NCBI GenBank assembly: GCA_051294375.1
Contig: JBJCIZ010000028.1
Span: 1,032,100 to 1,096,099 of the forward strand
Direction: 5' to 3'
DNA from: Paraspadella gotoi
Taxonomy: Eukaryota > Animalia > Chaetognatha
DNA: 64,000 nt
This document shows positions 1 to 64,000 of this stretch, piece by piece. A model generated the notes under the pieces. It was not told the origin of the DNA, did no database searches, and saw nothing but the letters and a program-made list of their open reading frames with translations. Within the stretch, counting starts at the first letter, position 1. Each line of letters starts with the position of its first letter. Position numbers and translations under genes: made by a program.

Positions 1-3388
<3,388 letters not shown>

Positions 3389-3842
3389 CTGCCACCTGGG
3401 GGTCGTTTCGACGCTGGGAAGTGATCGGATTATCACTTACCGCCTCAGTGACACTCATCGGTTTATTACTTACCGCCTCGGTGACACTCATCAAAGAAAA
3501 TGTAGTCCTGTGCCGCCAGTCGTTTTTTGTCGTGATACGGACCAAGTGCAATTTACCAGCGGGAAAAGACAGAATTTTATAATTTATGAATCCTTTTTAC
3601 TAGTTTTGTTTCAGTTTTACGCTCGTTTTCCCCCATTTTTTTTTCTTGTGGCATTTAGGTGACAATTTACTCTAGGGGATTTGTATTTGTTGTTTAATTT
3701 TTGTTCACAATTTTTGCTTTTAGTTTTCACGTTTTTCGATATCGAGGTTAAAGAAATGCCAATCAGCTCAGAACCTTGCCATCTGGCTCATCCGTCAACT
3801 CCGCCGTCCCTTCAGGATCATTGTGGTAATTGTTGAGAGAGA

Positions 3843-3892
<50 letters not shown>

Positions 3893-3977
3893 AAGAAAAT
3901 AAGAAATTTATTTTATTTCTTTTTAACTTACGGCTATTACGTATTATGGAGTATTTTTTTTTTAAAATAACTAGGAG

Positions 3978-6092
3978 ATGCAAACAAAGTCGCCAAACCG
4001 CCCCCTCCGTTGCTCCGCCTCGACCTTAGCGTCTCAGAGTCTCGCCTCGTGGACGATGCGTTGGAGGTGGTGCTCCGCGTCCGGACTCAATGGCCTCGCG
4101 ACGCCGTCGCCTCCAAAGTCTTTACCGACGGAATCACCAACAAAATCGTCGGGTTTTGGCGTCGGGATGACGCGGCGAAGAGAGACGTCCTCCTCGTCAG
4201 GGTTTACGGGAAGGTGAGAGGGGGATGATGTATGTTTCCCAATCTCATTTACATATTGTAGTATTTTTGTTTTAAAAATTTTATCAATACCTCAATAATA
4301 TTTATTTATTTTAGAATTAGAGCATGATGTTTGTCTGAAATGCATTTAATTTTTCAGAAAACCGAGTCTTGGATCGACCGCGAGGCTGAGCAACGCAACA
4401 TGCGGTTGATGGCGTCCATCGGCTGCGCCAAACCGCTCCACGCGGTCTTCACCAACGGCATCTGCTACGGCTTCGTCGAAGGGGAGGTGCTCACCATTGA
4501 GACGGTCAAGGATCCGCTCGTTAATCGGCTCGTCGCCAAGGAGATGGTCCGCATTCACGCCCTCAAGCCCGAGAGTTAGTTTTGCCTTTTTCTTTCGTTT
4601 TATTTTTTTTTTTTTAATATTTTATTTTGGGGTTTTCTTTTCATTTATCTTTTTTTCTTTTCTTTTCTTTGTTTTCTTTTCTCTTCTCTTTTTTATTTTC
4701 TCTTTGTTTTCTCTCCGTTTTCTTTTCTCTCTCTTCTTTGTTTTTTACTTTTATATTTTCTCCTCTCCCACACTGATTCCACTCCCTCCCATTACTCTTT
4801 CCCCCCTTCTCCCCCCCTCTCCTTCCAGAAGGCCTGGGTCCCACCCTCTGGCCCACCCTCCGCAAACTCCTCTCCCTCCTCCCTGCCTCGCTCGACGATC
4901 CGGCGGAGGAGGCTCGCTTGAGGGCGTCGGTGCCGTCGACGACGCAGTTGAGCCTGGAGGCGGAGAAGTTGGAGCGGCTCGTCGGGGAGAAGGGAAACTC
5001 GCCCCTCGTCTTTTGTCACAACGATCTTCTGGTCGGGAACATCGTGTGGAACAAGTAAAAAAAGGGAAAGCATCTCCGTCAAAAAGATGCCAATTTCATT
5101 GCCAAATTAATTTAATCCAAGTTATATCGAGCCATCGTTTTAACCCGTCTTTTTTTTTTATCGAATGATAAAATTCATCAATCATTTTAATAAATGAATC
5201 GTTGAATTAATCATTGAAAACCTCTGCCTCGCAGAGAAGAGAATCGCACCTACTTCATCGACTTCGAATACGGAGGCTTCAATTATCTCGCCTACGACAT
5301 CGCGGATCATTTCGCCGAACACACGGGTCTCCGAAGACGGATAGTTATTATTATCGATTGAGAAAAGGTGGATTATGATAATTCATTTTCTTTTGGTCAT
5401 TCCAGGCGTGGACGCCAAACTGGACCACCGGTTGTACCCGGACAAATCCTACCAGACTCGGTGGCTCCGCGATTATCTTCGCTTCTCGAAGGCGCGAGAG
5501 AAGGGCGTCGACGACGACGACGCCGCCGTCGATGGGATCCACGTTACAGAGGAAGAGGTGGAGGCGCTCTATACGCAGGTCAATGAATGTATTCTGTATG
5601 AATGTATTGAATGTATTCTGTATGAATGTATTGTGTCTTAAAAATTGGGAAGTCACAGTCGTCATCGGCCCATCTTCTCTCTTAAATCATCAAAAATATA
5701 CATTAGGGTGAATGAATAGAAAATAGAAAATAGAAAATTTTAAGAATGAATGGAGGAGTGGATAAATAAAAGTTATCTTACTTAATGAGATTTGATAAAG
5801 TATGAAAGAGGAACGACTTAGGTTTTTCGATCCTATTCACAAAATAACGATTTTATTAAAAACAATATATTACCTACTAAGCTTGTTTTTTTTATGAAAA
5901 CTTTTTCAAATTTTTCTATTTCCCGTTCTTTTGTTACAGGTCCAGATGTTCGCGGCCGTTTCCGACTTCCTCTGGGCCGTGTGGTCGATCCTTCAGGCCA
6001 AACATTCCTCAATCGATTTTGACTTTGTTCAGTACGCCCTCTCAAAGTACAGCGGATACGTTGAAAAAATGGAGAAGGTCGTCCAAAACTGA
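3978..6092 (+). CDS. ETNK: Ethanolamine kinase (choline/ethanolamine kinase family), 6 exons
   Basis: Motifs FTDGITNKIVG, LVRVYGKKTESWIDREAE, FTNGICYGFVEG, Brenner motif VFCHNDLLVGNIV, FIDFEYGGFNYLAYDIADHF, C-terminal SSIDFDFVQYA; stop TGA 6090-6092. ATG at 3978 is one base out of frame with the 4010 ORF (probable sequencing indel). Confidence 0.9.
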
Positions 6093-6664
6093 TCCTCAAA
6101 AATGACCCCAAAAACTTGGGTCAATCGCAAATAAGCTTAAAATTAAGTTAAATATTTGTCGAAACGTGAATTTATACCTTTATGTTTTTGGGTTATGTTA
6201 TTTATGTATTATAGTCGGCGGTGTGATTCGTAGCTTTAACATCTCTGTGATTTAAAAAAAAAAATTGTGAACGCCTATCCTAGTTCCTGTAGGGTTTTTA
6301 CACTGACTACTACTATTTTTGCTTTCTACAATTCATGCGAACTAATTTCTAGAATATTTGATAAATTTCAGGAATTGTCCGCCAAGGACCGGGCGTTTAG
6401 ATGTCACTAATCAAAATTGACTTTACGATAATTAATAATTTGCTTATGACTAGTCTTTCGGTTTTTACCAATTCAATTTTTTTTATTTACTCTCAAGCGG
6501 CTACTCGTACTTCTTTACAGTTTTGTAACTTTTTAAATTTATAATTTTTTTTTTTAGCCGAATTCCTAAAAATACCGCTTGGGTCGCGATAAATCATAAA
6601 CAAAAGCGCATTTTCGATCACGAACAGAAAAAAAAAATAAACAAAAGATAAAGCGGAAGAAAAG

Positions 6665-7258
6665 ATGGCGCACACGATCCTTTTAGTTCAGCCGTCGAAG
6701 AAGCCAGAGTCGCGGACGTACAGCGACTTCGAATCCGTCAACGAATGCATGGAAGGAGTCTGCAAAGTATTATGATTAATATTTTATTCCATTTGATTGT
6801 TACCGCTTAATCATAAGGTCTTCGTTCATCTTAAGATCTTCGAGGAACATCTGAAGCGGCTAAACCCCAACAGTCCCTCCATCACCTACGACATCAGTCA
6901 ACTCTTCGATTTTATCGATCAGGTTCTGTGGGGTTTGAATCTCAGGATCTGAAATTTGGCTGGGATTATCTATAATGTATTTTACTACATTATTATCTTG
7001 TTGTCTGATCCGTTACGAATTCTTTTTTGTTGCTTCACCCTTCAATTTTGAAGGATTTGGTAAAGCGACCGTTTCTAAATCTAAATCTCCCATGCTTCAA
7101 TATGCAAATTATATTATAAGTCATCTTTTCCATGACCGCAGTTGGCCGACTTGAGTTGCCTCGTCTTTCAAAAAGCGACGGGCACTTACGCTCCTTACGA
7201 CAAAGACTGGATCAAGGAAAAGATTTACGTTCTGCTTCGGAAACAAGCGGGCAAATGA
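6665..7258 (+). CDS. ERH: Enhancer of rudimentary homolog, 3 exons
   Basis: [34 protein letters not shown] | [29 protein letters not shown] | [38 protein letters not shown], the highly conserved ERH sequence. Confidence 0.97.
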
Positions 7259-8220
7259 ACTCTCTCCCTCTCTCTACGTTGACTGTCGAGAGTGAGAGCG
7301 AGACGATGGTGGATGAAAGAAGACGGGAGAGGGAGACGGTTTTGGGAACGGAAGACGGGCGACCTTGGAAACACGTTCTCTCTTCTCTCTATTTTGCCCG
7401 CTCTACCCCGTAGGAAAAGCCTGATATAACACTCTCTCTCTCTCTCTCTTTCTCTCGGCCTTTACATTTTCATGAAAGTTTTTTTTTTCTTTCCCCCGTT
7501 AACCCATTACTAACTTTTTTTCTCCATCCCCTTCACACACAAAAAAAAACAAACAAAAAAAAAAAAAACGATTCACTCATTTTTAATTTGAATTCCTTCA
7601 AATTTCGTCTTTAGATTTTCTTTATTGGAGATTTTTCTTTTTTTTTTCTCGCTGATGTTAGTTAGACGCCGACGATGATGATGATGACCTGAGATTTTAC
7701 GTTTCGTTATTTTCTTTTCAGTTTGTCAAGGACTCGAGGTATTTCCAGTTTGCTCCCGGGAGAATTAAATAATTATGGAAGGCCTTTCTCGTTGTTAAAT
7801 ACAGAATTTTATCTTTACTTTGAATCCGAAAGCAAAATTTATTCGAGACTGGAAGGCGGTTATTAATTACGTATTATTTGTAAAAAAAAAAACCTTCTCT
7901 ACCCAACCCCATCGTAGAATTTAAAAAAAAACCATCGCGTCTCGTCGTTTTTTTAAAACGTCATTTCCAAATTGTCATCGCTTTCAATTTTCAGCCTTTT
8001 ATAAAATCGCCCGAAGGGGGGAAAACAAAAAAATCAAAACATTTTTTAAATTTTTAATGTTAAATGAATTTTTAATTCGCGCCCGACCGGTTGTAAAAAA
8101 AAAAACATGCACGCGTCCTCTTGACGACGAAATCGCGAGTCCATAGTCTTAAATTACCCTTAAATTAACCGACTTCCTCACACACACACACAAACACGCA
8201 ACTCTCTCTCTCTCTCCCCG

Positions 8221-10364
8221 ATGGGTCGACTCATCTTCTACGCCTACGGCACGCCCATCGCCCTCGCCCTCGCGCTCAAGTTCCTCCACGTCGTCTTCCT
8301 CTCGGGCGGAGTTTGCGAGAGCGACGTCAGATTGGACGGCAAGGTCGCCGTCGTCACCGGCGCCAATACGGGTGCGCGTTGTTGTTGTTGTTGTTTCCTT
8401 CGTTCCTATCGTCCATTTTATGGTTTTGTTAGTTTGTTTCCTTTTTTTTGATATAATTCTTTTCTTCGATATGTCAGTGTTGTTTTTTTTTTTCGTCTTC
8501 TTGTTTTATTTCGTTTTGTTTCGTTTCGTTTCTCGTTTCGCTATTTTAATTTGGTATTGATTTGTTTGTTATTTAGGCCTAGGACTGCGCGACTAGTAGA
8601 AGTGAAATGACAGTGAAGTGAAGTAAGAGTGTTGTGAAAGATGTGTGAGTGATTAGTAAAAGTGAGTGAGAGTGAAATGATTATTAATGATAAGATGATA
8701 AAGAAAAAGTGAATTAAAAAAAGTGAAAGTGATGTCATTTTCCACCCCCTTATTTTCCGCCTTCAGGCATCGGCCGCGAGACGGCGCTGGACTTTGCCCG
8801 GCGCGGCGCCCGCGTCTACCTGGCGTCGCGGAGCGAAGAGCGGACGGCGCCGGTGGTGGAGATGATCCGAAGCGCCACCGGAAACGAGGACGTCCATTTT
8901 AAGAGACTCGATCTTGCGAGGATCTCTTCCATTACAGCCTTTGCCGAGGACTTCGTCGACGAGGAGGAGGTTTGGATTTCCTTTAATATCATTTGCATAT
9001 TGTAGTAACAGTATCTCTTATATTTTATTTGTTGTGTTACGTGAAATTGAGTTGAGAACATTCAACTCTATACATGAATTTGTATCTGTATTTCATGAAT
9101 CCAACTCATTATGTAATTCTAACTGTTAATTTCCTTTTTAATTTTCCTCCCCAATTTAGCGCCTTGACATTTTGGTAAACAACGCGGGACTGATTTCTCA
9201 AAGTCGCGATAAAACCGACGACGGTTTCGAGGTCCACATGGGCGTCAATCACTTGGGGCCTTTCCTGCTCACCAATCTTCTTTTAGGCAAGGCCGTGAAT
9301 CTTCGAAAGTTTCGTGACTCTTGTGAATCGTTCACCAACCCCCTCCTCCTTCAGATCTCCTCAAACAATCGGGCCCCGGCGCCCGCGTGGTGACCGTCGC
9401 AGCCAAGGCGGGCCTCCTCATCGGCGAGATCGATTTGGACGACCTCATGAACGAGAAGGACCAATCCAGGCCCTGGATTACCTCTTGGGAAGCCTTCAGG
9501 AGATACTCTCACTCCAAGCTGGCCAACATTTTGTTTTCCAAGGAATTGGCCAAGCGGCTGGCGGGGACTGGGGTCACCACTTACTCGTTGCATCCGGGTA
9601 AGGAGGTGTGGGTGAGATATTGTTGAAAACTTACTGAATCGATTTGGTAAGTTAATTTAGGTTGTGAAAAAGAAAGTTATAGTTAAAGATTAAAAGGAGA
9701 ATGCGCGAAGTAGTTGGAAAGCAAGCCCAGTTAGACAGGCTCTCCATTAATTCCCCTTTCCTTTTCCTTTCATCACCAGGGGTGATCCAGACGGAGATCG
9801 GCGCGCGAGTTCCAGGGCACCATGAGCTACTTCATGCACATGTGGCCGATCTCCTATTTGTTCAAGACGCCAGACGAAGGAGCACAGACCCAGATTTGCT
9901 GCGCCGTCGATCCGGCGCTGGCGAGAGAGACGGGGTTGTATTACTCGGATTGCGGGGTAAGTTTATGGGCGTGGGATTGAATTGAAAGGAGAATTAATCG
10001 GATATTTATTTTCAAATGAAATCCAATATGATAAAATAAGCTCATATGAGATCCCATGGGTTCAAATGAGATCAAATTTAAACAAATGAGATGGAATGTG
10101 TTTCAAATGGGATAAAATTGTTATCAAATACAGATCACAAGAGATCAAATATATGTGGTCAAATGTGATAAAAAGAAGATAAAATGTGTTTGGATTATAT
10201 ATCAAATGAGAGCCAATTGTGACAAAGTATGATGGAAATAAGATTATTTCCTATCAGGTGACGACGCCGAACCATCCTCAAGTCGGCGACGACGCTCTCT
10301 CCGCCGCCTTTGGGAAAAGAGCGAGAGACTCGTCGGTCTGAAGAAAGATGAAGGAAGTAGATGA
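8221..10364 (+). CDS. Retinol dehydrogenase 11/12/13-like SDR, paralog A
   Basis: N-terminal hydrophobic anchor, [88 protein letters not shown]. Last two exons carry 1-nt indels that are absent from the duplicate at 11601-12356. Confidence 0.88.
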
Positions 10365-10571
10365 GACGTCGTCCCTCACTTTTTCCCCCCTACGCCCCCC
10401 TCGATTTTATTCGCCCCCCAAAAGGTTTTTTTTTTTTCATTTATGACCATTATTAAAAAGATTACGGTCCCCCCCTTGTGGGGAGATTATTCCTTCGTTT
10501 TAGGATGTTAATCCATTAAGCCAAACTTCTTTAATCGACATCTCTTCGTGCCAGTCATTCGCATTTGTGTC

Positions 10572-10658
<87 letters not shown>

Positions 10659-12561
10659 CAAATCTGTGATTAAAAATTCCATTAATTTTTCTTTTTCGCG
10701 CGCGATTCCATGTTTTTAAGTTCCATTCGTCGCGCAGTTTTTTTTATTAAGTCGGGCGCTTCTCTCGTCGTCGTTGTTGTTGTTGTTGGGGCTTAAAAAT
10801 GTTTTGATTGGCGGAGTAAGATTTGAAACCATTTTCATCCGGGGGGTGTTTTTGTGATAATTTTTAAAAAAAGATGCATTTTGTTTTTTTAAACAGAGCT
10901 TCTCTCTAAAATTTTGCTTCAAGAAACCATTATTTTTACGAAATAGCGTGGTTTATTACGCAGATATCGGAGTTCTCGTGAAAAAGAAAATATAAAAAAA
11001 AACTCTTAATAAAGACAACTGTTCATATTCCATAGTTCACTCTGGTATTTTTTTAAATATTTGTTATTTTGTTTATTTTGGGAAAGAAAATGCGAGACTA
11101 TCGATATGAAAGACTCTCTGGGTTAAAAAGGTCACTCTCTAATCCTAAACGAAAAAAGAAAAATCAAAACAAGAAAACAAACGGAAAACAATGTCCCGTT
11201 TGTTTTTCTTGGCCTTTGTTCTTCCTCTATTCGTCACTTTGTCTCTCAAGATCCTCAACGTCGTCTACTTCTCCGGCGGAGTTTGTCGCAGCGACGTCAA
11301 GCTGACGGGAAGGTGGCAATCGTCACCGGAGCCAATAGTGGTAAGATTGAGTGATTGATTTACTCTTAATCTTTCTTTCTTGTTGGGTAATTGATGATTG
11401 ATTGATTTCTTTCTGTTCCGGATTAATTTATATATTTAAGGATGATTTTTTTTCATTGCTACTTTTCATTCTTTAACTGAACCCCACCTCACTCTCCAGG
11501 CATCGGCCGCGAGACGCGTTGGACTTTGCGGCGCGCGGCGCCCGCGTCTACCTGGCGTCGCGGAGCGAAGAGGTGNNNNNNNNNNNNNNNNNNNNNNNNN
11601 GAGATATTGTTGAAAACTTACTGAATCGATTTGGTAAGTTAATTTAGGTTGTGAAAAAGAAAGTTATAGTTAAAGATTAAAAGGAGAATGCGCGAAGTAG
11701 TTGGAAAGCAAGCCCAGGTTAGACAGGCTCTCCCATTAATTCCCCCTTTCCTTTTCCTTTCATCACCAGGGGTGATCCAGACGGAGATCGGGCGCGAGTT
11801 CCAGGGCACCATGAGCTACTTCATGCACATGTGGCCGATCTCCTATTTGTTCAAGACGCCAGACGAAGGAGCACAGACCCAGATTTGCTGCGCCGTCGAT
11901 CCGGCGCTGGCGAGAGAGACGGGGTTGTATTACTCGGATTGCGGGGTAAGTTTATGGGCGTGGGATTGAATTGAAAGGAGAATTAATCGGATATTCATTT
12001 TCAAATGAAATGCCAATATGATAAAATAAGCTCTTATGAGATCCCATGGGTTCAAATGAGATCAAATTTAAACAAATGAGATGGAATGTGTTCAAATGGG
12101 ATAAAATTGATATCAAATACGATCACAATGAGATCAAATATGAATGTGGTCAGATGTGATAAAAGGAGATAAAATGTGTTTGGATTATATATCAAATGAT
12201 AGCCAATTGTGACAAAATATGATCGAAATAAGATTATTTCCCCATCAGGTGACGACGCCGAACCATCCTCAAGTCGGCGACGACGCTCTCTCCGCCGCCC
12301 TTTGGGAAAAGAGCGAGAGACTCGTCGGTCTGAAGAAAGATGAAGGAAGTAGATGAGACGTCGTCCCTCACTTTTTCCCCCCTACCGCCCCCCTCGATTT
12401 TATTCGCCCCCCAAAATTGTTTTTTTTTTTCATTTATGACCATTATTAAAAAGATTACGGTCCCCCCCTTGTGGGGAGATTATTCCTTCGTTTTAGGATT
12501 GGTTAATCCATTAAGCCAAACTTCTTTAATCGACATCTCTTCGTGCCAGTCATTCGCATTT

Positions 12562-12645
<84 letters not shown>

Positions 12646-13570
12646 CTCGCCTCAAATCTGTGATTAAAAATTCCATTACTTTTTCTTTTTCGCGCGCGAT
12701 TCCATGTTTTTAAGTTCCATTCGTCGCGCAGTTTTTTTATTAAGTCGGGCGCTTCTCTCGTCGTCGTTGTTGTTGTTGTTGGCGCTAAATTGTTTGATTG
12801 CGGAGTAAGATTTGAAAACCATTTTCATCCGGGGGGGTGTTTTTGTGATAATTTTTAAAAAAAGATGCATTTTGTTTTTTAAAACAGAGCTTTCTCTCTA
12901 AAATTTGCTTCAAGAAACCATTATTTTTACGAAAATAGGCGTGGTTTATTACGCAGATATCGGAGTTCTCGTGAAAAAGAAAATAAAAAAAAAACTTCTT
13001 AATAAAGACAACTGTTCATATTCAATAGTTCACTCTGGTATTTTTTTAAATATTTTTTATTTTGTTTATTTTGGGAAAGAAAATCGGAGACTATCGATAT
13101 GAAAGACTCTCTGGGTTAAAAAAGGTCACTCTCTAATCCTAAACGAAAAAGAAAAAATCAAAACAAAGAAACAAACGGAAAACAATGTCCCGTTTGTTTT
13201 TCTTGGCCTTTGTTCTTCCTCTATTCGTCACTTTGTCTCTCAAGATCCTCAACGTCGTCTACTTCTCCGGCGGAGTTTGTCGCAGCGACGTCAAGCTGAA
13301 CGGGAAGGTGGCAATCGTCACCGGAGCCAATAGTGGTAAGATTGAGTGATTGATTTACTCTTAATCTTTCTTTCTTGTTGGGTAATTGATTGATTGATTG
13401 ATTTCTTTCTGTTCCGGGATTAATTTATATATTTAAGGATGATTTTTTTTCATTGCTACTTTTCATTCTTTAACTGAACCCCACCTCACTCTCCAGGCAT
13501 CGGCCGCGAGACGGCGTTGGACTTTGCGCGGCGCGGCGCCCGCGTCTACCTGGCGTCGCGGAGCGAAGAG
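9614..13570 (+). repeat. ~1.96-kb near-identical direct duplication (9614-11575 vs 11601-13570) across an N-gap; probable assembly/haplotype overlap
   Basis: Both copies begin GAGATATTGTTGAAAACTTACTG and contain the 3' exons of SDR A, the intergenic region and the 5' exons of SDR B; differences are mostly homopolymer indels, with the frameshifts in the first copy. Confidence 0.8.
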
Positions 13571-15069
13571 CGGACGGCGCCGGTGGTGGAGATGATCCGA
13601 AGCGCCACCGGAAACGAGGACGTCCACTTCAAGAGACTCGAGTTGGGAAGTCTCTCGTCGATCAGGCACTTCGCCGAAGACTTTTTAAAGTCTGAAGAGG
13701 TTAAAGAGGGAGATTTTTAATTTAAATATTAATAGTTTATTAATTATTATTAAGTCGTAGATGGTCTTTTATTCAATAGTAGATAAAATTGAATTCTTAA
13801 ATCTCATTTGCATATAGCAGTTTTTTAAACGACAACGAATTACTCCAGTGTTTTTATTTTAGTTTCCGATTATTCTTTTCCATAGGTTTTTTAATGATAG
13901 ATATTATTTATATTAATAACAATTAACCATAAAACTCCTATCTGACAGGTAATTTTTTTTATTTTAATTTTTTCATTTATTATTATTTTTAATCAGCGTT
14001 TGGACATCCTCGTCAACAACGCGGCCATCCTGACTCCGACCGATCAGAAAACGGAGGACGGATTCGAAATACATATGGGAGTCAATCACTTGGGTCATTT
14101 CTTGCTCACAAATCTGCTTTTGGGTCAGTCTTTGGGCCATGATATCCTTATTCAAATAACTATTTAAATAATGTATACATTAAACCCTTTAGACGTTTTA
14201 AAACGATCGGCCCCTTCTCGCGTGGTGACGGTCTCTGCCTCGGCAGGGCTCGAACTCGGCGAAATCGACGTCGTCGATCTTCTCAACGAAAAGGGCTACG
14301 ACGCCGCCTGGCTCCCAGGCGCCTGGCAGTCTTATTGGACGTCGTTCAGGCGCTCTGGCAACTCCAAACTGGCGAACATCCTCTTCTCTAAAGAGCTCGC
14401 CAGGCGGTTGAAAGGAACGGGAGTGTCCACTTACTCTTTACATCCGGGTCTGATCAAGACGGACATGGGGCGGAACATGCCGAGCATGCCGACCCTCGTC
14501 CTGCAGTCGAGGCCGTTCTCTTATTTGATCAAGACGGCGGAAGAGGGAGCGCAGACGACCATCTGTTGCGCCGTGGATGAGGAGATGGGAAAAGAGACGG
14601 GGAAGTATTATGTTGATTGCGAGGTGAGTTGCGGTGAAGGGGTAAGGAGAGGGGGGGGCATTTTTTTCCTTCTCTTTTTTCTTGTTTTTTCTTTTCTCTT
14701 GTTTTTTCTTTTTTCTTTTCTTTTCCCTTCTTTTAACTTTCTCTTTTCTTTTACTATCTCTTTTCTTTTACTCTCTCTTTTCTTCCTTTTTATTTTTTCT
14801 CTTTTTTATACTTTATCGATTTTCGGTTGACCTTTTCTCTCATTTTTTTTATTTCTTATTTCCCTATCTATTTATTTTCTTCCATAATTTTTGTTTCCCT
14901 TTTTTTCCAAGACCTTCTATTTTCACTATTACTGTAATATATTTGGTCATTTGAAATCGTTCATACATCGCTCCAGGTTTCTGACGAAACTCATCCTCAT
15001 TTAAACGACGAAAATCTTGCTCAAGTTTTTTGGGAAAAAAGCGAAAAACTCGTTGGACTTCGAACGTGA
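13185..15069 (+). CDS. Retinol dehydrogenase-like SDR, paralog B
   Basis: [13 protein letters not shown]...[84 protein letters not shown]. Confidence 0.88.
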
Positions 15070-15534
15070 CGTGAGGGGGGAGGTGGTGAAAATTCACCGC
15101 GCTTGTGAAAACTGTGGGGTTATAAAAATCTGAAACCAACCATTCTGGCATGAGCTTAATTTCTATAACTCGGTGCCATGTTTTTTATAGATAGTTTTTA
15201 CTGGTTTTATTACCACTTTCAAATGTCTTTACGTCGACTTATTATTGTTGGGCTCTAGTGTTATTGTTATCTTTTTATCATTATCGTGTTCAAACAAAAG
15301 ACTTATTTAGTTCGATCTCCCGATCTCTCTTTATCTTATTTTCTTAGAGCGTACTTAATTGTATTTTTAAAATGTTACATGTTATACCTTTATTGGGTCG
15401 TTGTTACTATTTATTTATCAGCTAACCACAACCGAACGCTTCCTAAAAAAAACAACATCGTAATCCGATGATCTCAATAATTTATAAACTAATTAATAAT
15501 TAATTATTAATTATTAATCGGTCCAATAAACATT

Positions 15535-17810
15535 ATGAATCGCCTCCTGACCATCGGCGTCGTCGTCCCTCTCGTCGTCGTCGTCTTCCTCAAACTCCTC
15601 AACGTCTTCGTCATCTCCGGCTGCGTCTGCGGCAGCGACGCGCGGCTGGACGGCAAGGTCGTCGTCGTCACGGGCGCCAGCAGCGGCATCGGCCGCGCCA
15701 CGGCCCACGATCTGGCGCGGCGCGGAGCCCGGCTCTACTTGGCCTCGCGCAGCGCCGAGCGATCTCTTCCGGTGGTGGAAGAGATCAGGAACGCCTCCGG
15801 AAATTCCGACGTTCATTTTAAGAAGATCGATTTGGCGAGTTTGGAGTCGATCAGGGAATTCGCGAGGGAGTTTAATGAAGAGGAAGAGGTAAGTTTGGTT
15901 GGGGAAACCGGGTAAGTGGAGGGGGATGGATCGGGAGTTAGGAGGAAGTTTGACTTTTAAACTCATCTGCTCATCTGCGGAGCCTGTGAAAGAACATGTG
16001 AATGTAGGGCTTTAATGTTTCCTCTCGTCATTTTCCCTCTTTCAGCGATTAGACATTTTGGTGAACAACGCGGGAATCTTCACATTTTCCGATGAAAAAA
16101 CCACCGACGGATTTCAGATGGAAATGGGAGTCAATCATCTCGGCCCTTTTCTTTTAACCAATTTGCTGTTGGGTGAATCTNNNNNNNNNNNGACAACATG
16201 TAAATTAGATTAATATAACTTTTTTTTTCCCTCCGCCCAGACCTTCTAAAGCGCTCGGCGCCGGGCTCCCGCGTGGTCAACGTGGCGTCGCTTGGCGCCA
16301 GTCACTTTCGCGGCGTCGAACTCGACGATCTTAGCTCCGACAAGACCTACGAGGACTCTTGGCTGCCGGGATGGTTGATCAAGCAGATCGCCTCCAAGCA
16401 GGCCAACATTGTGTTCTCGAAAGAATTGGCGAGGAGACTGGAAGGAACGGGGGTCACGACTTACTCCTTGCATCCAGGTTAACATTTAAGTTTTGACGCT
16501 AGTGCTAATTGAATTTATTATTTTAATGAAATTTTCAAATTTAAAAAAAAAAAAAACTTAAAAATTTGGTAAAACAAGTAATCTTGTAGTTTTTATTTGT
16601 ATTCCCTAATCACATACTCCTGAGAGTGGTACATTTATTCAATTGAAACAGCTAAAAAATAATATAATACCTCATTAATAAGGAACCCAAGTAGTTAATG
16701 AAAATGTTTCAGGTATTTAACAGAATGTATAATTTATATATTGTTTATACCCATTTTAATATTACTGTAAATTATTATGTAGATAATAAATTTTTTTAAA
16801 AAAAATTATTTCCTATCAGGCACGGTCCGCCTGGACGAGGGTCGTTACTTCGACAGTCGCCTGATCGAGCTCATGCACTGGCGACCTTTCGTCTATCTCT
16901 TAAAGACTCGAGACGAAGGATCGCAGACGAGCATCTGTTGCGCCGTCGACGAGGAGTTTGGGAAGGAGTCGGGACTCTTTTACGCCGGATGTAGGCGTGA
17001 GTTAAATGGGTGAGGTTGATTGAGATTTGAATCCTTTTTCTTTTGTTGTTTCTGTGATGGGTTTAATGCACCCAGGTCTAGTGGCTCACTGTTTACTTTA
17101 TATAAACTATAAGCTTTTCTACTTATTGAAATTTGCAAATTACTTGTTTCACTATTTTCTATTTTTATATTTTATGAAGGATTAGTATTTAATCTTATTA
17201 TTTAATCAAAATATATATTGCTTCTTTCTTATAAAATTTTATTTTATCTAATAATCAATTTGGAAGGGGAAGTCAGTGTTGTCTTCTGAATAGAGGGAGC
17301 ATCTATCTAACAAGGTTAGATTTACTATATGTCCTAGTTTCTAATAGATATCACACATCATTTCTGTTAGAAATCGTTAATGAAAAATCATAATATCTAA
17401 AGAGGCTGAACAGAAAGGGGTGGGAATGGATAATTTTTTTAGGGGTGACCAGTTATATATGATTTTTTTTACCAATATATATATATATATATATATAACT
17501 CTAATCACCGTCTCAGGTCTCTGTCTCTCTCCCTCCCTCCCTTCCTCCCTTTCTCCCTTTCTTCCCTTTTTCCACATTTTTCCCTTTACGTTTTCACGAT
17601 CTTTTAATTTTACCGTTAACTTTCCCCTCTATTCCAGATTCAGTCTGTCAAGAATTAAATGCCCATAAATAGCAATACTTAATCTCTTCATTGTTTTCCT
17701 TTTCTCCTCCGGGTCTTCATCCAGGTCTCCGACGATTATCATCCTCAAGTTGACGACCCGGATTTCGTCAAGAAATTTTGGAGGAGAGCGAGAGACTCGT
17801 CGCGGTGAGA
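15535..17810 (+). CDS. Retinol dehydrogenase-like SDR, paralog C
   Basis: [13 protein letters not shown]...[66 protein letters not shown]; last exon from ~17725 ([19 protein letters not shown]) has an apparent indel, so the end is approximate. Confidence 0.82.
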
Positions 17811-18721
17811 AGATGAAGAATTAGAAGTTGAAAAAAAACAGATTAGAAATTAGATGAAAAGATGCCTAGAATAAAGACAACAAGATTAGAATATGATAAG
17901 AAGATGAAGACAAAAATGAGAAGAAATAAAAACCTATTGTCTGGTTACAAAGAGTTGGGAAAATGCTTTTTTTGGGACACACTGCCAAGTAGTTTCGGAC
18001 TTAGAGCTTCGTGTTGGTGAATTTGTTTTTGTTTCTATTTTCATTGATCCGCGAATTTTATTGTTATTGCAGTAGAATTTGTTGTCTCAAATTATTTTGC
18101 ACGTTTGGGCTAAAAGGGTTTTTTTTGTTCTCATTAGAACAAACTTTGCCCGGCTGTTTTTTATAGTAGATATTCTTTAAATGTTTTTTTTTTCAACATT
18201 TACACACTTTACAGTTCGTAGTCATTTACAAATATACATTGATACATTATCGGGCATTTTCAATGTACCTTTTTTTAAATATTTTGTGATCATGTTACAC
18301 CTGCACTTATGCTGCCTCATATTTACTCTTCAACCCACGCGCTCCATTTCTTTAAAGGTCGAATTTTTGTTTATCAGTTTCCTCGGCCGACGGAAAGTGA
18401 ATAGAAATTAATTATAATGAACTATAATTGACAACGAATGAAAAATGGAAAGAATCGCAATGTAATTAGAATCAAAAATGATATTAAAACCATGTTAATC
18501 TGGATGAAACAAAACTCAGGAAAATGTCGCTAAGCCAAAATAATTAGTTCAATTAAACCAATTGAAATTACGCTACATCCGGGTAAACTTTACGTAGGCT
18601 TTATCGAATAAATAGCCAACAAAATGACGCCGTTTTCGACGCCCGACGCCGCGAGACGAATAATGACGCCGCTTCGATGAAGGATAGAAGAAACGAAAAA
18701 AAAAAAATATAAGAAAAAACG

Positions 18722-18831
18722 ATGTTTTCTCTTTTTGGAACTTTGGGGGCGTGGCTGCTCATTTTGCTGTCGACTCTTTACCAGCGCCAGTTCATTCCGC
18801 GGCCGAGATCGGATCGTTTCGACTTTGAGAA

Positions 18832-18890
<59 letters not shown>

Positions 18891-21800
18891 CAACTCGATT
18901 TTCCTCGACTCTTCTCCCAACACAGAACCTGTTTCGCCGTCGACGCGGGATACAGCAGCGTCTACTGTTTGTGCAACGCCACCTTTTGCGATGCAGTTCC
19001 GTCCGTCGATTGGGAGAGCATCGGGTGAGGGCCATCGTTTGAAACCCGAATCGCGTTAAAAAAAATTTGATTTATTTTTGTTTTTTTCAATTTATTATTT
19101 TTTTATTTCATGTTCTTTTAAGAAAATTGCAAAAATGACTTATTACACGGTTTTGTATGTTTAGATTTTCCAAACAACGATTTTTGGTTAACATGTTTAA
19201 AAAAAATTTTTTGTAAATTTGTCATCATGTTATTGTTTATTTATTTACATGTATTTTGTATTCATTATGTTTTCATTATAACTATTTATTAATTCTAATT
19301 ATTTTCTTTTAGCCGCAACACTGTCGTGTCTTTCACCTCTTCACGCGATGGCCTCAGATTCCAAAGACGAATTCTGCCTTTCGTCGAAAACAACGACAAC
19401 AACGACGACCAGAAAGACGCCGACCTTCGCATCCGGGTCAACGCCTCCCAAAAATTCCAGGTGGAATCCAAGAAAAAGTGGCGGTTTGTTGCCCCCCCCA
19501 AAAAAAAAAAAAGCCTACATCATGTTTTAAATTATATTATATTTTTAAATTATATGTATTTCTTGTAAGACGTAATTTTTGAATCCCCCTGGCATCCTCG
19601 CGCTTCGGCGGCGCCTTCACCGACGCGCGCGAGGATCAACATCCGCAGCCTCGGCAACGTCACGCGGGAAAAAGCTGCTGCGGTCTTACTTTGGGAAAGG
19701 TAGGGAAGAGGGGGGAGAATGGAGGAAGAGGAAAAAGTAGGGAATGGAAAATGGTAGAAAGGAGGGAGGGAAAAAAAAGGTAAAGAACGATGAAAGATAA
19801 GTTCGGATGAGCAGTTGATAGTTGAGAGAAAGAAGAGAAGGATAGAGGAGGAAGTAAATTTATGGGGGGGGGAAAGAAAGCAAAAAAAAAACAACAAAAC
19901 AATGGAACCGTTTCCAGATTGATCTTCTTAACGTATTGTTCGTATTGTGGCGGTATATTCACACCGCCTCACGTCCACCATCGTTCAGCCAAATCCATTG
20001 GCTCAGAGGGGGAACACACCATCCAGGCGTAGTGTTCCATCCACAGTCCTAACGACTTTCCCTCTGCGTTGGCAAAAGCGAGACCGTCCTAGGGTAACCG
20101 CGCCAGTGACTGGATGCGTCCACTGAGGGTCGGAAGCCCTAAAGCCAACAGTGAGATGCCCCATCCCAATGGGCATCACAGGCAACCCGGCTGTTGCCAT
20201 AGTATACAAATTTAAAAAAAAAATCATTTGTCATCTTTTATCCTTCCGTCCAGACGGCCTCTCCTACACCCCTCGGACGAGTCCCCATGGCATCCAGCGA
20301 CTTCTCCACTCGATGTTATTCTTACGCGGAGAAAGAGAAACGACTTCGATCCTCCACTCTTTTTCTCTCCTCGAGGAAGATCGAGAGTAAATTACATTTT
20401 CTTTTCTTTGGAGGGGGTGGGGGTGGGGCTGTGTCGGGGGCTGTGTTCGGTTTGGTCAAAGATGATTTCCACCCCCCCCCGCGTGACCCGCGTTCCATTT
20501 TTATCGACAGTGTTTTGATTTTTTTTTCTTTCTTAATTTCGATTGACAATTTTTTAGGTAATTTAAGTATTTATTAATTGAGTCCTTTAGTAGAAATCAA
20601 AACTTTAGTCTTGAAGTCTACTTTTTGGTAAAAAAAGAATTTTTACAAAAAGTTTGATTTTTATGCTTTTATTATTGCTTTTAAAATTACAATATTACTA
20701 TATAATGATAAAACAAATTCTGATATCGGTCCGCCTCGCCACGAAATGCCCTTGTTTCGCGCTAGTCGATAGATCGCGCGTTTATCAGAGTAAGAAAAAA
20801 CCGAAACAAAATAACATCGATAGATGAAAAAAAGAAAATTCCAGGGGGAAGCCGTCACGTGACCGCCTCGACCAATGGGAGCCCGGCAATCCAAGCCGGC
20901 TCCCTCCCTCATCCGGGAATAACGAAACGCCTCAATTCTTTTTTCGCGCTCATCTAGTTCGGTTGTTTCCTTACTTGATTTCTGCGTTTTTCTTTGGATC
21001 TTTTCACGATTTTCTCATATTTTCTACGTCGAAAACCCGCTCATTGGAAGTCATCAAAGTAGAGACGAACGTTCGGACAGGAGTCTAACAGCCGAAAACG
21101 TTTCGGACAGGTCTCTCAAACGTAGAGAGGACTGGAGATCCCTGGGGGCTCGAGAGGTTCAAAAGAGACCGAGCGGTCTCGCCCCCGCCAGCCTGCCCAC
21201 GACACCGGCCTTCTCCCCCTTTTACCGTGGTTTTCGGCAGCCCGATTCCGTCGGTTTAGGGACCGGCCGTACCAACCGACACTTTCCGTTGCACCGGCCG
21301 AGCGGTGGGGCTTCGTCCGAGGCGCCCTCTCTCGCTGCTCTCGGACCAATGGCGGCCGGTCTGGTCATCCCCCACTGCTCGGATACGTGACCAGAGGATG
21401 GAGTCTGTCCTTACGACGATGGCTTTCGTCACTGAACAGCTTTAGGAAGGTTTTCGACGAATTTCGCCGCCGAGTCTTCAGCGGCGATTCGACGCTTTGG
21501 GCGGTGAGTTTTTTTCCCGCCAGAGGGGTAGTGGGGTTTTAGCTCGTTTTTCAAACCGCCTCGCTCCCTCTTTTTTGTTTCTCCCTTTATTTCTTTCTTT
21601 CTTTTTTTCGAATTATTCGAATTTTGAATTTTTAGATTTTTTATTTCGTCGGATTCGATCGAAATATTTTTGTTGAAATAAAACCCGCTTTTCCCTTGCA
21701 GCTCTTGGCATTGGGGATTTCGTGGCGAGGCGGATCGATATAGAATTTTTAATTCCTTTATGGAATATAATTCTATATCGGTCCGCCTCGCCACGATCCC

Positions 21801-24800
21801 ACGCGCCCCCTTGTTTGTTCCTACCATTGTTTTTTTTCGTTAGCTTGGGCGTGGCTCTAGGAAAAGGGGGTTGGGAGAAGGAGGGGGGGGGGGTCGGGAG
21901 TTTTTTCCGGTTTAATTCTCGCGCTAATTTGTTTACGCTTACATTTTTTTTACATGTGACGTTCTGTAATCGGTCCGGTTTTTACTCTCCACTTACGCTT
22001 CGCCTCGTTTGACGACTCGATCCCTTCCATGCTGTTTCGACTCCAGTTAGGCGGCTCCCCCCTCAGTTCGGGCGCCCGCCTTACGCGACCCGTCACCACG
22101 TCTCAGCCTCTACCCAGCGTCACGATCCCACACAGTGCCGGAATCCCGGTACGCAGTACTCCTCCATTTCGGCGGAGGAGGGAGAAGTTTGTCTTCGGAT
22201 GCCGTACGTCGCGGTTTCGACGGCTCCCTGCCCTCACAGCAGGCGACGCCGGTTTCCAGGTTCGTTTGGTGGCTTTTTTTCTTGCAGCGCTTCGGGGAAG
22301 TCGGTGCTTCCTCACGGCCGACTGGAACTCGCTGGGCACGCCCAGGGATCGCTGTATACGCCACCTTGGATCGACGTCGCTTCTCCTCGGAGTTCTACCG
22401 CTCCCGAACGCCGGACACGCTGCCTCATCCGCTCTATTTCGAGTCGGCGTTTTTCCAACAAGAAATACGCGGCTTCTCTCCGCTTCCCCTTTTCGCGTGC
22501 GATGCAGCGATAGAAACGGCGCTACGCGCATGCCATCCTTTAACAGCTGTCGATGGCTGCACGGAATCAAAGGAGGCTCTCCGTTCCGGCTCTCCAGAAA
22601 TGGAGGTCAGCGCTGATGCGTTGACGCCCTTGGGCGCCACCGCTTCGCCGACGCGGCCTATTTTCAAGCGGCGTCCCTCAAACCTTTCGGTCGGCGAGTT
22701 CCGCCCGCCAGTTTCCCGCTGTGGGCGCCGCAAGGATCTCTCGCGCCACGCTTCTCGCTCGCGCCCACCGCATCTTCCTTTTTGGTTATCCAGGAGCGCA
22801 GGTGGAGTCGGCGCTCAACTTGACGCCTTCTACGAAACAGTCGCTCCGCGCAAACCGCTGCCGACAAGCGCCCTCGGTTTCCCGCTCGAACAGTCTTTCC
22901 TTCAAGCGCAGTGGACAAAGAAGTCTGTTCCCCGCAAACGTCGGCGAGTCTGGGAAAGGGCCGGGACTCGCGTCCGCGCGAATGACTCGAAAACGCCTTC
23001 CCTCCGCGTCGCCGCCAGTCGTCCGGACCGCCCAGGTTTTAGGCCTGGATCGCCCATGGACGTCGAGTCTCGACACCGGACTTCTTCACGCCGGCGCTTC
23101 CTTCCGGAAGCCCCCGTCGGAGGTCTCTTCGTCTCTTTCAAGAGGACGAAGCTCCGGTTGGCAGACGTCACCCATTATCGAAACTTCTCGGGGATGCCAT
23201 CTCGAGGGGCGAAGCAGTTCCAGCACGCTTCCTTTCCTCTCGGACGATGACACACATCTTTGGGGACCGAGACGCCTTGGTTCCGACGCGGAGATTGCGG
23301 CGGTTTGGAGAAAGAACGCCTTCGAGGTAGTCCCGGTTTTCTCCGGCTTTCTTTTCCAAGCTTTCCTCGTTACGATAGTAAGATGGACAGGCTTGGCGCC
23401 GATTTTGAACTTTAAAAAGGCCAATTTCTCGTTCCCTTCGCCGCCTTATTTCCGGAATGGAAGGAGCCCCGGACGTTCGCAAGGATGTCTTCGACGAGGG
23501 TTTGGGGTGCCTCGATAGCACCTTCGAGATGCTTATCTCCATCTTCCGATCCACGAGGATCGTCGGATTTTTTGCCGCTTCATTGGAAGGGCCGCATCTC
23601 GAAGTCCTTCCATTCGGACCTCTCGACAGGCCCTTGGCTTTTCACCAAGTTGACGAGACCCTTCGTGCAAGTGGCTCGCCAACAGGGGATTCGATTGCTC
23701 TTTATTTAGTCCGACATCTTTGATCCTGGGATCTTCGGCGGACGATTGTCGACGAGCCACTCGTGTTAGGCGGTGTTGTGCTATCTCAAAGGAGGCGTTG
23801 GGTTCCATTCATCCACCTTCAGAGGTCGAGCCTGCCTCCATCTCAGAGATTCGATCTCCTCGTTTCGCTTGCGGAGACACCTCTTCCCATTCCCATCTGC
23901 GCTCCCGGAGATGAAGATTTTCGACTCTTCGCTCTCTTCGCGGATGAAATCTCGTCATACGTCGTCACCACTGTGCCCGTCAAGCCTTCAGCTTCTAGCC
24001 TTTCGACGGCGGCGTCTTGGCAGTTCGCTGCTGCGTTGCCGGTCTCTCGAGGATTCAACGAGACGTCAATCGCCGTCCTACAGTCGGAGAAGGATTCTCG
24101 ACCGCGTCGTTTCCTCTTGCCGCGCGATGGAAGGAGCTGCGGTGGATCGCAGCCCTTTCTTCTCCAGACCAGTGCTTCAGCCTCCGATCCGAGACCTCCT
24201 CCCGGAGGGTTCGCAACGCCTGGACGGTGACAGACGGATGCTTCGTCGCCAGGGATAGAGTTTCTCCTTCAGGCCAGCTGTTCGAAGGGAAAACCTGGTC
24301 GACTGCGGATGTTCCCTCTCCTTTTCAATGCTGACGGAGTTCACAATTTCGAGGATCTCCTCCAACGATTCGGAGGCTTCCGTCCTCGGCGTGTCCTCCT
24401 TGGAAGACGGACAGCCTCGTCTCTCTCACCTGCCTTCGTCAGGGGTCGCACAGGCTTCAAGGAGTCCATCTCTCTTCGGAGGAGATTCTCATCACTCGGC
24501 CCGCGGCGGTCGGGACCCGCAAGGTGGCGGAACTCTGGGGAACCCCTTCCGAGGGTTGCCCATCAGAAATGGTCGACATATTCGGTCCCCCCAGCATCGA
24601 TCTTGTTCGCGACTCCCCCGGTCCGGCTCAGGCTTCCAACGTTTTTTTCGCCTGAAGGCGGCGACGCTGGAGGCCGGACCGGGGATAGACCGCCTTGGCG
24701 CAAGCAGGTCTTCGACCTGGCCATATCCCATTCTTCCCCCTCTTCTGTGATGATGGTGCGTCCGCAAGTTGGAGAAGGCAGAGGCGCCCTTTCTCGCGTG

Positions 24801-27800
24801 ATCACCCCCTTTGGCCGGCTCAGATGTGGTTTCAGACCCCCCCCTTTTTTTCCTTCGGATCTGGACGCGAGTGCGCTTCCGGCGCCGAAGTACCTCGGTC
24901 GTCGACTTCGCTGTCCGGACTCCGCCTCACGCACAGAGGATCGCTTCAGGCTCGTCACTCTGGAGGTTTTTTAGGCGGTGCCACAACTCTCCGACAGTCG
25001 ACGACTCCTTCTCCGGTCACCGTCGACGGCTGGAATGGAGGCTCTACACAGAGGAGCACTACGCCAGAGCTTGGAATGCTCCTTCTGCGAACTTCCCTTC
25101 AGGATGGAGAGGTCGAGGATCTCAAGCCTCTCGGAGGATGTCTACGATCTCTCCTTTTCTATGTGCGAGAAGGCCTCGTCGTAGACAACCACGACTCAAC
25201 CAACACAGATCGGCCCATCTCAGTTCTCTTTCCCCCCTGCACCGATGACGGCGACCGATTGGAGAGCTTCTTTGGACTCCGGCGCCTTCTCAAAGGGACG
25301 TTTTCGAGAGGACGCCCCTCCCTCACGTCGGACTTTCCCCACGTGAATGCGGCCATCCGGTTTACGCCATTTCTCGACCGGCGCCACTCTCCGGTCGCGC
25401 CGGAGGATCTTCTACGACGCTCGCCCTTCTCGTCGCTTTAGGTCAGCTCGTCGCCCTTCCAGCAGATCGTCTCTCTTCGTCGCGACGCGGGCTAATCCTT
25501 TCCTTAGCGGCAAGATCAGTATTCGTCTGGTTCCATCAGACGCTCTCGAAGACGGACAGGGTCGGACCACAATGGGGTCCGCGTTCCGGCTCGATCGGCT
25601 GCCGCTCTCAGATCGATGCCGGTTTAGGCGCTGCGCCAATTGGCTTCTTCTTCCGTCGCGGATTGGCGCCCGCCGCACGATTTTCTTTTTGCGCCCGCGC
25701 CGCTTTTCGCCATCTCTCGACGCAGCGTTTTCGCCTCCCTCTCCAAGGAGCTCTCTTGGAGGCGGAACGTTTCCGCGTCCTCCAGGGGTCCGAGCGCGCT
25801 ATGGCGGTCTGGACGTCTTTGCCCGCGCGGAGTGGATCTTGGCGTCATCCTTCGCGCGGGAGATTGGTCTGGCCGCGCAGACCTTCTTCCTTTCTACTGC
25901 AGCGGACGTCGCGTGGGGCGCCCCTCCGGTTCTTCTAGGACTTTGAGAGCGATTCGATTCTCCGCGGCATGAGGGAGAGGCCGGCTTGGGATTGCCGGCT
26001 CCCATGGTCACGGCCGGTCACGTTGACGGCTTCCCACTGGATTTTTTTATTTCATCTATCGATGTTATTTGTTCGTTTTCTTACTCTGATAAACGCGCGA
26101 TCTATCAGACTAGCCGCGAACAAAAGGGCATTTTCGTGGCGAGGCGCGACCCGATATAGAATTAGGATCCATAAAAGGACATTAAAAATTTTTTAAATCC
26201 AATTTAACTTTTTTGATGGTTCTGATTGACGCATTAAAAAGTAATTGAAAAAACTATAAACTACTAACTTTCAAAAATTTTTTATGGTTTTCTTGCGTCA
26301 AAATTTAAGAAAAAGTAATAAAAATTATCGAAACAATGATGATGATGAATGATGATTATACAAATAGTTTTTTCAATTTTTCACCACTTTATGATTCAAA
26401 CCTGAATCTGATCTTAAAAAAAAAAAATCTAAAAATTTTTTAGCCTTCCCTATTATAAATATAAAACTATTAAAAAAATTAATATATGGAGTAATATTAA
26501 AATTTTTTGTCTATTCAATTTTTAAAAAAAAATTCTAAATTTTCGTTTGAGCACCTGGGTGCTTAATTCAAATTTCTTAACCACCTTACTGAATTAGGCT
26601 CCCCCTACCTTTAGTAAACACAGGACGGGACAAATTACCTCTTGTTATTTGCAAGTTTCAGAACAGACCGCCACTACAGGTGGGTTAGACGTCCCGTCCC
26701 GCTTACGAGCATTGACACTAATGGGGCCCCGAGACCGCTTGGTGGGAAGAGAAGAATTCTCGCTCTTAGCGGGTGGCGAAAGTGAATGTGGGGGGGGGGG
26801 TTTGATGATTAACTTTACCGATGAACCCTTTTTTTTTCTCTCAGACTAAAGATTCCATTCATTATTCGAGCACAAAATCTGAGCGAGAGAGAAATCAAAC
26901 TCATCGCCAGCCCTTGGTCGCCGCCCGATTGGATGAAGTCCAACGGCCATTGCTCCGGTGAGGAGAAAGCCTTCGTTCTTTATTCTCTTTTGGTTCATTC
27001 ATATAATATTTTTTTAGTTTATTTATTTATTCAATTGTTCCTTCTTTTATTTATTCATTCGATGATACATTAAATATTTTCATTAATTCATTCAAATTTT
27101 TATAATTTTTTTTTTCATTTATAAATCCACTCATTACTTTCCGCATTCATTATTTCTAATCTTCATTCATTCATTTCCCCCCCCCCCAAGGCTACGGGCG
27201 CATCAAGGGCGACCCCGACAGCCTCGGCGACGAGGGTCGCTACTACAAGAGTTGGGCCAAGTACTTCGTCCGCTTCCTCGAAGAGTACGATCGAAGGAAC
27301 GTCTCCTTCTGGGGAATCACGGCGCAGAACGAACCCACCGACGGATACATTCCATTCTTTAGGTTGGTTGAAGACGACGACGACGACGACACGCGGGTCG
27401 CCGATGACACGATTAACAACGCAACTGTTTTTAGTTCACAACTTCTCACAGATATGAGCATGACAGAATATATTTTTTTTGCCTCTGTGATTGATTGAAT
27501 GTCTGACCTTTTTAACTTCCACAATCATTTCACCATTATAGTACGTATACTACTGGAGCTTCTAATTTAAAGACTCTTTTTTGGAGGACGGCGAGGACGG
27601 CCTACATGGTGACAATTTTACAAGCGCCGGTAAAAAAGCGCTGTCATTTGCAAACCAGTGGTTATTTCACTGATTTTAAAATTTAGTTGAGTAGAAAATA
27701 TTAAAGTCATTTATGTGTTCAAATTTTATATTGATCAGTTAAGATATGCCTTGGCAATGAGTGGAGAAAGTTGGCTTGTCAAATCGGGTTTCATTTTCCA

Positions 27801-30800
27801 ACTCACTGTTTTTAGATTCAATTTTCAACCAGGGCTGGGCAGCTTAATTTTTATGTTAGAGCTTTTGTAAGTATATCATTCTCTTCATTTTATTAAGGGC
27901 TTTCTGAGGATATTAATATTGTAAATATCTTAATAAATACTTTATTTAAAAAAGTGCTAAAAGTCGAAAAAAGAATTGAATTTAAAAACAGTGAGTTGGA
28001 AAATGAAACCAGATTTTACAAGCCAACTTTCTCCACTCATTGTCAAGGTATATCTTAACTGATCAATATAAAATTTGAACACATAAATGACTTTAATATT
28101 TTCTACTCAACTAATTTTTAAAATCAATGAAATAACCGGCGCTTGTAAAATTGTATTGCCGCCGTTTGAACCGGCGTTCCTGTCCCAGTCTGGTTGTTTA
28201 ATTTTCTCTTTATCTGCTCTCTACTCTCTTGCTCAAATGCCGCACTTCGGAACAAGTCGATCATCGAATCGTTATCCGATATTGCGTTTTCATATTATAC
28301 AATATTCTATAATCAATATAAATTTGGTATAAAAATTCGTCTCATCTTCGAGGTTGTTTTACTTAGCTAATCCCAAATTGTTACCCTCCCACCTATCCTC
28401 TCCAAACGGCCACATCTCTCCCCCTTTCCCCCCTTCCCCCTCTTTTCCCCCTTTCCCCCCCCCTCTCCCCCTTTTTCCCCCTTTCCCCTTTTCCCCCTCT
28501 CCCCTTTCCCCCTTTCTCCCCCTTTCCCCCCTCTACCCCTTTCCCCCCTCTCCCCCCTTTCCCCCTTTCCCCTTCCCCCCCTCTTTCCCCCCTTCGTCCC
28601 CCGCAGCTCCGGCCCCGGCCTCGCCAGCCTTTCCCCCCTCCACGCCTTTCCCCATCTCCACCCCTTTCCCTCCCCCTGCATATCCCCTCCCCCCTTTCTC
28701 CCCTCTAGTCCCCTCTGCCCCCCCTCTCCACCTCTTCCTCTCCCCCTCTCCCCTCTCTCGCACCCCCCTCCTTCCGCCCCCTCTGCACTCCCTCCCTCCT
28801 CCCCTTTCACGCCCCCCCCCCTACTCGCCCCTCTCACTCCCTTATCGTCACCCTCCTCGCCCTTCCCCCTTCCACCCCTCTGCATCCCGCTTCTCCCCCC
28901 TACTCCGCTCTCTCCCCTGTATCCCTCCGCCTGCTCCCCCCTTTCTCGCCTCCCCCCTTTCCTCTTTCGCCCTTCTTCCCCCATTTCCTCCCCTACTAGC
29001 CCCCTGGGTTTCACCGCTGTCCCCCTTCCCCCCTCTCTCCCCCTTTTCCCCTCTCCCCTCTCCCCCTCTTCCCCCTTCCCCTCCCCCTTTTCCCCCCCAC
29101 TCCCCTCCCCCCCACAAACAGCTTCAACTGCCTCGGCTTCACCGCCACCGAACACGCGACTTCATCAAGCGCATCTCGGGCGACCTCGCAGCCTCCGCCT
29201 TCCGTCCTCGTCTCATGATCCTGGACGACAACCGGTTCGTCGGCCGAATCCTGGGTCGACGTCGTCTTGGGGGACGAGGAGGCGGCGCGGTTCGTCCACG
29301 GAACAGCGATCACTTGTAGCTGGGTGGGGGGGGTAGGTCGGTGAGGGTAGCGGGGTGGTGGGGGGGGTAGGTCGGTGGTGAGGGGGGTAGGGTTTAGGGT
29401 GGAGTGGGAGAACTTAACTCGTTTTTCGTCTTTCCTTCTATGAAATTGGTTTAATCAATATATTTTATATTATATTTTTCTTTAAATTACTTTTTAATCC
29501 TTTTTTTTTATTCCTTTTCACTACAGCCGCACCTTCATTTTTGATGATTCCTTTTTTCTCCTTTCTTTTCTATCCATTTTTTTTTATTCGCCTTTCTCTT
29601 CTTTTCCTTCCTTTTTCTATTTTTTCCCAAAGCCTCCTTTTTACCTCACTCTCCTAAATCATCTCCAATGCCTCTCATCCAATGTTAAAATCAACCAATG
29701 AGCCTCTAACGATCCCACTTTTCTTTCCTCCAGGTATTGGAACATCCTGTCCTCGGCCTCCGTCACGACTCGCATCCACGATCGCTTCCCGTCCAAGTTC
29801 ATCCTGGCGACGGAAGCCTGCGACGGTTGGACGCCGCTTGAGCACGACGTCTGGCTGGGGGATTGGTCCAGGGCGCAGGACTACGCCGTCTCTATAATCG
29901 AGGATCTCAACAATTGGGTTCGTCTAAAAGGGGGGGGTTGTTGTTCATTGTGACTGTTATTGATTGTGAATTGTTGTTTTTTTTTTCTCTCTTTTGTCGT
30001 CGATCACATTTTGTGACAAATATTAATCAAGTCAAGTGAAGAAAAGCATCATAGAAGCATTTTATATAGCTTTAAATTTGATTTGCATATCGCAACAATT
30101 TGGTTAGAAAATTTAATCTTTTAAAAGAGACTTTGTTATTCGACCGGTTGCTCATTCTTTCCCCTTTCCCCCGGAATATCTTCCCTCCCCCCTTCCCAAT
30201 CTCTACCCCAATCAGGTGACGGGTTGGACGGATTGGAACCTCGCTCTCGACCTTAACGGGGGACCCAACTGGGCGGAGAACTTTGTCGACGCCGCGATTA
30301 TCGTCAACGCGGAGAAAGTAAGGAGAGAGAGAGAGAGAGATGAATGGGGGTATTGGGGACTCAACGAGGTGGATAACTTCAAAGGAGAAGGTTGGGGGGA
30401 GATAGAGAGAGGGAAGGGAACAGGGTTGTTAAAAAGTCCGGCCCAGTGGGTTATTTTTTTTTTAATATTATTTTTTAAAAAATTGTGTTACAAGTTTTGA
30501 TAGTGTTTTTATAGCTTTTACTTATTTTCACAGTTTAGTTGTCAATGTTAGCGAGTCAGATTTGTAATACACCTATTACACATCAGGGAAAAAGTTTGTG
30601 ATAATTTGAAATAGTTTGTGATCAGACCAGATCATAAAACAATCAGATTCATAATTTACGACAACAATGCCTTTTGGAAGTGGCAGAAAGAAAGGTTCAG
30701 AGTTGGCAAATGTAATCACTAAAAGTTAACTGTGGTCTTTTTGATGAAACGAGCAGTAATAAAATTGTAAGAATTCGAATGCATTTGCAGAAGTGCAAAG

Positions 30801-32903
30801 AAAAGAAAAATAAAAGAGAAGGTTTAGAAATCACAATCTGGCGACCTCGTTTAGCAACTTTTCTGACATTTTAGATTCTGACCTAACAAGTACAAGCTCG
30901 CCCCTAGCTGCAAAACGCTTGTATTAACAATTTTTGTCATGAAAACTCCTGAAAATTTTAAAGAAAAAATTTATTAGCAAGTTTCAAAGTAGAACAATTC
31001 TTTCATTAGTTTTATCAAGTTAATTTGAGAAATTGTATTTTTGACAGAAATATTAGGGGGATTTACATGATCAACAAATTCTGATGTTTCAAAAGAACCT
31101 TCTGGTAAAAGATGAGATCCAACAATATTTCAAAAATGTACTTGTTCTTCTGAAAGACAAAGGTTAGTTTGATGCCCCCATATTTCAAATGAAACAAGAT
31201 GGAATTCAGAAAAAAACCTTATACAAAATACCATTCTTTATATTTATAAATCCGAAGTGAAATAATGCAAGATATGCCGCCAAATATTGGAAAAATAATT
31301 GATGATATAGGCATTAACCGTGAAGCTGATCAGATGAAAAGGTTCATTATTGCTTTCTCTTCTTTCTGGTTCAAATGATATCTGGTTGGGTCTTTTCAAT
31401 GTTGACATTCTTGTCCCAAATCGGAATTCGAAAAAGATTCGAAAAAGCAGAAAAACAACTTTTTGGCTTTCCTGACAGATCACCGTAAGATACCTACCTG
31501 GTAAACGGCGCAGAATCATCGTTAGGTTAAAGAAATGAAGTTTTTTAACAACATTATTTTAGCTATAAGCTAAAAAAAGGATTACTTTCCTCCGAATATG
31601 TTTCTGCCCACACTTTCCAATATAGCGCCACTAGATTGAGGAAAAAACTGTATTTCGCACATTAATAAAAATAATAGCCTACATGCCTCCAGTACCTGAA
31701 TAGTTTCTCTTCATACGTGCCCTGCCAGCTCAGATTACAAAGAACGATGGTTTTTAACGTTTGAGTTTATTTGGTCTAAAACAAGAAATAGACTTGAGCC
31801 AGAAGAAGCCATGGATCTCGTTAAAATTTATTGATCTTTGCTAAAACAGGATTATGGAAAGAGAACAAACATCAAACAAGTGTATGTAAATAGTCACTTA
31901 CATTTAAGTAACAAATTTTGTTAGATCAGAAAATAGAGGCAGATAAAAATTTATGGAAAAAAATCATGTTTAAAAACAAGATAAGGTCAAGCTCGAATCA
32001 AGCGAAGTGTTACAGAAAGATTTACAAGTAAGTCAAATGCTTTGATATTGTTTTGATTTAGTTTTTTTTTTATTAAAGATGTTTTATAATAGAATAATTA
32101 TTATAACAAAAATATAATTTTTTTAAAAGACCCACAAAAAATTTTTTTTTTGGGGGGGGAGGTTTTATTGGGTTGTTTATAACAACACTGGTGGGAAAGG
32201 CGTGAGGAGAGAGAGAGAGAAGAGGACGAGAGAGACACACAAACACACACATAAAGAGACAAACGAATTAGAGAGAAAGAAAGAGGGAGAGAGAGAGAGA
32301 CACAGAGAGAGAGATACACAGAGACAGACACAAAAAAAAAGAGAGAGAGAAAAACTTACAAAGAGAAAGTGTGACAAAAATCATTGATAAATTCCCGTCG
32401 TTAATTAAGGACGAATTTTATCGTCAACCGATGTTCTACGTCTTGGGTCATTTTTCCAAGTTCATTCCGCCTGACTCGGTCGTCCTAGGATCCGAGGTGG
32501 GTCGCCTTAGTTTTTTTTCATTTTTATTTATAATTTATTAAATTAACTATTTTTTTAGTCTTTTTTTTTTAAATTCATTTTCGTTGCTCGATCAGGTCCT
32601 CGGAGCTTCCCGCGTCGGCGCCGTCGCCGTCGAAACTCTAGTCGAAGGCAACAAAACGGCCAAGGTGTGTTTGAGTCACGAGGAAGTAGGAGAAGAAGAC
32701 GACGACCAAGACGACGACGACGACGACAAAGATGACGACGACTGCCCCCTACTCTTCCACCCTTTCCCTTCCAGGTGGTCGTCGTCCACAACCCGACAGA
32801 AGGGGATTTGTCGGCTTCGGCGTCCGACGTCGTCTCAGGCCGACAGTTTCGGTTCGTCTCTCCCGCCAAGTCGGTCGTAACCTTATTGTGGCTCAACGAG
32901 TAA
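18722..32903 (+). CDS. GBA: Lysosomal glucosylceramidase (GH30), ~13 exons
   Basis: Hydrophobic leader, CLCNATFCD (18926-19024), [17 protein letters not shown] (~19600), [12 protein letters not shown] (~20280), [15 protein letters not shown] (26845-26957), WGITAQNEP (acid/base, ~27310), FILATEAC (nucleophile, ~29800), [42 protein letters not shown], stop TAA 32901-32903. Several exons have 1-nt indels (likely read errors). Confidence 0.9.
19940..20200 (+). mobile_element. tRNA-headed twister-ribozyme repeat, family member in GBA intron
   Basis: A box TGGCTCAGAGG (19999-20009), B-box-like GTTCCATCC (20034-20042), then twister 20068-20149; many flanking hairpins; no TTTT run. Confidence 0.65.
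20068..20149 (+). ncRNA. Type-P5 twister ribozyme
   Basis: GTTGGC(P5) AAAA GCGA(P2') GA CCG TCCTAGGG TAA CCGC(P2) GCC AGTG..CACT(P3) G AGGG TCGGAAGC CCT AAA GCCAAC(P5'); T1 pseudoknot CGG/CCG, T2 GC/GC; predicted cleavage U20095/A20096. One P2 mismatch and one P4 bulge. Confidence 0.72.
20716..26190 (+). mobile_element. DIRS1-like tyrosine-recombinase retrotransposon (frameshifted) in GBA intron
   Basis: Inverted terminal repeats ~20716-20935 and ~25943-26163, right extension 26164-26190, internal complementary region 21717-21797. Broken plus-strand ORFs: RT ([37 protein letters not shown], ~23300-23900), RNase H (VTTDAS, ~24225), methyltransferase-like (IDLFAT ~24600, WPAQMWFQ ~24812) and a putative YR region ~25000-25950. 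Confidence 0.85.
26641..26710 (-). ncRNA. Degenerate twister-like motif (catalytic half intact)
   Basis: Minus strand GCTCGT AA GCGG GA CGG GACGTC TAA CCC ACC TGTAG matches the 58969 copy (GTGG GA TGG ACCGGG TAA CCC GCC TGTAG); the P4/L4 half is decayed. Confidence 0.42.
27610..28155. mobile_element. MITE-like element with long inverted arms
   Basis: ACAATTTTACAAGCGCCGG...CCGGCGCTTGTAAAATTGT termini; arms ~27660-27825 and ~27975-28137 are reverse complements; related sequence at ~57930-58130. Confidence 0.7.
28400..29115. repeat. C/T-rich low-complexity tract in GBA intron
   Basis: Degenerate CCCCCTTT-type repeats over ~700 bp; explains the Pro-rich and Gly-rich ORFs. Confidence 0.8.
30667..30805 (+). 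pseudogene. Decayed BED-zinc-finger-like fragment, probably transposase-derived
   Basis: [19 protein letters not shown] / (frameshift) [28 protein letters not shown] resembles the BED pattern GRKK..W...K.KC..C.....RMR.HL.KC; broken coding-like sequence continues to ~32000. Confidence 0.35.
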
Positions 32904-33039
32904 AACCAGTTTTCATTTTGGTCGTGTCTAATTGATAGACACCTACCCCTCTCCCCCTATCGTCTTAATTTTTTTGTCCCATTGTCAATATAGATTTATA
33001 CTTTTCCGACGCTGCTTCAGACTCGTATTGTCTCTTGGT

Positions 33040-33700
33040 TAGACTGTGCCAAATTTTTCCATCTGTTTAACCGAGTTTAGCACTATAGTACATATTGTGC
33101 CTCGACCATGTACTAATTTTTTAAAAAAAATTTTATGAATTGCTAGCAACAGCTAGCAAAAGTAAAAAAATATTTCTTTTTTTGGACAAAATTTTCATGA
33201 TGTTGTCCGTAAAATCAAATGTAACCGGTCTCATCTTAAAGAGCGCAAAAAATACTATATATACTTATATAATTATATATAATACTTTCTTCATTATTAA
33301 AGCTCTTTTGGGGTTATATCATGTATGTTGCATAAAAATATCGAAGGTTTTAAAGTATCTTTCATTGCTACCTAATATAAACTCAATTAATGGTTTATTA
33401 TTTATAAATTTAAAACAGAAATCATAGTTCAGCAATTTTTTTAAATACTTAAAAAATTGTAGGTTATTTAAGATTGATTAAAAGTTATCTAAAATATAGT
33501 ATTTTTTGCGCTCTTGAAGATGAGACTGGTTACAATTGATTTTACGGATTACATCATAAAAATTTAGTTTTTGAGGGTTGCTAGCAATTAATAACATTAA
33601 AAAAAAAGATGGGGGGGAAAAAATTAGTAGATGGTCGAGACACAATTTTTACTATAGTGCTAAACTCGGTTAAACAGATAGCAAAATTTGGCACAATCTA
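33040..33700. mobile_element. Near-palindromic MITE
   Basis: TAGACTGTGCCAAATTT..TTAACCGAGTTTAGCACTATAGTA at left, TACTATAGTGCTAAACTCGGTTAA..AAATTTGGCACAATCTA at right; inner arms also inverted. Confidence 0.75.
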
Positions 33701-35369
33701 CTGTCGATGGCTTTTTAAATTTTTTTGGTTTTCATTCGAAGAAATCTTTTGTTTTTTACCGGGGATCGTTCATATTTCTAGTCCAGTGCGCGTACAAAAA
33801 AAAAAGTCTTGATTTTAAACGTTTAATCTTCTTCATAATTTTAACCTTTTTTTTTGGGGGGGGGAGGGCGATAATCGTCACGTTTATTAATTCGATATCG
33901 AGTCGCCCCCTCTACGGAATTTGAAATTTGTTTTTGTTGTCGTCGTTGTNNNNNNNNNNGTTGTAGCTCTTGTTCCACTCTTCAAAAATTCATCGCCTTC
34001 GATTAATTCGTATTTAAAAAAATGCGCATTTTTTTCTCTTTTTTTTTACCCTTTCTGTTTACGGTATGTGGTAATTACCGTTATTCTTCTGTGATTATTA
34101 ACCCGAACAATGTTAAAGATTGTTAAAAATGCTATTGTTTATTCTATTGTTTGGTGCCTATTTAAATGAAGATTATATTTGAAATTCTTTCTCGATGAAG
34201 TAAATTTTGAAGAGAGATAGTCACAGGTTAGATACGCTAATTCGCTGTTTTAGGTACAATTATTTCTCCAAAGTTTAAGTCATTCATTAAAGCTCCAAGT
34301 CTTAACGCATATATAATTCAATATGAAATTACGAATAGTACCGTAAAGAATACAAAAACATTATTATAGATATACTACGATTGATATTATTCCAAGCTCG
34401 TGAATTTCCAGGTCATTGGGTGATTTAAAAATGTGGGGTAAAATTTTAATTTCGCTGACCGGGGTTTTGGCGTTTTTTTTTTAAATTACTAAAAATATAA
34501 AAGATTTAAAAATTATTGGGTTATTTTAACTTTAGCCGACCGGGGTGAGGGTTAAGATAATTGGGTAATATTTTTTTAAATAAATATTTTTAAATGGTTT
34601 TTGAAAATACCCCAAAACCTTGGTCGGCGAAAATAAAATTTAACCCAATTATTACTTAACTATTCTAACCTTAAATTACCCGTAATCACGATCGGCGACA
34701 GTAAAAGAAACCCAAAAAAAAGTATTCTCTTTTCGTTTTTTAAAATTTGCCACGCCCACATATCAAGTCGGTGGCCAAGCCCACTATTTGGAAAGTCGGT
34801 GGCCACGCTTAAATTTTGATAGTTTGTGGACGTGCCCACTCATTGAAAGACGGAGGTCGTCGTGACGCGCGTGGCGCTGAATGGCGCCGGGCCCATTCCT
34901 GGGATGGCGCCGCGAGAGGATTCCTGGATCAATCAAAAAAAAATAAAGGGATCAAAAATTTGGGACTTATTACAATTATAATAGTAATTGTATCAAATTT
35001 GGGCGCTAACAAACGACTGCGCTACAATGGAACGCGACGAATTTTTCAACAATCTGAACAAAAGAGCATAGCCTCGCCTTAGGCCTTCCTTTGATATTGA
35101 GCCGAGGAAAGAGAGAAGCGAATTTGGGTTCGTGTTGTCGACCGCAAAATTCGATGCGTTGCGTCGATTCCATTGAATATTTGATCTGCGGTGGGAGAAA
35201 AGGTTTTAGGCATCGAGCGTATTGTTAAAATGTTATTATAGCAATAGTATCATTTCGACTCGGGCTGGGTTGGGGATGTAGATCCGTAAACGCTACAAAA
35301 TTTAGGTTTACTAGTATTTCTGAATTACTTTTAATTATGGAATGGGGCAAATTAAAATATACTAAGCGT

Positions 35370-35508
35370 TGGCGGCCCGAGTTGCAGCCGCAGGCGAGAC
35401 GTTTGCCTCCCAATCCCTGTCGGTCGAATAGCAATGAAATGGGAAGGATTGCGCGACCCACCTACAGATTGGTGCGACTGTCTTGTTCTTATAGCTTAGG
35501 AACTGCTA
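35370..35508 (+). ncRNA. Highly degenerate tRNA-head + twister family copy
   Basis: tRNA-like TGCCTCCCAATCCC segment, then TAGCA..AAA TGG GA AGG ATTGCG CGA CCC ACC TACAG..CTGT..TCTTATAG..TGCTA; UAA and T2 are corrupted. Confidence 0.33.
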
Positions 35509-36220
35509 ATTTATGAATGCCTCCTTAATTAATTTTTGACAATTGCTCCCTCTCTTCACATCGTTAAAGCAGAATTAAAAATAGGGCAAAATTCACCAAC
35601 AAGTTTTATTTTGCACAAAAACCCGTTTTCTCGAAAAAAAAAAAGAATACAAGTTTGGAGATCTACATCTCGTATATTTATTCCATTTTGGAGTCTGGGC
35701 GCACGCGATGTCCGGAAGTCTAGTTTTTCTTTCTTGACGAAATAAGAATTGGGTTTTTGGTCTTGAGTTTTTTGGACACTTGGTATCCGTTCCAATTGGT
35801 ATTTTGTTTGAGGAAGTAGCATGCGGAAGGTTGTTCTCCTTTTGTTTACCCTTGGCTCGAAAATTAATGAATTTTAGATCAAGAATGAAATTAAGCATTT
35901 ATAAAATCCAGGATAATGAGAATTGATTTCACTTGATATTAGAGGATACGGTCCTGATAATTTTGGAGTAGATGGGGTTAGGGGTACAGGGGTAACGCTA
36001 TTTTGAGTGAGGAGTTTTATGTTAGGGGTATAAGGGTTGGGGGTCGTGTTGGCGACTTAAACCCAGCTCACCAATTAAGTCACAGTAGATTTCGAACAAG
36101 TGTGAACTAGATTTGCCACACGCCCACGGCATCAGCCATCACATGTAAAGTAAACCCTTTCCTTTTTTTATTTTTTCTTAATGACCAAAATATTAAAAAT
36201 ATTTATATTAAATATCTCAA

Positions 36221-36263
36221 GCGCTGATGAAGACTCGAATTGTTAGAGTCGAAACATGTCTGC
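36221..36263 (+). ncRNA. Minimal type-I hammerhead ribozyme (Penelope-like LTR type)
   Basis: GCG CTGATGA A GACTC-loop-GAGTC GAAA CATGTC TGC; palindromic stem III ACATGT, GUC cleavage triplet (after 36260), AATAAA downstream. Confidence 0.65.
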
Positions 36264-36319
36264 CTATGAAAAATAAACCGTTGTTCACAAATTCATATTA
36301 AATTTTTTGTAAAATTAAA

Positions 36320-36570
36320 TAGTAAAAAAAACAAACATCCCGATCGGTAAAAGGGCAATTTTTTTCTTTAAACCCATCCCTCTCCCTAACCGCCTCCATC
36401 ACCTCGGGAATTCTGCCACCGACGAACCGATTGGGGACACAGTATTCTCCGCAAGTAAAGTTGGTCGCGTTGAGTTTCGCCGCCATTTCCTCGAAGATGT
36501 CGTTGAAACGGGGCGACTCGCGCACCCAAGCGTCGTGCCTGGGAATTAAAACCGGCGCGGGGTATTTTTG
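36320..36570 (-). CDS. Probable exon of an unidentified minus-strand gene
   Basis: GC-rich open frame KYPAPVLIPRHDAWVRESPRFNDIFEEMAAKLNATNFTCGEYCVPNRFVGGRIPEVMEAVRERDG after a TTTCCAAAA/pyrimidine tract; other exon-like GC islands at ~34790-34925, 35110-35187, 39830-39885, 40180-40287. No family recognised. Confidence 0.4.
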
Positions 36571-36733
36571 GAAAATCATCAAAAGAAGAAACAATATAAA
36601 ATTATCCATTCATTTTTAAATAAGCTATCTTAGTATTCACTAATATGATAGTTTTCAAGATATAACTGCTAAATTTTGATTCCAAACTTTTACTTCACCC
36701 TACTGTATATGGAAAATCTTAATTTTTAAGAAA

Positions 36734-37379
36734 TTTTTATCGTCGCAAACGCTTTGGTTTTGTTCAGAAGTGGCGTCGTTGTCGTCATCGTCGTCGTTGG
36801 CGTTTCAAATTATAGATCGTCTTTTTTATGATTAAATTTGGGTATATGAAGCTGAAAATTTATATACAGCTTCTCATCATCGATGTGCTTAATATTGAGT
36901 CTGGACAGTTATTAAATATGTTTTGTTTACGTTTTATCAAACAAACAATATTTCTCTCTTTTATTTTTATATTTCTTTCTCTTTTCTTTTTTAATTACAT
37001 GTTTCTCTCCCTCTCTCTTTTCTGGTTCTGCAGGGGCTTATTCTTTCTCTCTCTTTTCTCCTGCTGCTTCTGCCTTTTGATTTTTCTTTTTTTCTGGGTG
37101 CCTCTGCTGCTGCCGTTGCTGATTCGTCTGAAAACGATTTGGTCTTTCTCTGCTCACTTATGCGGGCTAAAAGTTAAACAAGACTTAGCACTTGCTAAAA
37201 ATTAAACTCGAAAATAAGTTATTTTACTGTTTTATATTTATTATTCTTTTTTTCCTTGTTCTTTCTGTTTATAAATTAATTTTCTTTTATCAAATTTGAT
37301 TTTTATAGTATCAAAATTTGTTGTCAATCCAGATTTTTCTTATGCGATTGCGACGATCCTTATGCTTTTAAGATTTTTT
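36734..37379 (+). mobile_element. DINE-1/HINE-like non-autonomous Helentron, family 2
   Basis: 5' subTIR ATCGTCGCAA(A/T)CGC, (GTC)n microsatellite, 3' GCGATTGCGACGAT plus stem-loop ATCCTTATGCTTTTAAGAT, T-rich flanks; second copy 45736-47089. Confidence 0.65.
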
Positions 37380-38681
37380 ATACATCTTTTTATTGCGTTT
37401 TGTATTTAGAAGAAAAAAGACAAGTTTTAAGTTTTTTTTTCGTGTTTTGCAAAACCAGAGTTGAACAAAAATTACAATTAATCGTTGCTGAAGCCTGAAG
37501 CTTTCGGTTTTCATTTAAATTTATTATTATTATTAATTAAAAAAAAATTTAGGTATAATTTTACTTTCGCCGACCATTAGGCAGGGTTAAGGGTAGTTCA
37601 AGGGTAGTTTTTCATGATGCCAAAACCCCGGTCGGCAAAAATAAAATTTTACCAAATTTTAATTTTTAAAAGTACAAGATAATATAATTTTAAAAATGTA
37701 CATCGTTATCACGAAAAAGAGCTTAGGACAGGATTCTAACTCTATATGAATGAACTAATCCATAATTTTATATCGACAGTAGGTTGTATCATTATTACAA
37801 TATTGTTCTCTCACCAAGATTGATATTTGTCTTGTGGCTTTTGCTTCCTCTTTTGGAAATTTCTGGTCCAGTCGCTGAATTCCCTTTAAAGTTTTATAAT
37901 CACTTTAAAGTGTACGCTCAAAAAGCCATGCTTTATTTTTCAAAATTCAGAATTAAATGAGTTTTTAAGTTTAAAGATTTTATTTAAATTTTTGGTTTGG
38001 AAATAGGGTAATGAATTATATTAAAGATTCAGTTAAAGATTATGATTAAAGGGTTAGGGGATAAAGTTTGGTATTAGCATTTAATGTTAGGGATTAGAGT
38101 TAAAGATTTGGTTAATAATTTGGTAAAATGTTAAGCTTCAATATTCAGGTTAAACTTAAGTTTTAAGAATAAAGGCTCAGAAATAGGGCGCTTTCGGAAA
38201 CTAGTGCCCAAAGCTGACAATTTGGTAAGGTCGACGACTTACCTCTGCATCGAAGTTCGAGGGAATTTACTTTCTAGGGTGAAACAGTTTGTCATGATTT
38301 CTTCTCTCTAGACCCTTTTTTTAAAACTCGTTTTTTTTTCTTTCTTTTTACAGTTTTTCGTTTGTTTTTTTTTGTTTACTTGTTTTTTGTATTTTTTTAA
38401 GAATATATTTTTCTTAAAATCGGGAAAGGAATTGGCAACTCACAATGTGATATTCAGAAATATGACATTAAATTTAAAAAGAAGAAAGCTTCCAAAATTT
38501 TTTCTTTTTTCTTTTTTTTTTCATTTTGTGATTTAGAAATTATTATTATTATTGTTTTTATTATTATTATTATTCGATGATAAAAGTTTTAACTAATTGA
38601 TTCATCTCCTTCAGAAAAAAGTACATTATATAAATATTTAACTAAATTATTATTACTTATTGTTGTTTTACTTGGATATGG

Positions 38682-39448
38682 AACATGTTTGAGCAAACAA
38701 TGTCGGATCTGTCTTCGATAATTTAGCAGTAATAAGCTAAACAGATAATAATCAATCATGATTATTTTTTGTGATCTTTAAGTCAATCAATAAGTCAAAG
38801 AACCTGTGGCTGCGCCAATAAAAGTAAATCGTTTTTGACGGATTAGACTGAACTGTTACTGCAGCACTTTTAATATTTTATAATTTAAAAAAATATTTTA
38901 TCAATAAAAAAAATAATTTAATATTTTGTTCATTATTTTTATTTACATAATATTTTTAATTGCATAATTTTTTTAACTTGTTTTAACTTGTTCCACCAAC
39001 AATTTATATCCAGCTTAATCACATACTTTCCTACCCACACACAAAATTCCACTTCAATATATCTATCCAATTATGAATAAATTTAATAATTATGAGTAAA
39101 TATAAGTAAAAATGCCTCAAGTAAATATGACTTTTGTTTTTTCCATTTAAACTCATTTCCACTTGAATGATTCAATCGAAACTTTATTTCCAGCTCAATC
39201 ACACACTTTCCTACCCCCACACAAAATTTCATTTCAATCCATCGATCCAATCACAAGTAATTGGAATTTAATGAAAAGGTGGGATGGACAGACGGACGGA
39301 CATAATTTTTTTGACATGATTTAAGTGAGTGCCCAACAAGATTTAGGGGGGTACCGACGGACCGACAGTGGTCTCTCTCACTTCGGACTCTACAATCCGA
39401 AGTGGATTATAGAGTCGGAATCTGCTGATAAGCAGATCCGACTAAAAA
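38682..39448 (-). mobile_element. DINE-1/HINE-like non-autonomous Helentron, family 1
   Basis: Minus strand: 5' subTIR GTCGGATCTGC with adjacent inverted copy (hairpin 39413-39443), GTCC/GTCT microsatellite, central AAACTCATTTCCACT repeats, 3' CAGATCCGAC plus TGTTTGCTCAAACA stem-loop. Confidence 0.7.
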
Positions 39449-39907
39449 TAAGGGAAAAAATAATAAGATAAAAAGAAATCATCAGAAGCATTTTTTCAGC
39501 GTCTGTATATACTTTTGATGGAATCCAACGTCACGCCCTCTTCTTCTTCCTCTTCTTCTTCCTCTTCTTCCTCCTATTCATTCTCCTCCTCTTCCCCCTC
39601 TTCTTCCCCCTCTTCTTCCTCTTCTTCCTCCTCTTTTTTCTCCTCTTCTTCCTCCTCTTCTTCCTCCTCTTTTTCCTTCTTTTTTTCCTCCTCTTCTTCC
39701 TCTTTTTCCTCCTCTTTTTCCTCCTCTTCTTCTTTCTCTTCTTCTTCCTCCTCTTCTTTTTCCTTTACTTTCTCCTCTTTTTCCTCCTCTTCTTTCTCTT
39801 CTTCTTCCTCCTCTTCTTCCTCCTCATCCTTCTGATTCCTCCATTCGATTCCATAGGAAGATCTCGGAATTTTCCCCGGATGTCAATCAAGTTTCGAAGT
39901 ATAAGTA

Positions 39908-40168
39908 TTAAGGCGGACCGGAATTTTACAATATAAAAATTTATTTTTTAATATATTTAGTGTATATATAATAAATGTTTAATTAAATATGATATAGTTA
40001 TTTTTAATATTTAATGATTTTTATAATAAAAAATCTTTAAAATTTTTTTACTTGCTAATATAACTAAATATACATTTTTAAGATTTATCTTTAAACCCTT
40101 TTTTTTCTGATTTATAATAAATATTTTAACAACTGATATATCTAGTTTTCAACCCTGTTTCGCCTTAA
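39908..40168. mobile_element. Short AT-rich MITE
   Basis: TTAAGGCGGACCGG ... CCTGTTTCGCCTTAA terminal inverted repeats. Confidence 0.5.
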
Positions 40169-41956
40169 TAAAGATAACCGTTGTCGTCGTCCTTTCTCTG
40201 GATTCCGGATCCGAGTCTCCTCTCCCGGGAATTATGGGGCCGGAAATGTCATGACCCTTGGTGGAAGGCCCCATGGCGATGGGTCAGAACCTGAAAACAG
40301 ACGACGAGGATTGAAAACCCACAAAAAAAATTATTAACTTTCAAAATTGCCCTATTTCTGTTCCTAATCTCTGACCTGAGAAATAAACTTAATTTTGACT
40401 ACTTCTACTACTACAACCATCACAAACTAACATCTGCAATAACGACAACCAAAACAAGAAAGACCACTATCCGCACTTAGTCTAGGTTATAAATTTAGGT
40501 TGGGAATTAGTGTTAGGGATAAAGGATTATCGTTAAAGATAAATACGGCGAAGTAAAGGATTTATGGCTACCATGACTTCACTGTTATTAGATATATTTT
40601 CACGACAGAAAACGAAATGTTGAAACATTAAACATTGCGCTTCAGCAATCAGAAAGTCAAAAGCTTTTTCACAACCACAATGACAGCCTTTTTTAAATTT
40701 TATAGTTTTTTATCTCGCCAGACGGGCGAGATGAAGGATCGCCTCTGCTTCTTTGTGACCGGAGTCGTCGTCACCGTCACGTTTCTTTGCCATCTCAAAT
40801 TGTAAAAGTGTGTAAAAGGCTGTCCACTGGACAGTGTCCAGCTTCTCTCTATCTCTTTTAATTATATGTCGCTCTCTCTCTCTCTCTCTCTTTTTCTGTC
40901 GCTGCTTCTTCTGATTCGTCTGATTCGTCTGATCGGCGACTCGGGTAAAATCGGCATTAGTCCACTGAGCTACTGAGGCGCTGCGAAGGAAATGGCTTTA
41001 ATCCATCTGTTGTGATAGGACCACCAGAGTATCTTTTTCGGGCTGACGACCGGTTTGTGCCGGTCAAGTTGAGCAAAAAGAGCAAGAAAAAAAAAAAATC
41101 CGCCGGATTTTTTAAGACAAAAAAGGATCTTTTGTCCATTTTTTGACGTAAAGTAGTTATCTTTGGGGATCGATCAAGGAGAACCTCATGGTCAGGGTCA
41201 GAGTTGAAGCGTAAGCAAAATTATGATATTTGTCACCACTATTGAATATTGATATTCTGTCACTACTAATTTTTAGGTACACCGGATACGAAGACATTGG
41301 TATCCAACTAAATAAAAAAAAATCAAATGAAACTATTGCTGGCGTTTGCCTTCAGAGAAATTACTATCCTTCTGTAGTCCCAAAATCGAATTGTACCTTG
41401 CAGTCTCGAAAAACGCTTGTTGAATAACGACATGTGAGAACGGAGAGTGATCAAGGGGGTGACAGGGAACGTCACAGCGTGGCAGAATGTCTCGGAACAA
41501 CCATGGCATTGGATAGATCATGGGCAGCCGTGCATTGACAGTCTGAGCACCCTGGAATCTGCACTGTATCGTAATTACTAATTAGGAGGAATCACATCAA
41601 TGATCAATAACCATTAACCAGAACTTTATACCCATCACCTCTCCTATTATGTTATTAACGATTCACAATAGCTGAAGGAGGAAATAAATAATAAACGATC
41701 AACAACTATCAAAGAATGATCTATTAATAATCAATGCACGATCTATGAATAATCAATGAACGATTAATGAATAATTAATGAACGTATTGATCTACAGATG
41801 AATAAATGTCCGATTATAAATGAATCAACTGAAGAATAAAAGCCGATGAACGAATCCACGAAAGTTTCTTCCCGACAGACATCGTTTATCTTTTAATTTC
41901 TTTCTCTCTTTCTCTCCAGTCGAATATCTCTCTCTCTCTCTCCTTAATTTACCCTA

Positions 41957-42006
<50 letters not shown>

Positions 42007-42845
42007 CCCCCCCCTTAATTAAACCTCTAATCTCGTGCGCCTAATTTCCACTTTCAAAATGGAAAACCTATCTTGCTCAATAGGGTGGGGGGTGAAAAGA
42101 TTAAGCAATTAAACAATGTTTTTTTTGCCGCCTTTGTATATGAAATAAAAAATAATTAAGCCCTTTTTTTAAAAAAATATTTACAATAGTATTGTTAAAG
42201 ATGTTTTAACTCGTTTCGGGACGTTTAGCCAATTTTTATCTCTGACCATTTTTAAGTTCGGCCAATGTTTTTGCAGGCTTTCGTCTCCAGCACCGATTTC
42301 CGTGATTTTAACGTGATATTAAGCAGTTTAAGTTGTAAACTCCTGTTTCCGAGGACTTTTTATGTGAAATATATATATATTAATATAAGCATTTCATAAT
42401 TCCTACAGCGACTCATGTCAAAACTTTTCTGTACTGGTGAAGCAAAATGTTTTATGATATTTTTATGTTAAAGTTGCAAAAAATGAGTGAAACTTTCATC
42501 ATATAATAGTTTGAATTTGGACTTTTTTCGTTTTTGACGCTGAAGACATCAGAATTTTTGATAACATGTTTTATTTTTTTGATTTAACGTTTTATGAAGA
42601 ATAAAAATTCCTAAAGTTTTATTAAAAATTTAATATTTTATATGGATATTACTATAAATATATTGTTTTTATGATACTGTTCCACAAACAATATGAACAA
42701 ATTATTTTTTGTACTCGATAATCATACTATCTCGAGTCTAAATTTCTTTAAATGAAATTTTTGTTCCCAAGAGCACCACTCTAATGCTCAAATTTCAGAG
42801 GAAAAAAATTCAACATGATCAGGACTATCATTTCTATTACTCTCT

Positions 42846-43344
42846 TTTTAGCCAGATTTGCTTACAGCAGATCCCCGCTCTATATTTCACTTTGTCGGTC
42901 CGTCGGTATGCCCCACAATCTTGTCAGTAAGTCAATTAAGTCATGTCAGAACATCGAATTATGATAAATTATGCAAAAAATTCGATGTCCATCCGTCTGT
43001 CCATCCATCCGTGATATGAATGAAAAAAATAATATAAATTTAAAAAAGATACAAGTTGAAAAAATGATGTAGACAAAATTAATTAACAAAACATTTAAAT
43101 ATTATTTTTATCAATAAAATATTTTTAAATTATAAAATACTATTTGTTCTTAAGTAACAGTTTAAGTTAATCCCTTGAAAGCGATTTACATGCATTGGCG
43201 CGGTCACTGGTTGTTTATTAATAAGTTATTAATAATTATATATATAATTATATTTATAATTATTAATAATTTGTTATATATATAATTATATATACCGCTA
43301 AATTATTGTAGGCAGATCCGACATTGTTTGCTCAAACTTGTTTT
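42846..43344 (+). mobile_element. DINE-1/HINE-like family 1 copy
   Basis: TTTTAGCCAGATTTGCTTACAGCAGATCC 5' hairpin, GTCCATCCGTCTGTCC microsatellite, 3' GCAGATCCGACATTGTTTGCTCAAACTTGTTTT. Further partial copies ~50797-51555, 54080-55290, 57567-57604, 58262-58817. Confidence 0.7.
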
Positions 43345-43589
43345 AAATATAAGGACCACAAGATCTGCTTTTAACAATTTTGATAATTTTGATATTTTTT
43401 TATAATTTAGATAGACATTACTTTTTAAAAAAAAAAATTTATCTTTTAGACTCGGTTATTTTTCACCAAGGTAAGATATTTTAGACTGCAGCAATGAGAT
43501 AATACGGTGGTCTTACAACGTTTTTTGGTAACCTTCAATTTATGATAAAATTAAAAATAAAAATAAGAAACGTTTGAAGTGATCGAGAG

Positions 43590-43905
43590 GAGAGAGGGTC
43601 GCCATACCTCTTTGACTGTGAATAGCCCCAACACTTAGTGTGCCCAGTGGGTCCGGGAGACTTTTCCGTCAGTTGCCTTGCTTTCAGGAACTTTGGATCC
43701 GGTGGAAGGCTTGCTACTGGTGGTTTAACCGGCCGTCACTCTTTTTGCAAGGACAGTTCTGACCAGGGCTAGAGCCCGTGTCCATTGGGTTCGGAGATGA
43801 AGCATTAACCCAGTACGCTATTAAGTCGCTGATGTAAGGAACAGTTGTATCTAACGGGGTCACACCCCTCAAATGTGATCCCTCATGATGATACAGGGAG
43901 GGATG
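43590..43905 (-). mobile_element. tRNA-headed twister-ribozyme repeat, divergent family member
   Basis: Minus strand CTGTTCCTTACATCAGCGACTTAA TAGCGTACTGG (A box) GTTAATGC...GGCTCTAGCCC (B-box-like), alignable to the 58856 unit head, followed by twister 43752-43676. Confidence 0.62.
43676..43752 (-). ncRNA. Type-P5 twister ribozyme (partly decayed)
   Basis: CCTTGC AAAAA GAGT GA CGG CCGGT TAA ACC ACC ... CCGGA TCCAAAGT TCCTG AAA GCAAGG; T2 compensated AC/GT, P2 compensated A-U, one T1 and one P4 mismatch. Confidence 0.6.
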
Positions 43906-43910
43906 GAGAT

Positions 43911-44505
43911 TAGAGCATAGTGAAAGTTACGTACGAAAATTCTAAAAGTCAATTATGAACAACATACCATCAGTGAACATTAATTTGTAAAAAAAATTAA
44001 TTTTATGTTTTTTAATTTTCGCAGTAAGCTATATTTATATATAGTACTATCCTTATAAAATCAAAAAAATTAAAAATAGGCTTTTCTTAATTTTGATTGC
44101 AGATTTGAATTCCTCGTCAAAAGTTGATAAAAGAAAATATAAATCATTTTTAAAATTCTTTCATTAACTAGGTTAAAAATTTAAAAAACTATATTTAATA
44201 TATAAAAATTAATTTTCAGCTTAAAATATAGCTTTTTCTAATTTTTGACCCACTTAATGAAGGAATTTTTCAAAAAGAGTTATATTTCTTTTATTAACTT
44301 TTTATGACGAATCCAAATCTGCAAAAAAATCTTAGAAAAAACTGTTTTGAAATTTTAACATTTATTGGATTAAATATGGCCTACTGCGTAAATTGTAAAA
44401 TTTATTAGAAATTTTTTTATACATAAATTTTCATTAGTATAATATTGTTCGTTCCTCACTTTTAGAATTTTAATTAAAGTTAAATTTAGAAATTTTACTA
44501 CGCCT
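43911..44505. mobile_element. MITE-like element; inverted copy at ~49543-49857
   Basis: Termini AG(A)GC(A/G)TAGT ... ACTACGCCT; 49678-49857 is the reverse complement of ~43911-44090 and 49543-49577 matches the right end. Confidence 0.65.
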
Positions 44506-44859
44506 GCTGAACTCCCATGGTAATTTTGCAATTTTCATAGCTAATCAACAGAAAGTTTATATTTCGGTAATCCATCAATAAAAAATACAACCATTTGTGG
44601 CGAACTTACTTTGCAGATTCACTGACCAAGAGTATTGGCCGATATTCTGGCCGTGATTTCTCTCTCTCTATCTATCTCTCTCTTTATACATTTTATGCCC
44701 ACTGGGCATTTCCCAGTTAAGTCAACGGTCATAACCTGTTTTTCTCTGTACCAAGAGAGAGAGAGAGAGAGAGTGTGTGTTCGCCACACATTCCTAGTTT
44801 AAACGTTAATATTTATTAAATTTGTTTTCTGTCCACAGAAGTTCGTTGCCATCATCATC

Positions 44860-47800
44860 ATGATACGGGGTCTCAAAAAATTTCTTTTTCGAAACATAAA
44901 CCAAAAACTTATCGTCATTAATGTCACCGGTGAGTAAAACTAAAAGAGGAGTTTTGATGAAATTAAGTTTAGTTCCTAAAATAGTTTTATCTGCAGTTGG
45001 GCTAATTTACTTGACATTTGATACTTTTATGGGAGGAGATTACGAGAAGGCACAGCAAATCGAAGACGCTTTAATATACAAAAATATACAGTTAAGAGGT
45101 AAAATATATTACAACACACTAAAATGTAACTACAAATATGCATTTGGCAACTCTTGAATGAAGAAAAAAATGAATGGTGGTCATTAGTTTAAAAATTTAT
45201 AATACAAATAACAAATATTTTTTAATATGTCACTGATTTTATCATTGTATATCTGATTTCATTCCTCTTCAGATGAAATCATTGATACTTCCCAGACAGA
45301 AATTATACAAACTAATTCAACAAACGCTTCGGTTGAAATGATGACTGAATCACGTTTAACTATGACGACGACGACGATTAGGACGACGACGACGACGATT
45401 AGTTCGACGACGACGACGACTACGACTACAAATATCGAGACGCCAAGGAAAACTTGCGAAATAAGTTCCGACCTTGGTAAGATTTTAAAATATTTACTTT
45501 TACAGCGTGTCAAATGAATACAATGAATCCGAACAATAATAAAAAATTCATTTACTGTACTCCTTGCATACATTTTTTACAATATGAAAAAGTTTGTTGT
45601 CCTTTAACAACCAAATTGAATCTTAAGTTATGATGTTAGATTTTGATTAAATTAATTTTCCTCATGCATGGAAGCATTTTAATATTTAACAATATATAAG
45701 AAATTCTTAAAAATTATTTTAAGAAAGTAAAGGAGTTTTTATCGTCGCAATCGCTTTGGGTTTGCGACGATATTGTTGTTGTGCACAATAGTGGCGTCGT
45801 CGTTGTCGTCGTCGTTGGCGTTCCAAATTATAGATCGCCTTTTTTATGATTAAATTTGGGTATATGAAGCTGAAAATTTATATACAGCTTCTCATCATCG
45901 ATGTCCTTAAATTTGAGTCAGGACAGTTATTAAATATGTTTTGTTTACGTTTTATCAAAACAAACAAATTTTCTCTCTTTTATTTTTATATTTCTTTCTC
46001 TCTCTCTTTTCTCTTTTAATTATATGTCTCTCTCCCTCTCTCTTTTCCCTAGTCACTGATTCATAGGGAAAAAGAACGAGTCTGCAGCTGGCTCTGCAGG
46101 GGCTTATTCTGTTTCTCTCTTTTCTCCTGCTGCATCTGCTGCTGCCTTTTGAGTCTGCAGCTGGCTCTGCAGGGGCTCTCTCTTTTTCTCTTTTCTCGTG
46201 CTGCTTCTGCTGCTGCCTTTTGATTTCTTTCTTTTTTTCTGGGTGACTCTGCTGCTGCCGATGCTAATTCGTCCGAAAACGATTTGGCTTCTCTCTCTCT
46301 CTCTCCTCTCTCTCTTTCTCTCTCTCTCTTTCTTTTTATTTCTCAGGGGCTGCGTCTGCTGATCAGTTTATTTTTTTCCTTTCTATTCCTTCTTTCCTTT
46401 CTATTCTTTCTTTATATTTATTCATTTTATGGTGGACTAAAATCCACCAACCGTTCTTCAGTGGCCATTGGTGCCAGAGGCAAGTCATTCTCCTTCCAAC
46501 CCAAAGGTCCGGGGTTCAAGCCCAGTGGTCACCTAGCAGTTTAGTGGGACGGGGCGCTGTCTCTTCAATTTCTTCTTTTTCTTTCTGTTTATAAATTAAT
46601 TTTCTTTTCTCAAATTAGATTTTTTTAGTATCAAAATTTGTCATCAATCCAGATTTTTCTTATGCGATTGCTTTTAAGATTTTTTTTTTCTCTCTCTCTC
46701 TTCGTTTTTATTAAAAAAAAATTTTAATTAGGATTGAACTCGTAAAATTAGGCAACGCATTCGTGCTCGTTATCATTTTGCTATCGCAACATCAGGTCTT
46801 TATTTCGTTTTTTTTTCTCAGGGGCTGCGTCTGCTGATCAGTTTATTTTTTGACAATGACAAAAAAAAACAAAAAAAACTTTCATTGTTTTTTGTTGTTT
46901 TTTTTCAGAAACTGTAACTTTAATTTTCCTCGGTACTTTATTATTTTTTTTAATTGACAATCACAAAATAGATTTTTTCTTTCTGTGTATAAATTAATTT
47001 TCTTTTCTCAAATTTTTTCTCAAATTTGTTGTCAATCCAGATTTTTCTTATGCGATTGCGACAATCCTTATGCTTTTAAGATTTTTTTTATATTTTGAAC
47101 AACGAAACACAAACAACCACAAGTTTTAAGAAATTAAAATTTTTAAAAATAGATTTTGATAAAGATTAAAAAGTTAGATAAAGGTTAGTACTACAAAAAT
47201 TTTAATGATAAATGGGCTTAGATTTGAAAAAAAACTTTAAAAAAAATCATCATCATCATTCATTAAATTTTATAGTTTTTGTTATTTTTCATAGCTAAAT
47301 CATTAAAATTTCCAAAAGTTATAATCTAACTTTTCAAGCTTTATCAGAATTAAAATTTCTTAAAAAAATGTTTTTGATATTATATAGTATTCGGATAATA
47401 TAAAATAGCTTCCACGCATTTAACTAACTATAAGATAAATCTTAAATTTGTTTTGATTTTCACAATCTTCAATAAGCACTTTAAGTGATTAACAATATTT
47501 ATACCGTTAGTTTGTAACCTGTTCCGCCTTACTGTGCAGTGTGCTTGTGATGATGTTTGAAGATCATCTCTATTCTCATCCATATACATTATACAACACT
47601 TGCTTAATTGTTTGTTTAATGTTCTTTGTTAAACTGTAAATCAAATTGGCAAATTAAAAAAAAATTTTCGAGTTATTTTTTTAAAATAAAAAAAACTTTT
47701 GTACGTCGCACAGTAATCTCATAATAAAAATAAATCTTCTTTGAAAGTCATCTGTGTACCTGGGTGGTCGTGGTATTCCTCCCACACGGGATTCCTCCCA

Positions 47801-50800
47801 ACTGGATTCCTCTTACATGGGATTCTTCCCACGCTGGATTCCTCCCCATGGGATTCCTCCCCGCGAAATTCCTCCCACGTGGGATTCCTCCCCAAGGATG
47901 GTCGTGGTATTCCTCCCACACGGGATTTCTCCCAACTGGATTCCACCCACACGGGTTTCCTCCCCATGGAATTCCTCCCACACGGGTTTCTTCCCACATG
48001 AGATTCCTCCCCATATAATTCCTCCCATACAGGATTCCTCCCACACAGGATTCCTTCCAAAATGGGATTCCTCCCATGTAGGATTCCTACCATGGGGGAT
48101 TCCTCCCAACCGAGATTCTTTCCACACAGGATTCCTCCCACGCAAGATTCCTCCCACGCAGTGTGGGAGGAATCCTACATGGGAGGAATTCCGTGTGGGA
48201 GGAATCCCGTGGAATGAATCCCGAGTGGAAGGAATTTTGTGTGGGAGGAATACTGTGTGGGAGGAATCCCATGTGGGAGGAATCCTGCATGGGAGGAATC
48301 CCGCGTGGGAGGAATCCCGCATGGGAGGAATCCCGACTGGGGGGAATCCTGCGTGGGAGGAAATCCATGGGGAGGAATCCCGTGTGGGAGGAATCCCGTG
48401 TGGGCGGAATTCTTTTGGGAGGAATTCCATGTGGAGGAATTCCTTGGAAGAATCCCGTGTGGGAGCAATTCCATGGAGAGGAATCCCTTGGGGAGGAATC
48501 CTGTGAGGGAGGAATCCCACGTGGGAGGAATCCTGCATGGGTGGAATCCCGTTGGGAGGAATCCCACTGGAACCGTGTACCTGTACTCCCATGTGAATTT
48601 TTTTATCTAAAAATAAATCTCTTAATAAAAAAAAATTTTGTTTGTCAGGCCCGATGTGGCTTCGCTCAGGCTTCCCAGATTTGCGATCCTGGCAAAACCA
48701 TTTAAAAAACAAATCCGCTGATAATAATTTTACGCAATTATTGAGGTAAAACAAGAATCTTAAAGTTTCAATGACTTTTTTAAATACCCTTTTTGATTTG
48801 TGACAGATTGTACTCTCCGAGTGGAGGATCTTGGAAACCTAAAAATTGCATAGCCGCAGGCAAAGTTGCTATAATCGTTCCATTCAGGTAAAAAAAGTCA
48901 GCAAGAAAAACATAGAAAATAGTAAAAAAAAATCTTTAAAGAATAGGATCGAGCCTCCCTTCAATGATAACCAAATATTGATGCGATGATAACCAAAGGA
49001 TTGATGCGATGATAACCAAATGATGCGATGATAACCAAATATTGATGCGATGATAACCAATAATTGATGCGATGATAACCAAATGATCGATGAGATGATA
49101 ACCAAATGATTGATGTGATAATAACCAAATGGTTGATGCGATGATAGTCATTCATTGATGTGATGATAATCATTCATTGATACGATGATAGTCATTCATT
49201 GATGCGATGATAGTCATTCATTGATGCAATAAATCATTCATCATAAATAAAACAAATAAATGCGTGTATAAGTGAAAGAGAGAGAGAGAGAAAGAAAGAG
49301 AGAGAAAAAGAGAATAAATCCACGAAAATCTGGGATGTAAATTTGGGATTTTGCATTGAGAAAAAATCGCGGAATAAATGGCAATAAAGTTTTTAAAAGG
49401 AAAAAATAATCAATTTTTTAAAAAAAACGATCACACAAGAGATCGTACAGAGAGAGAGAGAGACAGAAAGAGAAAGACAGACAGAGACAAGAGAGAAAGC
49501 TGGACAGCCGCTGGAAAACAGCTGAACAATCACTGCAGAGTAAGGCGTAGTAAAATTTCTAAATTTAACTTTAATTNNNNNNNNNNNNNNNNNNNNNNNN
49601 NNNNNNNNNNNNNNNNNNNNNNNNNNNNNNNNNNNNNNNNNNNNNNNNNNNNNNNNNNNNNNNNNNNNNNNNNNNNNTAAGAAAAGCTTATTTTGAAATT
49701 TTTCGATTTTATAAGATAGTACTATATATAATATAGCCTACTGCGAAAATTAAAAAAAACATAAAATTAATTTTTTTTACAAATTAATATTCACTGATGG
49801 TATGTTGTTCATAATTAACTTTTAGAATTTTCGTATGTAACTTTCACTACGCCTCTACTGCAGAGCCTGAACTCGTTTTTAAAAGGTTCAGAAAGGCAGC
49901 AACTGACAAAAATAGGAAGAAAATCTATATATAATTTAAAGAAATAAAAGAAAGGAAAAAATGTTACAATTGTTTACAATTGGAAATTTTTACAATTTTT
50001 TCCAATCATAGCTTGTAAAAGATTTTATTTTTATTTGTATCAAAATTAAGATATAGCTTCTCATAAAAAGGTATTTGATTTCCCTGTTTATTAAAGATTT
50101 TTAAAAAAATTATGAATTTCATCTGCAATATTATATACTGCAATATGTAAATTAGATTAAAGCATTTTTATATACTAATTTGGATATTATAATGAGTACT
50201 ATAATCTGCATATTGCCAGTAAATCAATAATGAAGTGGAAATTCAAACAAAAAATACTTGAATCCAAAAGTAATATGAAAAATTTCAGAGCTATTTCAAG
50301 ATGAGAAGCCATATCTAAATTTGTAACTTACTATGATCGCACACTTTTATAAAACTTCATTGTAATTTATAATAATTTTTATTTAAAAACAAACGGTAAG
50401 TCCCAGCCAAAACTATAAAAGCGTAGTAGTTTTTATATAAAAATGCGTAACGCCGCCGACGACGACGACGACGTCCCAAGAAGCTGAACCGGCTTCTCCG
50501 GTAGGCTCGATAAAAATGCTACAATTGTTTTTGTTTATAGCAATCATTTTTAATTTTTTGCCAATCCAATTTTTCAGAGATTTAAAGCGGCCTCACGACT
50601 AATTAGTAATTAGTAATTACCTAAGCAGGCTTAAACATCATCCAAATCGGTGTCTTTCAATTGAGTTAGCAAAGCCAGACAGTATTATATAGCATAACCG
50701 GGCCGGTAGTAAGAGACCGGCACTGGAGATACTAATGCCCTCCTCACGAGCATCACAAACAAACTAATCTGCTTGCTGTTATTACTGTTTATACTGAAAC

Positions 50801-51034
50801 AAGTTTGAGCAAACAATGTCGGATCTGCCTCGATAATTAATTAATTAATTAATTAATCGATTAATTAATTAATTAATTTTAATATGTAATAATTAATTTT
50901 AAATTTATATTCAACTTATCATCATCGATGTCCTTAAAATTGGGTTAGGACAGTTATTAAATATGTTTTGTTTACATTTTATCAAAACAAACAAATATCC
51001 TCTATTTCATTTTATGTCTCCTTCTCTCTCTCTC

Positions 51035-51095
<61 letters not shown>

Positions 51096-54076
51096 TTTTA
51101 TGCAATTGCGACGATCCTTATGCTTTTAGGATTTTTTTAACTTGTATCATTTTTTCCACTTGCATCATTTTTTCAACTTGCATAATTTTTTTAAATTGCA
51201 TCATTTTTTCACATTAATTAATTAATTAATTAAAACATTTATTAGTAATCATAAACTAGTAATCATAAATAATAAAGATTCAAGTAAATGTGACTTATGT
51301 TTTTTCCATTTAAACTCATCTCCACTGTCACAATTCCGTCAAAACTTTATATCTAGCTTCTTCACACACTTTCCTACCCGCTCACAAAATTTCATCTCAA
51401 TCTATTATGGGTTAAAATAAGTAAAAAGATTCAAGTAAATGCGACTCATATTTTTTTCATTTAAACTCATTTCCACTCGTACGTTTCCACCGAAACTTTA
51501 TAGCAAGCATCGTAACACATTTTTCTACCCACACAAAAAAATTGAACTCAATCTGAATTTAGTGATGACCCTGAATGAGAGTGGTGTTGTTTGTAAGAAA
51601 GTAAATTAGTATATGGTAAAAGGCTTGCTGCATGGTCTGGCTGATGCATCATTTTTTATTTTATTGCAAGTTAAACTAGTGTTAAACTTATAATAAAACT
51701 TATTAACTACAGTTCAAGTTTATTATACTATAGTTTAAACAAAATGATTGATTAGTTCAGAACAAATCAATCAAAACCTTCTTTCTTAAGTCAAACACAA
51801 AAAAGGGAAAAAATTGAGGAAAAAACTGTATGAACCTAGTTTGATTGAATCTTAATATAAAAAAAGTAATAATTATGAGTAAATGAAAAAAAACTGGCAG
51901 GTTTAGTCTTATGTCGTATTTTATGGAAGAATTTCCAAAGTACAATAGAAAAATATGAAGCAAATTATGTACAATGAGCATTTAATTTGTGTTCACTTAT
52001 TTATAAAGGTTTGATATAAAAGAAAACAAGTTTTATTCAGCATTAACAACGATTTTATTAATAATAAAGGTTTCGACTCTAGCTTTTATGAGTCTTCTTT
52101 AGCGTTTGACTCAACAGATTTCGGTTTCACAAAGATTCCCTTCCAACAAAGAATTGAAGAAAAGATAGTGGTCAGAAATGAGGATCGGTTGAGGTGAGAA
52201 TAGGGAAGAAGATAGAGTGAATAAATTTGAAACTAGTAAAAGAGATAGAGATAGAGAGAAAGTGAGAGGGAAAAATTATTATATTAAGCAATATACAACA
52301 AAGATAGATTTAAATTAAGCAAACTTAATTTTAAACTAAAGAAATAATAATAATAAAGGTAAATAAGTTAGATAATGAGATGTAAGTAAAAATGAAATAG
52401 AAAAATAAGTGGTTAGGGAAGGATAAGATAATAGTAAGGGAAAATAAGTAAAGAAAAGAGCTCAAAATTGCCAAATGTAGTGATTTTTCCCTCTCTCTCT
52501 TACCAGTTTCAAAATTTATTCACTCTCTCTCCTTCCCTATCCTCACCTTCTCTTGTCTTCCCATCTATCTTTTCTTAATTCTTTGTTGGAAACTTTCTTT
52601 CTCTCTCTCTCTCTCTCTCACCAACTCAATGTTTGTGAAACCAAAATCTGTAGAGTCAAACCGCTGATGAAGACTCGAAAAAGCAAGAGTCAAAATATAT
52701 CCGACCTTATTGTTGATAAAATTGTTATTGCTAATTAATTCATTTTTTCCATTAAATAAAAAAAATAATGAAAAAAAAGATTAAACACAACGTTTTGACT
52801 ATATTAACCTTGTATGCATTTAATAGTACCTCACCACTTTTTAAAATATTGACTATTTTAAAAGATAGTCATATGATTAAATTTTTATATAATCACCTGC
52901 CAGCACACCTATAACATTTCATAATACATATTATCCAACATTCCTATCAAATATTATTTAAAATTATGTAGCATAAAACGAGTTATGAACATTTAAAATT
53001 TAAGTCAGATAGACTGACAGAACGACAAACCTACCCACCAACTTAGAAAATAATGATTTGAAATTGCTCCCCCAAGCACTCGCACCCAGCTAAAAAGTTT
53101 ACTGATAACTTTATCTAATAACTAACATCTAATAACTTTAAAATAAATATTTTAAATTCCATTTCTCAAGCTTCAATTTTTGGCAAAAATAAGGATTGAC
53201 TATTACTTGGAAGCTTTGGAGAGTTCCTTTCCGATCAAGTTTTTAGGGTTTAGACAGTTTTAATGTCTTTTAAAGACCAAAAAGAACCTATTAAAATGAG
53301 TCATGAAATTTCATATTTAAGCCATAAAGAGCTCAAAAATTCTAAAAAGTTATGAAGAATATAATTATAAATTTTAATCATTTTTTATTTTCTTTTAGTT
53401 TTTAAAGTTTAATATTGTGTATTTTGATTTTATTTTCAGGAAGTACTGCTAAATATTATTTTTTTAATATTTATTCTTCACAAAATTTAGGAATAACTTT
53501 AGTAAGTATTTTATCAAAAAACTAATGATCATCTTTATATTTTATATTATATAATATTATATTATTAATAAAATTTATTAAAAATAAAGGTTTAATAAAA
53601 ATATAAAGTCTACATCAAAAATATATTTCAAAATCAAATCAAGTATTGATTTAATCATTATTTTATTTAAAAAATCCTTTAAATTAATTTCACATATAAG
53701 ATTACGATCAAAGAAAAACCGCAAAAGTACTCGATCACTTGGAAACTCTGGAGAGTTCCTTTCCGGTCAAGTTTTTTCAGGTTTATCAGTCCCAATGTCT
53801 TCTACAGACAAAAAGAACCTAATAAAATGAGTCGTGACCCTTCATCTAGTGTAATTGAAAATTTGGGTAACTCTATTGATCAATTAAGATAATTTGGTCA
53901 ACCGGCATAATTTGGTCAACTGGCATAATTTTATCAACTGGCCTAATTTGGTCAACTGCATAATTTGGTCAACAGGCATAATTTGGTCAACTTGCAGAAC
54001 TTGATCAACTTGCAGAATTTGGTCAACTGGCATAATTTGGTCAACTGGTATATTTTTGTCAATTGGCATAATTAGG

Positions 54077-54107
<31 letters not shown>

Positions 54108-57100
54108 GAGAGAGATAGAGAGAGAGAAACTTTAAAAAATTCAAATAAATGTCTTTTGGTTTTCTAATTTGAACTCTTTTCCACTCCTACGATTCCATCA
54201 AAAAATTTATATCTAGCTTTATCACATACTTTCCTACCCACACACAAAATTCAATTTCGATTTATCTATCCAATTTTTAATAAACATAATAATTATGAGT
54301 AAATTTAAGTAAAAATACTTCAAGTAAATATGACTTTTGTTTTTTTCTATTTTAACTCATTTCCACTCGCACGATTCCATCGAAACTTTATATCCAGCTC
54401 AATCACACACTTTCCTACCATCATCAAAATTTCAAGTCAATTGCCCTATCCACTCATGAGCAATTGGCGTTCAAATAGTAAAATATATTTTTTTGTTTTT
54501 TCCATTTAAACCAATTTCCACTCGCACGATTCCTCGAAACTTCATATCCATCTCAATCACACAGTTTCCTACCCACACACAAAATTTCATTCCAATCCAT
54601 CCATCCAATCACGAGTAATTGGAGTTTTTTGCTAAGGTGGGACGGACGGACGGACGGACGGACGGACGGACAGACAGACGGACGGACATCGTTTTTTTGC
54701 ATAATTAATCATAATTCGATGTTTTGACATGATATAAGTGTGTGCCCGACAATATTGAGGGGCGGACCGATGGACCGACAAAGTGAATTANNNNNNNNNN
54801 NNNNNNNNNNNNNNNTCCATCCAATTATGATTAATTAGAGTACTTCATGGTTAAAATAAGTAAAAATATTTTAGTAAATGCGACTTATGTTTTTCCACTT
54901 AAACTCATTTCCACTCACACGATTCCGTCGAAACTTTATATCCAGCTTTATCACACACTTTCCTACCCACACACAAAATTTCATTCCAATCCAACCAGCC
55001 AATCACGAGTTATTGGATCTTTTTGCTAGGTGGGACGGATGGACGGATTGATTGACTGATTAAGTAATTATTAATAATTAATTGACTAATTGATTAATTA
55101 ACTGATTAATAATTTGATTTATTAATACATCCTTAATATAAAAGGAAAAGAATCATAATCAATTAGTGAAAAGGTTTTTGTTTTTTTCTATTTAAACTCA
55201 TTCCACTCAAAAGATTCATCGAAACTTGATTTCCTGTTCAATCACACACTTTTCTACTCACAAAAATTCAGGTCAATCTATAATTAAGTGGTAATAAGCT
55301 AACTTGGTCAACTTGCATAATTTGGTCAACTGATATAATTTGGTAAACTGACATAACTTGCGTTAAACTGACATAATTTGGTCAACTGACATAATTTGGT
55401 TAACTGGACATAATTTGTCAACTGACATAATTTGATCAATAGAGTTACCCAAATTTTTAATTACACCCGATGAAGGGTCACGACTCATTTTATTAGGTTC
55501 TTTTTTGTCTGTAGAAGACATTGGGACTGATAAACCTGAAAAAACTTGACCGGAAAGGAACTCTCCAGAGTTTCCAAGTGATCGAGTACTTTTGCGGGTT
55601 TTTCTTGATCGTAATCTTATATGTGAAATTAATATAAAGGATTTTTTAAATAAAATAATGATTTAATCAATACTTGATTGGTTTTTAAATATATTTTTGC
55701 TGTAGACTTTATATTTTTTATTAAACCTTTTATTTTTAATAAATTTTATTAATAATATAATATTATATAATATAAAAATATAAAGATGATTATTAGATTT
55801 TTGATAAAATACTTACTAAAAGTTATTCCTAAATTTTTGAAGAATAAATATTAAAAAAAATAATATTTAGCAGTACTTACTAAAATAAAATCAAAATACA
55901 CAATATTAAACTTTAAAAACTAAAAAAAAAATGGTTAAAATTAGTAAATATCAAAAGTGTTTGGAAAATGGCCCAATTATTACTTTTTGCCATGAGTAAA
56001 TTGTTTTCTCCAAGAAATTGTAAACTTTTATTGTTTTTATAACAGATTCAAATCTAAAACAGTATTTCATAAAAAATTAAAGTAAAAATTTTGAATCTAC
56101 TTGGTCTTGCCTTTTATTAGATTGCTAGATTGCATATATTATTGATCAAGTAATGTTTTTTGTAATATGTATCAAACATAATAAACTAAGGGAAAATATT
56201 ATATTTAATTAGTATGGCATTAGTATAGATTTATAAATGGCCAAAATAAATAGGAAGTATATGTAAAAATTTATCCTGGAAATAGTTAGGCAAACAAAAC
56301 TTTTCTTCCTTCTGTTTAGATATTTTGACTCTTTGTGTGGAAATTTAGTGATGACCCTGAATGAGAGTGTGTTGTTTGTAAGAAAGTAAATTAGTATATG
56401 GTAAAAGGCTTGCTGCATGGTCTGGCTGATGCATCATTTTTTATTTTATTGCAAGTCTAAACTAGTGTTAAACTTATAATAAAACTTATTAACTACAGTT
56501 CAAGTTTATTATACTATAGTTTAAACAGAATGATTGATTAGTTCAGAACAAATCAATCAAAACCTTCTTTCTTAAGTCAAACACAAAAAAGGGAAAAAAT
56601 GAGGAAAAAACTGTATGAACCTAGTTTGATTGAATCTTAATATAAAAAAAGTAATAATTATGAGTAAATGAAAAAAAACTGGCAGGTTTAGTCTTATGTC
56701 GTTTTTATGGAAGAATTTCCAAAGTACAATAGAAAAATATGAAGCAAATTATGTACAATGAGCATTTAATTTGTGTTCACTTATTTATAAAGGTTTGATA
56801 TAAAAGAAAACAAGTTTTATTCAGCATTAACAACGATTTTATTAATAATAAAGGTTTCGACTCTAGCTTTTATGAGTCTTCTTTAGCGGTTTGACTCAAC
56901 AGATTTCGGTTTCACAAAGATTCCCTTCCAACAAAGAATTGAAGAAAAGATAGTGGTCAGAAATGAGGATCGGTTGAGGTGAGAATAGGGAAGAAGATAG
57001 AGTGAATAAATTTGAAACTAGTAAAAGAGATAGAGATAGAGAGAAAGTGAGAGGGAAAAATTATTATATTAAGCAATATACAACAAAGATAGATTTAAAT

Positions 57101-57857
57101 TAAGCAAACTTAATTTTAAACTAAAGAAATAATAATAATAAAGGTAAATAAGTTAGATAATGAGATGTAAGTAAAAATGAAAATAGAAAAATAAGTGGTT
57201 AGGGAAGGATAAGATAATAGTAAGGGAAATAAAGTAAAGAAAAGAGCTCAAAATTGCCAAATGTAGTGATTTTTCCCTCTCTCTCTTACCAGTTTTCAAA
57301 ATTTATTCACTCTCTCTCCTTCCCTATCCTCACCTTCTCTTGTCTTCCCATCATCCTTTTCTTAATTCTTTGTTGGAAACTCTTCTTTCTCTCTCTCTCT
57401 CTCTCTCACCAACTCAATGTTTGTGAAACCAAAATCTGTAGAGTCAAACCGCTGATGAAGACTCGAAAAAGCAAGAGTCAAAATATATCCGACCTTTATT
57501 GTTGATAAAATTGTTATTGCTAATTAATTCATTTTCCATTAAATAAAAAAATATAATCTCTCTCTTTTTAGAGTCGGGATCTGCTGATAAGCAGATCCGA
57601 CTAATAACCATGAAAAATTCAAAATAAAACGCATTTAATTTATTCAAAAGTTATGGTTCAAAGCTTAAATATGACAAGCCTGGAAAAAAGTGGTAGCTTT
57701 GACTAATTCTTTCCTCCCATAATTCCACTCAGAGAACGGGAACAAAATCTGTATATTTTCCTCAAATTTCTTCATCCTCTTCTACAACGACAACAACTTG
57801 ACTATCAAATTTTTGTTGTCGAACAAAGCGGAGACAAAGCAAAGCCATTTAACAAAG
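44860..57857 (+). CDS. Beta-1,4-galactosyl/N-acetylgalactosaminyltransferase (GT7, bre-4-like), 5' six exons; gene continues beyond
   Basis: Phase-consistent exons 44860-44929, 44997-45098, 45273-45476, 48649-48745, 48807-48887, 57733-57857: type II membrane anchor, Thr-rich stem, CEISSDLGPM, GGSWKPKNCIAAGKVAIIVPFR-EREQNLYIFLKFLHPLLQRQQLDYQIFVVEQSGDKAKPFNK. Missed by the ORF track. Confidence 0.9.
45736..47089 (+). mobile_element. DINE-1/HINE-like family 2 copy with duplicated 3' end and nested tRNA-head insert
   Basis: ATCGTCGCAATCGCTTTGGGTTTGCGACGAT 5' hairpin, near-identity to 36734-37379, 3' block repeated (~46580-46685 and ~46980-47089). Confidence 0.65.
46431..46558 (+). mobile_element. 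tRNA-head fragment of the twister family ending at the predicted cleavage site
   Basis: GGTGGA..TCCACC hairpin, A box TGGTGCCAGAGG (46469-46480), B box GGTTCAAGCCC (46513-46523), then TAGCAG TTTA GTGG GA CGG GGCGCT; absent from the paralogous HINE at 36734. Confidence 0.55.
47755..48585. repeat. Foldback array of ~15-nt GGATTCCTCCCACAC units inverted about ~48160
   Basis: Left half (GGATTCCTCCCAYAC)n, right half (GTGTGGGAGGAATCC)n; accounts for the repetitive ORFs at 47719-48754. Confidence 0.85.
48960..49230 (+). repeat. ~20-nt minisatellite (ATGATAACCAAATATTGATGCG); reverse-complement array at ~62120-62360
   Basis: Direct inspection of units and of the CATCAATGAATGACTATCATCG array at 62120-62360. 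Confidence 0.75.
51556..57550 (+). repeat. ~1.2-kb direct duplication (51556-52765 vs 56342-57550)
   Basis: Both start AATTTAGTGATGACCCTGAATGAGAGT and are near-identical, including the inverted hammerhead-like pair. Confidence 0.8.
53395..55925. mobile_element. Element with ~490-bp inverted arms enclosing an 18-nt minisatellite, interrupted by HINE repeats
   Basis: 53395-53885 is the reverse complement of ~55432-55925; CATAATTTGGTCAACTGG arrays at 53886-54080 and 55300-55435 are in the same orientation. Confidence 0.7.
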
Positions 57858-58968
57858 GTATGTATCAGTCTTTTAAATTAACATTTTCAACAATAATTTT
57901 AAGATCTGACTGTATTTCGTATACATTATACAAGGTGGCACACGACAACTAGCTGCTAGAAAAAAATCGTCATTTGCAAACTTTTGAAGATTTTTTTAAT
58001 CTGAAAGATTCTTTCTGTAGTAAAAACCAAAATCATAAATATATTTAAATTTTATATTGACTATTATTTTGATTTGACTTGGCAATGAGCGGAGAAAAGT
58101 TTCTTTCAAAATCGAATTTCATTTTAAAACTTTTTTTTCTTCAATCTGTTTTAAATTAAAAAAAATACTTAAAAAGGTATCAATATTACTATTAAAAATA
58201 CTGTAATATAAAAATAAGCCTATCCAGCTTTATATCAAAAAAGGTATTCAAAACTAAGATAATTATTGCAAACAATATCGGATCTGCCCACGATCATTAG
58301 CGGTAATTAATTAATTAATACAAACTATATAAACTAAAATAATAATTTAATTAATAAATTAATTAATTTGATCCGAAATGTTTGTTTTTAGGTCTTTTGA
58401 TCACTGACCACGATAAAAGCAACAACGACGATGATGGCGACGACGACAATAATGCCGATAACGATTGACTTGATTGATTGATTAATTAATTAATTCATTT
58501 ATAAAAAAATTAATTGATTGGATAATTAATTAATCGATTAATTGACCAAGAAATTAATTAATTTATTAATTAACAGATTAATTAATTGATTAATTAATAC
58601 ATCTTTAATTTATATTTAATATAGAAAGAAAAAGAAGCATAATCAAATAGTTAATCAGGTTTTTTGTTTTTTTCATTTAAACTCATTTCCACTCAGATGA
58701 TTCCATCGAAACTTGATTTCCAGCTTAATCACACACTTTCACACACTTTTACCCACATACAAAATTTCAAGTCAATCGCCCCGTCCATTTAAACTCATTT
58801 CCACGTGCACGATTCCAAGCAAGGGTAAATCTTTCATTTGTCATTGGTGAGAGTTTGGTGGTCCTATCACCTCAGATGGATTAAAGCTGTTTCTTTCGCA
58901 GCGCCTCAGTGGCTCAGTGGACTAATGCACCATCCCAATGTGCGTCCCTGGTTCGAGCCCTGAGGTTG

Positions 58969-59049
58969 TCATGTAGAAAGTGGGATGGACCGGGTAACCC
59001 GCCTGTAGGCATAGGCCTACTGCCAGATCCAAAGCTCTGGACTACATGA
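58969..59049 (+). ncRNA. Type-P5 twister ribozyme, unit 1
   Basis: TCATGTAG(P5) AAA GTGG(P2') GA TGG ACCGGG TAA CCC(P2) GCC T GTAGGC-ATAG-GCCTAC(P3) TG CCAGA TCCAAAGC TCTGG(P4) A CTACATGA(P5'); T1 CCA/TGG, T2 GC/GC; predicted cleavage U58995/A58996. Confidence 0.8.
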
Positions 59050-59378
59050 ACATGCTGTCTTGCTGTCGCCACGAGGTGACACCGCTGCGGGTGATCCGAA
59101 CACGCAAACCGGGCATGATAATAGTCCTCTGCCCTTGATGTGGTTTGAGCTACGCAGCTGCCACTCAAAGCAAGGCCAACAGAATGAAGAGAGGTTCAGC
59201 GGAGAGACATGCGCTTCATCCCCTACTTCGTACTCTTATATGTGAGAGACCTGGGGGCGGCTGTCTGGTGGTCCTATCACCACAGATGGATTAAAGCTGT
59301 TTCTTTCGCAGCGCCTCAGTGGCTCAGTGGACTAATGCACCATCCCAATGTGCGTCCCTGGTTCGAGCCCTGAGGTTG

Positions 59379-59458
59379 TCATGTAGAAAGTGGGATGGAC
59401 CGGGTAACCCGCCTGTAGGCATGGGCCTACTGCAGATCCAAAGCTCTGGACTACATGA
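59379..59458 (+). ncRNA. Type-P5 twister ribozyme, unit 2
   Basis: Same as unit 1 except a P3 loop change and one C missing from P4; predicted cleavage U59405/A59406. Confidence 0.75.
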
Positions 59459-61344
59459 ACATGCTGTCTCGCTGTCGCCACGAGGTGACACCGCTGCGGG
59501 TGTGGCGCCCTGTAAAACCAGCCTCTTTAAGGGTCAGTTTTGTTAAATTCCAACTTTTATTGCTTTACACTATTATAAAGCCTATACCCAAAAATTATTG
59601 TTTTGGCTCAATCTGTGTCTTTCTTTTTATTTGTTTTCATTGTGTAATTTTTCTCTCTTTTCGTTGTTCAATAAGATAGCAGATTCGATAACGAAAGTTT
59701 TAGTATTTTTTTACAACGATTTTATTTACAAAATATTGGACATGTTTCGACTCTTGTTTTTCGAGTCTTGTTTTCAGAAAAAAATTTTATTCCTGTTAAA
59801 TCTTTTACAACATGATAACTTAAAAAATATGGCAAAAAATATCCTCTTTGTACTTGCAAATACAATTATGTCAAAATTATACTGTGGGAATGAATAAACG
59901 AGATTGTGAAAGAGTCTTGATTGAATGCTTGCAAGGAACTTCTCTGTCATTATTTTGCACACCGTGGCGAAAAAAAAGTAGCCACTTTCACATAAAAAAA
60001 ACGTATTGAATAGCTGAATTTTACAAAGATATAGAAACATAAAATAAATCTTATTGAAAGATGAAGCGATTGGTCCAAGTCCCAGTAAAATCGAGCGGAG
60101 CGTTCGAAAGTTATAGGACGACAAAGTCGATTGGTACAAAAATCGAGAAAGAAGACAGAATAGAGGCTCACCCTACCGCCTCTCTCCCCACCGGGCTTTC
60201 TTTTTCCCCCCCTCAACGTCTCTTCCTTCTTCTCCCTTCGTCTTCCCCTTCTCTTCATCCCCGAGTCAAGGATCGGGTCTTGGAGATCGGCCTCACTCTC
60301 GTCTTACGATCTCGCGGTCCTCAAGCCTTCCTTCTTCCCTCTCCCCTTTTATGTAACCTTATTCCCTTTCCCTTTTACCAATATACATCCTCACCTTACT
60401 TACCTCTTTTTCCGGACGAAAGCATAATCAGATCCTTACCATAGATAGATACATACCTTCAGAGGAAGAATTAGTTTTTGTCAAAAATGTTAAAATGTTT
60501 ATAATATGAAATTGGCTGAACAAATTCAGCATAGAATATCTCTAGGGATAGATTTTAATTATTTTTTACCTAAAGCAAATTAAAATAAGTAAGGAAACTA
60601 TATAAAAAAAAATTAGTCACAAAAATAAGTATCATCAACTTAACCTCCAAATAGGGCTGCGCATCGTTCGAATCGAAGTTCCGATCAAGATTCCTTTAAA
60701 TTTCACTTCTATTCAAAACTGCATAGTCACGGCCCAAAAAAATTATATCAATATGGGCAGATTTTGAAAGCTTGGCGTCTTGGGAAGCCAACGGAGGTAG
60801 AGCGCGATCGAAATTCCCATTTTATCATGCCCAAAAATGGTATTTAAATTGACTGGTCAGGCCGTTTTTTCCCTTTTACCAAAAAACCTGCTTGATCTTT
60901 TGTAAAATAGAACAAATCATACATATCCGTACGGTTTCGGATAGCTTATTGTCTTCTCTATAAGATAAAAAAAAGAAAAGTTTAAACTCTTGCAATCTTG
61001 AATGCTTGATAAAGCAATTAAATGAACTGCTTTTTTAAGTGAAAACTGCATAGTCAAGCCTTCATATTTTTTTTGTTTTAAAACCATCGAAAGAAACTAT
61101 ATTGTTTTTACTATCTGTTTCAGGTAGAGCGCGGAGCTAAATTTAGTCTATTTATATTAAATTTCATGCAAATACGAATGAAGTCCGTATATCGCACGGT
61201 AAAGTCGTTTTTAAGCGCAATCCGGGCCGTATTTAAAACTTGTTATAGAGGTTATCTAATGAGGATTTCGATCAAAAAAAAGGATTGATCATGCGCGATC
61301 CGGGCTGGATTAAAACCGCTTTTCAACATGGCTTTACCGTATTT

Positions 61345-61447
61345 TAACGGAATAGAACAGAATGGAACGGATTGGAACGGAATGGAATGGAACGGAATCG
61401 AACGGAACGGAATGGAACGGAATGGAACGGAAAGGAAAGGAAAGGAT
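61345..61447 (+). repeat. (GGAAY)n pentanucleotide microsatellite
   Basis: GGAAT/GGAAC/GGAAA units in tandem. Confidence 0.8.
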
Positions 61448-61784
61448 TTCGACCCTATTCAGATTCGTCGAAAAACAAGTTCAGCTCTGCAGCGGCGGTC
61501 CAGCGGCTGTCCTGCTTCTCTCTATCTTTCTCTCTCTCTCTCTCTCTGATTATTTTTTTCCTTCTAAAAACTTTTATTATCGCCATTTATTTCGCGCTTT
61601 TTTCTCTTGACCTCGTGGCCGTTACGGGGTAACGAGTAAACAATGTTGAGGAACATGACCTAATAATGCGTCTCGTTGGCGGGAAAACTTTCGTTGTAAA
61701 TAAAGTTCGATCGTCTTGACCTTGATTTCACCACCGTCACTTGGCGACGAGTAAACGAGTTCCGGCTCTGCAGCGTCTGTCCAG

Positions 61785-61819
<35 letters not shown>

Positions 61820-62045
61820 ACAAAAAAAAAATTTATTCACTTATTCACAATGTAGAAGACGATGCCGCGAGCAGTTCACCATCTGTTGCACACAAGGACA
61901 TTTTCTTTTTTTTTACTTTTTTTTCGCTTTTCTTTCTCTCTCTCTCTCTTTGATTATTTTTTTTCTTCTAAAAACTTTTATTATCGCCATTTATTCCGAT
62001 TTATTATACAAAATCTCTTATTTACATCCGAGATTTTCGTAGATT

Positions 62046-62092
<47 letters not shown>

Positions 62093-64000
62093 ACTCATAC
62101 ACGCATTTGTTTGTTTTATTTACGATGAATGACTATAATCGCATCAATGAATGACTATCATCGCATCAATGAATGACTATCATCGTATCAATGAATGATT
62201 ATCATCACATCAATGAATGACTATCGCATCAATATTGGTTATCATCGCATCAATATTTGGTTATCATCGCCTCAATAATCAATTACTATTACATCAATCA
62301 ATTACTATTACATCAATCATTTACTATTGCATAAATAATTCGTTATCGCATCAATCATTCGTTTTTTTTCCCGAATTTTTTCATTAATTTTCTTTGATAA
62401 TTTTCTGGTGAGATAACTACTCATTTAAGATCTTTTTCTCAATTATTGTTTAAAATGCTTTGATAAATAAAACTCTATAATAATTTTTTTTAATTAATAG
62501 TGTGGAGCTAAAAATGGCGCTACGCCATGCCACGTTTGATCTCCTCTCCTCCCTTTCCTCCGCCTTTTAATTTCTACAATCTCCGTCGATTTTTTTTCGG
62601 TTTAAATTCTTGCAACTTGAAAAAATCATGAATAGCGTGAAAAAGTGTTAAATGGTGGATAAAAAAATTTAATGTCGTCCCATTACCCAATCACTTAATC
62701 AATTTCTCTCAAAATTTCATTAAATGTTGCGATAAAATGTATCTGTATTTTCATGTTAAAACTTTGAAAAAATATTTTGTCAAAATAAAGATATTTAATT
62801 AAACAATAAATGAAAATATGAGACAAATCTACTAAACAATGGAATATACCAAAGTCTAGAAAACATATATAGATTCTTAACATAATAGGGAAGAGATTAC
62901 ACCAATTTTATACTCATAGATCAATTTTATATGATGATATACAGTAAAATAACTTTTGTAAAAAAAATTATCGATGTATTATTGGCCGGGACATCAGGGG
63001 ACTCATTTTCAAGGTTTTAAAGATGGTGATAAAGGTTAAGCAAAGGTTTCAGCATCATATGTTACCTTAGGGTTTTACTCCGAAATTTTTTTTCTTGATA
63101 CTGTGGTACAAACAAATATAAACTTTAAAAATAATACTAGATAATTGTAATTTAAAATAGTATTTTTTTGCATAACAGTTAGAATTATGTTTGTGTATTT
63201 TGTTTTCCAAAGATCAAGTCTTATCTTTCAATATGTTTTATACAGTAATTTTTTTAAAATGTCTTCTTTTTTGTTTTGAATTCCCTATGTTTTTTCGGGA
63301 AATAGAAAAATAAATATCTCACCAAACACTTCCGGTTCCTATCTTCTGCTCTCTTATCTTTTCTCTTTGATATTCTATCATAATTATAGTATTTTTATAA
63401 CTTATATTCATTAGAATTCTATATTTTCCTGGTTTCGTTTATTTAATTACTTCTTATGAGGCCCGGATCGCGCCTAATCAAAATTGCCGATCTAAAGCTT
63501 AAAACTACGCGTAGTACAAATCCTTGTTGGATCAAAATGAGTAAAATTTTAAGCGAAAGTTGATCGGTTTGAAGTGCGATTTTCGCGATCGCTTTTTTGT
63601 CATAACTTTTGAACGGATTATCCGATTTTGATAAAATTTTGCATGCAGATAATATTCAAAATTTTCTATCGAACGGTGCCCAATTCATTGTATAATACTT
63701 AATGGTTTAGAAACGATGCACACCCCCACTCCAAAGATCATTTTTTAGCCCAATTCCGTTTTCAGACTTTAAAAGTATTGTTGTATTCTACTGCCTGAAC
63801 CAATTAATTTTTTTTTACTAATCTATATCTTTTTAAAAAAGCTATAATTTTAATAAATATTTTTTTAAAATTAAAAAAAGTAATAGTGGTTGTACCAATT
63901 TCATAATGAAAATGAATAAAAAAATAAGTAATATGAATTTGTTAACATGGGAAAGCCATGTTAATATTGTTATATAAATTAGCTTTTTCTAATATTTTTT

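What the first reader, a model, noticed from the sequence alone, without database searches (positions are those of the whole stretch)
20068..59049. P1 stem replaced by a short palindrome in every copy: possible dimer-dependent twister
Between the T1 triplet and the scissile UAA the copies read TCCTAGGG (20087), GACGTC (26688-26693, minus), ATTGCG (degenerate, ~35448), CCGGT (43728-43732, minus), GGCGCT (46553) and ACCGGG (58989, 59399). The sequence changes but self-complementarity is kept, and the linkers are too short for a stable hairpin. This parallels the palindromic stem III of minimal hammerheads that cleave as dimers. Inference: P1 forms between two twisters of a multimeric transcript, so only tandem or rolling-circle RNAs are processed. 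Alternative: P1-less mini-twisters are known to be active, so the palindrome might be dispensable.
Basis: partly seen in the sequence, partly recalled or inferred. Interest (0 to 1): 0.85.

Follow-up and report, generated by a model that had tools for sequence, protein, structure and literature searches.

The report
Twister ribozymes with shrunken palindromic stem
A highly repeated jumping element in an animal genome carries predicted self-cutting 'twister' RNAs whose first stem has shrunk to a 5-8 letter, mostly self-complementary linker, which likely lets neighbouring copies pair and cut better as a pair, although single copies may well cut too.

Summary
The twisters are real, though Rfam misses them. 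Three intact type-P5 cores (20068-20149, 58970-59048, 59380-59457) pass a strict descriptor (3 hits vs 0.06 by chance), and P5, T1 and P3 covary. Three sites are decayed copies; 46553 is a truncated fragment. Most copies follow a tRNA-like Pol III head. The 58.9-kb family is highly repeated and exists as a head-to-tail unit of about 456 nt, like Schistosoma Sm-alpha hammerhead SINEs. P1 is 5-8 nt against 20 nt in the Rfam consensus and 12-30 nt in 8 prokaryotic or phage type-P5 cores. 'Every copy' is overstated. The inner four bases are self-complementary in 4 of 5 independent copies (naive p 1e-4 to 2e-3), 35448 fails, and the 46553 linker may not be homologous. Pairing between tandem copies is plausible. 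Strict dimer dependence is doubtful: P1 is dispensable in published assays, these linkers fit a one- or two-pair tetraloop, cis and swapped folds are about equal in predicted energy, and most copies look solitary. Verdict: new variant of a known kind; dimer assistance is untested.

The parts
20068..20149 (+). Intact type-P5 twister core: P5 20068-73/20144-49, P2' 20078-81, GA, T1' 20084-86, UAA 20095-97 (predicted cut 20095|20096), P2 20098-101, T2 20102-03, P3 20104-08/20121-25, L4 20130-37, 3-bp P4
   Evidence: T1 is CCG/CGG here against TGG/CCA at 58989 (compensatory)
20087..20094 (+). 8-nt P1 linker, fully self-complementary with terminal G-U; also a formal 2-bp stem plus CUAG tetraloop
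19999..20009 (+). A-box-like start of a diverged tRNA-like head (one mismatch to the 58910 A box; no clear B box)
26655..26704 (-). Decayed copy: P2', GA, T1', linker 26688-26693 (perfect 6-nt palindrome), UAA, P2; decayed L4 at 26655-62, no good P4
35429..35508 (+). Decayed copy: P5 35429-33/35504-08, non-palindromic linker 35448-53, CGA in place of UAA, decayed L4 35487-95
43676..43776 (-). Decayed but full-topology copy: B-box-like 43766-76, P5 43747-52/43676-81, 5-nt linker 43728-32, L4 43690-97; mismatches in T1 and P2
46513..46558 (+). Truncated copy: B box, P5 5' strand, P2', GA, T1', then 6 nt that may come from the 3' tail; no UAA and no core
58856..59265 (+). First repeat unit (410 nt here; about 456 nt in contigs, so this copy lacks about 45 nt after 59093); no run of four T
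58904..58965 (+). tRNA-like head: A box 58910-20, B box 58950-60, closing stem 58904-09/58960-65
   Evidence: (z -4.0); not called by ARAGORN
58970..59048 (+). Intact type-P5 twister core: 7-bp P5, bulged 3-bp P2, T1 3/3, T2 GC/GC, P3 6 bp, P4 5 bp; linker 58989-94; predicted cut 58995|58996
   Evidence: (z -3.05)
59266..59527 (+). Second, partial unit: leader, tRNA-like head 59314-75, intact twister 59380-59457 (linker 59399-404, predicted cut 59405|59406), 3' tail from 59504
40954..41026 (-). 5' fragment of the same family (92% identity over 73 nt), broken off inside the tRNA-like head

Best explanation
These are predicted type-P5 twister ribozymes in a tRNA-headed, highly repeated non-coding retroelement, and their shrunken self-complementary P1 linker likely pairs with the linker of the next copy in a tandem transcript, which would speed cutting without being strictly required. 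Shown in sequence: the twister fold with covarying helices, the tRNA-like A/B-box head just upstream of the cut site, the absence of T4 terminators, the head-to-tail unit, and the short linker. Inferred: Pol III reads from one head through the next unit. Two cores about 410-456 nt apart can swap strands so that each active site takes UAA-P2-P3-P4 from one unit and P5-P2'-GA-T1' from the other, joined by one shared 4-8 bp P1 helix (the double-hammerhead topology). Cutting at both sites releases a unit-length RNA that a host ligase could circularise. A lone unit or circle would cut more slowly, because its linker is closed into a tight loop or invades P2/P4; this would keep the template intact for reverse transcription by an unidentified autonomous element.
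For: Descriptor: 3 hits vs 0.06 by chance. P5 is 100% paired in 4 aligned copies, with 3 of 5 pairs changed on both sides (helix 1 only). T1 changes TGG/CCA to CCG/CGG. P1 is 5-8 nt here, against 8 bp plus a 4-nt loop in Rfam Twister-P5 and 12-30 nt in all 8 distinct P5-order cores found in 223 phage, prokaryotic and metagenome loci, setting aside one tandem P1-type junction. The linker changes keep pairing: CCGG, ACGT, CC-TA-GG. A contig variant inferred from co-occurring differences of equal depth reads ATCGGT, also fully self-complementary with G-U (table 3; linkage inferred). A head-to-tail joint 59223->58856 is present in a DNA run and a second run (table 5). Genomic copies span the cut site: the window's copies do, and so do 5 of 8 listed contig pieces of run X4 (table 8), so the template RNA held an uncut or re-ligated site. 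In single-unit secondary-structure models the linker mispairs into the core, with P4' at p about 0.85 at 20087 and with P2/P2' at p 0.2-0.5 at 58989/59399 (pseudoknots not modelled). Precedents: palindromic helix III hammerheads (PMC4209133); axolotl retrozymes cutting 6-22% as monomers and much better as dimers (PMC7229834); Schistosoma Pol III hammerhead SINEs with the promoter at the 3' end of the cut unit (PMC6765202); aptamers at a closed P1 switching a type-P3 twister up to about 35-fold in cells (PMC5052635).
Against: P1 is dispensable in the mini-twister, and P1 imperfections had no effect across natural type-P1 twisters; neither tests a P1 closed into a tight loop. In the natural tandem RNA the constrained energies are -229.9 (two cis monomers) vs -229.0 kcal/mol (swapped dimer), and the unconstrained ensemble gives cis P5 about 0.85, swapped P5 about 0.14 and linker-linker pairs about 0.05; co-transcriptional folding would favour cis. 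35448 breaks the pattern and 46553 is doubtful, so n is 5. Any vanishing hairpin looks palindromic, and only the central two to four bases carry extra information. Summed contig depth on the spacer (59110-59229) is about one eighth of that on 58856-59080 in run X4 (the tool warns that this is no copy number), which suggests most copies are solitary. The 20087 copy has no partner in the window.
Confidence: 0.42

Rival explanations
1. Monomer-active mini-P1 twister: the linker is just a 1-2 bp hairpin with a tetraloop, or an unpaired tether. Each copy cuts on its own, and the palindrome is the leftover of a stem whose loop was lost.
For: P1 is dispensable. Natural P1 typically has at least two pairs, and cutting without it is possible though inefficient (PMC8501958 passage). 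C-CUAG-G is a tabulated tetraloop. 4-6 unpaired nt can span a helix end (established RNA geometry, not computed here). Cis P5 dominates the predicted ensemble.
Against: It does not explain why the loop-forming inner bases stay self-complementary through three different sequences, nor how an uncut template survives, except through alternative folds.
Confidence: 0.35
2. Strict dimer dependence: the tight linker blocks the in-line geometry, so only tandem or rolling-circle RNAs are cut.
For: Minimal Penelope hammerheads show no detectable monomer activity (PMC4209133 passage). Linker mispairing is predicted in monomers.
Against: Hammerhead helix III is part of the catalytic junction, whereas twister P1 is not needed for chemistry. 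Most copies appear solitary. No energetic preference for the dimer.
Confidence: 0.11
3. The palindrome is selected for something other than catalysis, such as a kissing-loop contact between RNAs during reverse transcription, or a DNA-level site, while cutting is monomeric.
For: A CCGG core flanked by unpaired purines resembles kissing-loop dimer signals (recalled, not tested). It would explain the retained self-complementarity with a dispensable P1.
Against: No direct evidence. The position exactly at P1 is more simply explained by P1 pairing.
Confidence: 0.08
4. The cores are inactive relics, or a structured SINE body that no longer cuts.
For: No Rfam hit even at E 10. 4 of 7 sites are decayed or truncated. 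Genomic copies are not bounded by the cut site.
Against: All conserved core residues and both pseudoknots are intact in three copies of two divergent families, with compensatory changes. About 94% of tested natural twisters cut (PMC11662667 abstract).
Confidence: 0.04

Closest known systems
Type-P5 twister ribozyme (Rfam RF02684)
   Same: Order P5-P2'-GA-T1'-P1-UAA-P2-GC-P3-P4/L4-P5'; both pseudoknots; L4 ending AAGC.
   Different: P1 is 5-8 nt instead of 8 bp plus a tetraloop. P2 is 3 bp with a bulge or mismatch. T1 is CCA/TGG or CGG/CCG. Not detected by the Rfam model.
Schistosoma Perere-3 (RTE) twisters and T-variants; Rfam twister-P1 RF03160
   Same: The P3/P4 sequence of the 58989 copy resembles the Rfam P1 consensus and the S. 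mansoni examples (GCC-UGUAG...UACUGCC). Both sit in animal retroelements.
   Different: Those are type-P1, at the 5' end of an autonomous LINE, with P1 partly supplied by the target site. Here the core is permuted, internal, and behind a tRNA-like head.
Schistosoma Sm-alpha/Sj-alpha hammerhead SINE-like retroposons and metazoan non-LTR retrozymes
   Same: Non-coding repeat with one ribozyme per unit of a few hundred nt. A Pol III promoter ends up at the 3' end of the cut unit, as in Sm-alpha. Tandem and solitary copies.
   Different: The ribozyme is a twister, not a type I hammerhead. Metazoan retrozymes are described as lacking promoters. Circular RNA is not shown here.
Dimeric type I hammerheads of Penelope-like elements, newt and axolotl satellites
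   Same: A terminal helix reduced to 1-2 bp with a palindromic loop, in tandem repeats.
   Different: Different ribozyme class. Helix III is part of the hammerhead core, while twister P1 is dispensable. No Penelope ORF was found next to these copies.
tRNA-headed SINEs with RTE-derived bodies
   Same: tRNA head plus a body that resembles an RTE 5' region (PMC7245038 passages).
   Different: Copies begin about 48 nt upstream of the tRNA-like head and a tandem unit exists; no ribozyme is mentioned in that paper; the partner LINE is not identified.

Membership tests
Twister ribozyme, type P5 | L1 with (U)AA at the cut site and GA opposite | tested here: met
   3 intact copies; 35448 and 46553 fail
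Twister ribozyme, type P5 | Pseudoknots T1 (3 bp) and T2 (GC/GC) | tested here: met
   3/3 and 2/2 in 20087, 58989 and 59399, with compensatory change in T1
Twister ribozyme, type P5 | P2, P4 and L4 ending AAGC with the general-base G | tested here: met
   P2 has 3 bp with a bulge or mismatch, P4 has 3-5 bp; such imperfections are tolerated
Twister ribozyme, type P5 | Termini in P5, with P1 closed by a loop | tested here: met
   P5 of 6-7 bp covaries; P1 is closed but reduced to 5-8 nt
Twister ribozyme, type P5 | Reaches the Rfam RF02684 score | tested here: not met
   no twister hit at gathering or at E 10; the model expects an 8-bp P1
Twister ribozyme, type P5 | Site-specific self-cleavage at U|A | not testable with these tools
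   needs an in vitro assay
Sm-alpha-like SINE / non-LTR retrozyme | Highly repeated non-coding unit with one ribozyme | tested here: met
   summed contig depth 2-4e5 vs about 60-110 for single listed contigs in run X4 (not a copy number)
Sm-alpha-like SINE / non-LTR retrozyme | Head-to-tail tandem units | tested here: inconclusive
   1.5 units in the window; a go-back joint in two runs cannot tell long arrays from two repeats flanking a spacer; most copies look solitary
Sm-alpha-like SINE / non-LTR retrozyme | Internal Pol III A and B boxes upstream of the ribozyme, no T4 terminator | tested here: met
   58910-20 and 58950-60; no T4 run in 58856-59530; promoter activity untested
Sm-alpha-like SINE / non-LTR retrozyme | Type I hammerhead ribozyme | tested here: not met
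   the core is a twister; no hammerhead hit. It works like the family but is not a member
Sm-alpha-like SINE / non-LTR retrozyme | Unit-length linear and circular RNAs in cells | not testable with these tools
   only contigs were available; the joined form also exists as DNA
Dimer-activated ribozyme (double-hammerhead type) | Terminal helix of 1-2 bp with a palindromic loop | tested here: met
   4 of 5 independent copies
Dimer-activated ribozyme (double-hammerhead type) | Swapped dimer favoured over monomers | tested here: inconclusive
   within 1-2 kcal/mol, pseudoknots not modelled
Dimer-activated ribozyme (double-hammerhead type) | Monomer slow, dimer fast | not testable with these tools
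   needs kinetics

The most novel reading that the evidence does not exclude
A natural twister ribozyme that has independently evolved the double-hammerhead switch: P1 forms only between two copies, so tandem transcripts are cut at least ten times faster than single units or circles. It would define a twister-based, Pol III-driven retrozyme class in animals that current Rfam models miss.
Probability: 0.3. Interest if true: 0.82.

Novelty: new variant of a known kind. Interest (0 to 1): 0.6.

Why it matters
Twisters are known in animal retroelements only as type-P1 motifs at LINE 5' ends, in the papers I could search. A permuted twister inside a tRNA-headed tandem repeat extends the retrozyme design to a second ribozyme class, and it is invisible to Rfam, so similar elements may be undercounted. 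If the palindrome gates activity, two unrelated ribozymes reached the same solution for cutting multimers while sparing monomers. It would also give a reason why P1 is conserved in nature although dispensable in vitro, and a cheap test of that. If monomers cut freely, it is still the shortest closed P1 seen here and a compact scaffold. Nine literature searches listed no paper on a natural dimer-activated or SINE-borne type-P5 twister. The library lacks most subscription papers. The original twister alignments, the Rfam seed and the CHiTA supplement were not seen and could hold such sequences.

Tried and rejected
- Rfam at gathering and at E 10: no ribozyme hit; the 11 weak hits are unrelated. 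ARAGORN: no tRNA.
- No whole genome is held, so the genome-wide linker table could not be made. Copy number, unit structure and linker variants of the 20087 family remain unknown.
- Sequencing runs: no RNA holder listed, which says nothing on expression. Run X7 is only guessed to be RNA, and its go-back joint also stands in DNA run X9, so it is not evidence of a circle. None of the 16 listed loose ends (75 not shown) lies at the cut site.
- Family pattern in metagenome contigs: 17 hits, none passing the strict descriptor. In viral contigs: 0 hits. A CCG/CGG-type pattern gave 10 hits, none passing.
- Short-linker scans of viral and prokaryotic contigs gave mostly chance matches or type-P1 twisters. 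A gut-phage match with an 8-nt linker (L056 and kin) was rejected: T1 2/3 and no Rfam hit. L176 (P3 order, 8-nt non-palindromic linker, wobble-rich P2) is unverified.
- Pair counts: my structure string was out of register for all helices except P5, so only helix 1 is used. One search's hand-built P2 pairs were mis-indexed and redone. The 43730 strand coordinates were off and are corrected.
- Host taxon: the nearby dehydrogenase exon matches animal retinol dehydrogenases at 61% identity or less, so 'an animal' is all that can be said.
- Pairing of the head loop 58930-37 with 58981-88 as an off-switch: p about 0 in the ensemble, and it does not covary at 20087.
- Earlier scan notes: nothing relevant.
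- Lunse et al. 2017 is not held and is known here only through a review.


Full report
Setting. The window is animal DNA: microsatellite-rich, with a retinol-dehydrogenase-like exon whose closest hits are 61% identical or less. No whole genome is held. Rfam finds no ribozyme at its gathering scores or at E 10, so the twister claim had to be tested by structure.

The twisters. Reading by hand and by descriptor gives a type-P5 order: P5, an A-rich joint, P2', GA, T1', linker, UAA, P2, GC, P3, P4 with loop N-T1-AAGC, and P5'. A strict descriptor with a free linker of 3-24 nt returns exactly three hits (linkers at 20087, 58989 and 59399), against a mean of 0.06 and a maximum of 1 in 100 dinucleotide shuffles. 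The 20087 and 58989 cores share little sequence, yet every helix is kept: P5 GTTGGC/GCCAAC vs CATGTAG/CTACATG, T1 CCG/CGG vs TGG/CCA, and P3 CAGTG/CACTG vs GTAGGC/GCCTAC. A third P5, CCTTGC/GCAAGG, occurs at 43730. P5 is fully paired in the four aligned copies, with 3 of 5 pairs changed on both sides (helix 1; the rest of that call was out of register and is not used). P2 is non-standard: 3 bp with a bulge at 58989, and 3 bp plus a mismatch at 20087. P2 imperfections were tolerated in a large survey (PMC11662667, section 32 part 1 of 2). The other sites are poorer. 43730 has mismatches in T1 and P2; 35448 and 26690 keep only decayed L4 or P5 traces; all three show the CG-to-CA change at T2 expected from CpG decay. 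46553 stops before UAA, and what follows resembles the family's 3' tail, so its linker may not be P1 at all. A census found no further twister copy.

The element. The 58.9-kb cores follow a tRNA-like head with perfect A and B boxes and a closing stem. B-box-like remains precede 43730 and 46553, and an A-box-like motif precedes 20087. The window holds 1.5 units in tandem, 410 nt apart, with no T4 terminator. Contigs of four public runs laid on the first unit show a highly repeated, homogeneous family: summed depth is 2-4e5 in run X4 against about 60-110 for single listed contigs (the tool warns this is not a copy number). No linker variant reaches 2% in X4. A joint from 59223 back to 58856 appears in X9 (DNA) and X7, implying a unit of about 456 nt. 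Depth on the spacer is about one eighth of that on the head and ribozyme in X4, and many contigs leave at 59093 into a common tail, so most copies look solitary. One diverged contig carries differences that, if linked as their equal depth suggests, give ATCGGT before CAA. Copies span the cut site. This layout, with a Pol III promoter just upstream of the ribozyme, matches the Schistosoma hammerhead SINEs as reviewed in PMC6765202 (passages). The P3/P4 sequence resembles the Rfam type-P1 consensus and the S. mansoni Perere-3 twisters, which suggests origin by permutation of an RTE-type twister (inference).

The linker. The Rfam Twister-P5 consensus has an 8-bp P1 with a tetraloop. Across all 223 loci fetched from phage, prokaryotic and metagenome collections, several by patterns aimed at short linkers, the same descriptor found 8 distinct P5-order cores, all with 12-30 nt hairpins. 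It also found one junction between two abutting type-P1 twisters and one unverified P3-order match. The 5-8 nt linkers here are therefore unusual. Their inner four bases are self-complementary at 6 of 7 sites. After counting 58989/59399 once and dropping 46553, this is 4 of 5; 35448 fails. Self-duplexes are -6.1 to -11 kcal/mol and lie in the best 0.5-5.5% of GC-matched k-mers. Naive binomial p is about 1e-4 for copies and 1e-3 to 2e-3 for distinct tetramers; shared ancestry and my choice of register make the true evidence weaker. It is more than chance, but on a small sample, and not 'every copy'.

Mechanism. In a tandem transcript a swapped fold is topologically possible in which each active site is built from two units and one P1 helix is shared, as in the double hammerhead (PMC4209133 passages). 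Nearest-neighbour folding neither favours nor excludes it: -229.9 vs -229.0 kcal/mol under constraints, with the cis P5 at about 0.85 and linker-linker pairs at about 0.05 unconstrained. In single units the free linker is predicted to invade P4' or P2, which offers a route by which pairing it off could help even though P1 is not needed for chemistry; these models omit both pseudoknots, which favour the active fold. Against dependence: the env22 mini-twister cuts at nearly wild-type rate without P1 (PMC5408937 passages); P1 length, energy and imperfections did not predict cleavage among natural type-P1 twisters; and the 8-nt linker is a formal 2-bp stem with a tabulated tetraloop. Those studies used open P1 ends. 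With a closed P1, attached aptamers switch a type-P3 twister up to about 35-fold in cells (PMC5052635 passages), and S. mansoni variants differ in rate with their P1 region (PMC8501958 passages and section 19). Because genomic copies contain the uncut site, the template RNA must have been slow to cut or re-ligated, the same need that palindromic hammerheads meet in retrozymes (PMC7229834 passages; PMC7761336 passages). I put dimer-assisted cutting at 0.42, free monomer activity at 0.35, strict dependence at 0.11, another role for the palindrome at 0.08 and inactivity at 0.04.

Novelty. Nine searches (listings only, unless named above) showed no natural dimer-activated twister and no twister inside a tRNA-headed repeat. 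The only twister dimer mentioned is a crystal artefact. Passages of PMC10085705, PMC13725137, PMC6154101 and PMC7245038 added nothing closer. The original alignments, the Rfam seed and the CHiTA supplement were not seen. Each ingredient is known; their combination appears new. Verdict: new variant of a known kind, interest 0.6, with a simple decisive assay.

Noticed in passing
L101 (minus strand, 280-379); also L137, L185: Phage contigs with two type-P1 twisters directly abutting, only 6 nt between T1' of the first and UAA of the second. Such a tandem shows how a permuted core with a tiny P1 could arise.
   Followed up: partly
L016, L017/L131, L042: Phage loci with two type-P5 twisters within about 300 nt of each other.
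   Followed up: no
window 58930-58937 and 58981-58988; 20161-20168: The anticodon-like loop of the head is the exact complement of the P2'-GA-T1' strand over 8 nt. The same loop sequence caps a hairpin downstream of the 20087 twister. Not paired in the predicted ensemble.
   Followed up: partly
run X7 record 18: A 3622-nt contig at moderate depth carries a diverged twister core in its middle with unrelated flanks; possibly an autonomous or larger element of the same lineage.
   Followed up: no
window 47765-48565: Two long 16-bp minisatellite arrays in inverted orientation.
   Followed up: no
window 51265-55439 and 52393-57346: Duplicated AT-rich repeats with 151-155, 71 and 18-bp periods, and a twice-present segment near 52.4 and 57.2 kb.
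   Followed up: no
window 21000-26000: GC-rich block (about 0.6) with many overlapping open frames; the three frames scanned have no Pfam match.
   Followed up: partly
window 14168-14650 and about 15600-15730: Exons of a short-chain dehydrogenase (retinol dehydrogenase-like) host gene (the second stretch judged from sequence only).
   Followed up: partly

Follow-up and report, generated by a model that had tools for sequence, protein, structure and literature searches.

A multi-copy tRNA-headed element with a P5-type twister-like fold in Paraspadella gotoi, a candidate parasite of Penelope-like elements

Animal non-LTR retrozymes give rise to RNA circles of 170-400 nt, demonstrated by northern blot, and a Penelope-like element (PLE) has been proposed as their helper, according to the accessible parts of the sources (PMC7229834; bioRxiv 10.64898/2026.07.22.740005). 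PLE hammerheads act via palindromic dimers, as described in the available portion of PMC6765202. In the Anolis PLE, reverse transcription starts internally, ~85-92 nt beyond the hammerhead cut; a 30-40-nt tail is delimited by two such starts, and RNA that has not been cut serves as the main substrate (PMC11167929). Canonical hammerheads are said to be missing from the PLEs called Naiads, and the accessible text reports no twister for them (PMC8557442). Both the animal retrozymes and the Schistosoma Sm-alpha SINEs have hammerheads as their defining ribozyme. A SINE with a ribozyme downstream of its tRNA head should lose its promoter to cleavage and so be destroyed (PMC5786205).

We analyzed a 64,000-nt window of the P. 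gotoi genome (contig JBJCIZ010000028.1, positions 1,032,100 to 1,096,099), in which a first-pass annotation had proposed a tandem Pol III-type unit with a twister ribozyme. All coordinates are on the forward strand unless stated. An empty-site joint (58849->59530) in sequencing run X1 defines the whole insertion as 58850..59529 (680 bp, ~1.5 units); what had been taken for a tandem array is thus one insertion with only ~1.5 units. Its ends are ambiguous by the 2 nt AG, and AGGGT is common to the 3′ end and the target (element sequence continues to 59534). The direct repeat itself is real, as 58853-59093 and 59263-59502 are 97.9% identical over 241 columns, but the "exact 410-bp period" is not: the period is 410 up to 59023 and then 409, with four substitutions and one gap between copies. 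The repeat is absent from the TRF listing.

The copy 1 leader (58853..58902) opens with the hairpin TGGTG/CACCA. The hairpins that follow the copy 1 twister (59049..59093) stop at a junction where ~45 nt of the family unit are missing. A spacer, or internal part of the unit (59094..59262), is non-coding and contains no hammerhead or HDV core motif; indeed, neither strand of the insert carries a second ribozyme motif (hammerhead CUGANGA, HDV L3). The leader and tRNA-like head of copy 2 (59263..59376) follow, and the copy 2 hairpins (59458..59502) are continued by a 32-nt 3′ extension (59503..59534) found at one end only, which resembles the Penelope "tail" (PMC11167929, PMC8557442) and may be the region where reverse transcription starts. 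The 3′ end of the insertion is internal to the unit, 124-129 nt beyond the predicted cut site. According to the empty-site joint, the target duplication is 2 nt only, and there is no poly(A) or short-repeat tail, so both the LINE-type 3′ tail and the target-site duplication (TSD) of tRNA-derived SINEs are absent. An LTR-retrozyme was ruled out, as there are no TG...CA ends and no 4-6-bp TSD. An independent 75-bp fragment on the reverse strand (40954..41028, 93% identity), spanning the leader and the beginning of the tRNA-like head, starts at the same unit position as the leader of the 680-bp insertion.

X1 was the sole matching public sequencing run (0.41 of words); no RNA run was among those listed, and the element was not covered in runs X2 and X3. 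An A+T-rich repeat that flanks the element reaches a depth of 113,859 in X1. Because of this depth and the presence of the empty-site joint, we treated X1 as likely DNA. Two X1 joints with different linkers each imply a unit of 454 nt (54% GC). The 410 spacing between the two consecutive twister-bearing units of this non-coding tandem is therefore a local deletion of ~45 bp, 410 is not the unit size, and the 410-nt monomer that the annotation expected to be released would be the wrong size for the family (~454 nt). Head, twister, body, spacer, and head close into a loop in X1 at a depth of ~210-230, and the tandem junction recurs there with other letters. X1 contigs with variants over the full unit length, together with the second locus at 41028, establish that the element is multi-copy and dispersed, bearing out the expectation of other genomic copies. 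As a hint rather than a copy number, summed X1 contig depth is 1,200-2,100 in the head and in the twister's 5′ half and peaks at ~3,300-6,300 over 59458-59535, making the copy 2 hairpins the deepest part of the element; by the same rough measure, only ~244 of 3,312 continues into the spacer seen here. At the 5′ boundary common to the two insertions, depth steps from 218 to 1,389.

The tRNA-like head of copy 1 (58903..58966) has a 7-bp acceptor-like stem (58903-09/58960-66), an A box (58910-20), and a B box (58950-60); in copy 2 the boxes begin at 59320 and 59360. As annotated, each copy carries both boxes; the A and B boxes are spaced 40 nt apart, and the window has no other pair of this kind. 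By chance, a pair arose in 39 of 50,000 shuffled units and in 89 of 500 shuffled windows. ARAGORN called tRNA-Gly(CCC) at the relaxed threshold (-ps80) only and no tRNA at the head by default, and the Rfam tRNA model had no match at gathering (window) or at E<=10 (58700-59700). The unit does lack a TTTT terminator; the first downstream T4 run, a possible Pol III stop, is in flanking DNA (59538..59541). This absence is weak evidence, since 39% of shuffled units also lack TTTT. The 5′ boundary common to both insertions sits 47-50 nt upstream of the head, and a standard type-2 promoter does not account for it.

The annotation had also credited each unit with all twister core elements. The core of a type P5 twister (G-A, NAA, T2 GC/GC, L4 AAGC, T1 pairing, and P4) is present in P5 order, but the P1 hairpin is absent and P2 pairs CCC with GUGG. 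In copy 1 (58970..59048), P5 is formed by 58970-76/59042-48, followed by P2′ GUGG (58980-83), G58984-A58985, and T1′ UGG (58986-88), and then by P2 CCC (58998-59000), T2 GC (59001-02), P3 (59005-10/59015-20), and P4 (59023-27/59036-40) with L4 UCCAAAGC (59028-35). The predicted cut falls at U58995/A58996, with cleavage ends expected at AACCCGCC. Copy 2 (59380..59457), with G59394 and a predicted cut at 59405/6, is missing one C from P4. The change of T1 from CCC/GGG to CCA/UGG, which had been recognized, is compensatory, and P3 is close in sequence to Schistosoma twisters.

To assess chance we used a core descriptor, which was composed after the sequence had been seen and which recovered three of four Rfam-confirmed phage twisters and none of nine other viral loci. 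It matched only two sites in the window, the two copies, compared with 22 of 1,351 shuffled windows and 15 of 228,733 shuffled units; when P3 and P5 were also required, three of 2,880 shuffled windows matched. The twister core is far beyond chance. Nevertheless, the Rfam twister-P5 check that had been suggested came out negative: RF02684 stayed below gathering in the window and gave no match even at E<=10 in 58700-59700, and Rfam yielded three weak unrelated matches only. In the RF02684 model P1 is 8 bp, P2 is 4 bp, and P3 is absent, whereas the element has no P1, a short P2, and a P3.

In place of the P1 hairpin is a 6-nt linker (58989..58994) with a central CCGG palindrome. The linker cannot fold into a P1 hairpin, but a 4-bp inter-copy duplex (6-bp in a variant) is possible, and the CCGG self-duplex is computed at -8.1 kcal/mol. 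One X1 linker variant with two changes is self-complementary at 6/6 positions, an outcome of nine of the 135 possible random double changes. P2 consists of two Watson-Crick pairs plus a bulge or mismatch. In pseudoknot-free folding, a slipped 5-bp P2 register over the catalytic G is favored by ~6 kcal/mol per copy, and the catalytic register has a predicted probability of 0.0 whether the fold is monomeric or swapped. For the catalytic G, the predicted probability of being unpaired is 0.31/0.58, compared to 0.71-1.0 in four Rfam-confirmed phage twisters. With P1 missing and a short P2 that probably slips, efficient cis cutting by a single copy is doubtful. A swapped two-copy fold scores ~10 kcal/mol better than two monomers (probability 0.7-1.0), although equilibrium folding favors strand swapping more than co-transcriptional folding would, and the probability of CCGG x CCGG pairing is only 0.27-0.39. 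By these predictions, a swapped-dimer ribozyme fits better than efficient single-copy cutting.

The explanation we prefer, at about an even chance of being right, is that the locus is a partial-tandem insertion of a multi-copy ~454-nt unit that is a parasite of PLEs transcribed by Pol III, with a twister predicted to cut weakly and mainly as a swapped dimer. The internal 3′ end, the 32-nt tail, and the lack of a real target duplication suggest Penelope-type mobilization, and the element likely spreads as a parasite of PLEs. The anatomy, the ends of the insertion, the unit length of the family, and the palindrome in the linker are observed, whereas the steps of the following scenario are inferred. 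Transcription by Pol III would begin at the head or shortly before it and, with no T4 to stop it in the unit, continue onward. A helper GIY-YIG/RT would bind the hairpins beyond the twister and begin cDNA internally, ~97 or 124-129 nt beyond the cut site, so that copies would end at fixed 3′ positions, with or without the 32-nt tail. Solo transcripts, with no P1 and a slipped P2, would stay mostly uncut and would therefore retain the promoter. In read-through tandem transcripts, the two folds could swap strands, with CCGG:CCGG pairing serving as P1; double cleavage would free unit-length RNA with juxtaposed ends, which a host ligase could circularize.

The one full insertion and the X1 depth profile are compatible with a fixed internal 3′ end and an optional 30-40-nt tail. 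Counting against the Penelope reading, the target is not (TA)n as in Naiads, and the 3′ end has a 5-nt microhomology, unlike the homology-free PAc start. Counting against the dimer model, P4 of copy 2 is damaged. No helper RT or GIY-YIG was found among 150/253 window ORFs. In the published Naiad/Chlamys consensus file, none of 53 CCAAAGC/CCCAAGC matches lay in a twister context, nor did those listed from further motif look-ups in the Naiad file, where line breaks can hide matches. A bolder version, which we put forward tentatively, is that this is the first twister retrozyme, a tRNA-promoter Penelope parasite whose ribozyme is a copy-number switch, off in solo copies and on in tandem through an inter-copy P1, releasing a 454-nt circular RNA.

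The best-surviving alternative, improbable though to be taken seriously, is that a Penelope-type or SINE-like parasite carries the twister as a dead relic and spread from uncut RNA. The slipped P2 is predicted to bury G58984, the insertion retains both twisters uncut with neither end at a cut site, and truncation would be expected of a SINE with a ribozyme behind its tRNA head (PMC5786205). In addition, PAc insertion in vitro was unaffected by hammerhead mutants (PMC11167929). However, the catalytic G, the AA, T2, L4, and the compensatory T1 are intact in both copies. The X1 differences listed at >=5% (one variant contig only in part) affect the linker, U-1, and P3 or positions next to it, and spare the core positions G58984, A58996, A58997, G59001, and C59002. 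A 3-bp P2, moreover, is present in an Rfam-confirmed twister (L247).

Less probable again is efficient cis cutting by the twister into 454-nt circles, with insertions made by rolling reverse transcription of those circles. The loop into which the unit closes in X1 would be expected, inefficient cleavage is possible for twisters without P1 and an NAA cut site is acceptable (PMC8501958), and because permutation at P5 divides the ribozyme between the two sides of the unit junction, the ribozyme would be whole only in tandem or circular forms. This model predicts random 5′ ends, but the two insertions share one 5′ boundary, where X1 depth jumps; spacer depth is far below that of the head and twister, and P2 is predicted to slip.

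We consider it quite unlikely that the element is a bipartite RTE-dependent SINE, with a tRNA head and an RTE 5′ region, that retained the RTE's twister. Twisters are reported at the 5′ ends of RTEs, SINEs composed of a tRNA and an RTE 5′UTR are common, and the core is close to that of Perere-3 (RTE) twisters, with GCCUGUAG...ACUGCC in common; a few short motifs that resemble SINE2-1_EC/RTE 5′UTRs by eye may be chance. RTE twisters, however, are P1-type and 5′-terminal in elements with TSDs and 3′ short repeats, whereas this fold is P5-type, and the element that bears it has its 3′ end inside the unit, with neither a repeat tail nor a TSD >2 nt. Finally, local DNA duplication of an ordinary SINE with a chance twister likeness, which could appeal to the mere 1.5 units, the lack of Rfam or default ARAGORN matches, and a descriptor composed after the fact, is highly improbable and already largely refuted by the shuffle rate for core, P3, and P5 (0.1% per window), by the replacement of an empty site by the whole 680 bp, and by the recurrence of the tandem junction in X1.

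Searches for relatives gave no metagenome locus with the exact 21-mer. A looser P3 pattern occurred at >=119 loci, with none among the matches listed similar by blastn or in twister context; a P5 pattern occurred at >=120 prokaryote loci, and among the matches listed four passed a loose filter and none was convincing by eye. The single viral locus with the CCA/UGG pattern is not a twister. The Schistosoma T-variant supplement contains neither UCCAAAGC nor UAACCCGCC. Consistent with the annotation's remark on novelty, our literature search found no described tRNA-headed twister tandem retroelement family; neither "twister" nor "tRNA" appears in the accessible text of the 2026 retrozyme preprint (bioRxiv 10.64898/2026.07.22.740005), whose supplements may list related families. 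If our preferred reading is true, this twister-based family would show ribozyme class to be interchangeable in the retrozyme/Sm-alpha life cycle and provide a natural dimer-dependent twister, and the role of ribozymes in Penelope-type elements would become directly testable, including in lineages reported to lack hammerheads.

How does the element compare with known systems? Like bipartite RTE-derived SINEs, it has a tRNA head and then a retroelement-derived body; in those SINEs the 5′ end of the LINE, with its ribozyme, is usually left out and the 3′ tail is that of an RTE, whereas this element keeps a ribozyme directly behind the head (PMC5786205). With RF02684 and the Perere-3 T-variants it shares the G-A, the NAA cut site, T1, T2, L4 AAGC, and P4, and its P3 sequence is close to that of Perere-3/Schistosoma RTE; the T-variants are P1-type at LINE 5′ ends and this fold is P5-type (PMC8501958).

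As far as the accessible parts of the sources extend, the element, judged by its one full insertion, resembles PAc and Naiads in a partial tandem, an internal 3′ end ~100-130 nt beyond the ribozyme cut, a 30-40-nt tail, an A+T-rich target, and a ribozyme, predicted in the present case, with a palindromic helix (PMC11167929, PMC8557442). It differs in having no ORF, a tRNA-like promoter, a twister, the 5-nt 3′ microhomology, and a target other than (TA)n. With animal non-LTR retrozymes it has in common a non-coding tandem unit, a permuted ribozyme, the lack of LTR, PBS, and TSD, and a PLE as the proposed helper, in the sections available (PMC7229834; bioRxiv 10.64898/2026.07.22.740005). Retrozymes as defined there have type I hammerheads; this element has a twister-like fold and no CUGANGA on either insert strand, and it differs also in its 454-nt unit, 54% GC, and A/B boxes.

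In Schistosoma Sm-alpha, according to the available part of PMC6765202, a Pol III-type promoter precedes the cut site and so comes to lie at the 3′ end of the cut monomer, and tandem copies are required to regenerate promoter and unit; the same would hold here. The differences from Sm-alpha as described there are a P5 twister, the substitution of a palindromic linker for P1, Penelope-like ends, and cleavage that is only predicted. The Sm-alpha/retrozyme-like architecture that the annotation proposed is supported, as is a multi-copy family whose parts form a loop in X1, and by analogy the element would work like Sm-alpha and the animal retrozymes, with a twister replacing the hammerhead.

The element is a 680-bp insertion of about 1.5 units whose two partial copies form a direct repeat (58853-59093 and 59263-59502; 97.9% identity over 241 columns). 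The first-pass annotation gave an exact 410-bp period; the 410 period holds up to 59023, a C missing from P4 of copy 2 shortens it to 409 beyond, and four substitutions also separate the copies. A third piece (75 bp, 93%; 41028-40954, minus strand) starts at the same unit position as the repeat.

The window comes from an animal and carries genes split by introns, with exons of WD40, choline kinase, short-chain dehydrogenase, and glucosylceramidase; named relatives of one dehydrogenase exon show only ~36-56% identity and are spread over several phyla. Tandem short-chain (retinol) dehydrogenase gene copies cluster at 8700-16200, where a 2-kb duplication beside an N gap (9614-11572/11601-13570, 96.6%) is possibly an assembly artefact. 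Within the glucosylceramidase gene region, a 5.4-kb G+C-rich stretch (20716-26163) between ~220-bp inverted repeats (85%) had no Pfam match in six frames translated through stops. Other repeats include a 16-bp minisatellite laid out as a large inverted repeat (47770-48567), ~500-bp palindromic, MITE-like elements (27643-28137 and 43936-44471), and a 1.2-kb direct repeat with internal inverted arms (51556-52769/56342-57557, 98.5%) that is likely a young non-autonomous DNA element. A very abundant repeat of ~150-bp period (38991-39301, 51258-51554, 54132-55284, and 58643-58830) adjoins the insertion on its left.

To define the insertion, we used contigs of X1, a public sequencing run, probably of DNA, that contains 0.41 of the sequence words; depth reached 113,859 in the ~150-bp-period repeat. 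Contigs placed on 58600-59750 cover the entire element. An empty-site joint from 58849 to 59530 (depth 62.6; two letters compatible with either side) defines an insertion of 680 bp without a real target duplication. At its 3′ junction, 124-129 nt beyond the predicted cut, AGGGT is common to element and target; the repeat boundary at 59502 is 97 nt beyond the cut. Two joints lead from 59534 back into the spacer, at 59096 (15 letters between, depth 226) and 59111 (30 letters between, depth 17.5). Each implies a unit of 454 nt, and thus the window's first unit is short by ~45 nt and the 410-nt length is local. A contig covering 59155-59292 (depth 210.6) runs from the spacer into the next head, extending 29 letters past the boundary, just below the 31 needed for a formal bridge. 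The joints and this contig connect head, twister, body, and spacer in a closed loop at depth ~210-230. Depth summed over both copies was ~210-550 in the spacer, 1,200-2,100 over the leader, head, and twister 5′ half, and 2,600-6,300 from the twister 3′ half to 59535; as contig depth is not copy number, these values only hint at many copies beginning near 59263 and ending near 59500-59535.

The tRNA-type boxes reported for each unit held up. Using the A and B box consensus, we found two pairs 40 nt apart in the window, both within the element; shuffling produced such a pair in 39 of 50,000 units and 89 of 500 windows. The boxes are bracketed by a 7-bp acceptor-like stem. ARAGORN found no tRNA at default settings; at -ps80 it called tRNA-Gly(CCC) at both heads, plus one doubtful minus-strand call. 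The unit does lack a TTTT terminator (the first is at 59538), although 39% of shuffles lack one too. We infer that the element may be transcribed by Pol III.

Rfam, the covariance-model check proposed at first pass, found no twister in the element. Its P5 model expects an 8-bp P1 and a 4-bp P2 and lacks P3, and differences in these stems explain the miss, which is still no support for a twister. We built a descriptor, with the sequence already seen, from the Rfam P5 consensus and the Schistosoma table in PMC8501958. It matched the window only at G58984/A58996 and G59394/A59406, recovered three of four Rfam type-P5 twisters on phage contigs (L240, L244, L247, and L249) and none of nine other viral loci, and, after shuffling, matched 22 of 1,351 windows and 15 of 228,733 units (3 of 2,880 windows with P3 and P5 required). 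In copy 1, P5, P3, and P4 have predicted pairing probabilities of at least 0.93, and the twister 87-mer folds better than 200/200 shuffles (z -2.49). T1, as CCA/UGG, differs from CCC/GGG by two changes that preserve pairing, and the P3-P4 sequence is close to that of Schistosoma RTE twisters (GCCUGUAG...ACUGCC). The first-pass statement that all core elements are present goes too far: P1 has no hairpin and P2 is short.

P2 consists of CCC against GUGG. A pseudoknot-free folding model favours, by ~6 kcal/mol, a slipped register of 5 bp in which G58984 and the T2 bases are paired; the predicted probability that the catalytic G stays unpaired is 0.31 and 0.58, versus 0.71-1.0 for the four phage twisters. 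A short P2 is apparently usual in the family, since no P2 insertion is listed in X1 despite two contigs that appear to span P2 (summed depth 879/1,073 at 59013). L247 has a natural 3-bp P2. Replacing P1, the linker ACCGGG (58989-58994) centres on CCGG (self-duplex -8.1 kcal/mol; chance rate of a centred 4-nt palindrome, ~6%). One X1 contig (depth 159.6) carries 58990 C>T and 58994 G>T; this variant self-pairs at 6/6 positions, as do 9 of 135 random double changes, but more weakly (-3.1). In a tandem transcript, a swapped fold gains ~10 kcal/mol over two monomers, whichever P2 register is used (probability 0.7-1.0; CCGG × CCGG pairing 0.27-0.39), but the catalytic P2 register still has probability 0.0. 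The modelling is suggestive, not proof, of a palindromic two-copy P1.

In the spacer (59147-59204), the short motifs GAGCTACGC and AGGTTCAGCGGAG resemble, by eye and possibly by chance, motifs of RTE 5′UTRs and SINE2-1_EC, with the same order and similar spacing (44 vs 49 nt).

The element's ends fit Penelope-like elements (PLEs) better than LINEs. In the PLE PAc of Anolis, as PMC11167929 describes, reverse transcription has an internal start, 111-118 nt inside the ORF, and the hammerhead cut site is at +26; two RT starts define an optional 30-40-nt tail, the main substrate is unprocessed RNA, and the ribozyme depends on protein. In our reading, single-copy transcripts would remain mostly uncut and be copied from an internal start, retaining the promoter; tandem read-through transcripts could swap strands, cut twice, and free an RNA of one unit, which could then become circular. 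The window insertion keeps both twisters uncut and would be cDNA of uncut read-through RNA. Counting against this mechanism, no helper was seen among 150 of the 253 window ORFs, the target is not the (TA)n of Naiads, another PLE group, the 3′-junction microhomology is unlike PAc, and the common 5′ boundary 47-50 nt upstream of the head is unexplained. Also against it, inspection by eye showed no twister context at the listed matches to the selected motifs in the published Naiad/Chlamys consensus sequences (PMC8557442 supplement).

Our full-text search, mostly of papers outside subscription and of preprints without supplements, found no tRNA-headed twister tandem element. Published twisters lie at RTE 5′ ends (PMC8501958; PMC7761336) and in viroid-like circular RNAs (PMC8216279; bioRxiv 2022.07.19.500677); PMC10085705 treats permutations, and passages of PMC7229834 name twister for engineered constructs only. 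Kojima noted that a ribozyme placed behind a SINE head would truncate the SINE (PMC5786205). According to PMC6765202, PLE hammerheads dimerise via a palindromic helix, and Sm-alpha, the Schistosoma hammerhead SINEs, require tandems because cutting leaves the Pol III promoter at the monomer's 3′ end; bioRxiv 10.64898/2026.07.22.740005 links animal retrozymes to PLE pseudo-LTRs. Formally, the element is neither a retrozyme, having no hammerhead, nor Rfam twister-P5, having no score and no P1. With catalysis and expression both predicted, it would work like an Sm-alpha or retrozyme element built on a different ribozyme.
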